Part shown: piece after piece, positions 1 to 64,000 of the stretch
How positions within the stretch are numbered: the stretch's first letter is position 1
How the letters are laid out: the number at the start of each line of letters is the position of its first letter
Virus record (IMG/VR): IMGVR_UViG_3300020411_000002
Reading direction: 5' to 3' (one strand)
From: a virus
Taxonomy: Duplodnaviria; Caudoviricetes
Length of the DNA stretch: 64,000 bases
Program-made: the position numbers and the translations under genes
Notes under the pieces: model-generated
Databases searched by the model: none
What the model saw: the letters and a program-made list of their open reading frames with translations, nothing else
Told to the model about the DNA's origin: nothing

Positions 1-1
1 A

Positions 2-1873
2 GTGAACTACATTCCAAACTATGTTCCAAGTGAAATACTTCCAGACCTAACTAGCCCTGATGTGACTGGAATATTTAGCTCTTCTATAAAAGAGTTGTTC
101 GAAGTAGCAGTATCTATGGGTATAACATCTTCTCTTGCACTGGATTCAAAAGCGGCGCAAATTGCTTTTATATGTGACTACGCCGAAGAGCATGAAGAGT
201 TTGATTTAATAATTAAGCCTATGCTGTCACCTACGTATCTTACTAACAGTTATGCAAAAGTTAGATTTGACAACATATCAAGCACTTTGGTTTCTTTGTG
301 TTCTGGTTATCTACCTATAAACCCAGACGCTGAGCGATATGATAGTATTCCACAAAGTAAAAAGCCGGGCTACTTAATAGGCTTTATAGTACAGCTTTAC
401 TTACTGCGTATCTTGTTAAAGACTTTATTTAAAGAAGTTGAAGCTACATCAGGTCTATCCTTAGATGACTTTACGCTTAATGAACTTCATAAACTACTAT
501 TTTGTATAGTAACTACGTTCAAAATATACAAAGGCGACCCTGATGACTTAGTGTGGACTTACGGTACTATGCTAGACAAGACACTTGAACATTTTTCAGT
601 AGACGTGCCTTCGCAAATTGATGATGCTGCATTGCGATCTTTTTTGAAAGAGTCAGAATACTACTCGATTGAAGACATGGAGCAGGTGTTTGCTGATGAA
701 GTATTTGAGCCTGATCTTGATTGTGTTATATATTACTTTAAGAGCAGACCTGATTGTGATTTTCACGGCTACTTGGATAAAGTTATTCCTAAGTGGACTG
801 ACGAGAACCCACCGACTGACGAACAATATGCAGAGTTAGGCGGAATTACGGTGGTTCTTGATAATGAAGAGGCGTTTGAGGATTTAGATATGAACTTAGA
901 GCGTGAAAGACTAATCACCTCTATATGCTATACGTTTGATTATATTCCTATTGCTGCTGTTAAGCATTTAGGGTTCACCCCTTTAAGAGAACTTTATCAC
1001 TATTCTACATCGGGGATGCGTACTTTAGATTTGGATTACATTCTAGTTTCAAGGCTTGAGTCTATTGGATATGAAAAAAATTATTTAATGGAAATGTCTC
1101 AACAGGAGCTTATAGAACTGTACATTGAGTATCTTAATAGTGAGGGTTCAGAAGTTCTTCCGAAAGACTTTAATATTAAGAAAGTTCGAAAGTTCATTCG
1201 CAAAAACTCGTTCATTGAAAAAGAGATTTTAGACAGACTAGAACCTCTTCCAATCTATGCTATGTTCGATACTTTGCAGAGTATTAAAAAGCTAGCGAAT
1301 AAGATCGCGAAGAAACCTAGAACCCAAAGCAAAGTTGTAGATAAGATTTTGGATTACTACGAGAAGAATATACAATCCGTTGACTCCTCAATATGTTCTT
1401 ACTTGATGCATTTGATGGTTGTTAAAAGTCGTCAAATGTCGGTTAATATAGATCAAGCTAACTTTGATAAGTGCAATGAAGTGAGCTTTGAAGATTTACA
1501 AAAACCGATAGAAGCTCTAAGTATAGATTATTGTACTACTTGGGTTCAGCCTGACGAGTTTGTTGATTTTGTTTTGGATATGCTGGATAGAATGGGTTAT
1601 GACTCTTTACCTAACGAAGATGAAGAAGCCGACGACGATGACGAACTTCTTACTTTCAGTCATGTTTGTGCTAAAGCCGATATTCCTCAGGACAGCTTTG
1701 ATTATAAGACTAATGAAAAGTTAAAGCGAAAGCTTGCAAAGTCTATTAGAAACTACATAGCATTCCTGCGCGATTCGAATCGTTTTATTTCAGATGTGGA
1801 GCTTGCGGAAGCTGACCTTAATAAATTCAGCAATGACGAATTATTAGAGTTCTTTGAGTTTGACCTAAGTTAA
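2..1873 (+). CDS. Large hypothetical protein, possibly 5'-truncated by the window edge
   Basis: 623-aa ORF open from base 2; acidic; short helical motifs LMEMSQQELIELY and LNKFSNDELLEFF. Confidence 0.8.
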   Translation: MNYIPNYVPSEILPDLTSPDVTGIFSSSIKELFEVAVSMGITSSLALDSKAAQIAFICDYAEEHEEFDLIIKPMLSPTYLTNSYAKVRFDNISSTLVSLCSGYLPINPDAERYDSIPQSKKPGYLIGFIVQLYLLRILLKTLFKEVEATSGLSLDDFTLNELHKLLFCIVTTFKIYKGDPDDLVWTYGTMLDKTLEHFSVDVPSQIDDAALRSFLKESEYYSIEDMEQVFADEVFEPDLDCVIYYFKSRPDCDFHGYLDKVIPKWTDENPPTDEQYAELGGITVVLDNEEAFEDLDMNLERERLITSICYTFDYIPIAAVKHLGFTPLRELYHYSTSGMRTLDLDYILVSRLESIGYEKNYLMEMSQQELIELYIEYLNSEGSEVLPKDFNIKKVRKFIRKNSFIEKEILDRLEPLPIYAMFDTLQSIKKLANKIAKKPRTQSKVVDKILDYYEKNIQSVDSSICSYLMHLMVVKSRQMSVNIDQANFDKCNEVSFEDLQKPIEALSIDYCTTWVQPDEFVDFVLDMLDRMGYDSLPNEDEEADDDDELLTFSHVCAKADIPQDSFDYKTNEKLKRKLAKSIRNYIAFLRDSNRFISDVELAEADLNKFSNDELLEFFEFDLS

Positions 1874-1883
1874 GTTCCCCCTT

Positions 1884-1944
1884 GACCTGCTACCGTTTCT
1901 TTTTCGCAAGCTCTTTGTTTGCATCTTTGGTAGCAGGTCTTTTT
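1884..1944 (+). terminator. Intrinsic terminator-like hairpin with a long structured loop
   Basis: GACCTGCTACC (1884-1894) / GGTAGCAGGTC (1929-1939) 11-bp inverted repeat followed by TTTTT, just after a stop codon. Confidence 0.65.
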
Positions 1945-1970
1945 ACTAGATTCTATTATCGGAAATAAAA

Positions 1971-2396
1971 ATGAAAGACTTTGATTTAAAGAAATTAATT
2001 GTAGATAACCTTGACGACCTGCATGAGTCTGTTCGAACTTCTGTTATTACTATGGTTGACGCAAAATGCGACATTGGAAGTATTTTTAAATACGAATCCA
2101 AAGCGTATAGAGTGACCTCTTTTAATGACGGGCACCTTACAGCAACTACTTTGTCAGGTCAGCATACGATAAAATTAAATGAAGAAGAGGCTTTGTCGGT
2201 TTCACCTTCTTTATATCCAGAAAAACTTTATAAGACTCCGCTTTCCTCTGAATTCGTTAGAACTTACAAACAGCTTTTGCAGCATTCAGATAAAATGAAC
2301 AAGCTGGATGCTATGCAAAATAATATAGACATAGGAAAAAAGAGAACGGGTGAAGCTATAGAATACTTGGTTGAAAGAACTCAGGCAATACTTTAA
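1971..2396 (+). CDS. Hypothetical protein
   Basis: 141-aa ORF, GGAAA SD-like site upstream. Confidence 0.75.
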   Translation: MKDFDLKKLIVDNLDDLHESVRTSVITMVDAKCDIGSIFKYESKAYRVTSFNDGHLTATTLSGQHTIKLNEEEALSVSPSLYPEKLYKTPLSSEFVRTYKQLLQHSDKMNKLDAMQNNIDIGKKRTGEAIEYLVERTQAIL

Positions 2397-2458
2397 TACT
2401 TTTCTCTATTCCATAATAATGTAAACAGAATACATAAGTTATATAGCATGAGAATTGC

Positions 2459-2776
2459 ATGGAGAAAAAACCTGAAGTTAAAGTTCATAAGCAAAAGTCC
2501 GTTTTAAAGTTCCTACGAAGACGCTTTTGGATTTTTTGTATTGAACAAGGTGTATACGAGGTTGGACTCTCTTCTTTAACTTGGTCATGTTCTAAGATAA
2601 GTAAAGTAATCGAGTATGCCACAAAGAGCGAGTACACCAATCTAATAGTATTAGACACAAAGACAGGCAACTATTTATCTGTTGATGAAAATATGAAAGT
2701 GATTCAATTATCTCTTGCCGACATAATACGAAAGAATCAAAAAGAGTTTGAAGTACTTCATAAAAAGTTTAACTAG
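2459..2776 (+). CDS. Hypothetical protein
   Basis: 105-aa ORF in the + strand gene run. Confidence 0.65.
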   Translation: MEKKPEVKVHKQKSVLKFLRRRFWIFCIEQGVYEVGLSSLTWSCSKISKVIEYATKSEYTNLIVLDTKTGNYLSVDENMKVIQLSLADIIRKNQKEFEVLHKKFN

Positions 2777-2859
2777 TTTTACCCAATACGCACACTACTC
2801 TCGTGTCAGACCTCTCCCAAAGGTTAGCGTATTGGGTTTTTTACTTTGAGGAAGAAAAG

Positions 2860-3549
2860 ATGGTACTGTTAAAACTAAATGAACATGAGACTATCGGTGT
2901 TAAAAATGATTACCAGTTGCGTGAGTGCAGTTTTGCTATAGCAGGTATGAATTCGGTTCACTACGATATACACTATGTACCAGTCGTTAGAGGTACTAAA
3001 GTTGTTAAATCGCGAATCGCCTGTCCAGGTGAAGGGTGCAAGTATTGTGAAGTTCAAAAGCAAGTTAAAAACGAAAAGAAAGGAAAGTCCTTTGAAGAAA
3101 TTGCAAAGCTTTCTTTAGACACACGAGCTGTTACTCATACTTTGAATATGCATCTTGTTCAAGTGTTTCAAGATAACGACACCGAGCAGCCTTTTTACGC
3201 TGTTGCACATGTTCCAGTCTATCTTGCTGTAAGTTTGTTGAAAGAATTAGGTATTGACCGCTCTAGCTCTAAATACTACTTTCCTGCAAATTTAGGTGAA
3301 GAGTTGCGACATAATCTTTTTCATCTTGTTTATGAAGATATTAAGCCTATGCGTAGGTGCAGTCTGGGCTCAGTATCGCGAGACTTTACCGGTGTGGAAA
3401 TGGTTTCTTCCACTTGGTCTGACTCTTATAAAGAGTACGTGAAAAACCGTACTAGTGTCGAAGCAGTTGATATTATATTTGCAGAAGCGCAAGCTAAGTT
3501 AACTGAGCTAGCAGAGAAAGACCCAAAGTATAAAAGGTACATTGCATAA
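2860..3549 (+). CDS. Zn-binding protein, possibly gp32-like single-stranded DNA-binding fold
   Basis: ATG at 2860 after GAGGAAG; HY...CPGEGCKYCE motif followed by beta-rich segment; ORF track starts at GTG 2803. Confidence 0.35.
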   Translation: MVLLKLNEHETIGVKNDYQLRECSFAIAGMNSVHYDIHYVPVVRGTKVVKSRIACPGEGCKYCEVQKQVKNEKKGKSFEEIAKLSLDTRAVTHTLNMHLVQVFQDNDTEQPFYAVAHVPVYLAVSLLKELGIDRSSSKYYFPANLGEELRHNLFHLVYEDIKPMRRCSLGSVSRDFTGVEMVSSTWSDSYKEYVKNRTSVEAVDIIFAEAQAKLTELAEKDPKYKRYIA

Positions 3550-3923
3550 TGGATATGTTTTATAGCTTTATCAATTCGCTTGCAGCTTTTATAGGGTTTG
3601 CCGTTCTATTTCTAGGTAGTGCCTACGTTGCGTACACTTTCTTGATAGAGTTTTTGATTCGTCACATTGTTATATCAATAACGTACTTTGTGTTTGTTGT
3701 TAAGATTGAAAACATTTACGGTAAAGGAACTGCTATACGCCCTGGGTTTATTAAGAAGTATCCAAAGACTTATTATGTTCGTGTATTTTTTATGAGAATG
3801 TTTTCAAAGAACAAACTGCGTAACTACTCTACTACCTTAGATTCCCCTTACGGAACTTTTAGTACGCATACGTTTATACCTAGATTTAAAATAAGAGGAA
3901 AATTCGTAGATGAAAAAGAATGA
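3549..3923 (+). CDS. Hypothetical membrane protein
   Basis: Two N-terminal hydrophobic segments; TAATG overlap with the upstream stop. Confidence 0.7.
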   Translation: MDMFYSFINSLAAFIGFAVLFLGSAYVAYTFLIEFLIRHIVISITYFVFVVKIENIYGKGTAIRPGFIKKYPKTYYVRVFFMRMFSKNKLRNYSTTLDSPYGTFSTHTFIPRFKIRGKFVDEKE

Positions 3924-4545
3924 CCTACCACCTAATATAATAAATGCGATTAAAGCGATAGACAAGTACATCAGCTTAGACGAATTCAAGTACACTATTG
4001 AAAGCTTGAAAAAGGCATTGCAAAATCTTGAATCTACGATTTACGCTTTAGACAGTTACGTAAATAAAAAAGACTTTCAGTGGGCTGCAAGTAGAGAACA
4101 GTCCTTGAATCACGGCATCGATGCATACATTGAAGCTACTTCAAAGTTTGTATCTTTTAATTCGAAAGTCCCATACGAATTGGTTTATGAAGAACTAGAA
4201 AAACAAAAGCAACACGTTCTAGACTCTAAACCTATCTACGATATTATTCAGCACTTGATAGACTTGAAGAATATTCCGTCTACTGGATTATGTATTATTC
4301 CGCATAGAGCCTTTCGTTATCCTGTAAAAGATATATACCGTTTATGGGTAGCGTATCCAGAGTTCAAGTACGGTGATGTTCCAGAGCATAGGCGAAATGC
4401 TTTCTTGGAAGATAAAGGTCACGACTGGAATTTATCTGGAAAAGGAATATCGTATTCTGGCATCTTACGCAACTATGGTGAGGACTCTAGAGGCAATGGT
4501 AGAATACTCGTTGAATACAAAGTCGAAAGAAAGACGAAAAAGTGA
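3910..4545 (+). CDS. Hypothetical protein
   Basis: 211-aa ORF overlapping the upstream gene; GAGGA SD. Confidence 0.75.
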   Translation: MKKNDLPPNIINAIKAIDKYISLDEFKYTIESLKKALQNLESTIYALDSYVNKKDFQWAASREQSLNHGIDAYIEATSKFVSFNSKVPYELVYEELEKQKQHVLDSKPIYDIIQHLIDLKNIPSTGLCIIPHRAFRYPVKDIYRLWVAYPEFKYGDVPEHRRNAFLEDKGHDWNLSGKGISYSGILRNYGEDSRGNGRILVEYKVERKTKK

Positions 4546-4557
4546 TTTGGGCAGGTT

Positions 4558-4689
4558 ATGAAGTTAGTAAACGTATTCGTTAATTGGTACTCGTTGCCTG
4601 TAGACCCAATGTGTTGGTACGATATAAGAACGTTTCTTGGTAAGTGTTTTGCTTGGTTTGTTCTTGCATTGATTAACTATTTTATCTAG
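4558..4689 (+). CDS. Small hydrophobic protein (43 aa), not in the ORF track
   Basis: ATG 4558 to TAG 4689: MKLVNVFVNWYSLPVDPMCWYDIRTFLGKCFAWFVLALINYFI; fills the gap between genes. Confidence 0.5.
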   Translation: MKLVNVFVNWYSLPVDPMCWYDIRTFLGKCFAWFVLALINYFI

Positions 4690-4697
4690 GAGAAGCT

Positions 4698-5213
4698 ATG
4701 CCTCATAAAGTACATGGATCTGTAGAGTTTGAAAATCCTATGGGTCGTTACAAGAAAAGCTTGTGTCCAGACAACTGTGACCCATCTTATTTCAAAGACA
4801 GCATTGCGCGTCATGCAATAAGACAGGAATTAGAAAGCTGGCTACAGAACGGCTGTAACGGTTTCTTTCTTATCAAAGAAGAAGGCTATCCACACCAACT
4901 TCCGAACAGTCCTAATCGCTTAGGTTTGGATTGGTTATTCGTAGAGATTGATTTCTCTAATATGCGCGAGATAATGAAATTCGTCGGACTGACTAATAAG
5001 AAAGCTGATGAAGAAATGAATTTCTTTATAGGTGGAGATTCTTTTATCTTTACTGATGTGAACGGGAGCGATGTTGAGCTAGGTCCTGAAACTGATTGGA
5101 AGTCAGGTCAATGCTTTGTGATGAAGAACGAGCAAGGATGCTACATGCTTTCTTTGCAGATGTTCAAAAATATATTTGGGGACTATGATGGGACTAAGAA
5201 GACTACTGCGTGA
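4698..5213 (+). CDS. Hypothetical protein
   Basis: 171-aa ORF, AGGAG SD. Confidence 0.8.
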   Translation: MPHKVHGSVEFENPMGRYKKSLCPDNCDPSYFKDSIARHAIRQELESWLQNGCNGFFLIKEEGYPHQLPNSPNRLGLDWLFVEIDFSNMREIMKFVGLTNKKADEEMNFFIGGDSFIFTDVNGSDVELGPETDWKSGQCFVMKNEQGCYMLSLQMFKNIFGDYDGTKKTTA

Positions 5214-5415
5214 AGAGCGTGAGTTAGAAGAAGATGCAGACCATTACAACTACCAGATAAATGATTGTGATGATGACTCACTGGAAACTCTTGAAAGCGC
5301 ACGAGAGGTTGACCGCAAGCTTCTCAAAGTAAGACAACGAATAGTTAATTCTATGAAAAGTAATCTGGAAAGGCGTGAAGACTGGTTACGTAAACACGCT
5401 AAGGAAACAAAATGA
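5176..5415 (+). CDS. Hypothetical coiled-coil protein (start uncertain)
   Basis: 79-aa charged ORF coupled to its neighbours by overlaps. Confidence 0.6.
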   Translation: MGTMMGLRRLLREERELEEDADHYNYQINDCDDDSLETLESAREVDRKLLKVRQRIVNSMKSNLERREDWLRKHAKETK

Positions 5416-5648
5416 TTATATTCAAGTTGCCTTTTATTTTAATGTGTATGTTGCTTGCTCTGATTTATACGATATTCAAAATCGTAATAATAACTTTATT
5501 TGTATGCCTGTTCATTTGGTTTACGGAATCAGGTCCGAATAGCTCTAGAATATATGAAGACGTATCTTTTTCGAAAGACTACAATCGCATTAAAGACATT
5601 TTTAAATCTATGTACAATTGGATTAGAGAAGAGGTTAAATCAATATGA
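5412..5648 (+). CDS. Hypothetical membrane protein
   Basis: Hydrophobic N-terminal half; ATGA overlap. Confidence 0.65.
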   Translation: MIIFKLPFILMCMLLALIYTIFKIVIITLFVCLFIWFTESGPNSSRIYEDVSFSKDYNRIKDIFKSMYNWIREEVKSI

Positions 5649-6130
5649 AATTTGCTCAAGGAAATAAATGGTTAAACAACGGTAACGGGTATTCACAAGA
5701 CGAACTTCGTGAATTGATTGCCCAAAGCGAGAAAGCTGAGTGCAGTATGGATGAAGTTTTAGCAGGTGGTGACGAGGCTGCGTCCAAAGAAATTATTGCA
5801 TCTTTGCTAGATAGAATCGCTGAACTTGAAGCATCAGGTCCGAATAAGATTGAAACTGCTGATTACCACACTATTACTTGGACAATAGCTACAGACAAGA
5901 AAACTCCGCAAGCAGGTGAACAGGCAGTTAGTTTGCTAGTGACTGCTGTAGAAAACGCTTACGCCAAGTACTTCAAATCAAGCATGTTTGAAAAGCTCTT
6001 AAAGAAAGGTCGCTATTGCGGTGTAGTTAATACAATTCAGTTAGATTCTCCAACAATTGAAGACGGTGAGTTTAGAGGAATCTACGATAACTTGATTCTA
6101 TCTGATGTTAAGAACAGAGACATACTGTGA
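5645..6130 (+). CDS. Hypothetical protein
   Basis: 161-aa ORF; ATGA overlap; GAGG SD. Confidence 0.75.
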   Translation: MKFAQGNKWLNNGNGYSQDELRELIAQSEKAECSMDEVLAGGDEAASKEIIASLLDRIAELEASGPNKIETADYHTITWTIATDKKTPQAGEQAVSLLVTAVENAYAKYFKSSMFEKLLKKGRYCGVVNTIQLDSPTIEDGEFRGIYDNLILSDVKNRDIL

Positions 6131-6618
6131 TAGTGTGTGGTACAGGCCATCGACCTGAAAAGATCGGTGGCTATTCGTACTCCGCGTTTAGAAAGCTAGT
6201 TGACTTTGCTAAACCTCATTTAGAAAATCATGACCCTGACGAAGTTATAAGTGGAACAGCTTTGGGTTGGGATATGGTTTTACTTGTAGCTGCACTAGAA
6301 CTTGGATTGAACGTTCACGCTGCAATACCTTTTAATACATTTGGGAGTCAGTGGGGTCTAGAAACAAAGCGCTGGTGGAATGAACACATAGAGCAATGTA
6401 ATAATGTTACTATAGTTACTGATTTAGATGATGAACCTAAACGCTTTGAGGTTCTAAACGCTTTAAATACTCGTAATAAATTTATGGTAGATAGAAGCAA
6501 TAGAGTAATGGCATTATGGAACGGCACTAGCGGTGGTACTGCGAATACTGTACACTATGCAGAAAGCGTTAGAAAAACCGTAGACAACTACTGGTATTTT
6601 TGGGAAAGATATGGTTGA
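6127..6618 (+). CDS. SLOG-superfamily protein (YspA/DUF1273-like)
   Basis: Motifs CGTGHRP, ISGTALGWD, AAIPF, RNKFMVDRS, LWNGTSGGTANTV. Confidence 0.8.
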   Translation: MIVCGTGHRPEKIGGYSYSAFRKLVDFAKPHLENHDPDEVISGTALGWDMVLLVAALELGLNVHAAIPFNTFGSQWGLETKRWWNEHIEQCNNVTIVTDLDDEPKRFEVLNALNTRNKFMVDRSNRVMALWNGTSGGTANTVHYAESVRKTVDNYWYFWERYG

Positions 6619-7162
6619 ACAACTAGAGTTTACATTAGGTGAAAAGATTACTAGTGTTAATGGAAATAGATATCCGGCAGAGTCTATTTCTCCTTTTTCA
6701 TTCGTACAGAATCCGACTGGTAATAGACACTTCAAAAAGAACATGTTTGTTCTAGATAAAGTCCTTACCGACAGGTCATGTACTTTAACTGTGGCTTCAT
6801 CAGTTCCTTTGGATTTAGATTACTCGGAACACGAAAGACTTTATTCAATGTCCAGTCCTACTGAACCTACCGAACTGTCTATTGATGCTTACTTGTATTC
6901 TCAAGGGTGTAAGATACATAAAGTAGAACCCGTTATTGCTAAACCTGTACACACTGACTGTAAATGTTGTGGTCATCCATTCATAGAAGGTGAAGAGATA
7001 TTTAAGCTTTATATAATGTCGAATCCAGTAAATTCAAATTTTCGATTTATACGAAAGCCCGTTCAGCCTAGAGAAGTAAATATATCCATCCACCGCAATC
7101 CAAAGCAATGCAAATCTGGAATTGCATTTATACGAAAACTTATTAGGAGTCAAAATTTATGA
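6611..7162 (+). CDS. Hypothetical protein with possible Zn-binding motif
   Basis: CKCCGHPF...HRNPKQC in the C-terminal half. Confidence 0.65.
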   Translation: MVEQLEFTLGEKITSVNGNRYPAESISPFSFVQNPTGNRHFKKNMFVLDKVLTDRSCTLTVASSVPLDLDYSEHERLYSMSSPTEPTELSIDAYLYSQGCKIHKVEPVIAKPVHTDCKCCGHPFIEGEEIFKLYIMSNPVNSNFRFIRKPVQPREVNISIHRNPKQCKSGIAFIRKLIRSQNL

Positions 7163-7791
7163 GACTAAACTACGAACAAGCAGTAGAAATAATCCACCCT
7201 AAGTACAAAGAGCCGTGGAGAGTTTATCACACTTGGGAACACATAGACGACGGTTTCACCCATATCGAAGAATTTGTAGACGGCGAAGTAGATGCAGATA
7301 TTTTCGATTCACTTAATCGCAACTTGAATCTTTTCAATCTAGCTTGGATGATGCATGACTGTGTTTATGTGCCTAAGAATCCGTACAATGAACTTGCTAG
7401 CGCAATGACTTTGCCTGTAGTTGCAAAGCATCTTGATTATTCTGTTGCAGATTGGGAACTAGACTTAGGTCACAAGCTTATCATGTGTACCAAAAACCAT
7501 TTGCCTAACGAAGACGGTTCTGAGGACTTACACCGTCTATCTAAGTTAATGTGCGATATAGATTTGGCAGGCTTCTCTACTCAGCACGAGAAGAACAAGC
7601 GCAATGTTTACGAAGAGTTTAAAGGTTTCTTGCAGTTGCCAGACTTTGACGAGCAGTGGCGAAAAGGTCAGACTGCTTTCTTACAAAGCCTATTAGACCG
7701 AAAGCGCATCTTTCACACTGAGTACTTCCATAGTATCCACGAAGAGAATGCCCGTAAAAATATTCAAAGCGAGATAGACAGCTACAAGTAA
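7159..7791 (+). CDS. HD-superfamily metal-dependent phosphohydrolase (COG4339-like)
   Basis: RVYHTWEH, WMMHDCVY (HD), NELASA, CDIDLAG motifs. Confidence 0.8.
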   Translation: MRLNYEQAVEIIHPKYKEPWRVYHTWEHIDDGFTHIEEFVDGEVDADIFDSLNRNLNLFNLAWMMHDCVYVPKNPYNELASAMTLPVVAKHLDYSVADWELDLGHKLIMCTKNHLPNEDGSEDLHRLSKLMCDIDLAGFSTQHEKNKRNVYEEFKGFLQLPDFDEQWRKGQTAFLQSLLDRKRIFHTEYFHSIHEENARKNIQSEIDSYK

Positions 7792-7798
7792 AATATAA

Positions 7799-7842
7799 CG
7801 GGACAAAAGACAAAAGTTTCGTACTGTAAATTGTGCTATAAT
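7799..7842 (+). promoter_or_regulatory. Motif-A promoter: CGGGACAAAA plus extended -10
   Basis: CGGGACAAAA 7799-7808, 28-nt gap, TGcTATAAT with hexamer 7837-7842, upstream of ORF 7871. Confidence 0.7.
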
Positions 7843-7870
7843 ATATTTTTAAATTTAAGGTTACATTATT

Positions 7871-8314
7871 ATGATATATCAAAAAGAAGAAATTAAGTTA
7901 GGTGATGACGGCAATACCGCTTTTGCAACTGTCGGTAAGATAAATGCATTGATTACAGTATCTGCCGCATTAAGCTATGAGGATATAGCGTGTATATTTA
8001 TGAATAGCTTCTTCCTTAGTAAATACTTAGATGGGCAGGTGGAAGATTTTTCCACTATAAACACAGAAAGAGCTATACGTGATATATGCCAAAGTGAAAA
8101 AACCCTGTTTGAGTTTATACAGGACAACCATGTAACTACCCATAGCGTAAACTCATGTATATCTAATTTTGACGTTGAAGATACTCTTAAATATCTTAAA
8201 GAAGATTACGCTATTTTAAATGATTCACAGAAGAATCAAATTGATAGGATATATAGGGATAGTGTGAAACATTTTTCCACGTATGGAAGTAAGTTTGTAT
8301 ATAATAAAAGTTGA
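7871..8314 (+). CDS. Hypothetical protein
   Basis: 147-aa ORF downstream of a motif-A promoter. Confidence 0.7.
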   Translation: MIYQKEEIKLGDDGNTAFATVGKINALITVSAALSYEDIACIFMNSFFLSKYLDGQVEDFSTINTERAIRDICQSEKTLFEFIQDNHVTTHSVNSCISNFDVEDTLKYLKEDYAILNDSQKNQIDRIYRDSVKHFSTYGSKFVYNKS

Positions 8315-8322
8315 GGTGTTCT

Positions 8323-8826
8323 ATGCCACGTAAAGTAACCAAGACTATGCGCGAAGCCCGTAAACGTGCGGCTCAACAAAAAGCAGAAAGGCGTAAGTAT
8401 AAAGAAGCTTGTGACCAAGTTGATTTTAAATGGGGTTCTTGCACAGGTCGAATAGGTGATTCGACTTTGGAACTACATAATGTACGTGCCGGTGTTAGAG
8501 TTCAAAGGAAAGTAGCTAAAGCTAGACCTACTAAATCTGATTATGATTCTGTTTTTCTCGATATTGATTTTGGTAGCTTCGAAGAGTCTATGCTAGAGTC
8601 TGAGCCGAAAAAGCCTAAGACTACGACTGGTAGATTTTCTAGCAAGGCATTCTCACGTTGCAACATTCCGAAGACCATGAGTGAAGAAGAGTACAAAGCG
8701 CGTGAAGCTGCGGCAGCGTTAGAAATAGAACGCAAGAAGTCTTGTATTGCACCAGCCTACAATAAAGGTGCGTATCAATACATCGCTAGTCCAGAAGCTG
8801 CGAAAGATGCAGGTAAAAAACAATGA
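8323..8826 (+). CDS. Basic hypothetical protein with C-terminal APAYNKGAYQ motif
   Basis: ATG 8323 after GAGGTG; I recall the IAPAYNKGAYQYI motif from uncharacterised myovirus proteins (unverified). Confidence 0.7.
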   Translation: MPRKVTKTMREARKRAAQQKAERRKYKEACDQVDFKWGSCTGRIGDSTLELHNVRAGVRVQRKVAKARPTKSDYDSVFLDIDFGSFEESMLESEPKKPKTTTGRFSSKAFSRCNIPKTMSEEEYKAREAAAALEIERKKSCIAPAYNKGAYQYIASPEAAKDAGKKQ

Positions 8827-9296
8827 ACTTGATTGGTAATAAATTTGATAAGTTTGATCTTTTATATAGCATAGGGTCTGCTTTTCTATATGTCTGTTCG
8901 ACCGTGTTTACTTTTAACGGCTTTCTTGATTACTTAAAAGAAAACGTTTCGTACCTGTCTGTGCCTATAATGTACTTGATTGCTATAGCTTTTACTATTG
9001 CTATAGTAATTCCGTTCTCATATTGGCTGATAAGAATGCATAAGTCGAATAGATCGAAATCTGCCAAGGCGTCAGAGAATTATTTTCTGATGATGGAAAA
9101 GCTTTGCTTCAATAAATGTCCGTGCTGTAGGACTGAACTGGAAGTAAACGCAATTGGTTGTGATATTCGATTGTTCTGCACCTCTTGTGATTTTACTATC
9201 ATTATGGTAGGGTCTGTGCCGTTATACGAATCGACTGGAAAGAAAATAGTTGGACGTAAAAGTCTGCCTCATTACTTAATGGATAACTCTAAATGA
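8823..9296 (+). CDS. Membrane protein with C-terminal Zn ribbon
   Basis: Two TM-like segments, then CPCC...CTSC. Confidence 0.7.
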   Translation: MNLIGNKFDKFDLLYSIGSAFLYVCSTVFTFNGFLDYLKENVSYLSVPIMYLIAIAFTIAIVIPFSYWLIRMHKSNRSKSAKASENYFLMMEKLCFNKCPCCRTELEVNAIGCDIRLFCTSCDFTIIMVGSVPLYESTGKKIVGRKSLPHYLMDNSK

Positions 9297-9757
9297 ATCA
9301 TGTAAACGCTCTTTATTCTAATGTGCAACAAGCTGAAAATCTTTTTGTTGATTACATTAAAAGCCTGAATACACCCGTCGCTTATTTGTTCTTTGAGAAT
9401 GAAGAGCAAATTATGCAGGCTAGAGACCTTCTTATTAGAAGACAGATTAAAATACTAGGTGTTTCTGTAGATAGTCTTTTTATTAAAGTGCGTTTGACTA
9501 TGGAAGACGAAGCTCCGTATCTTATTAGTCGAGCCAACGTCTATTCAGCATTAACATCACGCGTACCTCCTGTTGACCCAAACATAGAGAAGTGCTATTC
9601 AATCTGTAAATCTGCTGGATACAATATAAGAATACATAGACCTATAAGTTCTATGCCTATGAACGAAAAGCGCAAGTTACATACTGCTTGCTTAATGCGA
9701 ATTGCACACGCACCTATACTTAATCATGCTCAGTGCATAGAAACCTTTTCTTATTAA
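9293..9757 (+). CDS. Hypothetical protein, paralog of 9767-10570
   Basis: Colinear similarity by eye (AENLFVDY/AEDLFITY; RIAHAPILNHAQC/RIAYGNLLDLEQC). Confidence 0.75.
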   Translation: MNHVNALYSNVQQAENLFVDYIKSLNTPVAYLFFENEEQIMQARDLLIRRQIKILGVSVDSLFIKVRLTMEDEAPYLISRANVYSALTSRVPPVDPNIEKCYSICKSAGYNIRIHRPISSMPMNEKRKLHTACLMRIAHAPILNHAQCIETFSY

Positions 9758-9766
9758 GGAATAATA

Positions 9767-10570
9767 ATGAAAACAATGGAAGCTATAATCTCAAACATGA
9801 GAAACGCCGAAGACTTGTTTATTACTTACTTAAACGAGCTAGGAAAAACAAACCGTTCTATTTATATGTTTTTCCGTAACGTACAAGAACTGTCCTACGC
9901 TGCCGAAAAAGTTGCAGCAATTAAGAGCGCTGAAATATTGGCTGCTAATTCTAATCAGTGTTACTTAGTAGTATCGCTGAATAAGGCGTTGCCTGAAAAC
10001 CACCAGCATAGCGTATACAGCTACCTTATTCAAAACGTAGAACAGACGAGCGATAACTTAAAGAAAGCTTTCGATGTATGCGACTCTAACGGTTTAGATA
10101 TTGATGTATTTAAGCCTATGAACCTTATGTCTGAAAGCATGAAGTTGGAAATAAAAGACGGGCTACTAAAGCGTATAGCGTATGGAAACTTATTAGACCT
10201 AGAGCAGTGTAAAGAACTGTTTGGACTGTCGGACGAAACCGACGAAACCGAAGACGAAGTTCCTGTGCGTGAAGTTCATATACACGAAGTATTACCAGTT
10301 ATTTCATCTTACGCTAAAAACGAAGCATTCAAAGCAGTAAAAGATTTGTCCGAGGAAGACCGAGCTAAGTTTATAGAAAAAGCTTTGAAGTATACCCAGC
10401 AAAGCTTTTTCTTGAAAAAACTTCCAGAGGGTTCAGACCTGCACTCTGTTATGTTTAGAGTCGGTGAAGAAGTTGGAGACTTCAATTCGTTTGATTCTAA
10501 AACAAAAGCACTCATACTTATATCGGAGTGTTCGGCTGCGTACTTGGTAAAACTTTACGACTGCATATAA
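9767..10570 (+). CDS. Hypothetical protein, paralog of 9293-9757 with an extra C-terminal domain
   Basis: 267 aa; first ~150 aa align by eye to the upstream ORF; acidic linker. Confidence 0.75.
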   Translation: MKTMEAIISNMRNAEDLFITYLNELGKTNRSIYMFFRNVQELSYAAEKVAAIKSAEILAANSNQCYLVVSLNKALPENHQHSVYSYLIQNVEQTSDNLKKAFDVCDSNGLDIDVFKPMNLMSESMKLEIKDGLLKRIAYGNLLDLEQCKELFGLSDETDETEDEVPVREVHIHEVLPVISSYAKNEAFKAVKDLSEEDRAKFIEKALKYTQQSFFLKKLPEGSDLHSVMFRVGEEVGDFNSFDSKTKALILISECSAAYLVKLYDCI

Positions 10571-10580
10571 GGAGATTAAA

Positions 10581-10943
10581 GTGAAAGAAGTATCTGAATA
10601 TATTGTTTTGGGCACTGTGCATAAAAACACATTATGTATGACTCCTAAGAACATTCTTGTTGTTGCTAGAAACGTTGGTTACAAAGTAGATAGAGAGCGT
10701 AATCCTCAAAAATGGGCAGAGCAGTATATTGAAGGTGCTTCTTTCATGAACGTGTTGCCCGGAGTTTACGAATCTAAAAAGCTATGTATCCAATGGCGAC
10801 ACCAGCTACCATACAGCGTAGCGGAACAGTGCGACATTATTGTCGTTAATCATGACGGAGAGCAGGACTTTCCGGTTAACAAAATTAAAGTTCTGGAAGA
10901 ACTTGTTTCATGTGGATTGATATATGAAAGAGAAGTTACATAA
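10581..10943 (+). CDS. Hypothetical protein
   Basis: GTG start after AAGGAG SD. Confidence 0.75.
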   Translation: MKEVSEYIVLGTVHKNTLCMTPKNILVVARNVGYKVDRERNPQKWAEQYIEGASFMNVLPGVYESKKLCIQWRHQLPYSVAEQCDIIVVNHDGEQDFPVNKIKVLEELVSCGLIYEREVT

Positions 10944-11307
10944 TATTCAAAGTTCTTCTATACCTACAGAAGAAATGTTAAATCGGTTTTGGAAATTGTC
11001 TATTGAGCAAATTGCCGCAATCTTTGTGAACAATTTTCATGACATAGATCCAGAAGAAGATAGTGTATTCAACAAAGAAGGCTTTACGGCAGTAGTAACC
11101 AAACATCTAAGAAGTTACATGATGGATGCGGAGTACGTTGTTTGCTTTACGATTAGATCGCTTGATGAATCTAATGACCCGAATGCCGAAGCAAGTCTTA
11201 CGTTTGCACGACAGTTCTATAGAGCTTTGGACGTAGACGAAGATGACTTTGAAATAGGTTTTGACCTATGCGTTGAACACTTTACGATTGTTCTAGGAGG
11301 TAAATAA
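10924..11307 (+). CDS. Hypothetical protein
   Basis: 127-aa ORF overlapping its neighbours. Confidence 0.7.
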   Translation: MKEKLHNIQSSSIPTEEMLNRFWKLSIEQIAAIFVNNFHDIDPEEDSVFNKEGFTAVVTKHLRSYMMDAEYVVCFTIRSLDESNDPNAEASLTFARQFYRALDVDEDDFEIGFDLCVEHFTIVLGGK

Positions 11308-11642
11308 TGCCTGCGTTTCAATGTTCCAAATGCGGTAGAGTAGATAATACAGCTACTGGACTTGGTAACATTCTTAGACGAACCAAAGACCTTTTCGATT
11401 GGTCTGATATAGAAGAACAGTATCACGGTAAACAGCTTTGTGCGGAACATGCACCTGCCCGTTATCGTGACGGTACTGCTACTGACTACGGAAAGTGGCA
11501 CAACACGTTTCCAATCATGTATCTACCAAAGAACATGTTTGAAGAAAAGAATTTCAACTTAGTACATAAAGAAACTGGTGAGCCGTACGGCGAATGGGTT
11601 AAACGTACTAGTTGGGACACCAGCAAAGAAGACAAACAATAA
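11307..11642 (+). CDS. Small Cys/His protein
   Basis: AGGAGG SD; FQCSKCG...LCAEH. Confidence 0.75.
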   Translation: MPAFQCSKCGRVDNTATGLGNILRRTKDLFDWSDIEEQYHGKQLCAEHAPARYRDGTATDYGKWHNTFPIMYLPKNMFEEKNFNLVHKETGEPYGEWVKRTSWDTSKEDKQ

Positions 11643-11661
11643 GTTCAAAAGGGAGCTTCAA

Positions 11662-12078
11662 ATGAAACAAATCACTGGCTTAGAAATAGCAACAATATTA
11701 CGTTCAATGTATAGTAGCGGCAAGAAGCCGCATCAAATAGCTTTCTTGCTTTTGCTTCATTACAAGAAAGACTTGTCTGTAGCTGAGTTTACGTACTTTA
11801 TGGGCGACCTGAAAAATTCGTCAGGAAAGCTACTAACTCGGTCTATGGTTTACTCTTATTTGTATGCTCTAGAAAAGCAGCACTACGTACAAAAAGAAAA
11901 GATGATTAGTGAAGAAGGTGCGTCATGTAACGTATACTCATTGACTCCAAAAGGGTATGGCTTAGTTCTTCCAATTATAGAACTAACAGACAACTGGGAT
12001 ACAGTGCGGTCTAGCTCTACTATTGTATCATTGTTTTCTACCGTGAACAGTACTGCATCGAGTAATACTACTCACTAA
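11662..12078 (+). CDS. Winged-helix (PadR/MarR-like) DNA-binding protein
   Basis: ATG 11662 after GGGAG; SMVYSYLYALEKQHYV...VYSLTPKG pattern. Confidence 0.6.
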   Translation: MKQITGLEIATILRSMYSSGKKPHQIAFLLLLHYKKDLSVAEFTYFMGDLKNSSGKLLTRSMVYSYLYALEKQHYVQKEKMISEEGASCNVYSLTPKGYGLVLPIIELTDNWDTVRSSSTIVSLFSTVNSTASSNTTH

Positions 12079-12112
12079 TTTAAAAGGGTGAGAACATAAA
12101 GAGTATCACCCT

Positions 12113-12889
12113 ATGAAAAAACTATTACTTCTGTTAGTGCTATGTTTTAGCGCACAAGCAGACAGAAGCATTATTGTAAATGTTTCAGAGGACTTTGCAT
12201 TCCCCTTGGGACAAGAAGTATTTTCAGACCTCGTCAGCGAATTGTATGTAGATGTTCCAGTAACAGTGGAAGTTACATACTTGCCCGCTAGACGGGGTTT
12301 ATTGCTTTTAAATGCAGACGAAATCGAAGCTGATTTGTACAAGTCAAAGAATGTCTTAGAACCTTACTCAAATTTGCTAGTACTTGAAGAACCTTTAATG
12401 GAAATCAGAGTAGCTATATTTTGCTTAGAGCGTAGTAACTGCGTACTGAACAAAGATACTATTTATTTAGTTCCAAGAGGTTTAGAGTCGGCAATGCAGT
12501 ATTGCTTAGAGAGTTCTTTAACTTGCGCTTATGTGTCTAGCGACCATGCATTTAAGGCTCTTGAACAAAACAAAGGTGACGCACTCTTTATGGATATGGC
12601 AGGTGCTACTCGGTTCTTATGTGGTTATTCTTTTCCAAAGATTTATTATTTGGAAATGTCCGAACTAAGTACAGAAGTATATCATGTAGTATCTAAAAGT
12701 ATGGAAGAATATGTACCTATGCTCACTCAGTCTATTGTTACTGTCAATAGAACTGGATATGTAGAAAAATCTATAGGTGCTTTTTGGAATGAATTCTACG
12801 GTTGTACCTCCTCTATTCCAATTAATGTAAATAGTGAGTATCAGCAATTGTTGGAGAATCTAAATGGAACAGACGCGACAAAACGATGA
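12113..12889 (+). CDS. Periplasmic solute-binding-protein-like (family 3 / PBP type 2)
   Basis: Signal peptide MKKLLLLLVLCFSAQA; LPARRGLLLLNADEIEA, YSNLLVLEEPL, RG, AFKALEQNKGDA resemble gammaproteobacterial SBP_bac_3-like proteins. Confidence 0.6.
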   Translation: MKKLLLLLVLCFSAQADRSIIVNVSEDFAFPLGQEVFSDLVSELYVDVPVTVEVTYLPARRGLLLLNADEIEADLYKSKNVLEPYSNLLVLEEPLMEIRVAIFCLERSNCVLNKDTIYLVPRGLESAMQYCLESSLTCAYVSSDHAFKALEQNKGDALFMDMAGATRFLCGYSFPKIYYLEMSELSTEVYHVVSKSMEEYVPMLTQSIVTVNRTGYVEKSIGAFWNEFYGCTSSIPINVNSEYQQLLENLNGTDATKR

Positions 12890-13253
12890 GCTTTATTGGG
12901 CACTACCTAAAGGAAAAGAAAATACAGAAGATAATTGGATAGTTGTTCTGTTCGATGACGGCAAGTTTCGTAAGATTGGAACTACGCACTCGTATAAGGA
13001 ATCCGACTTTTCTATAGTAGGTTTCCAGACGTTACATAACTATACGCGTATGGCAAGACTGGTTTCAGAGCAACAAAAATTCCCTGTAAAACGCCCTGTA
13101 GATAAGGTTGAAAAGATTCTTAGTATACTGAGAACTCTTAAAGACGACTTCGAAGGCAATGGAAGTCTAACCGATTCTTATCGACAGAATGAAGTGCAAA
13201 AGATATACAGGCTAATGGATGCGCTAGACGATGGAAACAATAAGACTGGATAA
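12864..13253 (+). CDS. Hypothetical protein
   Basis: 129-aa ORF. Confidence 0.7.
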   Translation: MEQTRQNDELYWALPKGKENTEDNWIVVLFDDGKFRKIGTTHSYKESDFSIVGFQTLHNYTRMARLVSEQQKFPVKRPVDKVEKILSILRTLKDDFEGNGSLTDSYRQNEVQKIYRLMDALDDGNNKTG

Positions 13254-13872
13254 AGACTACCCTGTAGTAACGTTTTCTGATCTGTTAGATCAGCCCATAC
13301 TCTTTAAACTGAGAAGCAATGAAGTAATTACTTTTTCAGCTATTGGTTTTTGGAGAATTTATTCAATATCTAAAACAGGAGAACCTCTGTATCGATACGA
13401 GCTATTAAGAATAAAAGAGTCTGAATCTGAATTTGAACATGACAAGCTCCCAGAAGATGTAGAGTGCGGTAGTTTTCATATTTTGTTTATACGAGATATG
13501 AGAGATTGGGTCGACAAGATTTTAATAGTCGATGACATTATCTTAAAAGTTGTACAAGATATAATGGAAAGTATAAAGCCTGTAGAAGGTTACGAAGATT
13601 ATTTTTGCCTTCGTGTAGTGATAAATGATGAATTACCTATACATCACTCCTGCTCCATTTTAAGCTATAGCACTTCTGATAGATCTATTATCGAAAAAAT
13701 GGGACAACAAGGAACTTTAGATAGCAGATCTTCGTCTTTTATAATAAGGCACTTGGGTCGAAAGTGTAGTATTAAGCAGTACAAGAAGCTTATGAAGGAA
13801 CATTCTGCCGATGTTACTCTGCTAAGTCAAAGTTCAGGTTCTGGATCTAAGCTAAAATTATCCTATAACTGA
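13231..13872 (+). CDS. Hypothetical protein
   Basis: 213-aa ORF. Confidence 0.7.
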   Translation: METIRLDKDYPVVTFSDLLDQPILFKLRSNEVITFSAIGFWRIYSISKTGEPLYRYELLRIKESESEFEHDKLPEDVECGSFHILFIRDMRDWVDKILIVDDIILKVVQDIMESIKPVEGYEDYFCLRVVINDELPIHHSCSILSYSTSDRSIIEKMGQQGTLDSRSSSFIIRHLGRKCSIKQYKKLMKEHSADVTLLSQSSGSGSKLKLSYN

Positions 13873-13881
13873 GGAAAAGAA

Positions 13882-14448
13882 ATGTTATCCTTCTATCCGT
13901 TAATAACAAAGAACAGGGACTTGTTCTCTTATGAGATAAGGAAGAGCGTAGTAGAAGATCTTTCTATGGGTAAACGCCCAGGTGAGATTCTTGTGCTAAC
14001 TCATGACAATCGAATCAGTTTCTTGTTGGATGAACTTCGTAGAAACGTTACAGTATCGAATGAATCGGACTCGTTGCCTTTCAACCTGTTCGATTCATTC
14101 AGCCCTTTCCAATTAGATAGAAAAACTGTAAAGACACGAGCAGTAGTTAACACAAGCTATACAAGTACGATTGGTACGAATTTAAGTCGAACCGGATTTA
14201 GAACAGTTTATATGGTCATACCAAAAGCTTGGGAAGACTTTATAGGTTCTCTTTCCAGTGATCTTACATTCGACGATTTTTGTAAGTATCTAGCCCGAGT
14301 AAATGGGCAAAGCTTTTTGCAGTTCCTACATAATATCTCTAGACCAACATCTTTTGAATTTGAGTTAGAAATACACATAGTCTGCTCTAGTCGAAAGACT
14401 TACACGGCTCTAAAGAAATATTTAAGGAAGGCAAAAGCGGTAGAATAA
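13882..14448 (+). CDS. Hypothetical protein
   Basis: 188-aa ORF, GAGGA SD. Confidence 0.7.
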   Translation: MLSFYPLITKNRDLFSYEIRKSVVEDLSMGKRPGEILVLTHDNRISFLLDELRRNVTVSNESDSLPFNLFDSFSPFQLDRKTVKTRAVVNTSYTSTIGTNLSRTGFRTVYMVIPKAWEDFIGSLSSDLTFDDFCKYLARVNGQSFLQFLHNISRPTSFEFELEIHIVCSSRKTYTALKKYLRKAKAVE

Positions 14449-14458
14449 TAGGAAAGAA

Positions 14459-15478
14459 ATGAACAAAATTGGATTCGCCTGTAAATTTGTTTATCCTGAC
14501 CGAAGTCTGCCTCTAAAGCAGATTAACGAAATTGAACGGCAGTACAATATGAAATCTACTACCGTTAAATGGTTACGCGATAATAAAAAGCAGGCACATG
14601 GAAAGCTAGAAGAGATTTGCCTCTACAACGCACAGTGTATACTTAACTTAGTCAGTATGGTAAGTAGCTGGCCTGTGTCGCTAAGAATGGTACGTATAGG
14701 GAGTGATGTACTCCCTGTATACACCCATGCTGAATTTCGTGACTTCTACAAGAAAGCTAAATTCATGGATAAAGTAGAGTCACTACTCAGTGAAGCTGGG
14801 CATATCGCCCGAACTAAAAACGTCAAGCTATCTATGCACCCCGGTCAGTTTTGCGTTCTTGCATCTGACAAACCCCACGTACTAACAAACTCTATAGAAG
14901 AATTTGAATATCATGTTGATTTAATTCGCATGATGGGCTTCGGAAAGTCTAAACTTGATTTTAAATGTAATGTACACTTGTCTGGTGCAGGTGGAGCGGA
15001 AACATTCAAGCAGACTTACAAGAAACTTTCAAATGAGGCTAGAAGGGTTATCACTCTAGAGAACGACGAATTCAGTTCAGACCTGAATGACTTGTTGCCT
15101 CTATCCAAACTCGTAGGAATTGTTTTAGACTTGCACCACTATTGGGTCTATAATGAAAAGTACATTGAGTCCAACGACCCGCGATTGAAAATAATCGAAG
15201 ACAGTTGGCAAGGTGTTACTCCTACCATCCACTACTCCTATAGCAGAGAAGATTACGTATCTGATGTATTCGGGCAGAGACCTGATATGCGTACACTTCT
15301 GTCCCATGGAACTCCCAAAACCAAACTACGCGCACATAGCGACTTCTATCCAAACGCTACAGTTAACCGTTATGTCCTTTCTTTTCTCAAACGCTTTGAT
15401 ATCATGTGTGAAGCAAAAGCTAAAAACCTAGCTAGCTGGCAATTGTACGCTCAGGCACAGCAGGTTAAGTACTTATAA
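14459..15478 (+). CDS. uvsE: UV-damage endonuclease (UvsE/UVDE family)
   Basis: IGFACK, RIGSD, SMHPGQF, LENDE, VLDLHH, PTIHYS, RAHSD, DIMCEAKAK motifs. Confidence 0.92.
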   Translation: MNKIGFACKFVYPDRSLPLKQINEIERQYNMKSTTVKWLRDNKKQAHGKLEEICLYNAQCILNLVSMVSSWPVSLRMVRIGSDVLPVYTHAEFRDFYKKAKFMDKVESLLSEAGHIARTKNVKLSMHPGQFCVLASDKPHVLTNSIEEFEYHVDLIRMMGFGKSKLDFKCNVHLSGAGGAETFKQTYKKLSNEARRVITLENDEFSSDLNDLLPLSKLVGIVLDLHHYWVYNEKYIESNDPRLKIIEDSWQGVTPTIHYSYSREDYVSDVFGQRPDMRTLLSHGTPKTKLRAHSDFYPNATVNRYVLSFLKRFDIMCEAKAKNLASWQLYAQAQQVKYL

Positions 15479-15490
15479 TTATTTTTTAGA

Positions 15491-15535
15491 CGGGACAAAA
15501 CTGCTCTGTTTTTATAGCGCATATTGTAGTATAGT
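15491..15535 (+). promoter_or_regulatory. Motif-A promoter
   Basis: CGGGACAAAA 15491-15500, 29-nt gap, TATAGT 15530-15535. Confidence 0.55.
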
Positions 15536-15593
15536 AGCACAACGCTGAGTTAAGCGTTAAAACGTGTGTTTTTGTATAAAAAACATACACCTA

Positions 15594-15609
15594 AATAAAA
15601 GTGTAAATA
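15594..15609 (+). promoter_or_regulatory. Motif-B (TGTAAATA) putative phage promoter
   Basis: AATAAAAGTGTAAATA, identical to 15868-15883. Confidence 0.55.
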
Positions 15610-15637
15610 GTAATATATAAACTATGCATTTGGGGAA

Positions 15638-15775
15638 ATGATGAATCTTTTTGATCAACTTGATAAAGCATTCGAAAAGGAATTCAAACAGGTAGCTAAG
15701 AAAACTCCTAGCAAACCTGTAGACTGTAAAAGGAAAGAAAATGGTAATAAAAAGCAGCAACAAAAACTACAATAA
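15638..15775 (+). CDS. Small basic protein (45 aa), not in the ORF track
   Basis: GGGG SD then MMNLFDQLDKAFEKEFKQVAKKTPSKPVDCKRKENGNKKQQQKLQ. Confidence 0.5.
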   Translation: MMNLFDQLDKAFEKEFKQVAKKTPSKPVDCKRKENGNKKQQQKLQ

Positions 15776-15872
15776 AGCTAAGCGCGTTTTTATGGATATA
15801 CTATACAGTCCAGTCGGCGCTATTTTATTTGTGCTATTGATAGTGTTAGTATTAGCTCTATTTGGGGAATAA
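15741..15872 (+). CDS. Small single-TM protein (43 aa), not in the ORF track
   Basis: AGGA SD then MVIKSSNKNYNKAKRVFMDILYSPVGAILFVLLIVLVLALFGE. Confidence 0.55.
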   Translation: MVIKSSNKNYNKAKRVFMDILYSPVGAILFVLLIVLVLALFGE

Positions 15873-15883
15873 AAGTGTAAATA
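15868..15883 (+). promoter_or_regulatory. Motif-B (TGTAAATA) putative phage promoter
   Basis: Second AATAAAAGTGTAAATA copy, upstream of ORF 15932. Confidence 0.55.
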
Positions 15884-15931
15884 ACGGTTATGGGGACTTT
15901 TTAGTTCCCATAAATTGTTTCTATTCGATAT

Positions 15932-16321
15932 TTGGAACACCCTATGGAAAAGTTAAACGAACTATTAAATGGAATTCCTTATGACCTAATGCGTGTGTAT
16001 TATGCCAAGCGTATTGGTCGATATATAAAGAAAGCGCACAAATGCCCTAAGAACGAATCGCGTTTGTTTTTAAAGCGCGTAGTTAAGACGATAGACCTAG
16101 TGTATTCAATGCGCAAATATGATGAACGTGTGTTTTTAACCTATCGCGCCTTGATTCAAAAGACTTTTGGAACTTCTGCATTCTTGTTCTATGTGCAACA
16201 CTTAGATAGAGATAACTTTTCAAGCTTTTCTAGGCATTATTTTTTAAACCATTTAACGGTCGATGATGTGTACGCCGAGATCGATAGAAATATAACGGGA
16301 CAAAACTTACAAGAAACTTAA
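15932..16321 (+). CDS. Hypothetical basic protein (start may be the ATG four codons downstream)
   Basis: 129-aa ORF. Confidence 0.6.
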   Translation: MEHPMEKLNELLNGIPYDLMRVYYAKRIGRYIKKAHKCPKNESRLFLKRVVKTIDLVYSMRKYDERVFLTYRALIQKTFGTSAFLFYVQHLDRDNFSSFSRHYFLNHLTVDDVYAEIDRNITGQNLQET

Positions 16322-16339
16322 ACTGTTCTTTGCTATACT
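16296..16339 (+). promoter_or_regulatory. Motif-A promoter
   Basis: CGGGACAAAA 16296-16305, 28-nt gap, TGcTATACT with hexamer 16334-16339. Confidence 0.7.
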
Positions 16340-16377
16340 TTCATTACTGCACTAAACAGTAAACAAGAGGAAATACT

Positions 16378-16704
16378 ATGAATGACAAACAAATGCAAAA
16401 CGCATTCATGTCGGTTAGATTTGAAACCGCATGCCTTGATAAATCTTTGCAGAAATCTGGACGCTCACTTTCAGACGATAGCGTTTGGGAAGAAGTCTTT
16501 AAGTCTGCGGAAGAATGCGGCAAACTGTTCTATCAATTTGCTGGCGTGATTGTTGAGCCAAGCTTTGAGAACGAAGATGAAGAAGCTATGTCTGCGTATA
16601 GCGACTTTGTAGAGAACAATTCAAACTGGCCTAACTGGATTAGTTCTGTCCTAGATTCCAATTGGAAGAAAGTTGCAGAGCTTGTTAGAGAGAACGGTTA
16701 CTAG
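16378..16704 (+). CDS. Hypothetical protein
   Basis: GAGGA SD; 108 aa. Confidence 0.8.
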   Translation: MNDKQMQNAFMSVRFETACLDKSLQKSGRSLSDDSVWEEVFKSAEECGKLFYQFAGVIVEPSFENEDEEAMSAYSDFVENNSNWPNWISSVLDSNWKKVAELVRENGY

Positions 16705-16714
16705 GTTATAAGCT

Positions 16715-16736
16715 AGTGGGTTTTACGAAATCCACT
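16715..16736 (+). terminator. Hairpin downstream of a stop codon
   Basis: AGTGGGTTT-TACG-AAATCCACT; no clear U-tract. Confidence 0.35.
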
Positions 16737-16756
16737 GACGTATAACTTAACTATAG

Positions 16757-16800
16757 CGGGACAAAATGTTCAAAACATCACTGCTATATTTTGCTATACT
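16757..16800 (+). promoter_or_regulatory. Motif-A promoter
   Basis: CGGGACAAAA 16757-16766, 28-nt gap, TGcTATACT with hexamer 16795-16800. Confidence 0.7.
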
Positions 16801-16863
16801 TGTAGACGCTGGAAACAGCACACTTTTGTATTTTATTTTTAATCTTTCGTAGGAAACAGATAT

Positions 16864-18678
16864 ATGTCTATTTTAACAGATGCAAGCATGGTAGGTAAAA
16901 CAGTTAAAGCGCTAAACGGCGACCGTTGTAAGATCGTTAAAGCGTTAAAAGACAACTACAAGCTTGATAACGGAAATCTAATTCGTGCAAAGCAAGTTAT
17001 GCAGAAAGGGCGTGGATTTGTTCAGACTGACCTTACAATGCGCGATCTTGAAGACTCAGGTGCTGGATACGTAACACTAAAAGATTCTGGTACATCGAAG
17101 ACACCAGCAAAAAAGCCTGCAAACAAACCGGCTTCGAGTGGAACAAAGCAATCCAAAAACTCGGCGAAATCCAAAGAAGAAAAAACTGAGACTCGCCGCA
17201 AGCGTAAGCCAAAGCAAGAATCTAAAGAAGAAAAAGCTTCTACTCCACGCCGTACTCAAAGTTCAAAAACTAAGACACCAGCTAAAACACCTGATAAGAC
17301 ACCAGCTAAAACTAAGTCTAAGATTGAGCGTGTAGCGCTTGAAGGCAACAGCAAGTCTACATTGGAAAAGCTGCGTAAATTTATTGATATCACCGTGAAC
17401 GAACATTTAGTTACGTATCACTCAAACATTAATGCCGTAACTACAGGCGTATTAGTCAACAAAGACTATGACCAGATCGAATTCCAAGTTCGAGTAGCTC
17501 TAGACGTTCCTAAACCTGAACATCACAACAACGAATATTACTTTGCAATTGCTAAAGAAATCGGCGCGAACCTTAAAACACCTAGCTCAAAAATTCAAGC
17601 TATGCTTGCTACTCGCTTAGATATTGACGAAGCGGATCTTGAAGAAGAGTTTGTATTGAGTGTCGGCGATATCTTGCTTGATGAAGAAGGCAATCACCTT
17701 ATCTTCTGTGGTATGACTAAACGCTCTGGTAAGAATCAAATTGTTCTTGTCGATGTTAAGAATGAACAAGCGCTTGAAGTTGACCTGAAGTTCTTTGATA
17801 CGCTTGATTGGACTAGCTCTACACTAACTGAAATGTTCGGTCCTAGCATTGAAGATGTTGACGTTGCCGATGATGACCTGACTGACGACTTCGATATTGA
17901 AGATGAACTTGTACCAATTGCAGAACTTGATTGGGAAAATACAGACCGCGAAACCTTGATTGATTTACTATCTCTGAGCTACTCTGACGAAGACATTATT
18001 GAGTTCTTGGAAAACAACGATGACATCGAAGTGACCAAAGAAGATCTTGAAGCGCCGATTAATGAGTTGATTGAAAATCTGGTTTCTATCATGAAAGATG
18101 AAGAAATCGATTTTGAAGAAGATGATGATCTTGAAGCCGCTCTTGAAGAAGGCGACGACCTTGAAGATGATGAACTTGAAGATGATGAACTTGAAGATGA
18201 TGAACTTGAAGACGACCTAGACGAAGAGCTTGAAGACGAAGAGCTTGAAGACGATCTAGACGACGACCTAGAAGACGGTGAAGAAGTTGAAGTAGAAGAG
18301 CTTGATGTTGATGATATGCTTGAAGAGCTTCTAGCAAGCAATGCAATTACGGCAGCGCAATCTCGTAAAATGTCTGATGAAAAAATCGTAAGCAAATACT
18401 ACGAAGTGTTCGGCGAAGACGAAGACGAAGACGAGCTTGAAGAAGAGGCGGAAGAGTTAACAGTGGATGAAATGGCAGATGCCTTACTTGATGCCGATGT
18501 TATCTCTGCAAAAGAACTTCGCAAAATGAGCGATGAAGATATTGCCGAAGCATACGCTGAAAACTTTGATGCCGAACTTGATGCCGAAGAAGAAATCGAA
18601 GACGAAGACGAAGACGAACTTTTGGATGATGAAGAGCTTCTAGACGAAGACGACCTAGAAGACGACCTAGAAGACTAA
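16864..18678 (+). CDS. Charge-segregated low-complexity protein (basic N-terminal third, D/E-rich C-terminal half)
   Basis: 604 aa; KTPAKKP/KTPDKTPAK repeats; long EDDELEDD tracts; duplicated ...RKMSDE... module. Confidence 0.85.
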   Translation: MSILTDASMVGKTVKALNGDRCKIVKALKDNYKLDNGNLIRAKQVMQKGRGFVQTDLTMRDLEDSGAGYVTLKDSGTSKTPAKKPANKPASSGTKQSKNSAKSKEEKTETRRKRKPKQESKEEKASTPRRTQSSKTKTPAKTPDKTPAKTKSKIERVALEGNSKSTLEKLRKFIDITVNEHLVTYHSNINAVTTGVLVNKDYDQIEFQVRVALDVPKPEHHNNEYYFAIAKEIGANLKTPSSKIQAMLATRLDIDEADLEEEFVLSVGDILLDEEGNHLIFCGMTKRSGKNQIVLVDVKNEQALEVDLKFFDTLDWTSSTLTEMFGPSIEDVDVADDDLTDDFDIEDELVPIAELDWENTDRETLIDLLSLSYSDEDIIEFLENNDDIEVTKEDLEAPINELIENLVSIMKDEEIDFEEDDDLEAALEEGDDLEDDELEDDELEDDELEDDLDEELEDEELEDDLDDDLEDGEEVEVEELDVDDMLEELLASNAITAAQSRKMSDEKIVSKYYEVFGEDEDEDELEEEAEELTVDEMADALLDADVISAKELRKMSDEDIAEAYAENFDAELDAEEEIEDEDEDELLDDEELLDEDDLEDDLED

Positions 18679-18696
18679 TCTCATTCGGAGGCACTA

Positions 18697-19080
18697 ATGG
18701 AAAATCTTGAATCGATGTTTCTCGGTGCTGTCTATAGTGCAATTATTAAATCTGCAATCTCTAGTAAAGACGGGTACATGACTGTGCCCGAACTTACTAG
18801 CTACATTAACATTCTGCCTAAACGCGGTGTGGAAATGGCAAAGATTGTAAATGCAACTTTGTTGAAGATATCTAAGTTTGAAGCAAAGCACGGTCGACCT
18901 ATGCTCACTGCTATTGTCTGCAAGCAAGACAAAAAGAACAATGATATCTTTCCTAGTGATTGGTTTTTTACTTGCGCTAAAGAAGCGGGTTACGATGTTC
19001 CAGAAAACGAGACAGAAAGACTGACGTTTTGGAAATCTCAATTCGATGAAGTTCACGAATATTGGAACCTAAAAATCTAA
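18697..19080 (+). CDS. Stand-alone putative DNA-binding domain (GRPMLTAIV...PSDWFF...FW motif)
   Basis: GGAGG SD; motif recalled from domains often fused to HNH/restriction nucleases (unverified). Confidence 0.45.
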   Translation: MENLESMFLGAVYSAIIKSAISSKDGYMTVPELTSYINILPKRGVEMAKIVNATLLKISKFEAKHGRPMLTAIVCKQDKKNNDIFPSDWFFTCAKEAGYDVPENETERLTFWKSQFDEVHEYWNLKI

Positions 19081-19091
19081 CTGGAAATATT

Positions 19092-20441
19092 ATGTCTTAT
19101 ATAAGAATATTTGACGAAGTAGACCCAGATGGAATTCGCGCACTTGTACATGAGAAGTTAATTTTTCCAGCAGACCCAAAGTTAGACGGGTCTGCTTTAA
19201 CTGTAAAAATTCATGTGCCCGGTGAAGTGTATAAACATACTCAGGTGTTTGAGTTGCGAATATCCAAACACACGTTGAAAAGTCTAATTAAGCAAGCAAG
19301 CAGTGAGTACTCGCCTACGGTGTGTACAAAGATTGCAAGCTTGTATAGAGTTGGTTTAGGTCTGCCTCATTCAAAAGAATGTCATTTGCTATGGACGCAC
19401 TTAGCAGCAGGGTTTAGCCCAAAAGTGAACGGAAGAGTTTTTTCTTATTCTAATATGTTGCGTATACTTCGTGAGCATTGGAAACAGGTGAACTCTTCTA
19501 GTGTAGACCCGAACTGGTTTTATTTTAATACACAAACGGCGCACTATAAAGATTTGTTAGCTAGTACTTTTAGCACACTGAGTACGGAACGATTTATTCA
19601 AAAGAATCCTCCTTTCTCAGCGGCTCCAAGTCTGGATGGTTTAGAGTGTACGTTGGTATATCGCATTGATAAAGGTGCAAACAAAGCTCACCTGTATGCA
19701 GCATACTGTAAAGTGAACAATAAGTTTATGAACTTCACTGTTCAAGCTATGCAGTTTGTACGAAAGGAAATAGAATCAAACGTTCTAAGTTCATTCGGTC
19801 CGTACTTATTTGTTAGTGGTGTAGTGAGTATAAAGGCTCGTAACCTATCTAAACTTAGAAAGTATTGGGGAAAAGATTCTTCGGTCAAACAGCTTATACG
19901 TTGTTCTTTAGACCAAGACGTATTTTCACTTTCTGAAATGGATGGTGTTGATTTGCCTAGCTCTCACCCTAGCAGTGCGTTTGTTAAGAACTACAGATCG
20001 AAGTACAAGAAAGCAGTACGCTTCATTGTAGATAATAGTTCTAAGAAGCGACTCAGCCGCAATACGGTTATAATGCTAAGTAAAGCTACTAATCTGGTAG
20101 AGAAATACGAAGAGCATGAGCAGGTGGTTAACGAAGCAAAGGAAGAGAAACGTAAACTTCGTGAATACGATATCATCCCTAGCCTGTCCTTTGTTGCATA
20201 CGATATGTATAGCTACTGGAACGAAGAGTTAAAGCGGGTTTCAAATCCGCATGAGTCAGTACTAAAATTTCTTAGTACTATGTTTGAAACAATTACAACA
20301 ATAAAGCCGTTGTCTACACCTGAGCGTACTGCGCTAAAGTTGAGTAATAACACTCCACCCGGGTATACGAATAGCGGTGTGATGTACCGGTTAGCAGATG
20401 TATCAAGTACAAAAACTGTAAACTGGATTAAAGTTAAGTAA
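19092..20441 (+). CDS. Degenerate NAD+-dependent DNA ligase adenylation-domain-like protein
   Basis: PSLDGLECTLVY, LFVSGVVSI, LSFVAYD and NSGVMYRL are colinear with LigA motifs I, III, IIIa and IV; catalytic residues substituted. Confidence 0.5.
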   Translation: MSYIRIFDEVDPDGIRALVHEKLIFPADPKLDGSALTVKIHVPGEVYKHTQVFELRISKHTLKSLIKQASSEYSPTVCTKIASLYRVGLGLPHSKECHLLWTHLAAGFSPKVNGRVFSYSNMLRILREHWKQVNSSSVDPNWFYFNTQTAHYKDLLASTFSTLSTERFIQKNPPFSAAPSLDGLECTLVYRIDKGANKAHLYAAYCKVNNKFMNFTVQAMQFVRKEIESNVLSSFGPYLFVSGVVSIKARNLSKLRKYWGKDSSVKQLIRCSLDQDVFSLSEMDGVDLPSSHPSSAFVKNYRSKYKKAVRFIVDNSSKKRLSRNTVIMLSKATNLVEKYEEHEQVVNEAKEEKRKLREYDIIPSLSFVAYDMYSYWNEELKRVSNPHESVLKFLSTMFETITTIKPLSTPERTALKLSNNTPPGYTNSGVMYRLADVSSTKTVNWIKVK

Positions 20442-20457
20442 TAAAGAGGATTATACA

Positions 20458-21909
20458 ATGTCTAATGATCACGATCAAAATAAAGAAAACGTTTCTGCAA
20501 ATACTAATGTAGTAGAACATGATTCAACAAATTGGAAGCCTTCTGAAAAGAGCGCCGACGCGGAGCAAGTTACACAAGCAAATGTGGAAACTGTAAATAA
20601 TGAGCAGAACGAAAGTTCTAGTGAAATAACTCAACCTGATAATAAGGAAAACGAAGTGACGAATTCAAATGATCGTCAGCGTGCCGTAGCGATGGGTGCT
20701 AAGCTATCTCCCGAAGCTCGCGATGAAGCAATCGCTGAACAAAAAGAACGTAGTAACATTCCAGACCCTGTTACTACAGAGACTGCGAATGCAGACGTTG
20801 AAGTTGAGCTTACTACCGAAGACGCTGTTATGGGTATGGGCGTCGGTGTAGACGTTAGTGAAGCAATGGAGCTTGGTCAAGGCATTAGCAACACATTGCA
20901 AATCAACAAAGACTTGTTTGTTGATATGATGGACACCTACTCGCCGCGCATCGTAGTGCAGTTTATTGTTCCTGCTGGTAACATCGATACAGGTATTGAC
21001 TATCGTGAATTACATGAAGCCGAAGACGGTACTGAGTACAATCGAAACCTTACGATAGCTGTTCCAAAAGAAGGTAAGCCTGGCGGTCTGATGTACGATT
21101 CAGTTATGGAGCTTGTAACTAAAGCTTCTGAGTTCAATAATCTTGAATTCAATCTTGTGTCGGAATCTAACTTGATGGATTCTATGGGTCAGTTCGTAAT
21201 GCGTCGCTTTATCTCTGCACTAAGCGAAAACCCTTTCCCAATGGATGTAGAAGATATGCCGGAGCAACTTGGCTTTAACGCATTTACTTCTGCGGGTCTA
21301 CACCAAGACGACCCTGATACAATCGTAGTATCGCAACTTCTTCCGATACCGACATTAAACGGTGCAGCGAATAAAGCGGAACGTGCTGCAAAGCTTGTTC
21401 AGTACTTTGAACAACAAATCATGAATGCCGACTTAAATGTAGACGTTGAATTCGTTTATGTTGTCGATGCAGAAGAAGCTATCCTAGATAATGCCGCTAC
21501 TGAAATGGTACGCGCACTTACTACGGAACATGACTTCGAAACTGTGACTCTTGGCGATATCTTGAAGTATACAGAAGACAAGATGTTAGATGAAGACGAA
21601 CAATTATGGGACGACGAATACGAAGACTTCTACGAAGAAGAAAGACCTTACGACCCATCTGATGACGATGACGCCTTCGACCCGTCTGATGACGACGAAG
21701 ACGCTGATGAAGAATCTGATGATTTAGACGAAGAAAATGATGATTCTGATTCTGAACTTACTAATGTAGATGAAGACGAAGAAGAAAACTATTCTCTTCC
21801 TCTATCGATTTCACAAGATGCAACGCCTGAGTTGATGTTGGTAAGCACCCGCTTCTGCATCGAAAGCGCTGTAATCAATAACCCAATCTTTTTGGTGAAG
21901 AAGCTTTAA
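20458..21909 (+). CDS. Acidic protein with disordered N-terminus and D/E-rich C-terminal tract
   Basis: 483 aa; GAGGA SD; DPSDDDD repeats. Confidence 0.85.
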   Translation: MSNDHDQNKENVSANTNVVEHDSTNWKPSEKSADAEQVTQANVETVNNEQNESSSEITQPDNKENEVTNSNDRQRAVAMGAKLSPEARDEAIAEQKERSNIPDPVTTETANADVEVELTTEDAVMGMGVGVDVSEAMELGQGISNTLQINKDLFVDMMDTYSPRIVVQFIVPAGNIDTGIDYRELHEAEDGTEYNRNLTIAVPKEGKPGGLMYDSVMELVTKASEFNNLEFNLVSESNLMDSMGQFVMRRFISALSENPFPMDVEDMPEQLGFNAFTSAGLHQDDPDTIVVSQLLPIPTLNGAANKAERAAKLVQYFEQQIMNADLNVDVEFVYVVDAEEAILDNAATEMVRALTTEHDFETVTLGDILKYTEDKMLDEDEQLWDDEYEDFYEEERPYDPSDDDDAFDPSDDDEDADEESDDLDEENDDSDSELTNVDEDEEENYSLPLSISQDATPELMLVSTRFCIESAVINNPIFLVKKL

Positions 21910-21923
21910 GCTTCTTCCTTTTT
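21897..21923 (+). terminator. Intrinsic terminator
   Basis: GAAGAAGCT-TTA-AGCTTCTTC then CTTTTT, overlapping the stop of 20458-21909. Confidence 0.65.
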
Positions 21924-21937
21924 CTCGGAGTAAAGAA

Positions 21938-22468
21938 ATGAAACGTAATACTAAAACTACTGCTAAGAAAACTAAAGCCCCTGCCCGCGGTCGTAAGACT
22001 GGTACTGCTGTAGCTAAAGCTGGTCTTGTTCGTAACTCTCGTTTGCAGAAGCACGAAAGCCGTATCAACAACATGGGTACTGGTAAGCTTAGTGCTAAAC
22101 AGCTTTCATCTGTAGGTGCTTCGGTTGTTGTTCGCGCTAAAGACCAAGTTAGTCAAATGGTTGGTTTCTGCCTATCTGCTGATAACGACAAAGTTGTTAT
22201 TCGTACTAACAAGCGCCACGGTTCTTCTAAAGTAGTTATCAAAACAATCAAGCGTGAAGACATTGCGTATATGATTGGTGACGAAGGTTCTCACACTATG
22301 CTAGGTGTTATCAAAGAAGGCGAAGTGTTAGCGTTACCTAAGTGTACTGTTGAAATGAATGGTTCTATCGCTATCGTTACTGACTTGAAAACAGGTGACG
22401 TTATCGAAATTGACCAGTCTAATCCTAAGCTAGACGTTCAAATCGAATTTGACGAAGCTGCTGCATAA
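21938..22468 (+). CDS. Basic-tailed protein with a possible Sm/Lsm-like or SH3-like beta barrel
   Basis: N-terminal KRNTKTTAKKTKAPARGRK; VVVRAKDQVSQMVGFCLSADNDKVVIR...TIKREDIAYMI. Confidence 0.45.
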   Translation: MKRNTKTTAKKTKAPARGRKTGTAVAKAGLVRNSRLQKHESRINNMGTGKLSAKQLSSVGASVVVRAKDQVSQMVGFCLSADNDKVVIRTNKRHGSSKVVIKTIKREDIAYMIGDEGSHTMLGVIKEGEVLALPKCTVEMNGSIAIVTDLKTGDVIEIDQSNPKLDVQIEFDEAAA

Positions 22469-22488
22469 AAAGCTGCAAAAGCAAAAAC

Positions 22489-22496
22489 TGTAAATA
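22489..22496 (+). promoter_or_regulatory. Motif-B (AAAAACTGTAAATA)
   Basis: Intergenic, about 60 nt upstream of ORF 22557. Confidence 0.55.
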
Positions 22497-22556
22497 GTAC
22501 TCGTAAGCAATTACAATCCAACATTCAAAAACAAAACATCCTTTAAGGAAAAAGAA

Positions 22557-23513
22557 ATGCCAAGAAATGCAAAATCAAAAGCACCTGCAAAGCGTACTGC
22601 TAAGAAGACTAACGAAGCAATCGAGCTATTAAAGTCTTTATTAGTTGGTCTTTCAGAAGCGGCTAACGACGGTGACGCGGAATCTATTGAAATTCTTGAA
22701 GCCGCTGGTCTTTCAGTATCAGGTGAAGCCGTTGAAGATGACGAAGACGAAGAGCTTGAAGATGACGAAGACGAAGACGAACTTGAAGACGACGAAGACT
22801 TTGACCGTGATGAAATCATTGAAGCCTTAGCTGCCTTAAAGATTCGTGGCATTACCAAAGCCAAGTTAAACAAAGCTTCTGATGAAAAACTTCAAGAGCT
22901 TGCGGACAAGCACTTAGAAGACGAAGACGAAGAGCTTGAAGATGACGAAGACGAAGAGCTTGAAGACGAATTTGATCGTGAAGCAGTTATCGAAGAGCTT
23001 GCAGGTTTGCGTATTCGCGGTATCACAAAAGCTAAGCTGAATAAAGCTTCTGATGAAAAACTTCAAGATCTAGCCGATGAACACCTTGGTGAAATCGAAG
23101 ACGAAGAAGACGAAGAGCTTGAAGAAGACGAGGACGAAGTTCCAGATCTTGAAAGCATGGACGACAAAGAGCTAATCGCTCTTGCTAAGAAATTAAAACT
23201 TGGCAAAGGTCGCATGACTGCTGATAAGGCTTTTGACCTTCTTGACGAGCACTTCGCTGAAGGTGAAGAAGACGAAGAGCTTGAAGACGAAGAAGACGAA
23301 GAGCTTGAAGAAGACGAGGACGAAGCTCCAGATCTTGAAGAAATGAGCGAAAAAGAAGTTATCGCTCTAGCCAAGAAACTTGGATTGGTTAAAGGTCGCA
23401 AGGTCTCTTACGACGATGCATACGATGCGCTTGAAGAACACTTCGAAGGCGAAATCGATGAAGACGAAGACGAACTTGAAGACGAAGAAGACGATTGGGA
23501 AGACGATAATTAA
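22557..23513 (+). CDS. Highly acidic repeat protein with 2+2 helical modules (second pair Rho-N/HeH-like)
   Basis: Two copies of FDR..IE.LA.L.IRGITKAKLNKASDEKLQ.LAD.HL; two copies of PDLE.M..KE.IALAKKL.L.KGR; EDEELED spacers. Confidence 0.85.
   Translation: MPRNAKSKAPAKRTAKKTNEAIELLKSLLVGLSEAANDGDAESIEILEAAGLSVSGEAVEDDEDEELEDDEDEDELEDDEDFDRDEIIEALAALKIRGITKAKLNKASDEKLQELADKHLEDEDEELEDDEDEELEDEFDREAVIEELAGLRIRGITKAKLNKASDEKLQDLADEHLGEIEDEEDEELEEDEDEVPDLESMDDKELIALAKKLKLGKGRMTADKAFDLLDEHFAEGEEDEELEDEEDEELEEDEDEAPDLEEMSEKEVIALAKKLGLVKGRKVSYDDAYDALEEHFEGEIDEDEDELEDEEDDWEDDN
22730..23500 (+). repeat. In-frame coding direct repeats (GAAGACGAAGAGCTT-rich spacers and duplicated modules)
   Basis: Near-identical nucleotide blocks such as AAAGCTTCTGATGAAAAACTTCAAGA (x2) and GAAGAGCTTGAAGAAGACGAGGACGAAG (x2). 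Confidence 0.85.
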
Positions 23514-23565
23514 TATCGCCGTTTAATCTCTAAATCCAAATAACTAACTTTTACTTTTAATTACA

Positions 23566-23582
23566 GGGGGCTGCCCGCCCCC
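23566..23582 (+). terminator. GC-rich hairpin between 22557-23513 and 23610-24152
   Basis: GGGGGC-TGCCC-GCCCCC followed by TTACTCTT. Confidence 0.45.
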
Positions 23583-23609
23583 TTACTCTTACAATAATGG
23601 AGAATAAAA

Positions 23610-24152
23610 ATGGCGAAAATGGTATCACTTAAAGCGACTGACTTTAAAGCTGCTGGAACTAAAGTAAGTCAAATTCAAAAATCAATGGAAGGTTTTGCCT
23701 CTATTTCTGCACAACTTGAAGCGCTAGCTGCTAAAGTTGAAAATCCTCGTCTTGCTAAATCAATCACTACTCAGCAAAACAAAATCAATAAAGGTATCGA
23801 GCGCGTTGAAGGTCTTATTGAAGTACTTGTTGAAAAGATGACTTCGGAAGATGCTCCTGTTCCTGCGGCTGCTAAAGCTCCTGCAAAAGCAAAAGCACCT
23901 GCTAAAGCTCCTGCAAAAGCAAAAGCTGCTGCTACTAAAGCTCCTGCTCGTGGTAAAGCTACTGCTAAAACTCCACGCGGTAAAGCTGCTGCTACCAAGA
24001 CTGCAACCAAAGCAAAAGCTCCTGCTCGTGGTAAAGCAAAAGCTGCTGCTACTAAAGCTCCTGCTCGTGGTAAAGCAAAAGCAACTAAAGCACCAGCCCG
24101 TGGTCGCCGTTCAAAAGCTGCTGCTGGCGACGAGTTCGATTTCGAAAGCTAA
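23610..24152 (+). CDS. Histone H1-like / Hc1-AlgP-like Lys-Ala-Pro-rich nucleoid protein
   Basis: N-terminal coiled coil, then AKAPAKAK and TKAPARGK tandem repeats, acidic tip DEFDFES; biased GCT/AAA codons suggest high expression. Confidence 0.7.
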   Translation: MAKMVSLKATDFKAAGTKVSQIQKSMEGFASISAQLEALAAKVENPRLAKSITTQQNKINKGIERVEGLIEVLVEKMTSEDAPVPAAAKAPAKAKAPAKAPAKAKAAATKAPARGKATAKTPRGKAAATKTATKAKAPARGKAKAAATKAPARGKAKATKAPARGRRSKAAAGDEFDFES

Positions 24153-24153
24153 G

Positions 24154-24181
24154 TCTAGCGCTAGTTTTCTAGCTTAGATTT
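24154..24181 (+). terminator. Intrinsic terminator
   Basis: TCTAG-C-GCTAG-TTTT-CTAGC-TTAGA then TTT, directly after the stop. Confidence 0.6.
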
Positions 24182-24240
24182 ATATTGGGTCTGTAACATT
24201 AGAAGTGTTCAGACCCTTTACTCGTTTCATTGGGGTTTTT

Positions 24241-24774
24241 ATGCCAGCTTTTGTAGATGATATACAATTTGATAGGTGGTATGTTTCTGACCTAGTTCGC
24301 AAGGCAGAAAGTCTTACTTTTCTAACTGCTCAGTTAGAGTCTATGCGTTCACAAATAGAAAGTCATTTAGATGTTGTCGATGCCGAGCTTAGATTAGAGT
24401 ACTTCGAGATAAAAGAGGATGCTAGGTCAAAGTTTAATTCAGTTCAAGATATTGAAAATTGTGTCTTGGAATTGAGAAGAGCTAAGGCACGCCAGTCTAA
24501 ACTTACCAATCAAGAATATGTAAAGACATTAGAGTTAATCAAACTTCTATTGCGCTCCATTGCTAAGTACGTATACGATAACCTATCTAACGATGATAGA
24601 AAGACATTTGAACTCCGTTCATCAGACCCGTTCTTTGCTGACGTAGACGACAATGCTTTTTCAATGAGCAAACGCATTACAGAGGTTTTATCTAAGCAAA
24701 TATTAGAATATAAATCTGGTAAACAAAATGTCAGAATATCAAACAACCCAATACAAGGGTCTAAAGCTACTTGA
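24241..24774 (+). CDS. Hypothetical helical protein
   Basis: ATG 24241 (ORF track starts at GTG 24205); coiled-coil-like. Confidence 0.7.
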   Translation: MPAFVDDIQFDRWYVSDLVRKAESLTFLTAQLESMRSQIESHLDVVDAELRLEYFEIKEDARSKFNSVQDIENCVLELRRAKARQSKLTNQEYVKTLELIKLLLRSIAKYVYDNLSNDDRKTFELRSSDPFFADVDDNAFSMSKRITEVLSKQILEYKSGKQNVRISNNPIQGSKAT

Positions 24775-25132
24775 TGATACTCTTAAAAAGCTTCGCAACG
24801 ATATCTACAGAATTATAGAACTTCCTAACGGTTACTACTTTTGCGGATACGTTGAATTTTCTTCACTATCTTCCGATATCCTAAATGTTGAAATCGCACT
24901 TCTGGATATGAACTTTTCAAAAGTGGAAAGTGTTGACTTGGTTAGCTTTAATAGAGTTGTAGCCGAAAGCTTTTTAAGAATAAGAGCAGACTATCAAGCT
25001 TGGATTCAAACCTATTTAAGCGGTGGTGAATCTAGCTTTAGACGCGACGAAGAAGCTGAAAAGCTTTTCTCCGATTTTATTAACAAGTCTGATACTGAAC
25101 TAGATTTAGATATCAGAGAATTTTCATTGTAG
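24728..25132 (+). CDS. Hypothetical protein
   Basis: 134-aa ORF. Confidence 0.7.
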   Translation: MSEYQTTQYKGLKLLDDTLKKLRNDIYRIIELPNGYYFCGYVEFSSLSSDILNVEIALLDMNFSKVESVDLVSFNRVVAESFLRIRADYQAWIQTYLSGGESSFRRDEEAEKLFSDFINKSDTELDLDIREFSL

Positions 25133-25141
25133 GGAACGCTA

Positions 25142-27187
25142 ATGGCAATTAGAAAAAGACGAACCAGCCCCGCGAAGACCCCTGCCAAGTCTCAATCGTA
25201 TGACGAAGATAGCATTAAGTTCCAAGAAGGTCTTAATGGTATTCGTGCCAATCCATCTATGTATTTAGGTGCGCTTGGTAATCCTATGGTATTCCGAATG
25301 GTAAAGGAAGCTGTAGATAACGTGTACGATGAATTTGCAGCAGGTCGTAACACAGGTGCTGAGATTATTGTTAATCCAAAAGACAACTCGTATATTATTG
25401 CTGACTACGCTCAAGGTATTCCAGTTGGATTAAAGCAGACCGAACACGAAGGCAAAGTTAGTGCAATGACTTTGATTCTTACCAAAGTTCATGCTGGTGG
25501 TAAGTTTGATGATACTGCATATAAAACATCTAGTGGTACTCACGGTGTTGGTATCGCAGCCGTTAACGCCGCATCTAGTGTTATGGAAGTTTGGACTAAG
25601 CGTGAAAAAGTTTGGTATGTGCAAACGTTCAAGAAAGGTGTTGCTGATGCCAAAGTTAAAAAGCTTGGTACACGAGCACCTGCCGCATTCAAGAACTTTG
25701 ACTTAGCAGAAAAAACTATCAGCAAGTATGGAACTATTGTTAGATTCATACCAGACCAAACCGTTGTGTCCGAAGACGCTGCTCGTGGTTCACGTAAAGT
25801 AGCAGAAGACAAGTTGACTGTAGCAAAGCTTGAACTTGGTACAGCCGGTAGCTGGTTACGCGACTTAGCAATGCTTAACCCAGGCTTCCACATTACTTAC
25901 ACTTGCGTTGGTAAAGGTTCTAAGAAGTTTGTGAACACTAAAGGTCTAGACTGGTTAGTGTTGAACAGAATCAAAGAAGCAGAAGCACAAGCTGTATCCC
26001 GTAAACCTTTCATGTACGAAGATGAAGACCTGTCTTGTGCTATCACTTGGACTGACCAAGCAGACGATCATTTATTTACTTCGTATGTTAACAGTTCACC
26101 TACAGTAGAACATGGTACTCACGTTGAAGGTTTCCGTTCTGCTCTACAAAAAGCTATCAAGCCGCATCTTACTGATCGTGACAAGAAAGCAAAGTTCACT
26201 GTTCATGATTTGATGATAGGTGCTTGCGGTGTGTTGAACTTTAAAATGAACTCTGCTCAGTATAGTTCACAGGTTAAAGATAAGCTAGTATCAAAAGTTG
26301 CTAAAGACGTTGAAACAAAGCTTGAAGAATCTTTATTCGAATGGTTCAAAGATAATCCGCGTATTGCAAAGAACATTATCAAGAAAGCTACTACTGCTAA
26401 CAATGCCCGCGAATCTCTAAAGAAAGTCATGAAGTCTATGACAGAAGTTCGTAAGAAGTCTCGCGGTGTTTTGCCTGAGAACTTAACAGAAGCACCAAAC
26501 GTTAAACCTGACCAACGTGAAATATACATCGTTGAGGGGGACTCTGCTGGTGGTACTGCAAAGAATGCTAGAAACTCTAATCAAGAGATATTGAAAATGT
26601 CTGGTAAGCCTGCCAACGCCCTCAATATATCTTTGGATAAGCTGTTAAACTCGCAAGCAGTACTAAACATTATTATTTCGTTAGGTATTGACCCAGGCTC
26701 TCTAGACATACAAGCTGACAGTCCTAAGTTTAGCTCTGATAAGTTACGTTGCCAACGTGTTTACTTGCTCTCTGACCCAGATCCAGACGGTGCTCACATT
26801 AACGTATTGCTTTTGTGTTTCTTTTTCCGCTTGCTACCAGACTTTATAAAAGAAGGTCGATTGTATTGCGTAGAAGGTAAACTTTACTCTGCTCTATACA
26901 AAGGAAAGCTTTATTCTGGTGACACGTTTGATGAATGTTATAGCTCGATGCCACAAACAGAAGAAGCTAAGAAAGCAATAACACGTATCAAAGGATGGGG
27001 AGAAGTTAACCCAGATATGCTTGACCCAATCGCTTTCGATCCAGATACAAGACTGGTACGTCAAATATCTTGGAACGATGACCCTGCAAAAATTGCTTAC
27101 TTCCGAAACATTGCTGCCGAGTCTGCGGCTGAGAAGCGTAAACTTCTTGGACTTAAAGAATCGCGTCCAGCTTTAGAAGAAGCTTAG
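25142..27187 (+). CDS. gyrB: Type IIA DNA topoisomerase, B (ATPase/TOPRIM) subunit
   Basis: EAVDN, QGIP, HAGGKF, GTHGVG, EGDSAGG, DPDPDGAHI, RIKGWGE motifs; GyrB/ParE-like. Confidence 0.93.
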   Translation: MAIRKRRTSPAKTPAKSQSYDEDSIKFQEGLNGIRANPSMYLGALGNPMVFRMVKEAVDNVYDEFAAGRNTGAEIIVNPKDNSYIIADYAQGIPVGLKQTEHEGKVSAMTLILTKVHAGGKFDDTAYKTSSGTHGVGIAAVNAASSVMEVWTKREKVWYVQTFKKGVADAKVKKLGTRAPAAFKNFDLAEKTISKYGTIVRFIPDQTVVSEDAARGSRKVAEDKLTVAKLELGTAGSWLRDLAMLNPGFHITYTCVGKGSKKFVNTKGLDWLVLNRIKEAEAQAVSRKPFMYEDEDLSCAITWTDQADDHLFTSYVNSSPTVEHGTHVEGFRSALQKAIKPHLTDRDKKAKFTVHDLMIGACGVLNFKMNSAQYSSQVKDKLVSKVAKDVETKLEESLFEWFKDNPRIAKNIIKKATTANNARESLKKVMKSMTEVRKKSRGVLPENLTEAPNVKPDQREIYIVEGDSAGGTAKNARNSNQEILKMSGKPANALNISLDKLLNSQAVLNIIISLGIDPGSLDIQADSPKFSSDKLRCQRVYLLSDPDPDGAHINVLLLCFFFRLLPDFIKEGRLYCVEGKLYSALYKGKLYSGDTFDECYSSMPQTEEAKKAITRIKGWGEVNPDMLDPIAFDPDTRLVRQISWNDDPAKIAYFRNIAAESAAEKRKLLGLKESRPALEEA

Positions 27188-27195
27188 GAGTTACT

Positions 27196-27663
27196 ATGGA
27201 TAGTGTAAACCCTGTTGAAGTTTTTATGATAGTAGATATTGTGTTTACTTCGCTTTATGATGATTCTACTAGCGGAATGTATAACATGAATATTTCTAAA
27301 CCTACTTGGGTTAGTGCTACGTTACATCAGATGAACGACGAACTTGTATTTCCAACGTTTGCACTATCTGTAATTTGTCCTTTCGTTATAGGCAAAGATG
27401 GAACAATCTATAAATGTTCATACAATAAAGATATTGAAGGAGTTGAATACTTTGGATATGAAATGGAATTTGTTGAAGGAATATGCTTGAATACAAATGA
27501 CGGTCTTTGGGACTGGAAAGAAAAAACAAGCAAGAGAGCTGTTATAGGTACTATTAAAAGAGTCTACGGTAGTATAGCCAAATTCAGACAGCAAATTGAA
27601 AAATACCCCTATGACAATTCTCTTTTAAAATCCATTATAACAGGAGCAGAGTTGGAACTATGA
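27196..27663 (+). CDS. Hypothetical protein between the topoisomerase subunits
   Basis: AGGAG SD; 155 aa. Confidence 0.75.
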   Translation: MDSVNPVEVFMIVDIVFTSLYDDSTSGMYNMNISKPTWVSATLHQMNDELVFPTFALSVICPFVIGKDGTIYKCSYNKDIEGVEYFGYEMEFVEGICLNTNDGLWDWKEKTSKRAVIGTIKRVYGSIAKFRQQIEKYPYDNSLLKSIITGAELEL

Positions 27664-28196
27664 GCACACACGAGATTTCGAAAACAGAATTTGATAGTAA
27701 AGTTATTTTGTATCTAGATCCTGGGTCTCGTCCTATCAATCAGGAGTACACGCAACGCTGGTTTAGCTTGCCTGCTTTTGTAGATGAAGACTCCAAGCAG
27801 ATAATAGTGCCTGGGTCTATCTCTACTTTGTATCGTGCGCGTATAGTTATAACTGACGATAGAACAGTCCGCAAGTTCGGCAAAGCTCTTAATCTTAATG
27901 GAAAGAAGTTGCTACCTCCCACTTACGATGATCTTATTTCAAAGTGTGTTCACGTAGAGGAAGGCTTCAACGAGTTTGTTAATACTGAGAACTGGATCAA
28001 AACAAGTTCTTTTAAATCGTATTCTCACTATCAGAAGTTTTGGCAAGAGGGCGAACCTTTTACAATTCCGAATCCTGAATATATTGACTTGTACAAACTG
28101 TTTAGAGATATAAGCGTTAAAGCTTGTCCGTCATTGCACGGCAATCCGAGTGGTGAAAGTACCGACACTAATCACGTAGTATGTAGCGATTGCTAA
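27660..28196 (+). CDS. Hypothetical protein between the topoisomerase subunits
   Basis: ATGA overlap; 178 aa; C-terminal CPSLH...HVVCSDC. Confidence 0.75.
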   Translation: MSTHEISKTEFDSKVILYLDPGSRPINQEYTQRWFSLPAFVDEDSKQIIVPGSISTLYRARIVITDDRTVRKFGKALNLNGKKLLPPTYDDLISKCVHVEEGFNEFVNTENWIKTSSFKSYSHYQKFWQEGEPFTIPNPEYIDLYKLFRDISVKACPSLHGNPSGESTDTNHVVCSDC

Positions 28197-28198
28197 AC

Positions 28199-28206
28199 TG
28201 TAAATA
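28199..28206 (+). promoter_or_regulatory. Motif-B (AAACTGTAAATA)
   Basis: Intergenic, 31 nt upstream of the topoisomerase A start. Confidence 0.55.
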
Positions 28207-28237
28207 AGAACTAACTTTATACTTAAAGGTTTTTCCA

Positions 28238-29818
28238 ATGAGAAGAAGAAAGTCTGCTACCGAGGCAGAAAGCCCACCAGCAAGAAGAACGAGAAAGAGA
28301 AGAAGCTTATCTGCTTTACGCGATAAGACAAAAACTGGTACTCGCAGAAAAGCACCTAGTACGGCAACGCCCTCAGAAGACTCTGTATCTATAGATTCTT
28401 TTGCAGCCGCATCATTAAAACAATATGGTAGCTACGTTGTAGAAGAAAGGTCTATCACTGATTTTCGTGATGGACTAAAGCCCGTTCACCGTTACATTTT
28501 ATGGGCTATGAAGAACCTTGGTTTGAACTCCAAGTCTAAATATAAAAAGTCTGCTCGTACTATTGGTGACGTTCTTGGTAAGTACCACCCTCACGGCGAC
28601 CAAGCTGCTTACGGTGCAATGGCAACTCTAGTTAACTACAAGCTATCTCCACAATTGGTAGATGGACAAGGTAACTGGGGTACTCCTGTTGATAACCAAG
28701 CTGCTATGCGTTATACAGAAGCACGACTTAGCGCAATGAGTGATATCTTTCTATTGGATAAAGGTTATCTTAAAACTGTTCCAATGGTAGACAACTTTGA
28801 TAACTCAGAGAAAGTACCTCTATACCTACCAGCGACCTTACCAATGCTTCTTGTTCTTGGTAGCTCTGGTATAGGCTTTGGTGTTAAGTCTGACAGTCCT
28901 CCGTTTAACATAGATGGAGTATACGAACTTGTTCTGCTTGGATTGAAAGCGTTCAGAGCCAACAAGAAGCTGGGTCCTAATAATTGTGCTAAGCATTTAC
29001 GTATAGATTATTCTTACGGTGGTGTTCAAGTTAGTGAAGACGAAGACGTTGCTAATCTTATCAAGTACGGTAAAGGAAGTATCAAGTTTGCACCAGAAGT
29101 AAATGCAGACTGGAAGAACAAACTGATTGAGATTAAGTCCTTCTCTCCAGGCTTTAGAAGTTCTAATGTTATTCAGAAGAAGCTTGCTAAGTTTGCAGAA
29201 ATGGATGCAGTGTCTAAAGCTGGCGACGATTCAAACGAGAAGAATCCTAAGTCAGGACCTCTTGGTGCTTACTTCTACATAAAACCTGCTCGTGGACTTT
29301 CAGAAGAAAAGTTCTTTGACTTGGCAGAGCAAGTATTCAAAGAGTTGGTATCTAGCGAGTCTTATGATTTAGGCTTTACGGTTCGTAGAGCAGATGACTC
29401 CAACATGTTTGTTAAGTCTAGCTTTGTAACATTCTTCAATAACTGGATCAAGTATCGTGTACAGTTAGAGATTGATTACCTACAAGCCTTAATAGATGAA
29501 TGCTTAACTCAGATAGAAAGAACTGAACTTCTTATCTTTGGTGTAGATAACAGACAAGTAATCATCAAGTCACTAGATAGTAAGGACCCAGATAAGTTCC
29601 TTATTACTAAGCTGAAAATTTCTGCTGAAAAAGCAAAGGCTATACTAGACCTTCAAGTTCGTAAACTTGCTAAGTTAGAAAAGCCAGCACTGCTTCAAAA
29701 GATTAAAGAGTTAAAGGCAGAGATTAGACAGTACAAGCAAGACCAAGAAGATCCAACGCCTAGAATTGCTGCTAAGACAAAAGAGCAATTCAAAGCCTAC
29801 AAGTCCCGTGTTAAATAA
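28238..29818 (+). CDS. gyrA: Type IIA DNA topoisomerase, A (cleavage) subunit lacking the C-terminal beta-pinwheel
   Basis: DGLKPVHR, KSARTIGDVLGKYHPHGD, DGQGNWG, AAMRYTEARL (catalytic Tyr); ends at 526 aa. Confidence 0.92.
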   Translation: MRRRKSATEAESPPARRTRKRRSLSALRDKTKTGTRRKAPSTATPSEDSVSIDSFAAASLKQYGSYVVEERSITDFRDGLKPVHRYILWAMKNLGLNSKSKYKKSARTIGDVLGKYHPHGDQAAYGAMATLVNYKLSPQLVDGQGNWGTPVDNQAAMRYTEARLSAMSDIFLLDKGYLKTVPMVDNFDNSEKVPLYLPATLPMLLVLGSSGIGFGVKSDSPPFNIDGVYELVLLGLKAFRANKKLGPNNCAKHLRIDYSYGGVQVSEDEDVANLIKYGKGSIKFAPEVNADWKNKLIEIKSFSPGFRSSNVIQKKLAKFAEMDAVSKAGDDSNEKNPKSGPLGAYFYIKPARGLSEEKFFDLAEQVFKELVSSESYDLGFTVRRADDSNMFVKSSFVTFFNNWIKYRVQLEIDYLQALIDECLTQIERTELLIFGVDNRQVIIKSLDSKDPDKFLITKLKISAEKAKAILDLQVRKLAKLEKPALLQKIKELKAEIRQYKQDQEDPTPRIAAKTKEQFKAYKSRVK

Positions 29819-29825
29819 AATATAG

Positions 29826-29868
29826 CGGGACAAAACACATTGAGTTCAATATTAATGTGTGATATAAT
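29826..29868 (+). promoter_or_regulatory. Motif-A promoter
   Basis: CGGGACAAAA 29826-29835, 27-nt gap, TGaTATAAT with hexamer 29863-29868. Confidence 0.7.
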
Positions 29869-29987
29869 GTTGCAAAGTGTGGTATCTGAAAATCATAATT
29901 TAGAACTATGCTTTTGCAACATCGTACCTTTAAGGTACTTGGGAAATATCCCATTCAAGCTTCGCGCTTTCCAAAGGATAAAATAAT

Positions 29988-31394
29988 ATGACAAAGCAAA
30001 TCGAACTACTCTCGGCGTTAGAGCAGGTCTCTAATCATGTTTTAGATTTTCAGTCTAAACTGAGGGCAGAAAAGTCTCCACTTCGTAAACGCTCCAATGT
30101 GCTTAAAGCACTTGAAAACCTATCAACCGAAGTTACTGTAACTATCGATGTTTCTAAGTCGGTAAAGAACAAGCCACGTTCACTTACAAAACAACTTCGC
30201 TCAGTCTTGCATTGTATAGACGCTATACATCACGGTATACTTGAAAAAGAACTATCGTTTAATGAAGCTCGTACTATGTCAGGGTTGACCCTCTTAACAC
30301 GTATCCAACGTGTGATCGAATCTTCCCAAACTCTATCAAAAACCAGTGCGTTAGAAGCTAAAGCTCGGTCTAACATCCGTGAGCGTATCTACGCTATGGA
30401 CGAATTAGCTAGTCAGGCATCTGACCAGAAAAACCAAGAAAGTGCTTTCGTTGAAGCATTGAAGAAAGTTACAACTGAAAACGATTCTGATGATATGAAG
30501 GATATGCTTCGGTCAGAAATGGAATCTCTTCAAGAAAACGATGTGGAAACACTAGAGTTAACAAGCCAAAAGGTTCTAGCTTACAAAAAGCACGAACAAA
30601 AACTTCTTACCAAAAGTAGTGCAGACTACAAACGAATGGTTGAGACAGGAACAAGCTTGCCTACAGTTTGCCCTGTATTCGTTTCATTTTCAAAAGGTAG
30701 ACTACGAGAATCCGATGTTCTTAACCAACTCGGTTTTAAGTTTACTAACATATCCACCCGCAGTAGTAACGTTGCTGACGTAGCTTTGATTATAGAAGAC
30801 CAAGTTATTTTGCAGTTTAGCAAAAAGGCAGCACAGGTGTTCTTTGAAAACAAAGTTAAAGCAATGTCTAAAGAGATTACTTCCAGCGATATATCTAAAC
30901 AACTTAAACAAAAGCGTAAGTCTTTGAAGACAACCGTATCTAAGATAGAAAAGTATACAGCAACTTCTTCAAAGATTAATAAAAAGACACAAGCGTTAAT
31001 CGCTGAAAGATTATCAGAATTAACCGCTACAGCCGAAAGCTTAGAGCGAGACATTGAAAAGCTAGAAGCGCAGATAAAGCACAAACGTCACAAGATAACT
31101 TTATTAAAGCGTGAGCTATTCAGAACATCAAACCTTAAAACACAGGAGGGAAAGAAAAGAAAGCTTTTAAACGAGAAAGCTTATGATCAGTATATCGGGT
31201 ATATACTTGGGGAGTTTCATAACAAAGGACACAGCTATTCTCTATTAAGTAGCAAGTATGAAAACCATCCTAGCATATCAGACGTACTGATAGCTTGGTT
31301 AGTACCTAGTGAAGTAGCAGACGTTGTAAGATCTCTATATGGCGATCAGAATATCGTTACTAGCTGGGGTCTTCCTTGGAAAGTACATGTCTAA
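29988..31394 (+). CDS. Hypothetical coiled-coil-rich protein
   Basis: 468 aa; AAGGA SD; preceded by a structured leader. Confidence 0.8.
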   Translation: MTKQIELLSALEQVSNHVLDFQSKLRAEKSPLRKRSNVLKALENLSTEVTVTIDVSKSVKNKPRSLTKQLRSVLHCIDAIHHGILEKELSFNEARTMSGLTLLTRIQRVIESSQTLSKTSALEAKARSNIRERIYAMDELASQASDQKNQESAFVEALKKVTTENDSDDMKDMLRSEMESLQENDVETLELTSQKVLAYKKHEQKLLTKSSADYKRMVETGTSLPTVCPVFVSFSKGRLRESDVLNQLGFKFTNISTRSSNVADVALIIEDQVILQFSKKAAQVFFENKVKAMSKEITSSDISKQLKQKRKSLKTTVSKIEKYTATSSKINKKTQALIAERLSELTATAESLERDIEKLEAQIKHKRHKITLLKRELFRTSNLKTQEGKKRKLLNEKAYDQYIGYILGEFHNKGHSYSLLSSKYENHPSISDVLIAWLVPSEVADVVRSLYGDQNIVTSWGLPWKVHV

Positions 31395-31980
31395 CACCGC
31401 AAAGACGGTTGTAAACAAGTTACCGCCCGAAACAGATGGTGACTTCACTAAATGTTGTATATGTCATCAATGGACTCGAAACATCCATTGGCATCATACT
31501 ACACCTCAAGCCCTTGGTGGAAAAGATAGCTTGCAGATTCCTATTGACGGAGACTGTCACACAACACTTCACGCAAAAGCAGATGCAGCAGCTTCGTTTT
31601 TGCGAGGAAATAGGAATGAGCCACCAGGCAGATATTGGGACAGTTGGGAATCAGAACAAAGAGCCCAACCATATCTAGAGATATTAGTTAGTGCGTTACT
31701 TAATCCGCCTATATCGGATGGGGAAAAGCGAATTAAGTTGGCGAATCCAGAGGTAGATCTACCGACTCGTGAGTTGTTAGATCGTTTAAAGAAAGATTTG
31801 CCGGGCGTTACTAATATGTCACAAGTTATCGATTATTGCATACATTATACATTAAAAACTAAAGGATACAGCAATGAAGAACTTAATCAACGTACAACTG
31901 CCAGTAAGAGAAATCACGAAGGGATACCTAACGTGTGGGGAATGCGTAGGACTAAACGTAGAAAATCTGATTGGCGGTGA
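31387..31980 (+). CDS. HNH endonuclease-domain protein
   Basis: CCICH...HWHHTTPQALGG...CHTTLH; ATG at 31387 (ORF track starts at 31339). Confidence 0.65.
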   Translation: MSNTAKTVVNKLPPETDGDFTKCCICHQWTRNIHWHHTTPQALGGKDSLQIPIDGDCHTTLHAKADAAASFLRGNRNEPPGRYWDSWESEQRAQPYLEILVSALLNPPISDGEKRIKLANPEVDLPTRELLDRLKKDLPGVTNMSQVIDYCIHYTLKTKGYSNEELNQRTTASKRNHEGIPNVWGMRRTKRRKSDWR

Positions 31981-32788
31981 CGTTAGTAGTTGCTCAGAAG
32001 AAGGGATGATGGCTACAAGCCGTGCATGTCCTAAATTTAAAGCTGAACCATCAATCATTCGCGAAGCTCTCGAAGAAGATGCGGAAGAAGGGTTCAGAGA
32101 AATTGCTAGTTGTGTTAAAGGTATGAATCCGCGTCAGTTAAAAGCTATGGCTGGTGCGTTATTAAATGAAGTTGTTACGCGAAAGAACGGGTTTTATATG
32201 TGGCAGCCTGTTTATATTCGTTTTCGTGGTACAGCAAATGCTAATTACATGAGCAACTTCATGACAGGTCGCGTTGTTAACGCAGACAAAAACACTGTTC
32301 GAATTATCTCAGACGATGGAAAGACTGTCTTACGTTATGCTAACACAGGTCACGAAGGTCCTAGCATATACAGTGTAGAAGCTTTTGCTCCAATCAAAGA
32401 AGCTATGATTGAGAAAGGAAAACGCATTGACCCAAGTGAACGTGAAACACCAAAACGTCTACGTCCAGAAGATATGAAAGATGTAGACTTCAAACTTAAT
32501 TCAGACGGCTTGAACGGTTTGGTAAGCAATGTTGGTAAAGTAGTTCGTTCTAACAAAGTAGCCCGTCGAGCGCGACCAAACGACAACATAATGGACTTAA
32601 CAAAGATAGCGCAATCAATTGAATCTGGAACTGCTAACTATGTTGAAATGTCCGAAGAAACAGGTGAGTACGAACTCGCTTCTCATTCATACAATTCATC
32701 TGCTGCTAAGCGTAAGCCGAAAGGTCGAAGCAAGAATGGCATTAACGAAATTGAGTTGGGTGATTTAGAAGACGGGTTGGAAGATTAA
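31874..32788 (+). CDS. Hypothetical protein with N-terminal Cys cluster
   Basis: CGECVG...CSEEG...ACPKF; basic then acidic C-terminus. Confidence 0.75.
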   Translation: MKNLINVQLPVREITKGYLTCGECVGLNVENLIGGDVSSCSEEGMMATSRACPKFKAEPSIIREALEEDAEEGFREIASCVKGMNPRQLKAMAGALLNEVVTRKNGFYMWQPVYIRFRGTANANYMSNFMTGRVVNADKNTVRIISDDGKTVLRYANTGHEGPSIYSVEAFAPIKEAMIEKGKRIDPSERETPKRLRPEDMKDVDFKLNSDGLNGLVSNVGKVVRSNKVARRARPNDNIMDLTKIAQSIESGTANYVEMSEETGEYELASHSYNSSAAKRKPKGRSKNGINEIELGDLEDGLED

Positions 32789-32791
32789 TAA

Positions 32792-33958
32792 ATGTATAAA
32801 AAGTTCAAGAGTCTGAGTGACCAGATTGTTGAACTGTTAGGAGTTGAGGTGAACAGTAAAGAATTTAATCTTGTGTTCACCTACTGCCTAGAGCATATAT
32901 GTCTTCAAACTCCAATTAAACAGTTTCACACTAATCTGAGTTCCACAATAGATTTCAAAAATCTAGAAGTAACTCCCAGTAAGTTTAGGCTTGCTATAAG
33001 TAAATCTGGATATGTAATTCTAAATATGCGATTCTACGCTATTTATTTGTGTTCCAGTAGAAAGGTTTTACGACCTGTTGTCTATGATTTCTATCGCTGT
33101 CAATTCAATATAGATAAACAAGATTGTGAAACACTAAGATATATGCTAAGTAAAAAGGTGTACGGTGATTCGTCGTTGCGAACTGTTATTCGTTCTATGT
33201 ATTCCACAGCCGATACATCGCTATATTCACCTGAGTCAATGAATGCATGTATTGAAGAATTTGGTATGATGCTAGATGATGTATATCGTTTCATCGACCG
33301 AGTAGTAGAGAAGCGTTTAAGATTTATTAAACGCACCTACAATATGACCCATGATGAATTTTCATCGGAGTTAATGTTTAGTGCAATCAAAGCACACTAT
33401 AAATCTAAGCCTAACGATTATCCTTTTGAGAAGTCGTTAAACATTGTGCGTAGAAGTATTGATAATGCGGCAATAAATATTATAAAGCTGTACACTTCTA
33501 ACAAACGTGAAAGACTGGTCAACGAAGGTGAAGACGCAAGCGGAAGTTATGTATTCTCATTGCGTGTAGTATCAGAGAATCAACTTAACTTAAAATCTAT
33601 GACAGGCGATGACATTGACACGCCGTATGATTCAATGTTTAGCTCTACATTCAGACTTAACATGGAACGATCAAAAGACATAGATTTCAGTGTTGACCAG
33701 TTGTTACGTAAGTACGGTGTGTATACAAGGCATGGTAAATTAATCAGCTTGTTTTTCAGAACCGACTGTCCTCTATTTGGCAGTTGGCTTCTCAAAAATA
33801 AATATCTTCGTAGTGAATTAAAATCGACACAGGATTTTATGGATAGCAAAACCCGTGAAGAGCTTTTAGATATTATTAGTAAGTATCTAAACACTACAGT
33901 TGAGTCATTGCTAGAAATATCTCTTCCTAGCATGGCGCGGAAGTTAGGCTTAATGTAA
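32792..33958 (+). CDS. Possible phage sigma-factor-like protein
   Basis: RFIKRTYNMTHDEFSSELMFSAIKAHY...IVRRSIDNAAINIIKLYTSNKR resembles sigma70 region 2. Confidence 0.35.
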   Translation: MYKKFKSLSDQIVELLGVEVNSKEFNLVFTYCLEHICLQTPIKQFHTNLSSTIDFKNLEVTPSKFRLAISKSGYVILNMRFYAIYLCSSRKVLRPVVYDFYRCQFNIDKQDCETLRYMLSKKVYGDSSLRTVIRSMYSTADTSLYSPESMNACIEEFGMMLDDVYRFIDRVVEKRLRFIKRTYNMTHDEFSSELMFSAIKAHYKSKPNDYPFEKSLNIVRRSIDNAAINIIKLYTSNKRERLVNEGEDASGSYVFSLRVVSENQLNLKSMTGDDIDTPYDSMFSSTFRLNMERSKDIDFSVDQLLRKYGVYTRHGKLISLFFRTDCPLFGSWLLKNKYLRSELKSTQDFMDSKTREELLDIISKYLNTTVESLLEISLPSMARKLGLM

Positions 33959-33970
33959 AAGGAAACACAA

Positions 33971-34516
33971 ATGCAAACTCAAACACAGACCTTGTCTCTT
34001 AACCGACCGAGAAAGCTTTATTCGCATCAAGCAGAAGCGTTGTTTCTTCTTACTCTTAATGAGAACGTAGTAGTGTCTATGCCTAATCGCATAGGCAAAT
34101 CTACTATGCACGAAGCTAGTAAAGAAAAAGATTCAAGCACACACGTAGCTAATAAAAATCGTCGAGCTACCGATTCGCAAGCTATAAACAATACTGACCA
34201 TGTTCGGTTTTGTTTGTGGTTGACGTACCAGTTCATTGTAACTAATCAAGATAAGAATTTGCCTGATTCTACAATCATTTGGTTCATGAGAAATAACTTC
34301 AACATTGAATCTAACTTGGTTGTGTCAAGCTTAAAAGCTCTTGAAAACATTTATGCCTGCGTAAATGCCTTTGTTTATAATAATGACAAAAAGTGTAAAA
34401 AGAGATACAACCTACAGAACAAAGATCAGTCTTTGATTATGGAATGGTGTAAGCAGTTTGAAACCCAAATGCCACAGGTTTCTTTTATGAAACAAAAGTT
34501 GGTGTACAAGCAATAA
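33971..34516 (+). CDS. Hypothetical protein upstream of the helicase
   Basis: AAGGA SD; 181 aa. Confidence 0.7.
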   Translation: MQTQTQTLSLNRPRKLYSHQAEALFLLTLNENVVVSMPNRIGKSTMHEASKEKDSSTHVANKNRRATDSQAINNTDHVRFCLWLTYQFIVTNQDKNLPDSTIIWFMRNNFNIESNLVVSSLKALENIYACVNAFVYNNDKKCKKRYNLQNKDQSLIMEWCKQFETQMPQVSFMKQKLVYKQ

Positions 34517-34523
34517 GGCAAAC

Positions 34524-35999
34524 ATGGAACTATATTCTATAGATTCAGAGTTACGATTCTTAAAAACAGTAACGAATCGAAAGATACCAAAATTAAAGCG
34601 ACTGGAATTCCTAGGACGTGTGACTGAATTGACTTTCCATCATGAGTACACGCAACAGGCTTACCGCCGTATAATGAATATGGTACAAAACAAAAACCAT
34701 CTGTTAGAATGGGGAGAGTTGCGCACAGACCAAGCGCTAGATAGAAATGCGCGGGACTTATTTGAGGACACTGATGTAAGTTCTGCTAAAGGTCCTAAGT
34801 CTATGTCTAAGCTGTTAGATGACTTGGAGATATTCAGAAAGCGCCGCATGATTTTCGAACTTGTTACTAATGTTACTGATGACTTTGACGATGACAAAGT
34901 TAGTCCTGATGATATAATTGGTAAGATAAGAACAGAAGTAGGTCGAATAGAGGCTAACTCAGTTGAAGAAGAGACTGTATGGTCTTTTGGTGTAGAAGAC
35001 AACTCTGATGATATCGTTGAACGTGCCTTGTATACTCCGTCTGAAAAACTATTGAAGACTGGTTTTACTGAGTATGATACGCGTAATGGTGGATTGCCTT
35101 CTACTGGTGTCATGATTATGGCAGCAACAACGTCAGGTGGTAAATCTGCTGTATCGATGAACTTAGAAAAGAACATTGCAGCGCTTAACGAAAACGTATC
35201 TGCCTGTAAAGCTACTCTGGAAATGAGTGAAGAGCAAGAGGCGAAACGTGTTATATCAATGGTATCTGGAATTCCTCTAAAGAAATTCAAGTTCAACAAC
35301 TTAACAGAACGTGAGGCATCCAAGGCTAAAGCTGATATGAAAGCATGGCGCGATCAGCTTAAAGCAGTAGGAAGCCGCTTTTCCTTTACGGCTGTTAAAC
35401 GAGCCAGAACCATTGACCAGCTTCTAGCTTGGTTTGTACCTTACGCATTCGATGTAATTATTATCGACTACATATCTCTATTGGAAGGTGTCGATGATGA
35501 CAACCAATGGCGAATGCTATCCGCTATTGCCCGTAAATGTAAAGTTTTCAGTTCGGAGCATAATTGCCTAATCATTCTTCTTGCTCAGTTAGATACTGAA
35601 ACAAGTAAGCTTCGATACTCTAAAGGTATTAAAGAACACGCCGACGTTATGTGGAAGTGGAACTACGCAGACGAAGAGGTTCGTGAAACGCATGTTATTA
35701 CTATCGACATTGATAAAGCGCGTGATGGTGAGTTGTTCCCTATGCCTGTATCTGAGGACTTCTCTGTAATGAGAATCACAGACCCTGATGATGAAGCTAT
35801 GGAACTATATGAAGAAATGAAAGCTAGTAGAAATACCAACAAGCGCAAACGTCAACAAATGAGTGATGATCAGGAAGACAAAGAGAAAGAACGCCGAAGC
35901 AGCCGTCGCAAGCGCAAGCGCGATTCTGATTCTGACGATACCGAACGTTCATCAGGTCGCAGACGTTCTAAATCCAATGACGATATGGTGCTAGTGTAA
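34524..35999 (+). CDS. dnaB: DnaB-like replicative helicase
   Basis: Walker A AATTSGGKS, TLEMS, IIIDYISL (Walker B), LAQL, IDKARDG; Arg/Ser/Asp-rich C-terminal tail. Confidence 0.88.
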   Translation: MELYSIDSELRFLKTVTNRKIPKLKRLEFLGRVTELTFHHEYTQQAYRRIMNMVQNKNHLLEWGELRTDQALDRNARDLFEDTDVSSAKGPKSMSKLLDDLEIFRKRRMIFELVTNVTDDFDDDKVSPDDIIGKIRTEVGRIEANSVEEETVWSFGVEDNSDDIVERALYTPSEKLLKTGFTEYDTRNGGLPSTGVMIMAATTSGGKSAVSMNLEKNIAALNENVSACKATLEMSEEQEAKRVISMVSGIPLKKFKFNNLTEREASKAKADMKAWRDQLKAVGSRFSFTAVKRARTIDQLLAWFVPYAFDVIIIDYISLLEGVDDDNQWRMLSAIARKCKVFSSEHNCLIILLAQLDTETSKLRYSKGIKEHADVMWKWNYADEEVRETHVITIDIDKARDGELFPMPVSEDFSVMRITDPDDEAMELYEEMKASRNTNKRKRQQMSDDQEDKEKERRSSRRKRKRDSDSDDTERSSGRRRSKSNDDMVLV

Positions 36000-36883
36000 T
36001 GCTTGATAATTCAGATTTAAACCCGTATGGATACTTAGGGGACGCAATTGAAGAAGTACCGATATCAGAAGTACATAGGTTAGTTCAATCCAGACCTAAT
36101 GAGTTCATGGATATGAAAAAGCCTTTTCGTGGGGTGAAAGTTGTAGACTTTAATACGATTCCTGCTGTCGGTACTGATATAGTTTTCATTGCAGAGCATA
36201 ACAAGAAAATCATTGAGGGTCTTTTAATTCCCAAACGTGAAGAGTCTAGAGCCGTAGAAATCGCTAACGAAATTGATAGAGATAGTGCGGCACGTATAGA
36301 CTTGGACTTGATTAGACAACGCATAGCAGAATCTAAGAAAGGTCACACTCGCGATACAGTTACTCCAAAGCCAAATGGTTTACTTGAAGAGGGCGAACGA
36401 GGTCGTGCAGTTGAGAACATAGTTCCAATAAGTAAAGAAGATATTGAACGTAGTTTTGACTTAACGGAAAAGACTGCAAAGCAAATAGGTGATAGGGTGG
36501 CTAAACATCTTAGCTATCTCATTAGCTTTGATAATGCTGGAAGTTATGTAGAGGCGTTCGCCCGAGACGGATTGGATATTGAATCTGAAATAAATGTAGA
36601 CGATAGCCCACTCCACTTCTTATCGCAGTTGTGTTCTATTGATTCTTTGTACTTTTATCTTAAAAAGATGCGACTCCCAAAAGCCTATAAAGATATGTAC
36701 ATGGAACGAGTTATTCACTACTACGTAGAACGAGCAGCGAAAGACTCGGACAATGCTAGAACCAGTGAGCGTTTGCGCAGACTAAACAACGTCCAAAGCG
36801 CAGCAGGTCAAGTCAAAGAAGACGACAACAAGAATGCTCACGGCTTAGTTAGATCTAGACAAACAAACAGGACTCACTATTAG
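35999..36883 (+). CDS. Hypothetical protein directly upstream of the terminase (small-terminase position)
   Basis: 294 aa; TAATG overlap with the helicase; function from position only. Confidence 0.7.
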   Translation: MLDNSDLNPYGYLGDAIEEVPISEVHRLVQSRPNEFMDMKKPFRGVKVVDFNTIPAVGTDIVFIAEHNKKIIEGLLIPKREESRAVEIANEIDRDSAARIDLDLIRQRIAESKKGHTRDTVTPKPNGLLEEGERGRAVENIVPISKEDIERSFDLTEKTAKQIGDRVAKHLSYLISFDNAGSYVEAFARDGLDIESEINVDDSPLHFLSQLCSIDSLYFYLKKMRLPKAYKDMYMERVIHYYVERAAKDSDNARTSERLRRLNNVQSAAGQVKEDDNKNAHGLVRSRQTNRTHY

Positions 36884-39800
36884 AAGAATTCGCAAGTCTT
36901 CCAGTGGAAAAGATAAAGTAGATGTTAAGACTCCCGATCAACCTAAAAAGCGCAGACTCAAACGAAGAAAGCGCACAGAGGAAGTTCAGGAAATCAAAAC
37001 ATTTGAAGTCGCTCCACCTAGAGACAACTACAACCCTCTAGCTGAATTGCTAAATATGGGTGAAGCTGATGATTCAGAATCAGAAGATTTATCTTTCCTC
37101 GACGAAAAAGAGCAGGAGTATAACCCTCTAGATGACGGTGAAGCCATAGACGTAATAGCTATGGTGGATGAAGTAATAGAGAACGATACTCTTGTTGCTC
37201 CTGACTTACGACTCGATGACTCTAGTTGTCCCGAAGCTCCAAACGTTTTTGATTGGATGATTAGTGACAAGTTTTTAGGATGTGAACCTCCGTACTTAGA
37301 ACAAGCACTTATCTGTATACAGTTATTCGCTGAGTATTGTGTAGCCAAAGGAAGTTACATATATACAGACAAGGGCTTGCAGACAATAGAAGATGCACTT
37401 GGCAATCCTGATAAGAAAGGAATGTATGAATGTAGCTTTTCTACAGTCGGTCTGTCGGGTATAAAAGAAGCTACATACGGTGGTATGACTTCTAAACGTA
37501 GAAAGTGTTTAAAAGTATCTTATGCTAATGGTAAAAGTGTTATTGTAACACCTGAGCATAAAATACTTAAACTCAATAAAAACTATTCTTTCAGTTGGGT
37601 GGAAGCTAGACACTTGGATGTAGGGGATGTCGGTGTATCTAAATTAGGTCAGAATTTATTTCCTGTAAACGCATACCGATTAGTATTTGAAGACGTAGAA
37701 CCTTCAAGACTCTATACGCATACTTCTGGACAAGTAGTAGACAATAACAATTCAGGTAAAGATTTTAGTATACCTGAATTAATGACTAATGAGCTTGCTA
37801 GGCTTATAGGGTACTTGATAAGTGATGGTTCAGTTGCTAGACAAGGCAATTCTATAGACTTTACCTCCTTGACAGATTCAGGTTTAGCAGACGATTTTGT
37901 TTACTGCATTAAATCTGTTTTTGGATTAGATTGTAAAACAACTACAGACAATTGGAAACCTAACAGTACCCGTCCTTATTCTTACGTTCAAGTTCATAGT
38001 AGAAAACTAGTTAGATTTTTTAATAGCTTAGGTGTAAGTGGGCTTTGCTACGATAAAACAATTCCTAAGTGCATTTTAGAATCTACGCGAGAACACGTTA
38101 TTGAATGTTTACGTGCTATAATGGATTGCGACGGCTGGACAGACTATAAAGTAGGTATAGTTCTTTCTAGTCAAAAAGCTGTAAAACAAATGCAACTTCT
38201 ATTCGATAACTTAGGGTTATACGGCAAGTATAGGGAATATGTAGATACAGGAAGTGCTGTTTCTCATAGAGAACATGACGATCCTAAAAATCTTAGAGCA
38301 GAATGGGTTCTTAGGTCTTGTCCAACACAGTTCGCTTCAATTATTGGAACGCGAAACAATTTACGAAAAGATAAGTTGTTTTCCAAGACTGCTAAAGACA
38401 CATCTTTTTCCGTATCAGGTAATGGAAACTATAAACCTGGAGTAGTACCTTTTGGTAGAGAACTCTATGCATATTCAAGTACTTTGCGAGATTCTTATCA
38501 TGATAAAGGTTTGTCTTACATTAAGTATGGACGTAGAGATTCTTTTATCGTATCAAATACCTTGTCTGACCCAGACTTTGTAGATTTTTGGAATAGAAAA
38601 GATAATCGTATTTTAAGCCGACTTGAAAAGCTAGACTCCTCTAATCTTTCTTTTTCAAGAATTGTTTCTGTAGAAGATGCAGGCATACATGAGGTTTACG
38701 ATATAACTGTTCCAGATGGTGAGAACTTTCAATGTGATGGAATGATAGTTCATAATTGTCCTCGATGCAGCGATACTGAATGGATGCACATTGATAACCA
38801 TGAACCACAAGAAGGTCTTGGTGCTATCGTTGAAAAAGTGCAAATGCTTAAATTCGGTAAATGTCCTAAGTGTAAAGCAGGTCGTGCGGAAATGATACGT
38901 AGCGGTGAGCTTAACTTCTACAATGAACTAGCTGTACTAGCTGGACAGCGTAGTGGTAAGAGTATCGTTACTGCAATGGCATCAACCTATATAACCCATC
39001 GCATTCTCAAAATGCAAAAGCCAACTGAAATATTCAGAGTTGGTAAGGGGCAAATCTTACATGCTACATTCGTGGCATTGACACAGGGTCAGGCGAAAGA
39101 AACGCTTTGGGACCCTTTTCTTGGTTATATCAACAACAGTCCTTGGTTCAAGAAATATCATGCACTAATGAAATTCTATGAGCGTAAGTATCATACCGAA
39201 TTCGTGCGTGTCAAGGATATGTTCATTCACTATAAACATCGTAACTTGATTCTGTATCCTGCAGGTCCTGATAAACGTAAGCTTCGTGGTAGAACACGGG
39301 TTATTGGTGCGATAGATGAAATCGGTTGGTTCGATAACAACAAAGCAAGTAACAAGATAACGGTAGATGCTAACGGTGTGTATGAGGCTCTTGTGCGTTC
39401 ACTTGGTACTATTCGTGCATCGGAAGACAGGCTTGTTGACATTGGATACGACCAAGCACTTACTGCATATATGCTAAACATCAGTTCACCGTCTAGTATA
39501 CGTGATAAGATTTGTGAGCTAGTAAGAACGTCTATTGGTTCTAGAAAAACATTCGGTCTTCATGCTCCAACGTGGAAAATGAACCCGACTATATCTAGAA
39601 ACAGTGGATTCATTGTTGAAGAATATCGCAAAGACCCAATTACAGCCCAGCGAGACTATGGTGCTGATCCACCTCTTAGTGCTAACGCATTTATCAATAA
39701 CAAATTGCTGGTGGAAGAGGCATTCAGTAAAACGAATCGCAACTTCATTAAGTACAAGCAAGACTTTATTGTTGTTGGTAAAGAGAAGTACAGATACGGT

Positions 39801-40559
39801 GTCGTAGATAAAGTTAAGCCTGGGTCAAGCTATAGTATAATGGCACTCGATGCTGGATATACAAACAACAGCTTCTCAATGGTTGTTGGTTCTTTCAACT
39901 CGCAAGGCATACCTACTATCGAAGTTGTGTGTGAGATTATTCCTAGACCGGGAATTCCATTACACTATACAATGATTTACGAAGAAGTTATGAAGCCTAT
40001 CATTGAGGCGCGTAACGTTAGAATAGTACTTGCAGATAGATGGAACAGCTTAAAGCTTTTACATGATATTCAATTAGACTTCCAAGACGTTGATATGATT
40101 ATCAAGCAGTACAGCTTGAAGTATCAAGACTTCTGGGCAGTTAAAACAGGTCTAGAGCAATTCCAATTAATTATTCCAGCTATGAACAAAGGTTCAGAAT
40201 TGGATAAGTTGTTGCGTGACCCTCTAGATGAATATCCATACTGCTTCGACGGAAGACCTATAGAACACCTTGCATTGCAGATACTAACTGTTCAAGATAG
40301 TGGTAGAACTGTATTGAAAGGCGAAGGCGATCTAACTGACGATTCATTCAGAGCGCTAAGTTTGTTCTATTGGGGAATTCGAGACCCAGAGTATTCGGAA
40401 ATAATCTTACAGCCAATGAAAGAGTCTGAGAAACCCAAGCTGCCTATCGGAATAGCGCTACTTGGCTCTAAGACAAATTCAAGTGGTGTATCTTCACAAG
40501 CCAAACACTACAGCAGCGGTAATGGCGGCAACATTGGTCTAACTCAACGGAGAAAATAA
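36879..40559 (+). CDS. terL: Terminase large subunit (intein-containing); start uncertain (ATT 36879 vs TTG 37047)
   Basis: Walker A LAGQRSGKS, Walker B IGAIDEIGW, nuclease ALDAG and GDLTDD; frame open upstream to the TAG at 36846-36848. Confidence 0.85.
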   Translation: MRRIRKSSSGKDKVDVKTPDQPKKRRLKRRKRTEEVQEIKTFEVAPPRDNYNPLAELLNMGEADDSESEDLSFLDEKEQEYNPLDDGEAIDVIAMVDEVIENDTLVAPDLRLDDSSCPEAPNVFDWMISDKFLGCEPPYLEQALICIQLFAEYCVAKGSYIYTDKGLQTIEDALGNPDKKGMYECSFSTVGLSGIKEATYGGMTSKRRKCLKVSYANGKSVIVTPEHKILKLNKNYSFSWVEARHLDVGDVGVSKLGQNLFPVNAYRLVFEDVEPSRLYTHTSGQVVDNNNSGKDFSIPELMTNELARLIGYLISDGSVARQGNSIDFTSLTDSGLADDFVYCIKSVFGLDCKTTTDNWKPNSTRPYSYVQVHSRKLVRFFNSLGVSGLCYDKTIPKCILESTREHVIECLRAIMDCDGWTDYKVGIVLSSQKAVKQMQLLFDNLGLYGKYREYVDTGSAVSHREHDDPKNLRAEWVLRSCPTQFASIIGTRNNLRKDKLFSKTAKDTSFSVSGNGNYKPGVVPFGRELYAYSSTLRDSYHDKGLSYIKYGRRDSFIVSNTLSDPDFVDFWNRKDNRILSRLEKLDSSNLSFSRIVSVEDAGIHEVYDITVPDGENFQCDGMIVHNCPRCSDTEWMHIDNHEPQEGLGAIVEKVQMLKFGKCPKCKAGRAEMIRSGELNFYNELAVLAGQRSGKSIVTAMASTYITHRILKMQKPTEIFRVGKGQILHATFVALTQGQAKETLWDPFLGYINNSPWFKKYHALMKFYERKYHTEFVRVKDMFIHYKHRNLILYPAGPDKRKLRGRTRVIGAIDEIGWFDNNKASNKITVDANGVYEALVRSLGTIRASEDRLVDIGYDQALTAYMLNISSPSSIRDKICELVRTSIGSRKTFGLHAPTWKMNPTISRNSGFIVEEYRKDPITAQRDYGADPPLSANAFINNKLLVEEAFSKTNRNFIKYKQDFIVVGKEKYRYGVVDKVKPGSSYSIMALDAGYTNNSFSMVVGSFNSQGIPTIEVVCEIIPRPGIPLHYTMIYEEVMKPIIEARNVRIVLADRWNSLKLLHDIQLDFQDVDMIIKQYSLKYQDFWAVKTGLEQFQLIIPAMNKGSELDKLLRDPLDEYPYCFDGRPIEHLALQILTVQDSGRTVLKGEGDLTDDSFRALSLFYWGIRDPEYSEIILQPMKESEKPKLPIGIALLGSKTNSSGVSSQAKHYSSGNGGNIGLTQRRK
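37338..38756 (+). mobile_element. Intein with LAGLIDADG homing endonuclease (473 aa)
   Basis: N-terminal C(VAKGSYI), LIGYLISDGS and LRAIMDCDGW motifs, C-terminal VYDITV...IVHN followed by +1 Cys. Confidence 0.93.
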
Positions 40560-40561
40560 AA

Positions 40562-41212
40562 ATGATAGATAGGAGTACAAACTGTAAAGCGTTTTTCAGA
40601 CAGAGCGTAAAAGAATTCTTTAAGTTTGAGACAGGGAAGTTGGACTCTAAAATATATGAAGTTCACAAAGCACATAGCGAGTGGATTCTTAGTATAGGGT
40701 GGAATGATAAATCAAACTACCTTGAAAAGATCGCCATGCTCTTTAGTGAAGTGTATGAAATGTATTGCGAGTACGACAACGAGAATGAATCTCCTGAAAG
40801 AGCCTGCACCAGACAAGGGTGGGAAATATCAGATGTACTTCTACGAACTCTAAACTTTATCTACTGTTTAGACCAAGAGACAGAGGGGCAGTTGAACCTA
40901 GAAGCAATTATGTCTATCGATACAGTTATTGACAATCGATTTGAAAACTTAAATCGTGATGACTTCGTATATGAAGACTGGGCATTTGCGCTGTATACCA
41001 AACTAGGTTCACTGGTCAACTCTTTCCGTTCTTTCGACTTGAACACGGATTCGGCTATCGACAAGTTAGCTACTCTAAATCAAATAATCTACATGTGTTT
41101 AATTATGCTATCTTACCACAGAGACAAGTGGAATCTACAGTGTGACCTACTTGACCCTGTTTGGTCTAAAATAGAAAAGAACAAGCACAAAAAACTGATA
41201 AGAGACAAATGA
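40562..41212 (+). CDS. MazG-like all-alpha NTP pyrophosphohydrolase
   Basis: EKIAMLFSEVYE...WEISDVLLRTL (ExxE/ExxD) and terminal KIEKN. Confidence 0.65.
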   Translation: MIDRSTNCKAFFRQSVKEFFKFETGKLDSKIYEVHKAHSEWILSIGWNDKSNYLEKIAMLFSEVYEMYCEYDNENESPERACTRQGWEISDVLLRTLNFIYCLDQETEGQLNLEAIMSIDTVIDNRFENLNRDDFVYEDWAFALYTKLGSLVNSFRSFDLNTDSAIDKLATLNQIIYMCLIMLSYHRDKWNLQCDLLDPVWSKIEKNKHKKLIRDK

Positions 41213-41245
41213 TAATTTATCAGTAAATAAAAGGAGAGGCATAAT

Positions 41246-41467
41246 ATGCAATTTTTTAATCCATTAGAAGCAGTAAAGAAGCAAGAACCTGAAAGTACTT
41301 CAAGTGCTGAAGGCGTAGAGTCAACTAGCGCACTGTTTGAGAACAACACTCACGGTTCTTGCCCTAAATGTTCTGGACAAATGGCTATCGTAGCCGTTTC
41401 TTCAAAAGAAGACGCTTACCATTGCGCTAAATGCAGAGTGACAAACCCTCTACCTAAAAGTGTTTAA
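41246..41467 (+). CDS. Small Zn-ribbon protein
   Basis: AGGAGAGG SD; CPKC...CAKC. Confidence 0.75.
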   Translation: MQFFNPLEAVKKQEPESTSSAEGVESTSALFENNTHGSCPKCSGQMAIVAVSSKEDAYHCAKCRVTNPLPKSV

Positions 41468-41469
41468 GT

Positions 41470-43344
41470 ATGATTAACTTTAGTAACAGATACAGAAGTG
41501 GGCCCCCTACTCAAAGTAGAAAGATAACTGCGGGTGCTACAGGCACTAAGCGCTTGTCTGACTCACAGGTGTATCAGGAAAAAGATAGCCAACGCATAGC
41601 TGCACTAGCTAAGCGAGCAGGTTTATCAAGTACCAGTGATGCTATTCCTAGCGTTACTCAAATGCCGTTAAATATCGATACTGACCCTTTGATGGAAGGT
41701 ATGGATTACGACTTACATGACAAAGTTCTGTTTAATGTGTATCGTGATATGTACTGGCATGACCCTGTTTGTGGATCTGCTGTAGATATGTTTAGTACTT
41801 TACCGTTCAGTGAATTCTCTATCGGCGGTGCGAATGATAAGTTCCTTGATGCTTACCGTTCTGCAATTGAAGTACTAAACTTACGTAACATATTCTCCGA
41901 AATCTCTATTGACTATAAAGTTACTGGAGGTTTCTGCGGCAGTTTGTTGCACAACAAGCAATCTAAAAAGTTTATTGACTTGATGTGTCACAGATTAGAC
42001 AGCTTGGAAATCCACCAGCTATTTGCTTACGGACAAGACCCTATCATCATTCTAGAAATGGATAGAGAACTTCGTAAGACACTGCAAATGGAAAGCCCGC
42101 GTATTGAACGATTGAAGAAGAGCGTAGGTGAAGAGTTCTTTAACAAGCTAATGACTGATAGACTAGAGCTAGACCCTATCAGTACGCTATACGTGCCGCG
42201 TAGAACATTCACCCACTCTAACCCTACAAGTTACTTCAAGCGTGTACTTCCGATTTGGTTAATTGAAAAGAATCTTTATCGTGGTACATTGATTGAGTCA
42301 GGGCGTAGACAACGTGGTATCATGCATCTTCAAATTGGTGATGGTGATCAGTGGGAGCCGGGCCCAGAAGATTTTGAAATAATCTCAAACATGTTTACCA
42401 ATGCAGACGCTGACCCGATTGGTGCTGTAGTTGCGACACGACTAGGTGTTGCCGTAGACGAGCTTAGACAAGGTGGTGACTTCTGGAAAGTTACCGACTT
42501 GTGGAACGAAACTACATTCGTTAAAATGCGGGCACTTGGTATCTCAGAAGCATTCCTTTCTGGTGATGCATCTTACGCAAACATGGAAGGGTCTCTTACG
42601 GTCTTCGTTGAATCTATGAGAGCTTTCCGCGACAACTTAACACGCCGTATCTTCTACTCTAAAGTGTTTCCACTGGTAGCAATGATGCAAGGCTATACAA
42701 TCAATAAGCGTGGTAAGATTGTACAGAAAGAAGGTCTAATGCAGCAAGACAGCGAAGACATTCTACGTACTATGAATGATGGAAGTAAGTTATTTATACC
42801 TACTGTTCACTGGGCTAAGCAACTTAAACCAGAAGCAGATCAACAGTACATGGATATGTTACGCAGTCTTCAAGAAATGGGTGTTCCTGTTCCGCTACGT
42901 GCTATGGCGGCTGCTGGTGGATTCAACTTGGATTCGTTAATCAACAACCGCGAAGAAGACCTAGCTTTGCAGAAGCAGATTAACGACTATCAAGACGCAC
43001 TATCTAAGCTTAAACCTGCTGGTGCTGATGATGGTATGGGTGGTGGCGGTGGCTTTGGATCGTTCTCGTCTACATCAAGACCTAATGGGTTCAAGAGTCG
43101 TGTACTCGATGGATACAAACGCCAACCTAAACTGTACGAGCGTGACTTCGGTGAAGCAAGTGAGATTTATACAGTAAGTAAGTCTGGGCGCAAGAAGCAA
43201 CACGTATTCAGACAAGCAGTAGCTAATGAGAAAGCTAACGATAACATAGCAAAAGCGTTACGTAGCTTAGACCCAAATGCTAAGGCAGTATCTCATTTAT
43301 ACCAAGCAACGTCTACGGCTAAAAAGAACAAATCTAAGAAATGA
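41470..43344 (+). CDS. Probable portal protein
   Basis: 624 aa, close downstream of terL; YRDMYWHDPVCGSAVDMFSTLPF recalled from jumbo-phage portals; Gly-rich linker and basic tail. Confidence 0.6.
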   Translation: MINFSNRYRSGPPTQSRKITAGATGTKRLSDSQVYQEKDSQRIAALAKRAGLSSTSDAIPSVTQMPLNIDTDPLMEGMDYDLHDKVLFNVYRDMYWHDPVCGSAVDMFSTLPFSEFSIGGANDKFLDAYRSAIEVLNLRNIFSEISIDYKVTGGFCGSLLHNKQSKKFIDLMCHRLDSLEIHQLFAYGQDPIIILEMDRELRKTLQMESPRIERLKKSVGEEFFNKLMTDRLELDPISTLYVPRRTFTHSNPTSYFKRVLPIWLIEKNLYRGTLIESGRRQRGIMHLQIGDGDQWEPGPEDFEIISNMFTNADADPIGAVVATRLGVAVDELRQGGDFWKVTDLWNETTFVKMRALGISEAFLSGDASYANMEGSLTVFVESMRAFRDNLTRRIFYSKVFPLVAMMQGYTINKRGKIVQKEGLMQQDSEDILRTMNDGSKLFIPTVHWAKQLKPEADQQYMDMLRSLQEMGVPVPLRAMAAAGGFNLDSLINNREEDLALQKQINDYQDALSKLKPAGADDGMGGGGGFGSFSSTSRPNGFKSRVLDGYKRQPKLYERDFGEASEIYTVSKSGRKKQHVFRQAVANEKANDNIAKALRSLDPNAKAVSHLYQATSTAKKNKSKK

Positions 43345-44285
43345 TTGAAAAGCAACTTGATACGCTAAAGACTAGACAGATACTAGGTTTGGTCTTTAGC
43401 TATCTTTTTAAACGGCATATTACTCGCTTGCGTCAGAGAGCGACTGAGCTTAAAAACGATTTGTTCTACCGTCCATTAGGTCGTATTACTGTAACATACC
43501 ACTCTATTTCTGATAAACTGTTCAGTAAGATGTATGACAAAGGAATCCTTAAAAAGCCTCGTGATAGTCTGGAAGTAGAGTTTGATAGAAAAACAGATAT
43601 CTGCTTCAACAAGATTCTAATACCCAAACTTCTTACTTTGTGTCAGGAAAAAGAGCAAGGCAATAGTTATATATTGGCTGTGCAAAATAGCTCACCTTGT
43701 TTCTCAGCGCTTGGCGGTTATCTCTATAAAGATTACATAAACAGAAACGAATTTGAAATATCTAATTTTCCGTATAGTAAAAGCTTTGTAGGAGGTAATG
43801 CAGTAAACTCTATTTGGTCGAAGAACCTTAAAACCTCTTTCGATAAAGATTTCGAAAAGATGATACTCGATTCTATGGATATCGATGTTCCGTATTCTAT
43901 AAGCCCTAATAGTCATGCGTACTACAGTAGAGGTTTTATTAACATTGCACATTGGTTCACTGTTATAATGATGCAGAACGAACAAGTTGATTTCTTTATA
44001 GAAAGGTTCTTACGGTCTTATATGCGACTAGTACATTTAGAGCAAAGAAAGTTAAACGTATCAAGTCCTTACATTGCCAATCTTGTTAAGAAGTGGGAAT
44101 CTGATTTGGTACAAGACTTTACGCTTGGTGTTACTTTGATAGGGTTGTCCGAATACGCTGTAATGTATAACTCGTTGCCTACGACTATTAGAACTCGCGT
44201 TCCAGCATTCAAGGCACGAAACAGTTATGAACGTCAAGGTGTGTATCGACCACCTATTCAGAAATTTGAGGAATTAAGACAGTGA
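43341..44285 (+). CDS. Hypothetical protein with weak resemblance to part of the class III RNR (NrdD) barrel
   Basis: SNFPY, DVPYSI, GFINIAHW, FTLGVTLIGLSEY colinear with NrdD segments; no catalytic motifs seen. Confidence 0.3.
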   Translation: MIEKQLDTLKTRQILGLVFSYLFKRHITRLRQRATELKNDLFYRPLGRITVTYHSISDKLFSKMYDKGILKKPRDSLEVEFDRKTDICFNKILIPKLLTLCQEKEQGNSYILAVQNSSPCFSALGGYLYKDYINRNEFEISNFPYSKSFVGGNAVNSIWSKNLKTSFDKDFEKMILDSMDIDVPYSISPNSHAYYSRGFINIAHWFTVIMMQNEQVDFFIERFLRSYMRLVHLEQRKLNVSSPYIANLVKKWESDLVQDFTLGVTLIGLSEYAVMYNSLPTTIRTRVPAFKARNSYERQGVYRPPIQKFEELRQ

Positions 44286-44674
44286 TATCTTTAAGTAAAG
44301 ATTTAGAAAATCCTGATTTGTTTAGAGAATGGCAGGCTGCTAACCCAGACTCTGTATTTAGAATTCTTGTTCAGGAGAAAACACTACTTCAGTGCGGAAT
44401 GTTAGCAACGTTTTACGTTGAAGACGATGACGTTAAGTATAGATTTGCACCTATACGGTCCTTTTCTTCTGAGATTGATTACTCAGTTTTTGACAAGTCT
44501 AAATTTGAACTAATTAACAAGTCAACTGACATTCCTGTAGAACTCTTTCAACCGTTTGGAATGTTTCACTTGCGATTTGGTATGTGGAAGAAAGGTTACG
44601 CTACTGGCAAGTGTTTTGTAGTCGATAGTTACGATAGGTCAATTAAGCCATTTGGTATTGATTATGAATCTTAG
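44282..44674 (+). CDS. Hypothetical protein
   Basis: GTGA overlap; 130 aa. Confidence 0.7.
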   Translation: MISLSKDLENPDLFREWQAANPDSVFRILVQEKTLLQCGMLATFYVEDDDVKYRFAPIRSFSSEIDYSVFDKSKFELINKSTDIPVELFQPFGMFHLRFGMWKKGYATGKCFVVDSYDRSIKPFGIDYES

Positions 44675-44942
44675 TGCGTGGTACTCAGAAAAATTCAACA
44701 AACCCGAAAAAGACTATCTAGATGAATCGAATAAAATAGATTTGTCTATGTTAGAAATTGATCAACTGATAAAGTTTACTAAAGCCCTAGCGGATGAAGT
44801 AGGCTCAAAGCTGTACGACCAAGAAAAAGAGTTACCAGTTAATATAGGTGACCCAGACTTTGCGTACTTATTTTATTTTACTGTGCTTGCAAGCTCTAAT
44901 AAAAAGATTCTTGAGGCATTACACAATTCAATGGAGCGATAA
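44652..44942 (+). CDS. Hypothetical protein (start uncertain)
   Basis: 96-aa ORF. Confidence 0.65.
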   Translation: MVLIMNLSAWYSEKFNKPEKDYLDESNKIDLSMLEIDQLIKFTKALADEVGSKLYDQEKELPVNIGDPDFAYLFYFTVLASSNKKILEALHNSMER

Positions 44943-44944
44943 AC

Positions 44945-45388
44945 ATGTCTGACGAATTATTTTCATCATACGATTACAACCCTGAACAGACTTCACTCGT
45001 TGTACTTACTAACGACTACGGTTTCGATTTTGTATTTTCATCATTTGAAGATTGGCTTGGCGAAGAGCGAGTTCAAGAATATCTTGATGATGAATACGAT
45101 AAGTCCGAGCTTCTGGGTGATGTGTATTCTTATCTATCTCTTTTAATTACTGAATTAGCCGAATCTGATGACAGCTTCATGATGATCACTCAGTCTTTGC
45201 GTATCGGTTCAGTTCTTATTGTTACAGTAGAGCTTTCGGCTGACGCACTTAAAGAGTTAGGTGACCAGTATTCTAACTCTAGTGAAATCGAAGCAATGGT
45301 CTTTACTGATGAAGATGAAGACGGCGTTCCTGCCGACGAAGACGATGATGAAGACGAGGAAGACGAGGAAGACGAGTGGAAGGTCTAG
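44945..45388 (+). CDS. Acidic hypothetical protein
   Basis: GGAG SD; DEDDDEDEEDEEDE tail. Confidence 0.8.
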   Translation: MSDELFSSYDYNPEQTSLVVLTNDYGFDFVFSSFEDWLGEERVQEYLDDEYDKSELLGDVYSYLSLLITELAESDDSFMMITQSLRIGSVLIVTVELSADALKELGDQYSNSSEIEAMVFTDEDEDGVPADEDDDEDEEDEEDEWKV

Positions 45389-45690
45389 TAAGACTTTTTA
45401 CTCAACAATGTCTTAGCGTTCACAACATTAGAACCAATGACAAACAGGGTATTATTACAGTTGCTTTAGTATCTGGAAACAAAGCAGATGCAGACAAGTA
45501 TAAAGAATCAATCTTTTACTCTTACGAGCAATTGTATCCTCTAGAGTATCCTAAAAACTTCATCGTAGTTTACTTAAATGGGAATCTGTTTAACGATAAC
45601 TATCAATCTGTATATGACTGGGTTTCTAGTATGATAGAATCCAAACGAATAGACAGTGACAAAGAAGTTGTCTATGGTTACGAAAAATAA
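45376..45690 (+). CDS. Hypothetical protein
   Basis: 104-aa ORF overlapping its neighbours. Confidence 0.6.
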   Translation: MEGLVRLFTQQCLSVHNIRTNDKQGIITVALVSGNKADADKYKESIFYSYEQLYPLEYPKNFIVVYLNGNLFNDNYQSVYDWVSSMIESKRIDSDKEVVYGYEK

Positions 45691-46192
45691 AATAGAAGCA
45701 GTGGCCCGTTGTGGCTGCTGCTTTGATTCTCCACAGCATTGTCAAATACATAATGAACCGTACGTATCGTATGGTAACACACATAATAAAAAACTACGTC
45801 ACAACTCTGTAGGCTTAGACCTCTTTCGCTCCTCTCTTAATTCCTTTCTAGACCTTCATATCTTTTCTGATAATGTTATTGTAGAGAATCCGACTAAATC
45901 GCAGTTGCGCATTCTTAAACGTAATGTAAGAAATCTCATTGTTATTGGTACTGGTAAAAACCGAATAGGTTCAATTCCTTTCTATTCTACACATAAGCAA
46001 ATTGACTACGATTCTCTAGAGCAATTCATGATGCTTCACGGTCGTGCAGGATATAGTTGGTTTAACTTATCATACGGGTCTTTTTATCAGTATGCTATGG
46101 ACATTGTACACACGCCATATTTACCAGTGTATAGAATATTCAAATCTCAGTCTTACAGGGACACGATGTTGAATATTAAAAACTGTAAATAG
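45656..46192 (+). CDS. Hypothetical protein with N-terminal Cys/His cluster
   Basis: CGCC...HCQIH. Confidence 0.65.
   Translation: MTKKLSMVTKNKIEAVARCGCCFDSPQHCQIHNEPYVSYGNTHNKKLRHNSVGLDLFRSSLNSFLDLHIFSDNVIVENPTKSQLRILKRNVRNLIVIGTGKNRIGSIPFYSTHKQIDYDSLEQFMMLHGRAGYSWFNLSYGSFYQYAMDIVHTPYLPVYRIFKSQSYRDTMLNIKNCK
46184..46191 (+). promoter_or_regulatory. Motif-B (AAAAACTGTAAATA)
   Basis: At the end of ORF 45656, 33 nt upstream of the exonuclease start. Confidence 0.5.
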
Positions 46193-46224
46193 AACTATAA
46201 GAATCAAAGAAGTGAACAAACATC

Positions 46225-47310
46225 ATGCGCGAATTTGGAGCCTCTAAGAAGGCAAAGAAACAACCACAAGTCAAAGCACGACTTCCAATAGTGCATTTAA
46301 TAGATGGTAACAACTGGGTTAATCGAGCTTACTACGCTACACCTGTTCTTCATACGTCAGATGGTATTCCTACCAACGGTGTGAAAGGGTTTATCAACAT
46401 GGTAAACGGTCTGTATAATCTGATTCAGTCTAAGAAACAAGTGCCTTATATTGTTATCTGTTTTGATATTCCTCGTAAAGAAACGTTTCGATATGATGTG
46501 TTTACTCAATGGGCAAAAGAAGAACCTGAATTGGTAGAAGCACTCTTTCCAAAGAAAGAAGAGCGGTCTTACAAAGGCAATCGTAAAGTAAGTGAACATA
46601 CTTATGAAGACTTGCACGAGCAGATTGAAATTTGCAAAACTTTGTGCAAGATAGCTGGATTTACTGTTCTTGACGGACGAAAGATTAATCAGCCCGTTGA
46701 AGCCGATGATATTATTGGTACACTCGCTTGGAGATTGAAAGGCTGTCTTCGAATGATTCACAGTCGAGACAAAGACTTCAAGCAGTTGTTAACTAAGCAC
46801 CATATTCGACTATGGCAACCTGAACAGCAAAACTCGCCAGCTAAGCTGTACACTAAGAACAACATGTACGGTCAAGACGGTCTTCACCCACATCAGTATG
46901 TAGACTATCTAATTATGGATGGTGATAAAGTTGATAACATTGCTGGTATCCCAGGTTGTGGTGCAACTACTGCTATCAAGCTTCTTGATCGTTGGGGAAG
47001 TCTCGATAACATAATTGAAAAGCACGGTCGCATTACAGGCCACCCAGATAGAAAAGTAGCACTTACTGCTGCTGGTGTTCCACAGCCTGTAAAGATTGTG
47101 AACGAGAAAGGAAAGAAAGTAGATCATCCTACTTTGAAAGAACCTGTTCCTTGTCCCAATTTCGAAGTAAGTAGAAAGCTTGCTAAAATTAAAACAGACG
47201 TTAAGAATGTTCCACTTTCTCTTAGCAAGTTGAAAATGGGTAAGCCTGACAACGAGGCACTAAAGCGTTGGAAAGAAGACTTAGAGTTTAATCAATTGTT
47301 TTGGGTTTAA
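46225..47310 (+). CDS. 5'-3' exonuclease / flap endonuclease (Pol I N-terminal / T4 RNase H family)
   Basis: LIDGNN, CFD, EADDIIGTLA, DKDFKQL, GDKVDNIAGIPGCGATTA motifs. Confidence 0.9.
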   Translation: MREFGASKKAKKQPQVKARLPIVHLIDGNNWVNRAYYATPVLHTSDGIPTNGVKGFINMVNGLYNLIQSKKQVPYIVICFDIPRKETFRYDVFTQWAKEEPELVEALFPKKEERSYKGNRKVSEHTYEDLHEQIEICKTLCKIAGFTVLDGRKINQPVEADDIIGTLAWRLKGCLRMIHSRDKDFKQLLTKHHIRLWQPEQQNSPAKLYTKNNMYGQDGLHPHQYVDYLIMDGDKVDNIAGIPGCGATTAIKLLDRWGSLDNIIEKHGRITGHPDRKVALTAAGVPQPVKIVNEKGKKVDHPTLKEPVPCPNFEVSRKLAKIKTDVKNVPLSLSKLKMGKPDNEALKRWKEDLEFNQLFWV

Positions 47311-47311
47311 A

Positions 47312-47956
47312 ATGTATTTCATAGAATTAGCAAAAGAAAACAACTATCTATCAACAGCACTGCAATTCGATTTCGATAAAGACCTAGTTAAGCGATTACG
47401 CGAGAATTATAAATACTTTGAAAGAGATACTGGTGGTCTTGCTGCTGAGGGTGACGAAGGCGATAGAGAAGATTTTTCTATTCGCAGAGTAGATATGTAC
47501 AGCTTCGATTTCAACTCAGAAGATTTCGAAGGGGTGTCTGACGGTTCTGAAAAGCAACAAGAAATTCAAGAGCTTATTGGTGAAGTCCATGCAGAGCTTG
47601 AAGAGGTTATAGAAGCTGCAAACAAGTACTTCGAATTTGACCTGTATGGTATTGAAGAGACTATCAATCTACTACATTACCATAACGCTGATAACACTGT
47701 TCCCGGTCACTATGTAGGTCATAATGACATTGGTGAAGGTTCAATCAGTCGTCGTAAGCTTACTGTTATTGTACAACTGTCTGACGAGTCCGAATACGAC
47801 GGTTGTACTTTGAATATAAGCGCTTATGGTGACGCAGACAAAAGCATTGGTAACGTTATTGTATTTCCATCTTACTTGGAACATTCCGTAAGTCCTATCG
47901 AGCGTGGTGAAAGATTTTGTCTTAACGTATGGGTTCACGGACCTACTTTTAGATAA
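47312..47956 (+). CDS. 2OG-Fe(II) oxygenase (PKHD/prolyl-hydroxylase-like)
   Basis: HND, RKLTVIVQLSD, VFPSYLEHSV, GERFCLNVW. Confidence 0.85.
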   Translation: MYFIELAKENNYLSTALQFDFDKDLVKRLRENYKYFERDTGGLAAEGDEGDREDFSIRRVDMYSFDFNSEDFEGVSDGSEKQQEIQELIGEVHAELEEVIEAANKYFEFDLYGIEETINLLHYHNADNTVPGHYVGHNDIGEGSISRRKLTVIVQLSDESEYDGCTLNISAYGDADKSIGNVIVFPSYLEHSVSPIERGERFCLNVWVHGPTFR

Positions 47957-47968
47957 GAGGAAATAAAT

Positions 47969-48226
47969 ATGTCTAAAGCAGATACCAATTATGTTCAAGG
48001 CATTATCGCTTTATGTTTATTTATTGGTTTTATTGGTTGTTTACTAGTGTGGACGCTGACTGACAGTTACTTCATGCACATGTTGTTTCCGGCTATTACA
48101 GGTATTCTACTTATTGTAAATGTGTTTATACAAGATTTAGATAGTTTAGCTAAAACAATAGATTCGTGTGTTTGGTTACTAGTCACTGTAGTAGTTCTTG
48201 CCTTAGTACACGGACTAAGTTATTAA
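47969..48226 (+). CDS. Small membrane protein (3 TM)
   Basis: GAGGA SD; three hydrophobic segments. Confidence 0.75.
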   Translation: MSKADTNYVQGIIALCLFIGFIGCLLVWTLTDSYFMHMLFPAITGILLIVNVFIQDLDSLAKTIDSCVWLLVTVVVLALVHGLSY

Positions 48227-48248
48227 TATTCATTTAAGGAGTTTTTAA

Positions 48249-48833
48249 ATGGCATCATTAGAAAAATTGCAGTCGCTGCAAGAGTTTGGTGTAGGTTCAA
48301 AAAAGAATTATGTTGAGACAGTGGAAGGTAATGCCTTAACTGTTTTCACTAAATACATGAAATGCCCATTTGGTATTCTTGTTACTGATACCAATCCGCA
48401 TTTTGTTCCAATGATGGGAATACAGAAAGACACGTTCCGTAGTTTCCCTATGCTTCACGAGCTTAACGGACAGTTTGGTGAATGTCACTTGGTTAAAGTA
48501 GTTACCACTATTGAACCTACTCGACCCAATCAAAAACCAATTGAACGTCAGGGACACGTTGCTGCACTTGTTATTCACAAAGTCCTTAAAGACAAGAATG
48601 ATAAGTCTAAAGCCTCGGACGCCCAAGATGCACCAAAGATTTATGACTCGTTCCGCACATCAGTTGCTGGAATGCTTGAATCTGCTAAGTCTCTTGGCGT
48701 TAACATTGGTATGAATCAAATGGGTGAAGGTCGTCGATGGGATAATTTCCTCACTATTCTTAATGAAGAAGCTGAACGCATTGGATTTAATGGTCGCATT
48801 ATCGCCTACAGACGAAGACAGTCTAAGTCATGA
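48249..48833 (+). CDS. Divergent macrodomain (ADP-ribose-binding fold)
   Basis: VEGNAL, NPHFVPMMGIQ...FP, YDSFRTSV, IGMNQMGEG..W...IIAY colinear with Poa1p/DarG-type macrodomains. Confidence 0.5.
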   Translation: MASLEKLQSLQEFGVGSKKNYVETVEGNALTVFTKYMKCPFGILVTDTNPHFVPMMGIQKDTFRSFPMLHELNGQFGECHLVKVVTTIEPTRPNQKPIERQGHVAALVIHKVLKDKNDKSKASDAQDAPKIYDSFRTSVAGMLESAKSLGVNIGMNQMGEGRRWDNFLTILNEEAERIGFNGRIIAYRRRQSKS

Positions 48834-49432
48834 TAACAGACTTATATGAAGTGCCTGATGAAGTGGGAATTATAGACTTCCTCTTTTTAACAGGTGAGAT
48901 ACTTTCAGCAAGACAAAACCAAGAAGTAAAACCTAGTGGTAAGGTAGTTACGTTCTCTTCTATTACCAAAATAATGGGAACTATAGAATGCAATGGAGCA
49001 AAGCAGAGCGTTCTATTGAATTACGTTACCAAAGTCACCCATCATCGAAAAGGTGAAGATTACATAAATCCTATTCCTAACATATATTCAGAAAATGCTC
49101 TTACTGAATCTTTGACGGGTGATTTTGCAGGTGATTGGAATTTATCTCACTACGTCATCAGTGTGACTAACGAAGAAGAAGATACGGATACTTGCATCTT
49201 CTGCAATAGTGCATTCATAGGTTTAGAAGATAAAGTTTCTCTACACGTTATTGAAATGATAAACCGTTTTCTTTTTGAAAAAGAAAGAATGAACGCACGT
49301 AAACAATACGAAGCTTTGAAGTTCGCTAAATGTAGTAACGGACTTGGGTTGATACCTAAAATAGAAAGCTTTGAACGAGGAAAAACTAAAAATGTCAGAA
49401 TTAAAAACATGGGAGATAGCTCTTCTTCCTGA
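48830..49432 (+). CDS. Hypothetical protein
   Basis: ATGA overlap; 200 aa. Confidence 0.7.
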   Translation: MITDLYEVPDEVGIIDFLFLTGEILSARQNQEVKPSGKVVTFSSITKIMGTIECNGAKQSVLLNYVTKVTHHRKGEDYINPIPNIYSENALTESLTGDFAGDWNLSHYVISVTNEEEDTDTCIFCNSAFIGLEDKVSLHVIEMINRFLFEKERMNARKQYEALKFAKCSNGLGLIPKIESFERGKTKNVRIKNMGDSSSS

Positions 49433-50003
49433 CAGACGAACGCCTGAGTCTATATCGGCTGCATCTATAATCTCTTCTATATTGGAAGATAGTCTAATCG
49501 ATATGTCTACGCAAAACAAAAACGGTGAAGGCATACTAACTTTTGATGTAGAAACTTTAGGTCACGAATACTTGGATTTCTTCTTCTCTTTGTTTGGTAA
49601 GAAGTTTCCTGTTACTATTGGACGTAAGCGAAAGAACTCTGCCTATCTACAGGTATTATCTAAAATGTTATTTGGATTCGATATAATGGTTCGACTGACT
49701 TACGAAGACCACATCGAATACTTAGTTCTTGAAGGTTTGATGTTTGAGCCTAAATTAAGCCGCGTTGATCCTAGTCGCGACTTAACGACAATCAATCTGT
49801 ATGCAATTTCATCTGGATACCAATCAATACAAACTGCTCCAAACGATTTTATTACATTTTCGTTTGCTAATAGCAGGACGTTTTTGGAATCTGAGGTAGG
49901 TGTACCTATGGTAGAAGTACAACTAAAAAATAAAACTATAGCCATAGATATGTTTGAACTTGTCAAAAGAAGAAAGCGTTTAATTGAAATTCTTTCTTCT
50001 TAG
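49392..50003 (+). CDS. Hypothetical protein
   Basis: ATG 49392 after GAGGA (ORF track starts at 49371). Confidence 0.7.
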   Translation: MSELKTWEIALLPDRRTPESISAASIISSILEDSLIDMSTQNKNGEGILTFDVETLGHEYLDFFFSLFGKKFPVTIGRKRKNSAYLQVLSKMLFGFDIMVRLTYEDHIEYLVLEGLMFEPKLSRVDPSRDLTTINLYAISSGYQSIQTAPNDFITFSFANSRTFLESEVGVPMVEVQLKNKTIAIDMFELVKRRKRLIEILSS

Positions 50004-50040
50004 TAAGGTGGGGCGTTGCCCCACTTTAAGAGTAAAGCTA

Positions 50041-50817
50041 ATGCATATAACTAGATATTTTGTTCCGATGTTGCTTTGCAATAGCTGGAACAATTACGCG
50101 CAAAAAGAAAGATTAAGTAGAGTCTTCATAGAACTAAAAAGAAAATATGATTGTACTCTACATTTGGACATACGTGGGTTCTCAGGGCTATTTCCTGCTT
50201 TTGAAAAATATCACGTTCCTAGTGAAATGTTTTATCGAAATAGACTAGCCACCTCTTATCTAGGTACAGATATGTACAAGCATAAGATGAAAGCAAAGTC
50301 TAAGCAAAACGAAAAGATTTTTAACCTTATTTTCGATAATCTATCAACTGATTTTAGTTTTCTGTATGACACCGTTAGGACTTATGCAGAATACGCAAAC
50401 AGTAAGTACAGAACGCAAACACAATTTCTAGTTAGAAATAATACGGTGTTTCCTGTAGTTGCTGTGTTCGATAAGCTAGATAGCCAGATGAATCCTGCAT
50501 TCGAGCCTCCAAAAGACGAGGTATGGATTGAAATACCTAGAAACGTACTAGCATCTATTATGTACGACGATTCATCGGCTGACTATAACATCTTGGATAA
50601 AATGAAGCAGTTAATTTCCACGAATCAATTTTCTAATGATTGGGTTGTTCTTCAAACTCTGACTCCTTTGATTGAAAAATATAATAAAGAGTCTGGGTCT
50701 TGGCCTAAGTATAAACGTCAAGAGATTGAAAACCAAATCACTACTTTAACAGATATTGCACAACGATGTGGACTTGATATCGATGTAGTTCTATCTAAAG
50801 CAGGAGCTAAGGTATGA
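50041..50817 (+). CDS. Hypothetical protein
   Basis: ATG 50041 (ORF track starts at TTG 49984). Confidence 0.7.
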   Translation: MHITRYFVPMLLCNSWNNYAQKERLSRVFIELKRKYDCTLHLDIRGFSGLFPAFEKYHVPSEMFYRNRLATSYLGTDMYKHKMKAKSKQNEKIFNLIFDNLSTDFSFLYDTVRTYAEYANSKYRTQTQFLVRNNTVFPVVAVFDKLDSQMNPAFEPPKDEVWIEIPRNVLASIMYDDSSADYNILDKMKQLISTNQFSNDWVVLQTLTPLIEKYNKESGSWPKYKRQEIENQITTLTDIAQRCGLDIDVVLSKAGAKV

Positions 50818-51530
50818 CAACGTGTATAGGAATTCAAAGCAAAGATAGTGTTCATCTTTGTGTAGATTCTAGATTGACCGGAATGAACTATATAGGTAGT
50901 GAAACTACTCAGAAAGCATTTAGTGTAGGTAAAAACTACATTTGCTTTTCTGGGTATGCTGACGTTACACATTTAGTAAAGCGCGTTCTTATTCAGATAC
51001 AGGCTGGTGGGTTTAATTCTATTGACGCATTCAGCGCTTTGGGAATAAAAGAAAACTCTTTTGAGTACCATAGCTTGCTATATTTCCTCGACTTAGACAG
51101 AAAACAAAGCAGAGACTTTTCAGAAGAAGCCTTAAATTTTGAAGGTCTATCTTTGTTTTGGAAAATGCTTACTCTTGCAGTGAAGCATAACACTTGCGTT
51201 CTAGGTTCTGAATCTGAGTGCAGTGTCGATACTTACGCTGACTGTTTGATAGCTACTCCACACGGTCTGTTCCATATAACATCAGACGGCAGCGTAGCGA
51301 AAGGTAGACTTCTCGGTATAGGTTCTGGCTCTAGAATTGCAATTGGTGCAGTGTTAGGTTCATTAGAGCAAGTTGGTACAGAGACAAACATCGAAGCCTT
51401 CTTAACAGGCGCACTCGATAAGTATCACGACATTCCTTTTCTTTTGTCTAATGCTGTACGCGCAACTAGTCTGCTAGATCCAAACACTAATGCAAACGCT
51501 AAGACCTATCAAATTAAATTAGAGGTGTAA
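50814..51530 (+). CDS. Proteasome-beta/HslV-like Ntn threonine protease
   Basis: After Met removal: Thr1, Asp17, Arg19, Lys33 in canonical spacing; FSG; IGSGS. Confidence 0.8.
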   Translation: MTTCIGIQSKDSVHLCVDSRLTGMNYIGSETTQKAFSVGKNYICFSGYADVTHLVKRVLIQIQAGGFNSIDAFSALGIKENSFEYHSLLYFLDLDRKQSRDFSEEALNFEGLSLFWKMLTLAVKHNTCVLGSESECSVDTYADCLIATPHGLFHITSDGSVAKGRLLGIGSGSRIAIGAVLGSLEQVGTETNIEAFLTGALDKYHDIPFLLSNAVRATSLLDPNTNANAKTYQIKLEV

Positions 51531-51533
51531 CTT

Positions 51534-51908
51534 ATGCCTTCGTTAGATCAGTCGTTGAAAGAAACCAATCAGTCACTATTGGAAGCGCTGGACGTATTGG
51601 GGCAGTACAAGAACTTGAATCCAAAGCTAGAAATGCTGGTGGGTTTAATAGGTATGATATATGGAATAAGCTCTAATTTGAATCCAGATGTATTATCTGA
51701 ATTGTCTAGCTTGCCCGATAATTATTCATCTGTTCTTGATGGTGTTAATTTAACTGTAGGGAAGTACGGTAATTTGATTAACATTCACGTTTATCCTACA
51801 GACCCTGATTTATTCGATGCATTTGTTATATCAGATGAAAGCTTTACGTCTGCACTTATGCAAGTCTATAGCAATTTGAAGGGTGATGACCCTGAGTTAG
51901 AAATGTAG
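51534..51908 (+). CDS. Hypothetical protein
   Basis: GAGGTG SD; 124 aa. Confidence 0.7.
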   Translation: MPSLDQSLKETNQSLLEALDVLGQYKNLNPKLEMLVGLIGMIYGISSNLNPDVLSELSSLPDNYSSVLDGVNLTVGKYGNLINIHVYPTDPDLFDAFVISDESFTSALMQVYSNLKGDDPELEM

Positions 51909-51910
51909 AT

Positions 51911-52462
51911 ATGAGTAGTTATTGGTTTAATAGAATAAAGGAAAAGCCCGCAAGTTTCGCATACGCAAAGCGTAGATTGGAACTCAACACTAAAGGCTTA
52001 GACCGAGCGTTGTCTAGTGAGTATGATGAAGACAAGGTTATTACCAAGCTTAGTCAAACTTATGTTAAGTACGGAATATATCATGTTCCAGGCAGTGTAA
52101 TTAACTTAAACCAATTTAGGGAAGAACTCGATCTACCTATTTTGCCTGTATATTACGCTTCTCTTCAATTTGGAACAGCACAAGACATACTTGATTACTT
52201 GCGTATATCTTATTTCTCAATATATGAAACGGTTATTGAGCAAGAGCATTTCTTTAGAATGTTTAGGCTTAAACCTGATAAAATTCGTAAGTTTCTAATT
52301 GAGTACGACAAGGCTGGTTTTAATTGCATGAAAGCGTGTGATGTACTAAATATTGATTTCCATTCATTATATAGCAAAATGGCACGACTAACATCAGAAG
52401 TCACGAAAGACCCTAGGAATCAACATTCACATATTTACGGGAGTCAGTCCGATGATTCGTGA
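51911..52462 (+). CDS. Protein with a C-terminal Fis-type helix-turn-helix
   Basis: AGFNCMKACDVLNIDFHSLYSKMARL matches the HTH_8 pattern. Confidence 0.5.
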   Translation: MSSYWFNRIKEKPASFAYAKRRLELNTKGLDRALSSEYDEDKVITKLSQTYVKYGIYHVPGSVINLNQFREELDLPILPVYYASLQFGTAQDILDYLRISYFSIYETVIEQEHFFRMFRLKPDKIRKFLIEYDKAGFNCMKACDVLNIDFHSLYSKMARLTSEVTKDPRNQHSHIYGSQSDDS

Positions 52463-53021
52463 TCCAGATTATAAAGTTTCAACCCACTTCAAGTTTAAAG
52501 AAGTATTTAAAAGCTACGAAGCGCAGCGTTTAGGTATTGATAATGCGACTCCAATTACAGAGCAGATTCTCGACTGTGCTGCATATACAGCGGAAAAAAT
52601 TCTTGAACCTGTGCGCAGTTGGACACGTAGACCTTTCAGTCCTAATAGCTGGTTTCGCTGTGAAGAGTTAGAATATGTTCTTTGTGCTGAATCATTTTTT
52701 AAAAAACTTATGCGCAAAGGTGTAGAGGGTGTAGATAAAAATACATATCGCAAGTATCCAACTCTTTATATTCTGCCGGAGATTTTCCATGAGGAATGGA
52801 GAGAATACTATGAACGTAAACAACATCCTAAGGGCATGGCCGTTGATTTCGAACTCGCAGGCCTATCGAACCAATCTCTATTCGACTGGTGTAGAGACAA
52901 CCTCCAGTTCGATCAACTCATTCTTGAATTCTACAGACCAGAACGAGGAACTAACTCGGGATGGGTTCATGGAAGCATTAAGAAGCATGGGCCTAATAGA
53001 GGACAACTATTGCGATACTGA
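52452..53021 (+). CDS. M15-family Zn peptidase, candidate endolysin
   Basis: STHFKFKE, ILEPVR, SWFRC, QHPKGMAVD, FDQLILEF, GWVHGS. Confidence 0.8.
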   Translation: MIRDPDYKVSTHFKFKEVFKSYEAQRLGIDNATPITEQILDCAAYTAEKILEPVRSWTRRPFSPNSWFRCEELEYVLCAESFFKKLMRKGVEGVDKNTYRKYPTLYILPEIFHEEWREYYERKQHPKGMAVDFELAGLSNQSLFDWCRDNLQFDQLILEFYRPERGTNSGWVHGSIKKHGPNRGQLLRY

Positions 53022-53268
53022 TATAGTTACAACGATAGGTTTGTACTTAAATGAATCATACTTATTCAATGGTGTTCAACTATATGGATTGTATGATCAT
53101 TACAAGTACAATTTTTTAATGCGCCCAGGTCGAGCATTCTTTATAAATGGAGTGTGTTTTATATCGGGGTATTTTGGGGACAGAGCGAAAGCTCAATATG
53201 TTTTCGATAATCTAGAAAGAAAGCCTGGAAATATCAAAATGACTTATGATACAAGGCCATATCGGTGA
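52987..53268 (+). CDS. Hypothetical protein
   Basis: ATG 52987 (ORF track starts at 52789, deep inside the peptidase gene). Confidence 0.55.
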   Translation: MGLIEDNYCDTDIVTTIGLYLNESYLFNGVQLYGLYDHYKYNFLMRPGRAFFINGVCFISGYFGDRAKAQYVFDNLERKPGNIKMTYDTRPYR

Positions 53269-53270
53269 GT

Positions 53271-53369
53271 ATGAAAAGAAGGCTAGGAATTGTGTGCGTT
53301 ATAATATTTCTAGCCTTATCATACGCCAACAAAGTCTATGAAGCTAAAGCTGACGTATCTGTTAAATAG
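53271..53369 (+). CDS. Possible 32-aa membrane/secreted peptide, not in the ORF track
   Basis: MKRRLGIVCVIIFLALSYANKVYEAKADVSVK; starts 3 nt after the upstream stop. Confidence 0.35.
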   Translation: MKRRLGIVCVIIFLALSYANKVYEAKADVSVK

Positions 53370-53940
53370 CTACGGCTAAGGACAGTACTGCAATTATTCG
53401 CCAAGTTAACGAGTCTATTCTATTGCTTGTTTCTTGGCGTTTAATTTCATCCTTGTAGTACTCATTGAATTCTTCCATTCTTTTACTATGCATGTACTCT
53501 AGCCTAAGCATACGGAGTATTTGATTCCTTTCTTCTATATTCAGTTCTTGAACCTTATCCAGTTTCTCTACAAGCTTTCCGTTATCTCTTGCAGCAACTA
53601 CAGCATCCCTTATCTTAAATACTGTTTCAGTGTCTACCAGTATAAACAGTTCGTCATTACGGTCTGCAATAGGTAGATAATTTGTATTAGTTTCTTCTGT
53701 CCCTACATGTACTTCTTGATACAACTCAAAGTTTTGGTCATACGTCTTGCGTACTACAGTAGCGGCTTTTATTCGTTGCTCTAAATCTTCTGGATATGGA
53801 ATGGGTTTAACAGGTTCGTGAGATAGAAGCTCTATGTCAAAGAGTTCTTTTTGTATACTTGGGGTTTTGGTGACTTCTTGTGGATTGGAGGCACACCCGG
53901 TTATTGCTAACGACAACACCAATAATAGCTTCTTTACCAT
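53362..53940 (-). CDS. Outer-membrane lipoprotein, spanin-like (o-spanin or u-spanin)
   Basis: Lipobox LAITG-C with Ala at +2; helical C-terminal half; hydrophobic terminus IIAVLSLAVAI. Confidence 0.6.
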   Translation of the reverse strand: MVKKLLLVLSLAITGCASNPQEVTKTPSIQKELFDIELLSHEPVKPIPYPEDLEQRIKAATVVRKTYDQNFELYQEVHVGTEETNTNYLPIADRNDELFILVDTETVFKIRDAVVAARDNGKLVEKLDKVQELNIEERNQILRMLRLEYMHSKRMEEFNEYYKDEIKRQETSNRIDSLTWRIIAVLSLAVAI

Positions 53941-54257
53941 TTGGACTCTGTAATCTTTTTCAGGTTATCAACGTCTGATAGTTCAGGATCGTACTTAGGC
54001 ATTTGCTTTATCTGTTCGTGTACTTCGTTATTTAGTTCGGCTAGTTCCTCTCGCTCCTTATGTAGAGCTTTATTTACTTCCTTGTTAATTTTCAATTCCT
54101 CTTTTATTTGTTCATCATCTATATCTCTAATAGACTTTTCAAGGTCTGAAACCTTTGTTCCTTTCTTGCCAGCAGTAAAAGCAATAGCAAGCCCCGACAA
54201 TATTAAACCGAGACCTGCTAATATCGCTTTCCACCAGCGCTTAAACCACTCAGTCAT
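53934..54257 (-). CDS. i-spanin-like protein
   Basis: N-terminal TM (AILAGLGLILSGLAIAF) then coiled coil; overlaps the lipoprotein gene. Confidence 0.6.
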   Translation of the reverse strand: MTEWFKRWWKAILAGLGLILSGLAIAFTAGKKGTKVSDLEKSIRDIDDEQIKEELKINKEVNKALHKEREELAELNNEVHEQIKQMPKYDPELSDVDNLKKITESKW

Positions 54258-54604
54258 TGAGTATCATCCTGTCTAAACGCATCACTAGCTCTTCGTCTAG
54301 GAACTTTAGAGCTTGGCGGTGCTTTGTTGAACATGCTATCAATTGAGTAACCTACTGCTATGAAGGTTAGCAAACTTGGATCTGCTTCTGTATACAAGAT
54401 TGTAAAGTATGATCCAAGTACTGCAAAGATAGCTGTAATTGTCTGAGGTTTATGTTTAGACCAGTATGTATTCCAGTCTGCCTCAAGTTTAATACACTTC
54501 TTAACGTAGTGTATCAGCGTACCCAAGATAGTTACTGAGAAGCTAAGAAGTATATAGCCCCAAGAGTAATTAGCTATAGGTCCGAGTAGGTCAATTACAT
54601 CCAT
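54254..54604 (-). CDS. Holin-like membrane protein
   Basis: Three hydrophobic segments, basic C-terminal tail; directly upstream of the spanin-like pair. Confidence 0.5.
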   Translation of the reverse strand: MDVIDLLGPIANYSWGYILLSFSVTILGTLIHYVKKCIKLEADWNTYWSKHKPQTITAIFAVLGSYFTILYTEADPSLLTFIAVGYSIDSMFNKAPPSSKVPRRRASDAFRQDDTQ

Positions 54605-54619
54605 CGCACTATGAGCAAC

Positions 54620-54910
54620 TTAATCTTCTGCACCCACAATACCTTTATCAGCTAGTTCACGCTTACGCACTTTCCAACGAGCTTTGATATTGTTAAAGAA
54701 TTCACGTAGTTCTTCTTCGTTGCCTTCCGCTGGGCTTCTATCGAAACCATGCTCTTCAAGCTGACCGAAAAAGAACTTTCTATATTCCTCTTGTAGTGGA
54801 CTTAGTTCTTCTTGCTTAGCGCTTTTACTGCTTAGCGCAAGATTGTCTGAACGGTTTAAGTATTCCATACCTACTGCTTGGATAGTAGAAAGATTAAGTT
54901 GCATTTTCAT
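54620..54910 (-). CDS. Small protein, possibly head-associated
   Basis: ELSPLQEEYRKFF...SPAE...FFNNIKARW recalled from myovirus head-region proteins (unverified). Confidence 0.45.
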   Translation of the reverse strand: MKMQLNLSTIQAVGMEYLNRSDNLALSSKSAKQEELSPLQEEYRKFFFGQLEEHGFDRSPAEGNEEELREFFNNIKARWKVRKRELADKGIVGAED

Positions 54911-54918
54911 AGTTATTC

Positions 54919-55497
54919 CTAGTCTGCTAGTACTGCCAGTTGCCCAGCAATCGTTATTGAAATTTCTCTAAGTGTCGCGTCCCGAACTTCTGGTGCTTTA
55001 AGTGAAACAATTTCACCTCTCTGGATAAGCATCGGTACGCTAGGTGTGGCAGGAGTGAATGATCCTACTTTGCCACCTGCTGCAAAAGTGATAGTACCAA
55101 TTTCACGCACTACGTTTCCATCGCTATCGATGATACGCATATTGAAAACAGCTTCACTTGTTGTAGCATCTTGGGCTAGTGCTAAACTTCTTTCGAAGTC
55201 TGCATAGATTGTTGCCGTACGAACTGCAATGTAGTTTGCTACAATAGCGTTAGGCTTTGGTCTTCCGATAACAGATAGCGCAATATCATACGGCTGTCTT
55301 TCTTTATCTTCTTGAACAATCCACTCGCTTCTTGCTGCACTATATACGTAGATACCCGGCTCTTTTGTATCTACAGTAGCAGTTAACTGAAAGAGCTGCC
55401 CATCTTCGGGAGTTTCTGGAAAGACTGTACCGCGAAAGTCAATCAACTCGCGAGATATTTTACTGCCGTCAATTAAGTCAACACCATCTACTTTCAT
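54919..55497 (-). CDS. Virion/fibre-family protein
   Basis: N-terminal FPETPEDGQLF...W motif shared with its neighbours; beta-rich C-terminus. Confidence 0.6.
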   Translation of the reverse strand: MKVDGVDLIDGSKISRELIDFRGTVFPETPEDGQLFQLTATVDTKEPGIYVYSAARSEWIVQEDKERQPYDIALSVIGRPKPNAIVANYIAVRTATIYADFERSLALAQDATTSEAVFNMRIIDSDGNVVREIGTITFAAGGKVGSFTPATPSVPMLIQRGEIVSLKAPEVRDATLREISITIAGQLAVLAD

Positions 55498-55733
55498 TAT
55501 ACTACCCTTACTTTACCTGTAAAAGGTCTAGAGAAGTTTACAGTTAGCGTGTTGGTATCTGTATTGATTTGACTTTGTGGAAGAATCTTTTCTAACACTC
55601 CGTCAATGTGTACAAGAACATCCGCAGCAACCTCTCGACCCATGTTATGTTTTACAGTCCAAGTACTGCTAGGGTCTTCTTGGACATGCGTATGACCGCT
55701 AGCAATGAATAGACGATTACCATTAATAGGCAT
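55497..55733 (-). CDS. Single-domain virion protein (TWTVKHNMG repeat family)
   Basis: HVQEDPSSTWTVKHNMG...NTLTVNFSRPFTGKV. Confidence 0.7.
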   Translation of the reverse strand: MPINGNRLFIASGHTHVQEDPSSTWTVKHNMGREVAADVLVHIDGVLEKILPQSQINTDTNTLTVNFSRPFTGKVRVV

Positions 55734-55744
55734 AATGTAATCTC

Positions 55745-56359
55745 CTAAATCGCGATAACTTTACCAGACGTAGGGTTACTAAACGTAACAACCGCAGTGT
55801 TGGTATCGATATGCTGAACTGAATCTGGTTGGATTTCGTAACCATCGACGATGATACGAATACTCGGTTCATAGCCTAACATGTGATTAACATTAACTGT
55901 AGACTTGTTTTCGAACTCCAAAGTATAGCCCACATTAGGCTTAGGTGTTCCATCAAACGCACCAAGTAAACAAATAGCTCGACCGATCATTGGATCATCA
56001 AACTGAATAGTAATCGTGTTATTGTCTGTAGCTTCAAACTCTTTCGGAATAACAACTCTTCCGTTTTCATCAAAGCATTGAACCATGACACTTGTACTGT
56101 TCATGTTATGTGTGACAGTCCATTCAACAGACGGCTCTTGCTGGTCAAAGATGTACGTGTTTAGTTCCTGAGTCATTGGAATCCAAATAGGCGCATCTGC
56201 TAATTCTAAGCAAATCATAACGCGCTTGTCTTTGAATATGAACGTTCCAACTTTAGGTTCTAAAGGCCACTCGCTAACCATTGGGAGTGTTACGTTTTCT
56301 AGAAAGTTTCCTAGTAGATCGAGTCCGCCCATGTGTTTTGTATTTGAATAGTGTCTCAT
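55745..56359 (-). CDS. Virion protein with two copies of the same repeat domain
   Basis: EWTVTHNMN...NTITIQFDDPMIGRA and VNVNHMLG...NTAVVTFSNPTSGKV. Confidence 0.7.
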   Translation of the reverse strand: MRHYSNTKHMGGLDLLGNFLENVTLPMVSEWPLEPKVGTFIFKDKRVMICLELADAPIWIPMTQELNTYIFDQQEPSVEWTVTHNMNSTSVMVQCFDENGRVVIPKEFEATDNNTITIQFDDPMIGRAICLLGAFDGTPKPNVGYTLEFENKSTVNVNHMLGYEPSIRIIVDGYEIQPDSVQHIDTNTAVVTFSNPTSGKVIAI

Positions 56360-56371
56360 GCTTACTCCTAC

Positions 56372-56400
56372 AAAAACAAAGAGGGAGCGATTGCCCCCTC
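56372..56400 (-). terminator. Intrinsic terminator after 56415-58124
   Basis: - strand GAGGGGGC-AATC-GCTCCCTC followed by TTTGTTTTT. Confidence 0.7.
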
Positions 56401-56414
56401 AGACAGAACTACTA

Positions 56415-58124
56415 TTAAGCAGCAGCAGGAGCTACAGCCATACACACAACGCGGATACCAAGACCCTGAGTTAGTGTAACAGTAAGTTGGTTTTCATCGT
56501 CAAATGATACTTCATCAGGCATGATCATGTTACCAAGATCATCGATGATTGTAACGTTAACGTATTGCTGACCGATGTTGTGAACAACAGTATGTGAAGC
56601 ATCAGCAGATGCAGTACCGTCATAAACAAAGTAACCTTTAGCTACGCGGGCTTCTAGATCAGATAGATCGTCACCAACTGCTTGTACAGCAGCATCAGTA
56701 TATTGCTTAGTAGCAGCTTCAAGTGCAACCGTAGGGTCAGCAGCAAGAATCAGAGGACCTGTTAGCGTGTCACCATCAACGTTAACATACTTGTTATCAA
56801 GATATGTTTCGTCAACATTAACGCCAGTGCCGTCAACTGTGATACCAGTTCCGCCAAGAACGTTAAGCGCAACACCGTCACCACCAGCAAGACCGTTACC
56901 AAGGGCAGTAGACGCAATTTCAACTTCTGTGATACCAGAGTTAGAAACTTTAACACCAGTAGCAGAAGTAGTTAGCGTAGAACCGTCAAGTAGTAGGCTA
57001 AGAACCGCGTCAGTGTTTACAGATGCATCACCAGTTGTTGGGTCAGCAAGATATAGACCGCCAGTAGGACCGCAATCGATACCAACTTCATCAGATGGAA
57101 GCTGAGCAACACCAGCACCCATGTTAACGTCGATAACATTACCTGTCTTAACAAGACCGATACCCGCGTTAAGCGCTTCAAGACCAGTAAACGTATTCCA
57201 AGAAGTACCAGCTACATTATAACGGTAGAACTTCTCGTCTGCTTGTGAAGCAGCAAGAGTACCAGCCGCGTCAGCACCTTCTGCACTTACGTCAAACGCT
57301 ACAGTCCAGTCAGTACCATCGAACTCTACAATGTCGTTGTCTTCAAGACCAGCGATTGTACCAAAGTTTGCATTCAGGTTAGCGCTGTCTGTAATGATGT
57401 AACGCGCACCAGTTGCAGGAGAAGCACCTGGGTCAAGAGTATCATCAGTCTGAACTGCTAGTACATCGTCTTGCCAGTTAAGGTTAGCAACTTCGTTTTC
57501 TAGGTCAACTAGACGAATCGCATCGTTAGCATCTGTCGGCGCACCAAGACCAGTAGCACGGTTACCGTTAAACGCTAAGTTACCAGACATTGCATCGCCA
57601 GCTTTGTTTACTGGAACGTAACCAAGGTCGTCTTGCTTACCATCAATCTGAGCTTGGATAGGACCGGTAACACCAGACACATAACCGATTTCAGCAGAGG
57701 TAGTAGCAGACTCAGCAACTTTACCAGCCGCGTCAGTTACAAGCGCAACGTCACCAGTAAGGTCAGTGTCTGTAATTGTTGAAGCAGCACCAGTGATATT
57801 GTCTTGCTTAGTTGCAGCAACTGTATCCAAGTGACCTTTAGATACAGCAACACGGTCGCTAGAAGCAGAAGACTGGTCATTAGTATCAAGTACCAATTCA
57901 CCTGTCATACCTGCGTCAGAACCATCACGCTTCAAGTACTCTTCTAAGTCACCACCTTTGGCAAATGGGAATACTTCTGTACCGTCAAAGAACTTGTACG
58001 CTTCTTCGGTAGTGTTAAACCACATTTGACCAAGACGAGGGCTAGCTGGATCGGTAGCTAGCTTCTCGATTACCACATTCTTTAACTCAGCAGAGCCGAG
58101 TAGTGTAATAGAACCATGTCTCAT
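56415..58124 (-). CDS. Abundant virion fibre/whisker-like structural protein
   Basis: 569 aa, Gly/Ala/Asp/Thr-rich; VNKAGDAMSG and DTLTGPL...AATKQYTD fibre motifs; C-terminal HTVVHNIG repeat domain; biased codon use. Confidence 0.7.
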   Translation of the reverse strand: MRHGSITLLGSAELKNVVIEKLATDPASPRLGQMWFNTTEEAYKFFDGTEVFPFAKGGDLEEYLKRDGSDAGMTGELVLDTNDQSSASSDRVAVSKGHLDTVAATKQDNITGAASTITDTDLTGDVALVTDAAGKVAESATTSAEIGYVSGVTGPIQAQIDGKQDDLGYVPVNKAGDAMSGNLAFNGNRATGLGAPTDANDAIRLVDLENEVANLNWQDDVLAVQTDDTLDPGASPATGARYIITDSANLNANFGTIAGLEDNDIVEFDGTDWTVAFDVSAEGADAAGTLAASQADEKFYRYNVAGTSWNTFTGLEALNAGIGLVKTGNVIDVNMGAGVAQLPSDEVGIDCGPTGGLYLADPTTGDASVNTDAVLSLLLDGSTLTTSATGVKVSNSGITEVEIASTALGNGLAGGDGVALNVLGGTGITVDGTGVNVDETYLDNKYVNVDGDTLTGPLILAADPTVALEAATKQYTDAAVQAVGDDLSDLEARVAKGYFVYDGTASADASHTVVHNIGQQYVNVTIIDDLGNMIMPDEVSFDDENQLTVTLTQGLGIRVVCMAVAPAAA

Positions 58125-58167
58125 GTTAGGAACTCCTAATTATTTATGAGTATATACACATATAATA

Positions 58168-58947
58168 TCACATAACACACGACAATCGTATATCATGTAA
58201 TTCGATATCGGACACCAACTTATTAAATTGTTTGAACAAATGAAAGTCGGCATCCAAGGCTGACTGGTTGAAATATGACTTCACTGTCCAATAAGATTTC
58301 TCTTTAATCAACCTATATTCTTTATAGACTTTTATTCGAAGGTCTATAAGGGATATTCTCTTATCTCTATATAAATTAACATCTACAGAGTCTAGCCCGA
58401 GAAAGGGATAGAAATTAATTGTATCGCTATCTTTCGCATTATGGTACAAGTAATCTAACTCATACAATATATGCATAGCGTGTTGCATGTACTGAGTTAT
58501 AAACACCATGCAAGCATTAAAGCTATTCTCTAAATCCTGTTTTAGTGTCCTTCTTATCTTATCTGTAATAGGTTTTTTGTATTGACGGAATATCTTAGCA
58601 TAAATCTCTATGAAGTCTTGGTCGAACTGTTCTTCATAGTGTAGCATTATTCTAAGGATGTTATCTAGGTAAGCTTCGAAGTTATCTGCTTCTTCATTAG
58701 ACATTTGCCTAACGTCTGCATCTTCATCATGCTTAACCCGTTTGATTCTTTCTTCGAGTTCTACTAACCAATATCGCAATTGGTGAACTGTGCATAAGAA
58801 ACTTTCTTTACACGTAGGACTAAAGCGGTTCTCTGAGATAATCAATTGATTAAGTAAGAACTCTCTCACCTTATAGAAATTAATCCAAGATGCGCTAGAC
58901 GCTAACTGAAAGTTTATATTGTTAGGTGTGTATTCAACTTTAATCAT
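58168..58947 (-). CDS. Hypothetical soluble helical protein
   Basis: 259 aa; its start abuts the stop of 58948-59637. Confidence 0.7.
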   Translation of the reverse strand: MIKVEYTPNNINFQLASSASWINFYKVREFLLNQLIISENRFSPTCKESFLCTVHQLRYWLVELEERIKRVKHDEDADVRQMSNEEADNFEAYLDNILRIMLHYEEQFDQDFIEIYAKIFRQYKKPITDKIRRTLKQDLENSFNACMVFITQYMQHAMHILYELDYLYHNAKDSDTINFYPFLGLDSVDVNLYRDKRISLIDLRIKVYKEYRLIKEKSYWTVKSYFNQSALDADFHLFKQFNKLVSDIELHDIRLSCVM

Positions 58948-59637
58948 TTACTTAATCTCTTGCATGGAAACGTCGGTGTTTCCTAGTAGCGATTGATTGC
59001 GTTGTGTAGCAACGAGACCTCGCATTTGAGATAGTTCCGATTGAATGGTTGATAGAGCTACAGAAACTTGATTACTAGAGCTAGCACGATTAGAAGCGAT
59101 TTCTCTACAAAGGGATTCAACCAGATTTAACCTAGTTTCAATTTCACTAAAGTTAGCTTCAAAAGCCGAAGACAATTCTTCTATCGCATTAACGCAAGTC
59201 AGTAAAGCTTTGTCTTGTTTAACCACCGCTTCATTTGTATGTACTAGACGTTCTCTAACCGCATCGTCAACGGTTTCAAGTTTTTTGATTAGAGACTTAC
59301 ATAGTTCATCCATAGCAACGGGAATCTTTAACGAAGTAGTTTCTAAGGTAGAGATCTTGTTAAGCGCTTGGATAGTATTTTCTTGCTTTACTAGATTCTC
59401 GGTTAGAGCCTCTACTGTACTTTGCATAGAATTTATAGTATCCATTTGACTAGAGATTGTAGCATCTTTGCCTTTAAGCTCTTCGTCTTTTGCAGTAACC
59501 TTGTTTTCAAGAACGTCTACTTCTTTTAATCTAGGTACAATAAACATAACATACACTGCATAGAAAAGACCAAGTATGATTATGATTGTACCGTATCCAA
59601 GGTTACCTGTAAGTAATGAGTTTATTAGTGAATCCAT
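58948..59637 (-). CDS. Single-TM coiled-coil protein
   Basis: TIIIILGLFYAVYVMFIV then long heptad-like region. Confidence 0.75.
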   Translation of the reverse strand: MDSLINSLLTGNLGYGTIIIILGLFYAVYVMFIVPRLKEVDVLENKVTAKDEELKGKDATISSQMDTINSMQSTVEALTENLVKQENTIQALNKISTLETTSLKIPVAMDELCKSLIKKLETVDDAVRERLVHTNEAVVKQDKALLTCVNAIEELSSAFEANFSEIETRLNLVESLCREIASNRASSSNQVSVALSTIQSELSQMRGLVATQRNQSLLGNTDVSMQEIK

Positions 59638-60020
59638 TAGTTCTCAGAAGTTTCATCGGTTTCCGTAGGTTCAATACTTTCTTTCTCTAAAGATAGATAT
59701 GTATTTAAACCGCATACTTTATCAGTTGGGTTAACTACAAGTCTGTACGATTGTTTGACTTGTGGGTCTTCCGATATTATCATGTGACTGATGGACGGGT
59801 TTATTTCCATGCACTTTGTAGTAGACCCTTCTATTATGCATACTGCACTAATACAATAAATATCTTCTTGTTTAACTACTCTTTTTGATAGAGATTCTTC
59901 TTTAAACACCGTCTGATTTAGGGCAATTGCCAGAACAATTAAAGCTGCCGCTACCATAGAGATGTTTGCAATTCTGTACCTCTTTTTCTGGTCAGAAGTA
60001 AGTTGGTCATTTACATTCAT
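59637..60020 (-). CDS. Single-TM protein with a small Cys-containing extracytoplasmic domain
   Basis: KKR then TM (N-in); CISAVC...C...C. Confidence 0.7.
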   Translation of the reverse strand: MNVNDQLTSDQKKRYRIANISMVAAALIVLAIALNQTVFKEESLSKRVVKQEDIYCISAVCIIEGSTTKCMEINPSISHMIISEDPQVKQSYRLVVNPTDKVCGLNTYLSLEKESIEPTETDETSEN

Positions 60021-60952
60021 TCAACTAACACATCTATATCTTCGTGTGCTGCAATGTAATTCTTTTTAAATCCGAGTGAACGCATTCTACTTTTATCTAC
60101 GTACACCCTAAACGGCAGCGGGTTCATATCTTCTGGTTCTTCATTGTTGCTTATAAAGTCATTCACTACAGACCCGTAATCAAGTTGAAGTACCAAGCAC
60201 TCATTGTCTATCTCAGGAAGATAACTAAAGCCTATAGATAGGTGTTTAGAGTTTTTACGTTGCAGTATTTCTTTAATCTCTTTCATCTTAACTATGCTGC
60301 CGAATTCGTCATCAGTTAAGGCCATCATATTATTAATGATTACACCTCTTTGATTCTCGTTGAGCTTAGTTAATAGTGATTCAAGTTGTTTAACACTCGA
60401 TACTTCGAAAGACTTTACTGAACCTGTTATAGACTGCAAACTGTTTTTTAAATTATAGCTGTCTCTTGCAGTCAGTCCTGTAGTGTCATATAGGATATAA
60501 TAGGTATCGGGAAACAAGTTCATAGCCGACACTAAAGACGTTATTTTAAATCCCAAGTTTTCTATTCTGAATAGTCTAGACCTTGGTATGCCGTCAGTAA
60601 AGCTTCTGTTAATGAAGTAAGTTATATTTTTGTATTTTTCAGGGAGTAAAGTTAGTAGATATGACGTAGCATCAACTTCATCTACTATAATCATTTGAGG
60701 GTCTACACGTTGGATATCTAAAGCAACAGAATGCATAAGCTGTTCGCTAGACGTTCCATAATCTCCGTATCCAAGGGTTATGTAAAGTGCGTAAACATCT
60801 TTGTCAGTATTTCTAACAATGTTCGCACTTAGAGGGTGGCTGTAGAAACTTGCTAGAGGTCTACTAGACACCAAGTAAATTGTGTTTATATCATCTACTT
60901 CTTGGGCAGACGAACTTAGTGCTAGTAGTAAACCTGCTAGTAATTTCTTCAT
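60017..60952 (-). CDS. Secreted periplasmic-binding-protein-like (ABC_sub_bind / PBP type 1-like) protein
   Basis: Signal peptide MKKLLAGLLLALSSSA; alternating beta/alpha pattern (DPQMIIVDE, YYILYDTT, EVSSVKQL, GVIIN). Confidence 0.45.
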   Translation of the reverse strand: MKKLLAGLLLALSSSAQEVDDINTIYLVSSRPLASFYSHPLSANIVRNTDKDVYALYITLGYGDYGTSSEQLMHSVALDIQRVDPQMIIVDEVDATSYLLTLLPEKYKNITYFINRSFTDGIPRSRLFRIENLGFKITSLVSAMNLFPDTYYILYDTTGLTARDSYNLKNSLQSITGSVKSFEVSSVKQLESLLTKLNENQRGVIINNMMALTDDEFGSIVKMKEIKEILQRKNSKHLSIGFSYLPEIDNECLVLQLDYGSVVNDFISNNEEPEDMNPLPFRVYVDKSRMRSLGFKKNYIAAHEDIDVLVE

Positions 60953-61830
60953 GCTTTTACCAAAATTGCCTTACCTGCAACATCTTCTGAGAATAGAATA
61001 ACACTAGTATTGTTGCTAGTATTCTGTACGATAGAAGTTTTGACCGGGAACACCTGATCGTTTTCTTCATCGTAGATAGCATATAGAATGTTATCTGTTC
61101 CAAAATTGTGCTCTATAGTCCAAGTGTCAGAAGCTTCTGTCTGCTCATGGATAAAGCTAACTACACCAGAGCCTGTGTTTCCTCCGCTTCCGCCGTCTGA
61201 ACCATCACCAATATCTAAGTTATCTAGTCTATACTTGTTATTACCTGCAAGAGTTTCAACTGCTGATACTCTACGCATAAGACTCATTATAATGGTATAA
61301 AAACCTTGGGTCTGCTGATTAAGTCTAGACGTTAAATAAGATAAAGGTACGACTTCTGTTTGTTGGTAGTTTTCACCAGTTGCTAATGTTCGTGTAGCTA
61401 AGGGTCCTGTAAGAGTGCCGCCAGTTTTATCTAGCTTTGAACTAGTAAGCTCGTCGATGATACTTTCTAGCTCTGCGCTTCCATAAACAGGTTCGGGATT
61501 ATCTTCAGGTGCGTAATACTGTGAAGGTTCGAAGATTTCTGCATACGTGGTAAGTTCTTCCCAAGTGTGCTGTAATCCGCCTGATGAATTCTTAGATGTT
61601 CTTTTAAACGGAATTTTGTAGTCGTCACTTGCTGGATTTCCATCGATCCATGTTACATTAAGAGGTAATATTAGGTAGTGCGGTTCACTGTAGGAAACGA
61701 CAACAATCGTTTCAGTAGAACTAGCTGGCTCTGTTACTCTTAACTTTACAGGGTAGTCAGAAGCAAGGCCTCGCCCTGCTGCTATATCGATGCACTTGTC
61801 AACAAATTCTTGTAGTTGAAGGCCCATCAT
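60949..61830 (-). CDS. Tail/fibre-associated structural protein
   Basis: KLDKTGGTLTGPL motif, Gly-rich linker, C-terminal TWTIEHNFG repeat domain. Confidence 0.7.
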   Translation of the reverse strand: MMGLQLQEFVDKCIDIAAGRGLASDYPVKLRVTEPASSTETIVVVSYSEPHYLILPLNVTWIDGNPASDDYKIPFKRTSKNSSGGLQHTWEELTTYAEIFEPSQYYAPEDNPEPVYGSAELESIIDELTSSKLDKTGGTLTGPLATRTLATGENYQQTEVVPLSYLTSRLNQQTQGFYTIIMSLMRRVSAVETLAGNNKYRLDNLDIGDGSDGGSGGNTGSGVVSFIHEQTEASDTWTIEHNFGTDNILYAIYDEENDQVFPVKTSIVQNTSNNTSVILFSEDVAGKAILVKA

Positions 61831-61839
61831 TAAATCCTA

Positions 61840-62325
61840 TTATATATAAAGCTTTTCGCTGCTGTCTTGGCGACGGGTGTTTAGAGCTTTTGCAAGTTCT
61901 AGCAGTTTAACTTTGTCGTGGTCTAGGAAAATCCATTCATCAGTTGAGACATTCTTTGCCCACAACTTACAAACATGTTCTTTATCTAGAGCAACTATAC
62001 CTAAACACAAGGTTAAGTTGTCATAGAATGCAGAGTCTACGTTGTAAATATAGGAGTCGAACTCTAAAGGACTAAGTATCTCTAGTTTAGTTTGGTTCTT
62101 ACCTTGACGAACTGCTTGCTCTTTCTTAAAATTACCATTTGTTTCTTCTATTCGGATGAGTCTATCGTCCTTAACAAGATAGGCATTTGGATTTCTCTTA
62201 AACAGTTCGATGCTTCTTTGATCTACCTCTACAATAGGCTCTAAGCCCGCTGGTGGAGTAGTTGTATAAATTCCTTTTACATTCGTTCTGTGAGTTATAG
62301 ATTTATCATAGTATACAAACGGCAT
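61840..62325 (-). CDS. Tail fibre assembly-like protein (DUF4376-like)
   Basis: LEFDSYIYNVD...W...D..L.ELAKAL pattern; adjacent to a fibre gene. Confidence 0.5.
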   Translation of the reverse strand: MPFVYYDKSITHRTNVKGIYTTTPPAGLEPIVEVDQRSIELFKRNPNAYLVKDDRLIRIEETNGNFKKEQAVRQGKNQTKLEILSPLEFDSYIYNVDSAFYDNLTLCLGIVALDKEHVCKLWAKNVSTDEWIFLDHDKVKLLELAKALNTRRQDSSEKLYI

Positions 62326-62328
62326 AAA

Positions 62329-63171
62329 TTAATCTCCAAACGCAATCCAATTAAAGTCCCATAAATCTGATAGTGGTAAACTGAAAGTTCCTTTAACACC
62401 AATAGTAAAACCACCTATATCGTTATCGATATCAATGTAAGTACCAAACTCGTAGTTCTGACTTTGATACGAGTATGGATCATTGAAGAATACCATTAGA
62501 CCTGTAACACGGTTCTTGAATGGCTCAGAAAACAATACAGTTACTTCTTCTGTACCAGTATCGTTAATGAATCTACCCCACTGATGCATTGCACCACTAC
62601 GAATCATACGTACATAAGGAGAGCGACCTTGTGTAGTGTTTCCCTCACCGTCTACTTCAATAAACGAGTGTGAGCCTTCTTCATTACGTACACCTGCGAA
62701 GTATTCTGGCTCGTCACCATCAATACCACGTTCACCAGTAGGACCTGTAGCACCAGTTGGGCCTATAGGTCCAATCACACCCTGTATACCACGTTCACCA
62801 GTAGGACCTGTAGCTCCACGAGGACCTCTGTCCCCTTTCGGTCCAATACAGCCTTGCTCCCCTTTAGGTCCATCGCGTCCATTTCTACCAGAGATTCCAG
62901 GTTGCCCTTCTTTACCACGAGGTCCAATAGGCCCAGATGGTAAGTTAAGCTCTGTAGGAATTCCAGTAACACGCACTGTTCTATTATTGATAGTAATAGA
63001 CAATACGCCTGACTGCTTATCAAACTCAGCATCGAACTTTTCAATCATGCTAGAAGTTTGTTCAGCAGGGTTCTGTGTTTGTAAGCCTTGCTCTGTATTG
63101 TAAACAGTATCACCAGTTTCCGAACCCGGCGAAGGCGATATCATTTTAAGATTAACTTTAGTCAACGACAT
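62329..63171 (-). CDS. Collagen-like tail fibre protein
   Basis: Uninterrupted Gly-X-Y run (GPIGPRGKEG...GERGIDG) and C-terminal QWG...VTVLFSEPF domain. Confidence 0.8.
   Translation of the reverse strand: MSLTKVNLKMISPSPGSETGDTVYNTEQGLQTQNPAEQTSSMIEKFDAEFDKQSGVLSITINNRTVRVTGIPTELNLPSGPIGPRGKEGQPGISGRNGRDGPKGEQGCIGPKGDRGPRGATGPTGERGIQGVIGPIGPTGATGPTGERGIDGDEPEYFAGVRNEEGSHSFIEVDGEGNTTQGRSPYVRMIRSGAMHQWGRFINDTGTEEVTVLFSEPFKNRVTGLMVFFNDPYSYQSQNYEFGTYIDIDNDIGGFTIGVKGTFSLPLSDLWDFNWIAFGD
62710..62945 (-). repeat. Gly-X-Y collagen coding repeat including a duplicated nucleotide block
   Basis: ATACCACGTTCACCAGTAGGACCTGTAGC occurs twice on the + strand (about 62724 and 62786). Confidence 0.8.
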
Positions 63172-63173
63172 TT

Positions 63174-63422
63174 CTAGTCCTCAATATTCTCTGGCTCTAA
63201 CCAAAGAGGGTAATCTGGATCGTTTGCATCATGTACATCTGGGTCATGTTCAGGGTTTCTTATTCGAACATTTTCAGGACCCATAACAATCCATTTACTA
63301 TTATCTTCACTACGAACTTTCCAACCTCTGTCATGGAAGTTATCTGTGCTCCACGGGTTGTTTTCGTTATGTCTGTCTCTTACATACATGTGGATTTTCT
63401 TAGGAGACTCAGGCATACTCAT
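63174..63422 (-). CDS. Small Trp-containing protein in the fibre cluster
   Basis: 82 aa; overlaps the upstream gene by 4 nt. Confidence 0.65.
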   Translation of the reverse strand: MSMPESPKKIHMYVRDRHNENNPWSTDNFHDRGWKVRSEDNSKWIVMGPENVRIRNPEHDPDVHDANDPDYPLWLEPENIED

Positions 63423-63910
63423 AGTTTTATATCTACCATAAGAGGTCTGTCATCTATGTTTTCGATAGCAAACCATCCAGTAGAATTAAACTCTACAGTA
63501 TTAGGCTCGTGCCCTGCATAGATAACAGAGTTGTCTTCGTTTCGAATTGCGTAACCACGATTCTCTTTAAAGTCTAATGATACACGACCTGTAGAGAACA
63601 AGCCGATAGACTTGAACTTATCTATACTAGCTGTACCCGATTCTGTTTTAAACTCCATCAGTTGTGAAGAAATAAAATAAGGTACATCGCTTTTGACAGT
63701 AAGAACAAATCTATCGGCAGGCGTGATTTTGAAACAATACGATTCCGCTTTTAATACTAAATTAGAGTTTTGAAGAACAGACTCTACTTGTGTGCTAAAG
63801 CAAATATAAGCATAGCCTGTAAACTTCGGTTTCTCTAATACCATTTGCTTGTTCATTGGAGTAGGAGCAAGCTTTGTATTCCATTGTAAAACGTTATGCA
63901 TATTAATCAT
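63419..63910 (-). CDS. Hypothetical beta-rich structural protein
   Basis: 163 aa in the structural run. Confidence 0.65.
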   Translation of the reverse strand: MINMHNVLQWNTKLAPTPMNKQMVLEKPKFTGYAYICFSTQVESVLQNSNLVLKAESYCFKITPADRFVLTVKSDVPYFISSQLMEFKTESGTASIDKFKSIGLFSTGRVSLDFKENRGYAIRNEDNSVIYAGHEPNTVEFNSTGWFAIENIDDRPLMVDIKL

Positions 63911-64000
63911 CCGGGCAGTTCAGTAGTGGCTTAGCTTTGTTTCTCGCTTCTGTTTCGTCTGCGGCTTGTATACTGATAGTATCATCAGGTGACTTAGCAC
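63903..64000 (-). CDS. 3' end of a gene running in from beyond the window
   Basis: ...SPDDTISIQAADETEARNKAKPLLNCPDD then TAA, overlapping the start of 63419-63910. Confidence 0.5.
   Translation of the reverse strand, partial: AKSPDDTISIQAADETEARNKAKPLLNCPDD

Follow-up and report, generated by a model that had tools for sequence, protein, structure and literature searches.

In phage T4, middle promoters carry the MotA box, (a/t)3TGCTTtA, which is centred at -30, lies 11-13 bp upstream of the -10 hexamer and replaces the -35 element, and their use requires AsiA. Other sigma70 promoters, among them the Ogr-Delta late promoters of P2/P4, the Mor and C promoters of Mu and the class-I MarA/SoxS promoters, combine a poor -35 with an upstream site and depend on an activator. 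Among jumbo phages, "divergent RpoD-like" promoters have been predicted in the Rak2-like Pectobacterium phage CBB and Cronobacter phage GAP32 (PMC5259590). Here we describe a promoter-like class with an upstream box in a marine relative of the PaBG/Lu11/NCTB ("Lupandier") jumbo phages, found in a 64,000-nucleotide stretch (hereafter the window) of a Tara Oceans phage contig of ~244 kb.

The window contains five exact copies of the box CGGGACAAAA, at 7799, 15491, 16296, 16757 and 29826, all on the + strand, compared with 0.07 copies expected from shuffles, none of which (0/100) reached five. The cores GGGACAAA and GGACAAAA were confined in the window to these five sites, with none on the - strand. 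The boxes were followed, after 28, 29, 28, 28 and 27 nt in that order, by the hexamers TATAAT, TATAGT, TATACT, TATACT and TATAAT; the chance of TATANT at one of three offsets is 0.0044 per site and about 1.6e-12 for five sites. A TGn extension was present at four of the five sites (15491 has TAG), placing TG at -15/-14 directly 5' of a TAnnnT hexamer as in extended -10 promoters, and ATA(A/G) preceded the box at four of the five, the box at 15491 being preceded by a T-tract plus AGA. All five sites are at gene boundaries: four boxes fall in non-coding DNA, which makes up 3.9% of the window, and the remaining one overlaps the final 26 nt of a doubtful TTG-start ORF without an NCTB homologue. 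These results bore out the original prediction of a promoter-like class with a sigma70-type extended -10 and a non-palindromic box, co-oriented with transcription, at about -50 to -41. Its further claim that no -35 is present is true of only four of the five sites, where the best matches to TTGACA at 16-18 nt (1, 2, 3 and 3 of 6 positions) equal background, because the site at 29826 carries TTGAGT with a 17-nt spacer. Judged from the sequence, the class appears independent of a -35, as is characteristic of extended -10 promoters. When the box was itself read as an ordinary -35, no second -10-like element conserved 16-18 nt after its GGGACA hexamer was found in any lineage.

All site features lie on the + strand. 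The first site (7790-7808; flank AAAATATAA, box 7799-7808) sits between two genes, one ending at 7791 and the other starting at 7871, and its extended -10, TGcTATAAT (7834-7842), follows the 28-nt spacer and predicts a start near 7849 with a 22-nt leader to the ATG at 7871. The second (15482-15500; T-tract flank TTTTTTAGA, box 15491-15500) lies 13 nt past a UvsE-like endonuclease gene and is syntenic with box sites at 46418 in NCTB and 6027 in the relative L192; its hexamer TATAGT (15530-15535), which lacks TGn, comes after the 29-nt spacer, with a predicted start near 15542, and is followed by a run of tiny ORFs and hairpins. At the third (16287-16305; flank GAAATATAA, box 16296-16305), the extended -10 TGcTATACT (16331-16339) would leave a 32-nt leader to the ATG at 16378, which opens a gene for a 108-aa product with an orthologue in NCTB. 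The fourth (16748-16766; flank TAACTATAG, box 16757-16766) lies upstream of a 604-aa gene and is syntenic with box sites at 47565 in NCTB and 7741 in L192, its TGcTATACT (16792-16800; spacer 28 nt) being predicted to give a 57-nt leader to the ATG at 16864. The fifth (29817-29835; flank AAAATATAG, box 29826-29835) lies 8 nt past the gene for the second subunit of topoisomerase II, an intergenic position that also carries a box site in NCTB (60962) and Y3 (256872); its TGaTATAAT (29860-29868) belongs to the only site with a fair -35. The unit 3' of this site runs into a sigma-like ORF of the PaBG gp112 type (32792-33958, + strand) and into DnaB and terminase genes.

Recovery of 17.7 kb upstream of the window through exact-protein matches revealed two further sites in the same genome, at -6826 and -1910 in window coordinates, and both again have a 28-nt spacer. 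With these two sites the invariant core narrows to GGACAAAA, and TGn is present in six of the seven sites of the genome. The box plus extended -10 architecture recurs throughout the PaBG/Lu11/NCTB clade: NCTB, three marine metagenomic relatives, Y3, Yoloswag, AD1 and JA11, the last four of which infect Erwinia and Dickeya, have 3-12 co-oriented sites each, with the A-tract at -44 to -42 and a spacing of 28-29 nt held constant. Genome-wide totals were 8-9 in NCTB, about 9-11 in Y3 and 9-10 in JA11, restricted to a single region of 30-50 kb. Across the clade we surveyed 52 sites in seven lineages, every one co-oriented with the genes and every one with a box-to-hexamer spacer of 27-30 nt. The A-tract at about -44 to -41 was invariant, with A at -43 in 52/52 sites, as were A-11 and T-7 (52/52 each), and G at -49, TG at -15/-14 and T-12 were the other high-information positions. 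The -10 follows the universal primary-sigma consensus in the Erwinia, Dickeya and marine phages alike, and the enteric members retain T(T/A)G at -35 to -33. The box is conserved but the spacer sequences are not, which indicates selection rather than recent copying. Full matches to the architecture were absent from IMG/VR pattern scans of a collection without the window's own phage, where a relaxed pattern gave only single chance matches, and neither megablast against phage records nor a protein-seeded IMG/VR scan returned a match.

Within a genome the G/C core of the box is constant, while between lineages it differs: GGGAC or GGAC in this phage, GGTAC in NCTB, L192 and L274, CGTAC in L272 and GGGTC in L273. 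Exact cores were counted at 5/5 for CGGGAC in the window, eight or nine for GGTAC in NCTB and ten for TGTCC in JA11. Phages of the same host strain carry different cores (TGTCC in JA11 versus TGGAC in AD1), as do the E. amylovora phages Y3 (AGGCT) and Yoloswag (TGGTC). Since the core is fixed per genome yet lineage-specific, even on the same host strain, its reader is most likely encoded by the phage.

The likeness to T4 middle promoters lies in a phage-specific, non-palindromic box, a host-type -10 often with TGn, the lack of a functional -35 and, as suggested here, a phage-encoded reader. In the window, however, the box occupies -50 to -41, leaving 27-29 nt to the hexamer, whereas that of T4 is centred at -30, about 15 bp closer to the start, and the two sequences are unrelated. 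MotCF (PF09158) and AsiA (PF09010) profiles gave no match in NCTB, Y3, JA11, PaBG or Lu11, with control genomes equally unmatched, and neither MotA nor AsiA was matched among the 36 window ORFs scanned against Pfam. The earlier comparison with the MotA box therefore survives only loosely, as that of a phage-specific box with a host-type -10, and in position the box resembles class-I or UP-element sites more than sigma appropriation. The Ogr-Delta, Mor, C and MarA/SoxS promoters share with it an upstream site at about -65 to -40, a weak or absent -35, a sigma70 -10 and fixed phase, and sites of the MarA type are also asymmetric and bound by a monomer; unlike them, the class described here has an unrelated box sequence, spans phages of very different hosts and has a putative reader.

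The CBB and GAP32 promoters similarly combine a classic or extended -10 with a lineage-specific, G-rich upstream box ending in ACA or AAAC. They, too, precede replication genes and a sigma-like gene that comes later, and their genomes code for an RpoD-like sigma but lack an RNA polymerase. The present clade likewise has an RpoD-like sigma and is reported to be without an RNA polymerase of its own (PMC7824862, PMC7412058). In CBB and GAP32, by contrast, the box is at -35, about 13 nt before the extended -10 and with a spacer of about 17 nt, whereas here it lies about 25 nt before the TG and 27-30 nt before the hexamer at all 52 sites, some 1.5 helical turns further upstream, in a different clade with a much more divergent sigma.

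Taking these features together, we tentatively favour, with a probability of about 0.4, a phage-specific promoter class in which the host primary sigma acts on the extended -10 and a phage protein on the upstream box. Its promoters would drive nucleotide and replication genes, together with small genes of early type, in a block of 40-50 kb. A sigma70-family sigma, at best guess the host primary sigma, would anchor polymerase on TGnTATAaT without need of a -35, and the element at about -60 to -41 would act like a class-I or UP-type site: the alpha C-terminal domain would occupy the invariant A-tract at -44 to -41, and a DNA-binding protein encoded by the phage, probably a monomer, would recognise the bases of the G/C core (GGGAC here) and its A/T flank and, from its upstream position, recruit or stabilise polymerase. 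Transcription would then start about 7 nt past the hexamers. What the sequences show directly is the motif with its spacing, strand and position, its conservation in the clade and its variation between lineages; the start positions, which sigma is used, the contact with the alpha-CTD and a box-binding protein as such are inferred from them. The GGGACA hexamer lies 32 nt from the -10, a spacing incompatible with the established geometry of sigma region 4 on the beta flap, which counts in favour of this explanation. Intergenic matches to a canonical -35/-10 numbered only five each in whole-genome scans of NCTB and Y3, several overlapping box sites and none making a recurrent class, and for unmodified host polymerase the box promoters thus seem the most suitable sites in Y3 and AD1. 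The existence of two further phage-specific motif classes for the two sigma-like proteins of the phage also speaks for it. Our search of the window for a conserved activator candidate yielded none, apart from a sub-threshold PadR-like ORF that the phage shares with NCTB alone. For a truly early class, a reader encoded by the phage would have to enter with the injected DNA or be produced by basal transcription.

Whether a host sigma is involved has to be weighed against the sigma-like proteins of the clade. The genome encodes an RpoD-like sigma, the orthologue of PaBG gp118 (L278:305-1363), whose AlphaFold2 model (mean pLDDT 79) matched only sigma70 chains among its top 50 PDB matches, at a probability of about 1.0. 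The clade's RpoD-like sigma is highly divergent and goes unrecognised by Pfam; Pfam Sigma70_r2 is present in several homologues. Its gene is located outside the box regulon, 9.5 kb 5' of the first box, and is preceded in relatives by another conserved motif, TTGCTAATTTATAA, while the second sigma-like gene, of the gp112 type, stands behind a box promoter. This layout, which speaks against host sigma as the anchor, is what a cascade of phage sigma followed by box promoters would give: host-read promoters would supply the phage sigma, which would serve the box promoters of the replication genes and of the second sigma-like gene, and the TGTAAATA late promoters would come last. The box sites would on that account be middle-type promoters, the sigma-2 part of the RpoD-like sigma would read the extended -10, and reading of the box would fall to a small C-terminal three-helix domain of this sigma, tethered by a long flexible linker, or to a partner protein. 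The same logic underlies the published CBB prediction (PMC5259590). It also agrees with the poor -10 hexamers of the JA11 box sites (TATCCT, TAAACT, CATACT), which host sigma70 alone would use badly, and with a last sigma helix that varies among lineages with different boxes; this covariation, available from matched sigma/box pairs of five lineages at most, was dropped as an argument for want of pairs, three additional sigma loci having no box site within 10 kb.

We nevertheless regard this account as somewhat less likely than the host-sigma one. The box, 28 nt from the -10 and 32 nt from it when counted from its -35-like hexamer, lies about 1.5 helical turns past any known sigma region 4 site, and the sigma model has no sigma-3 domain. 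Sigma70 H455 and E458, which read TG, align with Q and K, and only about 22 residues follow the region-4.1-like helix, few for a complete helix-turn-helix. Moreover, host sigma70 would in any case use a perfect extended -10 of host type. An unlikely variant is that the clade sigma, lacking sigma-3, itself reads a "-45 element" through a mini-domain of three helices, attached by a linker of about 60 residues. If true, this element would lie one and a half helical turns upstream of a canonical -35, a geometry that, to our knowledge, is not known for any sigma70-family factor, and its conservation would span phages of Erwinia and Dickeya as well as an abundant marine jumbo phage. As for the gp112-type ORF, its AlphaFold2 model (mean pLDDT 80) resembles primary sigma chains best but weakly (E 0.09). 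It may be expressed from the box class and is a candidate reader of a different one; as reader of the box it was set aside on weak evidence, since the putative C-terminal helix is very different between NCTB and L274, which have the GGTAC box in common. Of the original prediction of a host sigma70 class dependent on an activator, the promoter-like class, the upstream box and a trans-acting reader, probably phage-encoded, thus stand, and a host sigma70 holoenzyme is no more than a candidate in a clade that has an RpoD-like sigma of its own besides a second sigma-like protein.

The invariant A-tract coincides with the proximal subsite of an UP element, and A/T-rich flanks (AAATATA, TTTTTTATC, TGCAAAT) fill the region of the distal one, so that the sites could be strong early promoters for unmodified host polymerase alone, with box and flank as a composite UP element bound by alpha C-terminal domains. 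T4 early and rrnB P1-type promoters share an A-tract near -42, A/T-rich flanks, an extended -10 and an early-gene setting; the present class is located among small, poorly conserved genes, and CBB early promoters were reported with UP-like elements (PMC5259590). Even so, we consider this reading improbable: a GTTTAC-like -35 is retained in T4 early promoters, UP elements, which are A/T-rich from -59 to -38, lack an invariant G/C core, and alpha-CTD recognition explains neither the lineage-specific core at -50 to -45 nor its concerted switch between lineages on the same host. The gap between distal T-tract and proximal A-tract also exceeds the UP consensus, and the weak JA11 hexamers would make unaided promoters feeble. 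Least probable is that the box is an operator for a phage repressor closing the class later, or an RNA-level element on read-through transcripts. An extended -10 promoter can fire without upstream help, the box lies within a few nt of the upstream gene's stop at several sites, and that at 29826 pairs with an upstream GTCCCG; against this, -50 to -41 is a poor position for steric repression, and a distance to the -10 that varies by no more than 1 nt over the 52 sites of the seven lineages suggests that box and bound polymerase are geometrically linked in a direct way. A terminator or hairpin was likewise rejected, as pairing occurs at only one of the five sites (29826) and Rfam and tRNA scans were empty. 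NtcA (GTA-N8-TAC), CRP and IHF readings of the box were dropped by eye for mismatched spacing or consensus. Promoter turnover after the topoisomerase gene was also discarded as support for host sigma, three promoter types alternating there; that gap holds a canonical TTGACA-N17-TATAGT in relatives and CTGTAAAAT in NCTB and L274.

A jumbo phage that has no RNA polymerase of its own depends on reprogramming the host enzyme, and we know of nothing described on how this is done in the PaBG/Lu11/NCTB clade. The class reported here points to a putative phage protein that steers host RNA polymerase, and with the box at -45, rather than at -30 or -35 as in T4 and other jumbo-phage predictions, its reader would be a new activator or an unusual sigma. 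It offers a precise handle, an element of 20-25 bp with invariant and lineage-specific positions and fixed geometry, that is carried by the culturable phages Y3, AD1, JA11 and Yoloswag. Because this phage is abundant in Tara Oceans assemblies, the motif can also help to annotate transcription units in marine viromes.

Five copies of the decamer CGGGACAAAA (the box) were present in the window, at 7799, 15491, 16296, 16757 and 29826, on the + strand only and against an expectation of 0.07 copies, and no further GGGACAAA or GGACAAAA cores were found on either strand of the window beyond these five. Downstream lay the hexamers TATAAT (after 28 nt, at 7799), TATAGT (29 nt, 15491), TATACT (28 nt, at both 16296 and 16757) and TATAAT (27 nt, 29826), which upholds the five exact copies and the fixed box-to-hexamer spacing of the original prediction. 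The chance of TATANT falling at one of three offsets was 0.0044 per site, or about 1.6e-12 for five of five. The TGn extension at four of the five hexamers and ATA(A/G) directly 5' of four of the boxes were likewise as first described. Non-coding DNA made up 3.9% of the window and held four of the boxes, with the fifth overlapping the end of a doubtful ORF. Each box lay 22–390 nt upstream of a + strand gene, confirming the claimed co-orientation with transcription. The reported absence of a −35 element held at four sites, where TTGACA matches 16–18 nt upstream of the hexamer were at background level, but not at 29826, where TTGAGT was present at that distance.

The window is a section of a jumbo phage genome, with genes for topoisomerase II subunits, a DnaB-like helicase, a terminase and a UvsE-type endonuclease, besides numerous ORFs without an assigned function. 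It was collinear with 31.8–93.8 kb of Phage NCTB at 27–77% protein identity, and belongs to the PaBG/Lu11/NCTB/Dickeya/Erwinia 'Lupandier' group (PMC7412058), whose members encode sigma factors without an RNA polymerase of their own (PMC7824862). Exact-protein matches identified a 243.7-kb Tara Oceans contig (ERZ907804 k127_884970) identical to the window (0 mismatches over 12.4 kb), from which we took the 17.7 kb upstream. This sequence held two extra box sites, at window coordinates −6826 (ACGGACAAAA behind TTTTTTATC) and −1910 (CAGGACAAAA behind AAAATATAG), each 28 nt from TGnTATAnT, which brings the genome's total to seven or more sites, all having the invariant core GGACAAAA. The terminase large subunit (37047–40559, +) was 1170 aa long versus 735–737 aa in relatives and contained an intein with a LAGLIDADG endonuclease (Pfam PF14890 and PF14528, residues about 149–570); an intein was also present in the UvsX/RecA gene upstream of the window (2669–5545 of the upstream sequence, L278).

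The same arrangement recurred across the clade. NCTB carried 11 forward and 2 reverse copies of GGTACAAAA (1 and 1 for the reversed control), all its box sites lying within 16.8–61 kb, with a shared T-tract flank and, at the −35 position, a TATAC block; 8–9 of the forward copies were followed at 29 nt by a hexamer, which read TGcTATAaT in seven cases. Three NCTB sites fell in gaps matching window 15491, 16296 and 16757, from the endonuclease gene to a 604-aa gene, and these three were also present in the marine contig MDTA01078178. In three other marine relatives, CGTACAAAA, GGTACAAAA and GGGTCAAAA preceded the topoisomerase subunit gene. We further found about 9–11 sites in Erwinia phage Y3 (consensus cTCTGCATAtAAtAGGCTaAAATAG), about 11 in Erwinia phage Yoloswag (core TGGTCAAAA), 6–8 in Dickeya phage AD1 (consensus GCAaAtAACTGGaCAAAAtAG) and 9–10 in Dickeya phage JA11 (exact TGTCCAAAA). 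In every lineage the sites had the orientation of the genes and were limited to a 30–50 kb block upstream of the topoisomerase genes, and the window, NCTB and Y3 all had a site in the gap that separates the gene of the second topoisomerase subunit from its downstream neighbour. A diverged version, with three sites, was present in PaBG. Over 52 clade sites spacing varied by ≤1 nt and A at −43 was present in 52 of 52, the other high-information positions being A−44, A−42, G−49, TG at −15/−14, T−12, A−11 and T−7; enteric members also kept T(T/A)G at −35 to −33.

Two loci of marine relatives, L273 (about 7130–7170) and L275 (about 4750–4790), had a canonical TTGACA-N17-TATAGT or TAATAT in the gap orthologous to that of 29826, and NCTB and the marine locus L274 had CTGTAAAAT there, indicating promoter turnover at that position. 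A 1.4-kb stretch of the window (15479–16864) combined three box promoters, two TGTAAATA motifs and a terminator-like hairpin (15888–15913) with tiny ORFs only, one for a roughly 27-aa hydrophobic peptide; its layout was syntenic in NCTB and MDTA01078178, and it matched no Rfam family.

Sequences between box and −10 were not conserved among copies, indicating that the copies are maintained by selection rather than derived from recent duplication. Inside each genome the box was constant in its G/C part, which differed between genomes, even for phages of one host: on a single Dickeya solani strain JA11 has TGTCC and AD1 TGGAC, and among E. amylovora phages Y3 has AGGCT and Yoloswag TGGTC. The box thus tracks phage lineage and not host, suggesting a base-specific reader encoded by the phage. 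Unlike the G/C part, the A-tract was invariant, and its position is that of the proximal subsite of UP elements, as would fit a contact with the alpha C-terminal domain, which is universally conserved. In all these phages' hosts, primary sigmas have the TGn-bearing −10 as their consensus. Whole-genome scans of NCTB and Y3 gave only five intergenic canonical −35/−10 matches each, which formed no recurrent class and several of which overlapped box sites.

The RpoD-like sigma (orthologue of PaBG gp118; gp241 in Y3) was encoded upstream of the window at 305–1363 of L278 (window coordinates about −17397 to −16339), with SSB and UvsX genes 3' of it as in PaBG. Pfam did not recognise the protein of this genome; its homologues carry Sigma70_r2, and profiles aligned it weakly to sigma70 regions 1.2–2.4. 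Its AlphaFold2 model (mean pLDDT 79) matched the fold of regions 1.2, NCR-like and 2, the top 50 PDB matches all being sigma70 chains. The model had no sigma-3 domain and continued through a low-confidence linker of ~60 residues into a small C-terminal domain of three helices, the last of which differed among lineages. The second sigma-like ORF (PaBG gp112 type; 32792–33958, +), downstream of the box at 29826, gave a model of mean pLDDT 80 whose best PDB matches were Thermus sigma A chains at E 0.09–0.4; since these matches were weak and sequence profiles found no sigma among their PDB matches, its sigma likeness stays weak. A PadR-like winged-helix ORF (11578–12078, +; Pfam E 1.8e-5, 25.1 bits against a cut-off of 27) lay in the operon behind 7799, had its sole orthologue in NCTB and was the only DNA-binding candidate observed in the early block.

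Our tentative preference, with a probability of roughly 0.4, is that the host primary sigma would bind the extended −10 together with a class-I or UP-like upstream element, the G/C core of which would be recognised by a putative phage protein. Reading of the promoters by the phage's own RpoD-like sigma, the main rival, is somewhat less probable. The layout would suit a sigma cascade, with the RpoD-like sigma gene upstream of and outside the box regulon and the second sigma-like gene behind a box promoter; such reading parallels the prediction made for 'divergent RpoD-like' promoters of phage CBB (PMC5259590), and the weak hexamers of JA11 count against host sigma70 acting without help. However, the box lies ~15 bp beyond the upstream reach of any known sigma region 4 on the beta flap, and different residues stand in the alignment at H455 and E458, which read the TG in sigma70. 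A UP element serving host factors alone is improbable, leaving the invariant, lineage-specific G/C core unexplained, and an operator or RNA-level role, under which the rigid spacing would have no explanation, is very improbable.

The proposed analogy to T4 MotA promoters applies in outline, as both combine a phage-specific box with a host-type −10 and lack a −35, but not in position, the MotA box lying at −30 and the present one at −50 to −41. The two box sequences are unrelated, in agreement with the original prediction. MotCF and AsiA profiles had no match in five complete relatives, in a search whose positive controls gave no match either.

Other promoter-like motifs accompanied the box. 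AAA(C/G)TGTAAATA was over-represented ahead of genes in the window, NCTB and Y3, was the top enriched upstream 8-mer in the latter two, and resembles the T4 late promoter TATAAATA; the Lu11 GenBank record annotates it as 'putative middle/late promoter'. As AAA(C/G)TGTAAATA(G/A) it occurred eight times on the + strand of the window (12826, 15602, 15876, 20592, 22489, 28199, 46184 and 62043), mostly 38–68 nt before gene starts, and not on the − strand. The spacer of box promoter 7799 carried CTGTAAAT (7823–7830), which agrees with the TGTAAATA motif at 7 of 8 bases and raises the possibility of a dual promoter there; at NCTB 60962 the box was likewise combined with CTGTAAAATAG. A third motif, TTGCTAATTTATAA, stood 5' of the RpoD-like sigma operon, in its divergent gap with the primase gene, in NCTB (6601) and two marine relatives (L279, about 3950; L281, about 3305); a third marine relative and Y3 (CGCTAATTT; 10–12 sites) carried variants of it. 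A related block, AATACTAATTTAG, lay just 3' of the post-topoisomerase-gene promoter in NCTB and the marine loci L272–L275, its counterpart in the window being CATAATTTAGAAC (about 29903–29915). The NCTB record (L134) starts, within 1–250, with a poly-T run and three direct repeats of ATATCCCGGAAGGGAA, features that may mark an origin or a packaging site or may have arisen as an artefact of assembly.

The box promoter class was undescribed for the clade in searchable papers and records, a search outside which the Y3 and Lu11 genome papers fell. The promoters given in the Lu11 record are of the TTGACA type and CTGTAAAT only, the Y3, AD1 and JA11 records list no regulatory features, and the PaBG paper refers to promoters a single time and in a general way. 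The general design of the class is already known; of interest are the unusual placement of the box at −45, its clade-wide conservation from phages of plant pathogens to an abundant marine phage, and the fact that the class is directly testable.

What the first reader, a model, noticed from the sequence alone, without database searches (positions are those of the whole stretch)
16864..29818. Candidate electrostatic scaffold/client system: acidic disordered proteins plus basic tails on core enzymes
Seen: three large D/E-dominated low-complexity proteins (16864, 20458, 22557) cluster with an H1-like Lys/Ala protein (23610), a basic-tailed Sm-like protein (21938) and both topoisomerase subunits. 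Core enzymes carry Lys/Arg-rich extensions outside their catalytic cores: topo B MAIRKRRTSPAK, topo A MRRRKS...RRTRKRRS, helicase C-tail RRSSRRKRKR...RRRSK, terminase KKRRLKRRKR, exonuclease SKKAKKQ and portal AKKNKSKK. Established: oppositely charged disordered proteins (prothymosin-alpha with histone H1) bind very tightly and can phase-separate. Inference: the basic tails act as address tags that recruit replication and packaging enzymes to an acidic scaffold, giving a shell-less replication factory or nucleoid with histone-chaperone-like partners.
Basis: partly seen in the sequence, partly recalled or inferred. Interest (0 to 1): 0.82.

Follow-up and report, generated by a model that had tools for sequence, protein, structure and literature searches.

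The report
Charged-protein cassette beside jumbo-phage topoisomerase
A marine giant phage, like its whole clade, carries three very acidic proteins, a lysine/alanine-repeat protein and basic-tailed DNA enzymes next to its topoisomerase; the set probably organises DNA by charge, but whether the enzyme tails are "address tags" for an acidic scaffold is not shown.

Summary
The window is a marine jumbo phage of the Lu11/PaBG/NCTB/Erwinia-Dickeya ("Lupandier") group. It encodes proteins of net charge -117, -87 and -95, a +25 Lys/Ala/Pro-repeat protein, a beta-rich protein with a basic tail, and both topoisomerase II subunits.

The gene order and the charges are conserved in at least ten diverged lineages. 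The acidic proteins are only about half disordered. They have folded cores and share a 41-residue helical module.

The basic tails are real and clade-specific for topo A, less clearly for topo B, TerL and portal:
- Topo A: net +10 median in 43 phage homologues, -2 in 77 bacterial ParC.
- TerL: the tail needs an ATT start in this window.
- Helicase: the tail is a net-neutral polyampholyte. Its conserved part is an acidic stretch ending in a hydrophobic tip.
- Exonuclease: the tail is not conserved.
- One relative has the cassette but untailed topoisomerase.

Best reading: a polycation/polyanion kit that coats or organises DNA and works with replication. The tails are simpler to explain as DNA tethers. 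The scaffold-client condensate idea is neither excluded nor supported.

No family membership was found and no paper describes the cassette. This scan had already found the same module on other DNA (e1-4038889, e1-3420511).

The parts
16864..18678 (+). acidic1. It has a small N-terminal beta domain, a K/T/P/A-rich basic block (about residues 75-165), a folded core (about 164-310), and a poly-D/E region with 2-3 helical modules. Net charge -117.
   Evidence: phrog_33433 matches residues 1-286. Orthologues in NCTB, L004 and Y3 gp315.
18697..19080 (+). Small conserved protein of the cassette, function unknown.
   Evidence: 54% identical orthologue in NCTB. Positional counterpart in L004 and Y3 gp317.
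19062..20441 (+). Basic 459-aa protein with a DNA-ligase adenylation-domain-like lead.
   Evidence: phrog_35683. Atlas feature score 0.87 to DNA_ligase_A_M clusters and TM 0.43 to LigA models. This is a lead only.
20458..21909 (+). acidic2. It has a disordered N-terminus, an alpha/beta core (about 155-380) of no recognised fold, and a D/E tail. Net charge -87.
   Evidence: Only 8 representatives among 1.84 billion proteins. No fold match: Foldseek E > 0.06, VIA Z 4.3 or less.
21938..22468 (+). Beta-rich protein with a basic N-terminal tail (MKRNTKTTAKKTKAPARGRK).
   Evidence: phrog_22271. Alignment A1. Homologues lie 3-5 kb upstream of topo B in 58 Erwinia/Dickeya/Yersinia jumbo-phage records.
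22557..23513 (+). acidic3. It has a basic N-terminus, a conserved helical head, four 41-residue helical modules separated by poly-D/E, and a C-terminal DDW tip. Net charge -95.
23610..24152 (+). K/A/P-repeat polycation (the 'H1-like' protein). It has a helical N-terminal 80 residues, KAPAK/KAPARGK repeats, and an invariant E-F-D-F C-terminal tip. Net charge +25.
   Evidence: The tip recurs in Lu11, L062 and L064-L068.
24205..25132 (+). Two small ORFs between the polycation gene and topo B (24205-24774 and 24728-25132). Two small genes occupy the same position in relatives, without detected sequence similarity.
   Evidence: no BLASTP hit at E 1e-5.
25142..27187 (+). Topoisomerase II subunit B (GyrB/ParE-like) with a 16-residue basic N-tail that holds two K-T/S-P-A-K motifs.
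   Evidence: Pfam and PHROG. Tails in orthologues. Motif.
28238..29818 (+). Topoisomerase II subunit A (ParC/GyrA N-terminal part only) with a 45-residue N-terminal extension of net +13.
29988..31394 (+). Conserved coiled-coil-rich protein that follows topo A throughout the clade.
   Evidence: phrog_34809. Orthologues in NCTB (40%) and Y3 gp330.
34524..35999 (+). DnaB-type helicase with a 71-residue C-terminal polyampholyte tail that ends DDMVLV.
36879..40559 (+). Large terminase with an intein. The basic N-terminus (IRRIRKSS...KKRRLKRRKR) is present only if translation starts at ATT 36879.
41470..43344 (+). Portal protein with a short basic C-terminal tip (AKKNKSKK).
46225..47310 (+). 5'-3' exonuclease with a weakly basic N-terminus that is not conserved.
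16757..16766 (+). CGGGACAAAA motif followed by a TATACT-like box, upstream of acidic1. The same motif lies upstream of 7871, 15932 and 29988, and inside the 3' end of 15932, about 80 nt upstream of 16378.
   Evidence: 7 sites at up to 1 mismatch against 2.7 expected; 5 of them are exact.
22488..22496 (+). CTGTAAATA motif (annotated in Lu11 as a 'middle/late promoter') upstream of acidic3. Exact copies also lie upstream of topo A (28198) and the exonuclease (46183).
21897..21917 (+). Terminator-like hairpin after acidic2. A second one follows the polycation gene at 24160-24173.

Best explanation
The region is the replication-module core of a marine jumbo phage of the Lu11/PaBG/NCTB/Erwinia-Dickeya group. 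It holds a conserved polycation/polyanion cassette placed just upstream of the two type II topoisomerase genes.

The polycation is a K/A/P-repeat protein with a helical, probably oligomerising head and an invariant E-F-D-F C-terminal tip. Related K-(T/A)-P-A-(K/R) segments occur on the beta-rich protein, on acidic1, on acidic3 and on topo B. I infer that these segments coat or tether DNA without sequence preference. This would resemble linker-histone tails and bacterial AlgP, PhaF and Hc1.

The three acidic proteins each combine a folded part with long D/E tracts. Acidic1 and acidic3 also carry 2-4 copies of one helical module. I infer that they act as DNA-like counter-ions. They could keep the polycation soluble, load it or strip it from DNA, and compete with DNA for basic segments. 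That is the logic of histone chaperones.

The module probably works together with replication and topoisomerase.

The basic extensions on topo A, topo B, TerL and portal are real traits of this phage clade. They are most simply explained as extra DNA-binding elements. Topo A has lost the ParC/GyrA C-terminal DNA-binding domain.

Shown: anatomy, charges, conservation, clade-specificity of the tails, and lack of family membership. Inferred: DNA binding, polycation-polyanion pairing, and timing.
For: Conservation:
- Gene order and net charges are kept in NCTB, metagenome contig L004 and Erwinia phage Y3. Acidic1 is -117/-118/-85/-56, acidic3 is -95/-100/-117/-90, and the polycation is +25/+28/+42/+30. 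The folded parts share only 23-46% identity.
- A very acidic protein next to a K/A/P-rich basic protein with an acidic-aromatic tip, close to topo II, recurs in L062, L065, L067 and L068. The two lie near but not adjacent to each other, around topo II, in L064 and Motura. In Lu11 the polycation and an acidic protein lie 10-15 kb downstream of topo II. In L066 only the polycation lies within the contig.
- The E-F-D-F tip is invariant in four aligned lineages.
- LEDDE repeat number varies between otherwise identical copies, 552-608 aa. This fits a function of bulk charge.

Shared motifs:
- The K-(T/A)-P-A-(K/R) motif occurs 14 times in the window, all in five proteins of this region. Within-protein shuffles give 0.5.
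- The 41-residue module is shared by acidic1 and acidic3 in four lineages. It is modelled as confident helices at pLDDT 81-90.

Tails:
- Topo A: 43 phage-type homologues have a median 46-residue extension of net +10. 77 bacterial ParC have 10 residues of net -2. PF03989 occurs only in the bacterial hits.

Context:
- The neighbours are UvdE, a ligase-like protein, topo II, DnaB and a 5'-3' exonuclease.
- Acidic3, topo A and the exonuclease share the CTGTAAATA upstream motif.
- Separate acidic proteins sit in the structural module of the relatives.
Against: - There is no experimental datum on DNA binding, partner binding, timing or location.
- The polycation matches no H1, Hc1 or HC2 family model. 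The resemblance is compositional only.
- The CTGTAAATA motif also precedes many other genes on both strands of Y3, so it does not fix the timing.
- The virion proteome of phage Y3 (Buttimer et al. 2018) could not be read. A virion-internal role is therefore not excluded.
- The complex prediction of acidic3 with the polycation gave no verdict.
- Acidic2 has no detectable homologue in Y3. Only a positional, compositional counterpart exists.
Confidence: 0.45

Rival explanations
1. The acidic proteins form a multivalent scaffold, such as a coacervate or shell-less factory. Basic tails act as address tags that concentrate replication and packaging enzymes in it.
For: - Strong opposite charges and blocky charge patterning, with kappa 0.36-0.45 for acidic1 and acidic3.
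- Repeated modules give multivalency.
- Terminal basic patches are enriched on DNA-handling proteins, p = 2.4e-4.
- The tails of topo A, TerL and portal are conserved in the clade and absent from bacterial ParC.
- Topo B shares the K-T-P-A-K motif with cassette proteins.
Against: - Tails and cassette are not coupled. L064 has the cassette without topo tails, and L062 has only a weak topo A tail.
- The helicase tail is net neutral, and its conserved part is acidic plus a hydrophobic tip.
- The exonuclease tail is not conserved.
- Basic tails on DNA enzymes bind DNA by default, and topo A lacks its usual DNA-binding C-terminal domain.
- No binding or phase-separation evidence exists.
Confidence: 0.2
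2. The charged proteins are virion-internal or ejected proteins. The polycation neutralises packaged DNA. The acidic proteins are core or scaffold parts, or cargo injected with the genome.
For: - TerL and portal lie on the same strand 13-18 kb downstream.
- From established knowledge, T4 internal proteins and the phiKZ inner body show that large phages package charged proteins.
- The CTGTAAATA motif is annotated 'middle/late' in Lu11.
Against: - The cassette sits among repair and replication genes in every lineage.
- Other acidic proteins lie inside the conserved structural module of NCTB and Y3. They are better candidates for head core or scaffold.
- The limited PaBG virion list, 14 bands of which only the first rows were read, gives no link.
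Confidence: 0.12
3. The acidic proteins are DNA mimics for host takeover or counter-defence. They would sequester host nucleoid proteins, restriction enzymes or other DNA binders. The polycation would condense or silence host DNA.
For: - Extreme negative charge.
- From established knowledge, phage DNA mimics such as Ocr, Arn and phi29 p56 are acidic.
- Repeat-length variation between strains would fit an arms race.
Against: - From established knowledge, known mimics are compact folded proteins, not poly-D/E tracts with repeated modules.
- The strict pairing with a phage-encoded polycation and with topo II across the clade points to an internal partner rather than a host target.
- There is no match in PHROG functional categories.
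Confidence: 0.12
4. The decisive elements are short C-terminal acidic-hydrophobic tips rather than bulk charge. These tips are (D/E)FDF on the polycation, DD-Y/L-A/V-L-S on the helicase, IELGDL on the 31874 protein, and DENF/EFDE on the beta-rich protein. They would dock onto a common hub, as SSB tails or T7 gp2.5/gp4 tails do. The charged tracts would be linkers or autoinhibitors.
For: - The tips are the best conserved parts of these tails across the clade.
- No canonical SSB (PF00436) or beta clamp (PF00712) is encoded in NCTB, Y3 or Lu11. An unconventional hub is therefore plausible.
Against: - No hub was identified.
- The resemblance to SSB and T7 tails rests on recalled knowledge, not on a test.
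- The tips differ between proteins.
Confidence: 0.1

Closest known systems
Linker histone H1 C-terminal tail with polyacidic chaperones (prothymosin-alpha, nucleoplasmin, NAP1/SET)
   Same: A Lys/Ala/Pro-rich disordered polycation is encoded beside extremely acidic, partly disordered proteins. Their charges are of similar size and opposite sign. K-T/A-P-A-K motifs resemble the S/TPKK-type motifs of H1 tails.
   Different: There is no winged-helix globular domain and no Pfam H1 match. This is a phage, not a eukaryote. The acidic proteins have folded cores and a repeated helical module. The polycation has a conserved EFDF tip. No binding has been shown.
Bacterial H1-like proteins: Pseudomonas AlgP and PhaF, chlamydial Hc1/Hc2
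   Same: K/A/P repeat arrays. As in PhaF, a helical N-terminal part precedes the repeats.
   Different: No significant match to PF07432 or PF07382. One orthologue reaches E 0.01, below the cut-off. The acidic-aromatic C-terminal tip and the paired polyacidic genes are not features of those proteins, as far as I know.
Histone H1-like gene (PF07432) reported in aquatic 'moraphage' jumbo phages (PMC12619734)
   Same: A jumbo-phage genome encoding a protein called H1-like.
   Different: That protein is a Pfam Hc1 family member, and this one is not. No acidic partners or topoisomerase linkage appeared in the passages searched.
SSB C-terminal tip and T7 gp2.5/gp4 acidic C-terminal tails
   Same: A DNA-associated protein or helicase ends in an acidic stretch with a terminal aromatic or hydrophobic residue. 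The tip is the most conserved part.
   Different: No OB fold was detected. The comparison is from recalled knowledge only. No partner is known.
Chimalliviridae phage nucleus (protein-shell replication compartment)
   Same: A jumbo phage that may organise its replicating DNA in a dedicated structure.
   Different: This phage belongs to a different clade, the Lupandier group (PMC7412058). No shell protein was looked for here. In those phages import is not known to use linear basic tags (recalled knowledge).
phi29 p6 (histone-like) and p56 (acidic DNA mimic)
   Same: A phage encodes both a DNA-compacting protein and a small acidic DNA-like protein within its replication functions.
   Different: The sequences, sizes and architecture are unrelated. 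p56 targets host UDG rather than p6 (recalled knowledge; review PMC4974454 was listed but not read).

Membership tests
Type IIA topoisomerase, two-subunit form | GyrB/ParE-type ATPase, transducer and Toprim domains in one subunit, and the GyrA/ParC breakage-reunion domain in the other | tested here: met
   PF02518, PF00204, PF01751 and PF00986 on 25142-27187. PF00521 (E 6e-70) on 28238-29818. phrog_543 and phrog_551.
Bacterial ParC/GyrA | C-terminal beta-pinwheel DNA-binding domain (PF03989) | tested here: not met
   The phage subunit is 526 aa with PF00521 only. PF03989 is listed only for the 740-780 aa bacterial hits.
Linker histone H1/H5 (PF00538) | Winged-helix globular domain flanked by basic tails | tested here: not met
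   No Pfam match for P0004 or its three orthologues at E up to 1.
Chlamydial Hc1 (PF07432) / HC2 (PF07382) | Profile match above the family cut-off | tested here: not met
   Only one of four orthologues touches PF07382, at E 0.01 and below the cut-off. There is no PF07432 hit.
Sm/LSm fold (claimed for 21938) | Sm1/Sm2 motifs or an LSm profile match; bent five-stranded beta-sheet | tested here: inconclusive
   No Pfam or NCBIfam hit. Atlas feature scores of 0.76-0.80 to small beta-barrel families are at chance level.
HeH / SAP / Rho_N helix-extended-helix motif (for the 41-residue module) | Profile match to PF07498, PF02037 or PF12949; two helices joined by an extended basic loop | tested here: inconclusive
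   Rho_N at 16.9 bits against a cut-off of 24.9, covering half a module. A profile of 17 modules finds no related solved structure. AlphaFold2 models helix, short helix, helix at pLDDT 81-90.
Condensate scaffold-client system | Multivalent scaffold with repeated interaction modules or blocky charge | tested here: met
   Four modules in acidic3 and 2-3 in acidic1. Kappa is 0.45 and 0.36.
Condensate scaffold-client system | Clients carry a shared tag that co-varies with the scaffold | tested here: not met
   The tails differ in composition and net charge: topo A +13, helicase about +2. They are absent from topo II in L064 although the cassette is present.
Condensate scaffold-client system | Demixing and selective partitioning in vitro or in cells | not testable with these tools
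   This needs purified proteins or imaging.
Single-stranded DNA-binding protein (PF00436) | OB-fold profile match | tested here: not met
   No cassette protein matches any Pfam OB-fold family. PF00436 is absent from the whole NCTB, Y3 and Lu11 records, while 10 of 14 control genomes ring.

The most novel reading that the evidence does not exclude
A whole clade of jumbo phages builds a protein-only, charge-driven DNA compartment, a kind of phage 'chromatin'. A K/A/P polycation coats DNA. Multivalent polyacidic proteins act as its chaperone-scaffold. Replication and packaging proteins are recruited through charged tails and conserved acidic-hydrophobic tips. This would be a shell-less counterpart of the chimallivirus nucleus.
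Probability: 0.15. Interest if true: 0.85.

Novelty: new variant of a known kind. Interest (0 to 1): 0.6.

Why it matters
If the cassette organises phage DNA by polycation/polyanion interplay, it would be a second way for giant phages to structure their replicating genome. The first is the protein-shelled phage nucleus. It would also be a prokaryotic-virus parallel to histone plus histone-chaperone logic.

It is conserved in cultivable Erwinia, Dickeya, Yersinia and Pseudomonas phages, so it can be tested directly.

The clade-wide basic extension on a topoisomerase that has lost its C-terminal DNA-binding domain is a separate question for topoisomerase enzymology.

The papers I could search do not describe the cassette. 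A 2026 paper on phage SPO1 still says it has remained unclear whether phase separation contributes to phage development (PMC13401047, abstract).

Tried and rejected
- Megablast of the topo region against phage records found nothing. The nearest record came only from protein search (NCTB, 73%).
- Pfam, NCBIfam and PHROG gave no function for the five charged proteins or for single modules.
- AlphaFold2 models of acidic1 and acidic2 (pLDDT 55.7 and 56.6) gave no fold match. Foldseek against PDB gave nothing at E 0.001 or better. VIA-align gave a best Z of 4.3, which is within noise.
- Atlas searches for the beta-rich protein and for acidic3 were at chance level.
- The complex prediction of acidic3 with the K/A/P protein scored 0.00, which is no verdict. 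It counts neither for nor against binding.
- BLASTP finds no similarity between acidic2 and its positional counterpart Y3 gp320.
- The beta-rich protein has no homologue in Lu11 or Motura.
- Promoter-motif timing was not decisive. CTGTAAATA precedes acidic3, topo A and the exonuclease here. In Y3 it also precedes many other genes on both strands. The sigma-70 consensus scan was not above shuffles.
- The Y3 paper with the virion proteome is not held. The Dickeya paper has no proteomics. The PaBG list covers only 14 gel bands, and I did not map the cassette orthologues onto it.
- A gp45-type clamp search (PF02916) was uninformative, because nothing rang in the controls.
Those rows were dropped and not sent elsewhere.
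- I did not test for a chimallin-type shell protein.

Full report
**What the window is.** The window has 36-45% G+C, and nearly all genes up to about 53 kb lie on the + strand. Megablast finds no phage record. Protein search places the topoisomerase B subunit nearest to Phage NCTB at 73%. Erwinia, Dickeya, Pseudomonas Lu11 and Achromobacter Motura jumbo phages follow at 43-45%. A published comparison groups Lu11, PaBG, NCTB (called a Trichodesmium phage there) and the Dickeya and Erwinia phages as the 'Lupandier group' (PMC7412058). Exact copies of the first acidic protein lie on contigs of about 243 kb, and some of its variants come from Tara Oceans data. No whole genome is held for the window.

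**Checking the observation.** The ORFs and quoted strings are all present.

| ORF | Length (aa) | Net charge | Note |
|---|---|---|---|
| 16864 | 604 | -117 | acidic1 |
| 20458 | 483 | -87 | acidic2 |
| 22557 | 318 | -95 | acidic3 |
| 23610 | 180 | +25 | K/A/P repeats |
| 21938 | 176 | +10 over its first 30 residues | beta-rich |

Both topoisomerase subunits, the DnaB helicase, the 5'-3' exonuclease and the portal are confirmed by Pfam or PHROG.

Three corrections are needed:
- The terminase string KKRRLKRRKR lies upstream of the first standard start codon at 37047. That frame is open from 36849. Residues 37-75 of an ATT-36879 reading align in register with residues 38-76 of the ATG-started NCTB TerL (E 3e-5). 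NCTB TerL begins MKRIRKKSKE...KKKIKRVRRR. The tail is therefore probably real but needs a non-standard start.
- The helicase tail is a polyampholyte with 21 K/R and 19 D/E.
- 'Sm-like' has no support beyond a beta-rich sequence.

**The acidic proteins are not featureless.**
- Acidic1 has a small N-terminal domain, which is homologous to Y3 gp315 at E 9e-15. A conserved basic K/T/P/A block follows, then a core and a poly-D/E region.
- AlphaFold2 puts 52% of acidic1 below pLDDT 50. It models segments 350-412, 481-519 and 531-570 as helices at pLDDT 81-90.
- Acidic2 has an alpha/beta core at about residues 155-380 with pLDDT 75-89. No fold match was found. The family has only 8 representatives among 1.84 billion proteins.
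- Acidic3 alternates poly-D/E blocks of -15 to -22 per 30 residues with near-neutral 41-residue modules.
- The same module occurs in acidic1. I aligned 17 copies from four lineages.
- The module gives only a sub-threshold Rho_N match and no solved relative.

**Conservation.**
- The order acidic1, small protein, ligase-like protein, acidic2, beta-rich protein, acidic3, K/A/P protein, two small genes, topo B, small genes, topo A, coiled-coil protein is kept in NCTB, in a 278-kb metagenome contig and in Erwinia phage Y3. Net charges are preserved while the folded parts share 23-46% identity.
- Homologues of the beta-rich protein lie a few kb upstream of topo B in 58 phage records.
- I fetched seven further contigs through their topo A proteins. 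Four of them (L062, L065, L067, L068) have a very acidic protein beside a K/A/P-rich protein with an acidic-aromatic tip, upstream of topo B. In L066 only the polycation lies within the contig, which ends just upstream of it. L064 has both proteins on either side of topo II. L063 has only a mildly acidic protein.
- Motura has an acidic protein just upstream of topo B and a K/A/P-rich protein just after topo A. Lu11 has a K/A/P-rich protein with a DFDDFE tip and an acidic protein 10-15 kb downstream of topo II.
- The polycation tip E-F-D-F is invariant in the four-way alignment.
- Acidic3 ends in DDW or DF.
- Public copies of acidic1 that are identical in the first 345 residues differ in the number of LEDDE repeats, giving 552-608 aa.

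**Testing the tails.**
- *Topo A.* In 43 short phage-type homologues the part upstream of the conserved core has a median of 46 residues and net +10, and 81% reach +5 or more. In 77 bacterial ParC it is 10 residues and net -2, and 1% reach +5. The bacterial hits carry the PF03989 C-terminal domain and the phage proteins do not.
- *Topo B.* Short basic N-tails occur in the window, NCTB, L004, Y3, Lu11, L062, L067 and L068. They are weak in Motura, L065 and L066, and absent in L063 and L064.
- *TerL and portal.* Basic ends recur in NCTB, Y3, Lu11 and Motura.
- *Exonuclease.* The tail is weak and not conserved.
- *Helicase.* Among 120 homologues, 88% have a C-terminal extension of 30 residues or more. 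Most of these extensions are acidic, 56% also hold 8 or more K/R, and most end in a tip such as DDYALS or DDLVLG.
- *Within the window.* 6 of 9 DNA-handling proteins have a terminal patch of +6 or more, against 5 of 61 other proteins (p = 2.4e-4).
- *A more specific link.* The pentapeptide K-(T/A)-P-A-(K/R) occurs 14 times, only in acidic1, the beta-rich protein, acidic3, the K/A/P protein and the topo B tail. Within-protein shuffles give 0.5. Local low-complexity composition may inflate this count.

**Does the address-tag idea hold?**
- The tails do not track the cassette. L064 has the polycation and an acidic protein but untailed topo subunits. L062 has the full pair with a topo A tail of only +2.
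- The tails are heterogeneous in charge and composition.
- A DNA-tethering role explains the topo A, TerL and portal tails without a scaffold.
- In favour of the idea, the acidic proteins do have a scaffold-like architecture, with repeated modules and blocky charge. Several proteins of the module also end in conserved acidic-hydrophobic tips. This hints at docking motifs rather than bulk charge.
- NCTB, Y3 and Lu11 encode no Pfam SSB or beta clamp.

**Timing and location.**
- A CGGGACAAAA motif followed by a -10-like box precedes acidic1 and a few other genes.
- CTGTAAATA, annotated as 'middle/late' in Lu11, precedes acidic3, topo A and the exonuclease. In Y3 it also precedes many other genes on both strands.
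- Terminator-like hairpins follow acidic2 and the polycation gene.
- These data fit co-expression with replication genes but do not prove it.
- I could not obtain virion proteomics for the clade.

**Comparison with what is known.** No cassette protein belongs to a described family. The nearest analogies are functional:
- H1 tails with acidic chaperones.
- AlgP, PhaF and Hc1.
- SSB and T7 tails.
- phi29 p6 and p56.

An H1-like Pfam member has been reported in another jumbo lineage (PMC12619734). My literature searches found no description of this cassette.

**Earlier notes of this scan.** Follow-up reports on an Erwinia jumbo phage (e1-4038889) and on a near relative of this genome (e1-3420511) reached the same general reading of the charged module. 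Their claims of conservation and lack of family membership are reproduced here independently. The new element here is the test of the enzyme tails.

**Verdict.** The best reading is a polycation/polyanion DNA-organising kit linked to topoisomerase and replication (confidence about 0.45). The scaffold-client address-tag mechanism stays a minority possibility at about 0.2.

Noticed in passing
window 36846-37046 and 37047-40559: TerL probably starts at ATT 36879, which overlaps the stop codon of the upstream gene (ATTAG). The gene also holds an intein with a LAGLIDADG domain (PF14890, PF14528).
   Followed up: partly
window 19062-20441: A basic 459-aa protein in the cassette gives a DNA-ligase adenylation-domain lead: Atlas feature score 0.87, TM 0.43 to LigA models. 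There is no Pfam hit. This is the same lead as first-stage note e1-5319628.
   Followed up: partly
window 31874-32788: This protein belongs to phrog_17701, which is annotated 'DNA topoisomerase'. It has a basic patch followed by a conserved C-terminal tip, IELGDL(E/D)D, which is also seen in NCTB, Y3, L067 and L068.
   Followed up: partly
window 44945-45388: A fourth very acidic protein of 147 aa, net -41. Its NCTB orthologue (151 aa, net -55) ends EDDDWKM, which recalls the DDW tip of acidic3.
   Followed up: no
window 2-1873: A 623-aa ORF of net -51 at the window edge. It has no homologue in NCTB, Y3, Lu11 or Motura and no Pfam or PHROG hit.
   Followed up: no
window 7799, 15491, 16296, 16757, 29826: An exact CGGGACAAAA motif, in four of the five cases in an intergenic region about 30 nt upstream of a TATAAT-like box (the copy at 16296 lies inside gene 15932). 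At up to one mismatch there are 7 sites against 2.7 expected. This is probably a phage-specific promoter class.
   Followed up: partly
NCTB, Y3 and Lu11 whole records (W04, W03, W01): No Pfam SSB (PF00436) and no beta-clamp (PF00712) match anywhere in these three jumbo-phage genomes, although the controls ring.
   Followed up: partly
window 18160-18277, with proteins P0006-P0016: The number of LEDDE-type repeats differs between otherwise identical public copies of acidic1 (552-608 aa). This points to slippage-prone tracts that tolerate length change.
   Followed up: partly
NCTB record 240160-240807 (-) and Lu11 82804-84093 (-): Further K/A/P-rich ORFs, of net +64 and +97, lie far from the topoisomerase. 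I did not check whether they are real genes.
   Followed up: no

Follow-up and report, generated by a model that had tools for sequence, protein, structure and literature searches.

The large terminase gene of a marine jumbo phage clade probably starts at AUU, the homolog of an AUG in sister clades

Bacterial genes known to start at AUU include: (i) infC and pcnB of E. coli, in which AUU stands where orthologues or mutants have AUG and supports a low, limited expression directed by a Shine-Dalgarno (SD) element (PMC3592434; 10.1101/063800), and (ii) cvfC1 of S. aureus, which was mapped by retapamulin ribosome profiling along with the AUA starts of ccpN and infC (PMC13009471). The infC cistron follows the preceding one after a gap of 3 nt, and re-initiation and de novo initiation together account for its translation (PMC3592434; 10.1101/063800). 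The non-canonical starts of S. aureus have an extended SD, are conserved across relatives and yield ~10% of the AUG output (PMC13009471). The experimentally established AUU starts of infC, pcnB and cvfC1 range from ~1-2% to ~15% of AUG (10.1101/063800; PMC3592434; PMC13009471). To this known type of start, the large terminase gene (terL) of a marine jumbo phage probably adds a case. A literature search found no paper on terminases that start at ATT.

The phage has a genome of ~240 kb, belongs to the PaBG/Lu11/NCTB 'Lupandier' group, and is abundant and globally distributed; the whole stretch analyzed, termed the window, is 64 kb in length. Coding in the window is dense under translation table 11, with all three stops in use and zero tRNAs encoded, which rules out an alternative genetic code. 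The terL product is assigned to its family by a full-length profile match to phrog_17415 (E=1e-248) and by PF27249, and this match together with synteny to the dnaB and portal genes places it among the large terminases of the Lupandier group. An in-frame TAG leaves the terL frame open from 36849, and the first canonical start is a TTG at 37047, 66 codons in, followed by an ATG at 37056. A preliminary description had reported this open frame, free of ATG, GTG and TTG before 37047, and an ATT at 36879 that is preceded at 6 nt by AGGA and overlaps the stop of a 294-aa open reading frame; both sets of coordinates were verified. Among the real genes of the window, terL alone has a first canonical start preceded by at least 30 open codons; the one other match to this threshold is an antisense open reading frame. 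The features of the locus are:

35999-36883, plus strand: upstream gene, 294 aa, with a phrog match of unknown function only
36846-36848, plus strand: in-frame TAG that bounds the open terL frame on its upstream side
36869-36872, plus strand: Shine-Dalgarno-like AGGA, 6 nt before the ATT and invariant in the clade
36879-36881, plus strand: ATT, putative start codon of terL and homolog of the ATG in every sister clade
36881-36883, plus strand: TAG stop of the upstream gene, with one base in common with the ATT (ATTAG); the genes overlap by 5 nt
36879-37337, plus strand: TerL N-extein as re-annotated, 153 aa
36882-36974, plus strand: basic N-terminal tail of TerL, codons 2-32, RRIRKSS...KKRRLKRRKR
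37035-37052, plus strand: family-wide PLxELL motif, of which TTG 37047-37049 is the invariant Leu57
37056-37058, plus strand: ATG at which public gene calls begin terL (1167-aa and 694-aa products), possibly a minor internal start
37338-38756, plus strand: intein, 473 aa, Hint plus LAGLIDADG
38757-40559, plus strand: TerL C-extein (CxxC...CxxC, Walker A, nuclease) with the stop codon

Read from the ATT, terL would encode a precursor of 1226 aa, or 753 aa after intein splicing. Close relatives within the same clade lack the intein, the junction being precise, and inteins are also present in some members of the Lupandier TerL group (PMC7412058). Phage NCTB (LT598654.1, SBV38263.1) and the other PaBG/Lu11 'Lupandier' phages have the same gene order of dnaB, a ~290-aa gene, terL and, later, portal. 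Their TerL is of the same family (phrog_17415, PF27249) and has the same basic N-terminus and PLxELL motif; by contrast to the ATT of the window, however, their terL uses ATG. The SD-directed, limited expression of infC and pcnB is likewise proposed for terL. Unlike these two host regulators, terL is a phage late gene for a packaging ATPase-nuclease; its start overlaps the upstream stop, and no autoregulatory logic involving IF3 is evident. It also departs from the S. aureus sites in having a plain 4-nt AGGA rather than an extended SD, and in that the non-canonical codon is restricted to one clade.

The ATT at 36879 is invariant in 12 of 12 assemblies, representing nine haplotypes from differing samples and projects (Tara, JGI, ENA, Logan), while the bases 1-5 nt before it vary within the clade (ctcact or ctaaat). 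The homologous codon is ATG in Phage NCTB, in four further marine clades and in a Dickeya/Erwinia-like clade, with ATT-AGA-AGA-ATT-CGC-AAG of the window aligning to ATG-AAA-CGC-ATT-CGT-AAA. In the sister clades, this ATG overlaps or adjoins the upstream stop (ATGA, TAATG) and opens the basic N-termini MKRIRK, MRKVRTKK and MAKKPK. Comparison of the assemblies and relatives shows that this clade is fixed for the ATT, which is homologous to ATG elsewhere; the correspondence is carried by the TerL side of the alignment, as the junction is remodeled here and the upstream gene is ~6 codons longer. The preliminary description had proposed to look at where homologs start and whether other reads have ATG at 36879: the homologous start aligns codon for codon with the ATT, not with the equivalent of 37047, and the independent assemblies all have ATT. 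The description's ATT start, giving (M)RRIRKSS, is thus favored by the comparative data, namely the ATG of relatives and the coding extension. A search for intermediates to date the change from ATG to ATT found no TerL cluster between 67% and 90% identity. Megablast against phages and a scan of viral contigs with peptide patterns specific to the window returned no matches, and profile-based scans of viral contigs contributed just a few further loci.

The ATT could be accounted for by a single G-to-T change, and the preliminary description had allowed for a point mutation or sequencing error. The presence of the codon in 12 independent assemblies and nine haplotypes refutes this and identifies a non-canonical codon kept in the population rather than a private lesion. 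A related proposal is read-through of TAG 36846 from a mini-ORF at ATG 36834, which is in frame with terL and separated from it by that one TAG. Three haplotypes (L003, L007, L008) have ACG in place of this ATG, and the window has standard stop codons and no tRNAs; the mini-ORF is ruled out, as its ATG is not conserved. Together, error, private mutation and read-through have virtually no probability.

The region between the ATT and the first canonical start has the substitution pattern of a gene. Within the clade, positions 36879-37046 read in the terL frame have 13 synonymous and 10 non-synonymous changes (13/23, with 22% expected; P=4e-4), and codons 1-32 have 11 versus 4 (P=4e-5). In the remaining two frames, the same region gives 3 versus 20 and 5 versus 18. 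The excess comes from only 23 changes in related haplotypes, and codons 1-32 account for it; taken separately, codons 33-56 have 2 synonymous versus 6 non-synonymous changes, with the PLxELL part of this stretch invariant. The amino-acid changes of the extension are conservative (K/R, D/E, I/V), and its basic character is retained. Among 119 retrieved members of the TerL family, the N-termini are mostly MAKK, MKKK or MKRI, and 78 have a net charge of at least +4 in the first 25 residues. The preliminary description had likened this tail to that of a topoisomerase in the window, and the enzyme encoded at 28238 does start with MRRRKS, with a net charge of +8 over its first 25 residues. Leu57, encoded by TTG 37047, is invariant within PLxELL in 8 of 8 sequences of an alignment composed of the window clade, five other marine clades and one Dickeya phage; TTG 37047 is, as judged from this alignment, an internal codon and not a start. 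Substitution patterns show the 56 codons after the ATT to be conserved as coding sequence. As in AUU-type genes, conserved coding sequence lies upstream of the first ATG, GTG or TTG, and the frame is closed further up.

These data bear directly on the alternative that TerL starts only at ATG 37056 (or TTG 37047), such that the ancestral ATG decayed, the tail was lost and 36879-37046 is a spacer that has yet to acquire stops. The two codons are the first canonical starts, all public gene calls use ATG 37056, and this ATG, fixed within the clade, could give rise to a shorter TerL; with ~23 substitutions, the probability of zero stops is still ~0.3. The synonymous excess is, however, specific to the terL frame, with the other frames as controls, and begins right after the ATT, where conservative changes maintain a basic N-terminus of the kind found in most of the family. 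A downstream start would, moreover, cut the invariant PLxELL motif, lack an SD-like motif and create a non-coding gap of 165 nt. Initiation solely downstream of the ATT is, therefore, highly unlikely.

The ATT is set in an initiation context that is typical of the phage. The AGGA at -6 is the commonest ribosome-binding context in this genome, and such a motif at 4-9 nt precedes 43% of real starts versus 2.4% of background positions; no SD-like motif lies upstream of either 37047 or 37056. Around the ATT, the RNA has less structure than shuffled controls (z=+1.77). Overlaps of stop and start are usual in the window (ten of -4 and three of -1), and terL has the geometry of a coupled gene pair, its start overlapping the upstream stop on the same strand as in relatives (ATGA/TAATG). 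The SD at the ATT is only 4 nt long, and AUU is a poor start. A second ATT, at 36888, was discarded as a candidate start: several haplotypes have ATC at this position, which does not correspond to the ATG of relatives in the alignment.

A programmed +1 frameshift near the 3' end of the upstream gene (at UAU-UAG-A or elsewhere in 36849-36883) would instead fuse the 294-aa protein to TerL and dispense with independent initiation of terL. The absence of a canonical start in the terL frame favors this possibility, as does the overlap of the two frames, which has the geometry needed for a +1 shift. The junction resembles prfB in its A-site stop, SD-like element upstream and +1 frame relation. It differs from prfB in that it is without a slippery P-site codon, as tRNA-Tyr on UAU cannot re-pair on AUU. 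The spacing also differs: the SD-like element of prfB is 3 nt from the P-site codon, whereas the AGGA is 5 nt from it here, and its 6 nt to the ATT suit initiation. The next +1 codon, AGA, is the commonest Arg codon here, so no hungry-codon pause is expected, and no structure is present downstream. Neither a fusion nor a shift site is conserved in relatives: the genes are separate, and terL has an ATG, in all sister clades, with no fused protein among matches of 679-2163 aa. The 30 nt before the ATT, in the terL frame, have 1 synonymous versus 3 non-synonymous changes and no sign of selection, a count too small to decide the matter. The preliminary description had placed a shift near GGC TTA G (36842-36848), a site upstream of the end of the in-frame TAG; this version is not supported, and the only interval in which a shift could occur (36849-36883) has no site competent for re-pairing and varies according to the frame of the upstream gene. 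Fusion by frameshift is, thus, very improbable indeed.

By contrast, initiation of terL at AUU (ATT 36879), SD-directed, coupled to termination of the upstream gene and low in TerL output, is the likely reading. We infer the use of AUU as the actual start codon, the coupling and the effect on dosage. According to established knowledge of de novo initiation, ribosomes would be positioned on unstructured mRNA by the AGGA 6 nt upstream, while ribosomes that finish the upstream gene at the overlapping TAG may restart at the ATT. The initiator tRNA would read AUU with a third-position mismatch, and the resulting TerL would have the N-terminus found throughout the family, a basic tail plus PLxELL. 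Since AUU supports ~1-15% of AUG output in the bacteria tested, a TerL output that is set low and depends on translation of the upstream gene is most likely. The arrangement suggests a deliberate restriction of TerL dosage, which would be linked to the upstream gene.

Two isoforms could also be produced, with a minority of full-length, basic-tailed TerL from the ATT and tail-less TerL from ATG 37056, the ATT setting their ratio. Both codons are fixed in the clade, the Met at 37056 is found in this clade alone, with L, T or D at the position in sister clades, and selection on the tail implies that the long form must exist. The short form would, however, be without half of the invariant PLxELL and would initiate at a codon with no SD-like motif before it, and the P0004 clade, with an internal Met displaced by one residue, retains a normal ATG start. 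The two-isoform proposal is, on balance, unlikely. An elaboration, speculative and decidedly doubtful, is that full-length TerL arises only from ribosomes that have just completed the 294-aa protein, or at lowered fidelity late in infection, with the tail-less form from ATG 37056; the ratio of 'addressed' to 'unaddressed' enzyme would then be tuned within a clade-wide set of basic-tailed DNA enzymes. In a more radical form, the 294-aa protein would be obligatorily joined to TerL by a +1 shift.

The upstream gene, to which AUU initiation of terL may be coupled, lies directly upstream of terL throughout the phage group. Its last ~6 codons (QTNRTH/KY) are extra compared to the sister clades and contain the AGGA. 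The 294-aa protein has no Pfam match, its one match in PHROGs is the family of unknown function, and a profile search of the PDB gave nothing below E=0.86. An AlphaFold model of the protein (pLDDT 51) is too poor for a fold search. A likeness to ankyrin/OspC proteins based on atlas features (score 0.89) was rejected as noise, with few features in common.

The locus appears to present a derived, fixed AUU start in nature, on an essential late gene of a globally distributed marine jumbo phage. Gene callers limited to ATG, GTG and TTG shorten such genes systematically. As the putative AUU start is outside this set, ~59 aa are cut from public TerL annotations: in the record of the window itself, as in dozens of gene calls from metagenomes, terL wrongly begins at ATG 37056 and loses 59 residues that include the family hallmarks, the basic tail and PLxELL. 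The NCTB record drops 79 residues despite having an ATG, its terL start being placed 79 codons too late (L001:3127, should be 2890).

Coding sequence densely fills the window, phage DNA that uses the standard code, with a GC content of 39% and no tRNAs found; its stop codons comprise 32 TAA, 22 TGA and 10 TAG. The large terminase gene, terL (phrog_17415 match, E=1e-248), is a large ORF called from TTG 37047 or ATG 37056. As the preliminary description noted, the terL frame is open well upstream of both codons and lacks ATG, GTG or TTG across 66 codons from 36849, while an ATT at 36879 follows an AGGA by 6 nt and overlaps the upstream stop. Among the window's real genes, none besides terL has 30 or more open codons ahead of the first canonical start. 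AUU initiation at 36879 is the best-supported start of terL as judged from sequence. The features of the junction are:

36846-48, plus strand: in-frame TAG closing the terL frame, which is open from 36849
36869-72, plus strand: AGGA, 6 nt ahead of the ATT
36879-81, plus strand: ATT, proposed terL start, with one base in common with the upstream-gene stop
36881-83, plus strand: TAG stop of the upstream 294-aa gene, overlapping the ATT by one base

Among deposited phages, the closest is Phage NCTB (LT598654.1; locus L001), a member of the PaBG/Lu11/NCTB/Dickeya/Erwinia 'Lupandier' jumbo-phage group (PMC7412058), with a TerL about 65% identical. The tblastn match to NCTB starts already inside the extension (36879-37046), and in NCTB an ATG at L001:2890, in the terL frame, overlaps the upstream stop (TAATG) and begins MKRIRKKSKE. 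The two align codon for codon (window ATT-AGA-AGA-ATT-CGC-AAG, NCTB ATG-AAA-CGC-ATT-CGT-AAA). The gene likewise starts at ATG in four further marine clades (TerL members P0003 to P0006) and a Dickeya/Erwinia-like clade, where it lies next to the upstream stop or overlaps it, in most cases as ATGA, and opens basic N-termini (MKRVKRRK, MRKVRTKK, MKLKNRSRK, MKLRKGSS or MAKKPK). Thus, homologs start at an ATG aligned with ATT 36879 in all sister clades, not at the equivalent of 37047, and because all outgroups have ATG, the ATT is the derived state. TTG 37047 encodes Leu57 of a PLxELL motif, a residue invariant in 8 of 8 sequences of the N-terminus alignment, and is therefore an internal codon rather than a start.

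Of the 119 family members retrieved, 78 have a net charge of at least +4 in the first 25 residues, and most have a hydrophobic-x-x-LL motif after the basic N-terminus. In many of the TerL N-termini (P0002-P0142), a basic tail of a few residues (MAKKPK, MKKK or MKRIRK) precedes this motif, and an acidic stretch with DLxFL comes next. The shared architecture may represent a conserved module for docking or DNA binding, placed before the zinc-ribbon and ATPase.

The TerL cluster of the window, defined at 90% identity or more (the ATT clade), includes 17 sequence variants on well over 100 contigs (Tara, JGI, ENA, Logan). The ATT is present in 12 of 12 sequences (9 haplotypes), comprising the window and loci L003 to L012 and L029, 11 in all and drawn from different samples, and the haplotypes differ at positions near the ATT, including 1-5 nt upstream. 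The assemblies refute the sequencing error or private point mutation considered previously, and these two explanations, together with read-through of the TAG by ribosomes starting at ATG 36834, have a negligible joint probability. Since no TerL clusters were found between 67% and 90% identity, the ATT marks one well-separated lineage. A 4-codon mini-ORF (ATG CTC ACG GCT TAG; 36834-36848) lies in the terL frame directly before the open stretch; it is incidental, since three haplotypes have ACG in place of its ATG, and read-through from it is rejected on the same ground.

In the terL frame, the extension has 13 synonymous and 10 non-synonymous within-clade changes, where 22% synonymous would be expected (P=4e-4). 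Read in the two remaining frames as a control for mutation spectrum and relatedness, these sites give 3 versus 20 and 5 versus 18. The signal is strongest directly after the ATT (codons 1-32; 11 versus 4, P=4e-5); the 30 nt upstream of it hold few variants and no terL-frame signal (1 versus 3), and the upstream gene, over its final 300 nt, gives 30 versus 6 in its own frame. Amino-acid changes in the extension are conservative (K/R, D/E, I/V, V/A), and a PLAELLNMG segment is invariant within the clade. As all haplotypes share the ATT, the changes in the extension postdate loss of the ATG, so the basic tail has remained subject to selection at the protein level with no canonical start codon. 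A start only downstream, at TTG 37047 or ATG 37056, is contradicted by this selection and would truncate the conserved motif; neither codon is preceded by a ribosome-binding motif comparable to AGGA, and such a start is quite improbable. Dual isoforms, from the ATT and from ATG 37056, are unlikely.

An AGGA, GGAG or GAGG lies 4-9 nt upstream of 27 of 63 plus-strand gene starts in the window (background, 2.4% of arbitrary positions and 1.8% of ATT triplets), and AGGA at -6, as before ATT 36879, is the commonest form. Folding of the 101 nt around the ATT is weaker than in 194 of 200 shuffled sequences (z=+1.77), which fits an open initiation region. Gene junctions in this genome are usually stop/start overlaps (ten of -4, three of -1). 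The upstream protein, the C-terminal half of which is helical, ends about 6 residues later in the ATT clade than in all sister clades (...VRSRQTNRTHY versus ...IRQRR or ...VVRRK); in a comparison of window 36851-36883 with relatives, the extra residues, QTNRTH/KY, are confined to this clade. The added DNA holds the AGGA ahead of the ATT and a CAAACAAACA repeat; with some 6 extra codons supplying the AGGA, the junction was remodelled in the ATT lineage.

A +1 frameshift fusing the upstream protein to TerL had been suggested at GGC TTA G (36842-48), a site that precedes the end of the in-frame TAG. A shift is possible only within 36849-36883, where the stop-adjacent UAU-UAG gives no +1 re-pairing, the AGGA spacing suits initiation and not prfB geometry, and AGA is the commonest Arg codon in the window. 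The fold of the 101 nt around the ATT includes no downstream stimulator, relatives have two separate genes, and the fusion is very improbable.

AUU initiation at 36879 is proposed to occur de novo, directed by the Shine-Dalgarno motif, with termination-coupled re-initiation after the upstream gene also contributing. AUU supports about 1-2% of AUG initiation in a survey of all 64 codons (10.1101/063800) and is 6-8-fold below AUG in a standard Shine-Dalgarno context (published measurements), while non-canonical starts of S. aureus reach about 10% of AUG (PMC13009471); in overlapping or closely spaced cistrons, re-initiation accounts for about half of the translation of the second cistron (PMC3592434). 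The predicted outcome is low TerL output tied to translation of the upstream gene, which would plausibly suit a catalytic packaging enzyme. This terL would work like infC, pcnB and cvfC1, and it has all the sequence-level features of an AUU-started gene. The ATT start adds to the known AUU-started genes, and the mechanism is not new; this terL would be a clear case, seen at the level of a population, of an essential phage gene with a fixed AUU start.

The annotation of terL is also corrected. The deposited NCTB CDS (BN7874_094) starts at L001:3127, 79 codons after the ATG of a gene spanning L001:2890-5163, such that the apparent 236-nt gap in the record is coding sequence; a metagenomic gene call of the NCTB cluster (P0002) has the long form.

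The topoisomerase II subunit (28238-29818), to which the TerL N-terminus had been likened, indeed begins MRRRKS (MRRRKS...RRTRKRR, charge +8 over the first 25 residues), and the DnaB helicase (34524-35999) has a long C-terminal tail of mixed K/R and D/E residues, as in NCTB. Both tails fit the basic-tail theme of the genome. The large terminase is also interrupted by an intein:

37338-38756, plus strand: TerL intein, 473 aa, Hint/LAGLIDADG

Within one clade of at least 95% identity, some genomes carry the intein and others lack it. Loci that lack it (L003, L006-L012) have an exact LFAEY/CP(K/R)CSD junction (slash, insertion point), and an intein also occupies this TerL site in a more distant clade (P0006, L020/L021), a pattern suggestive of active homing or precise loss.
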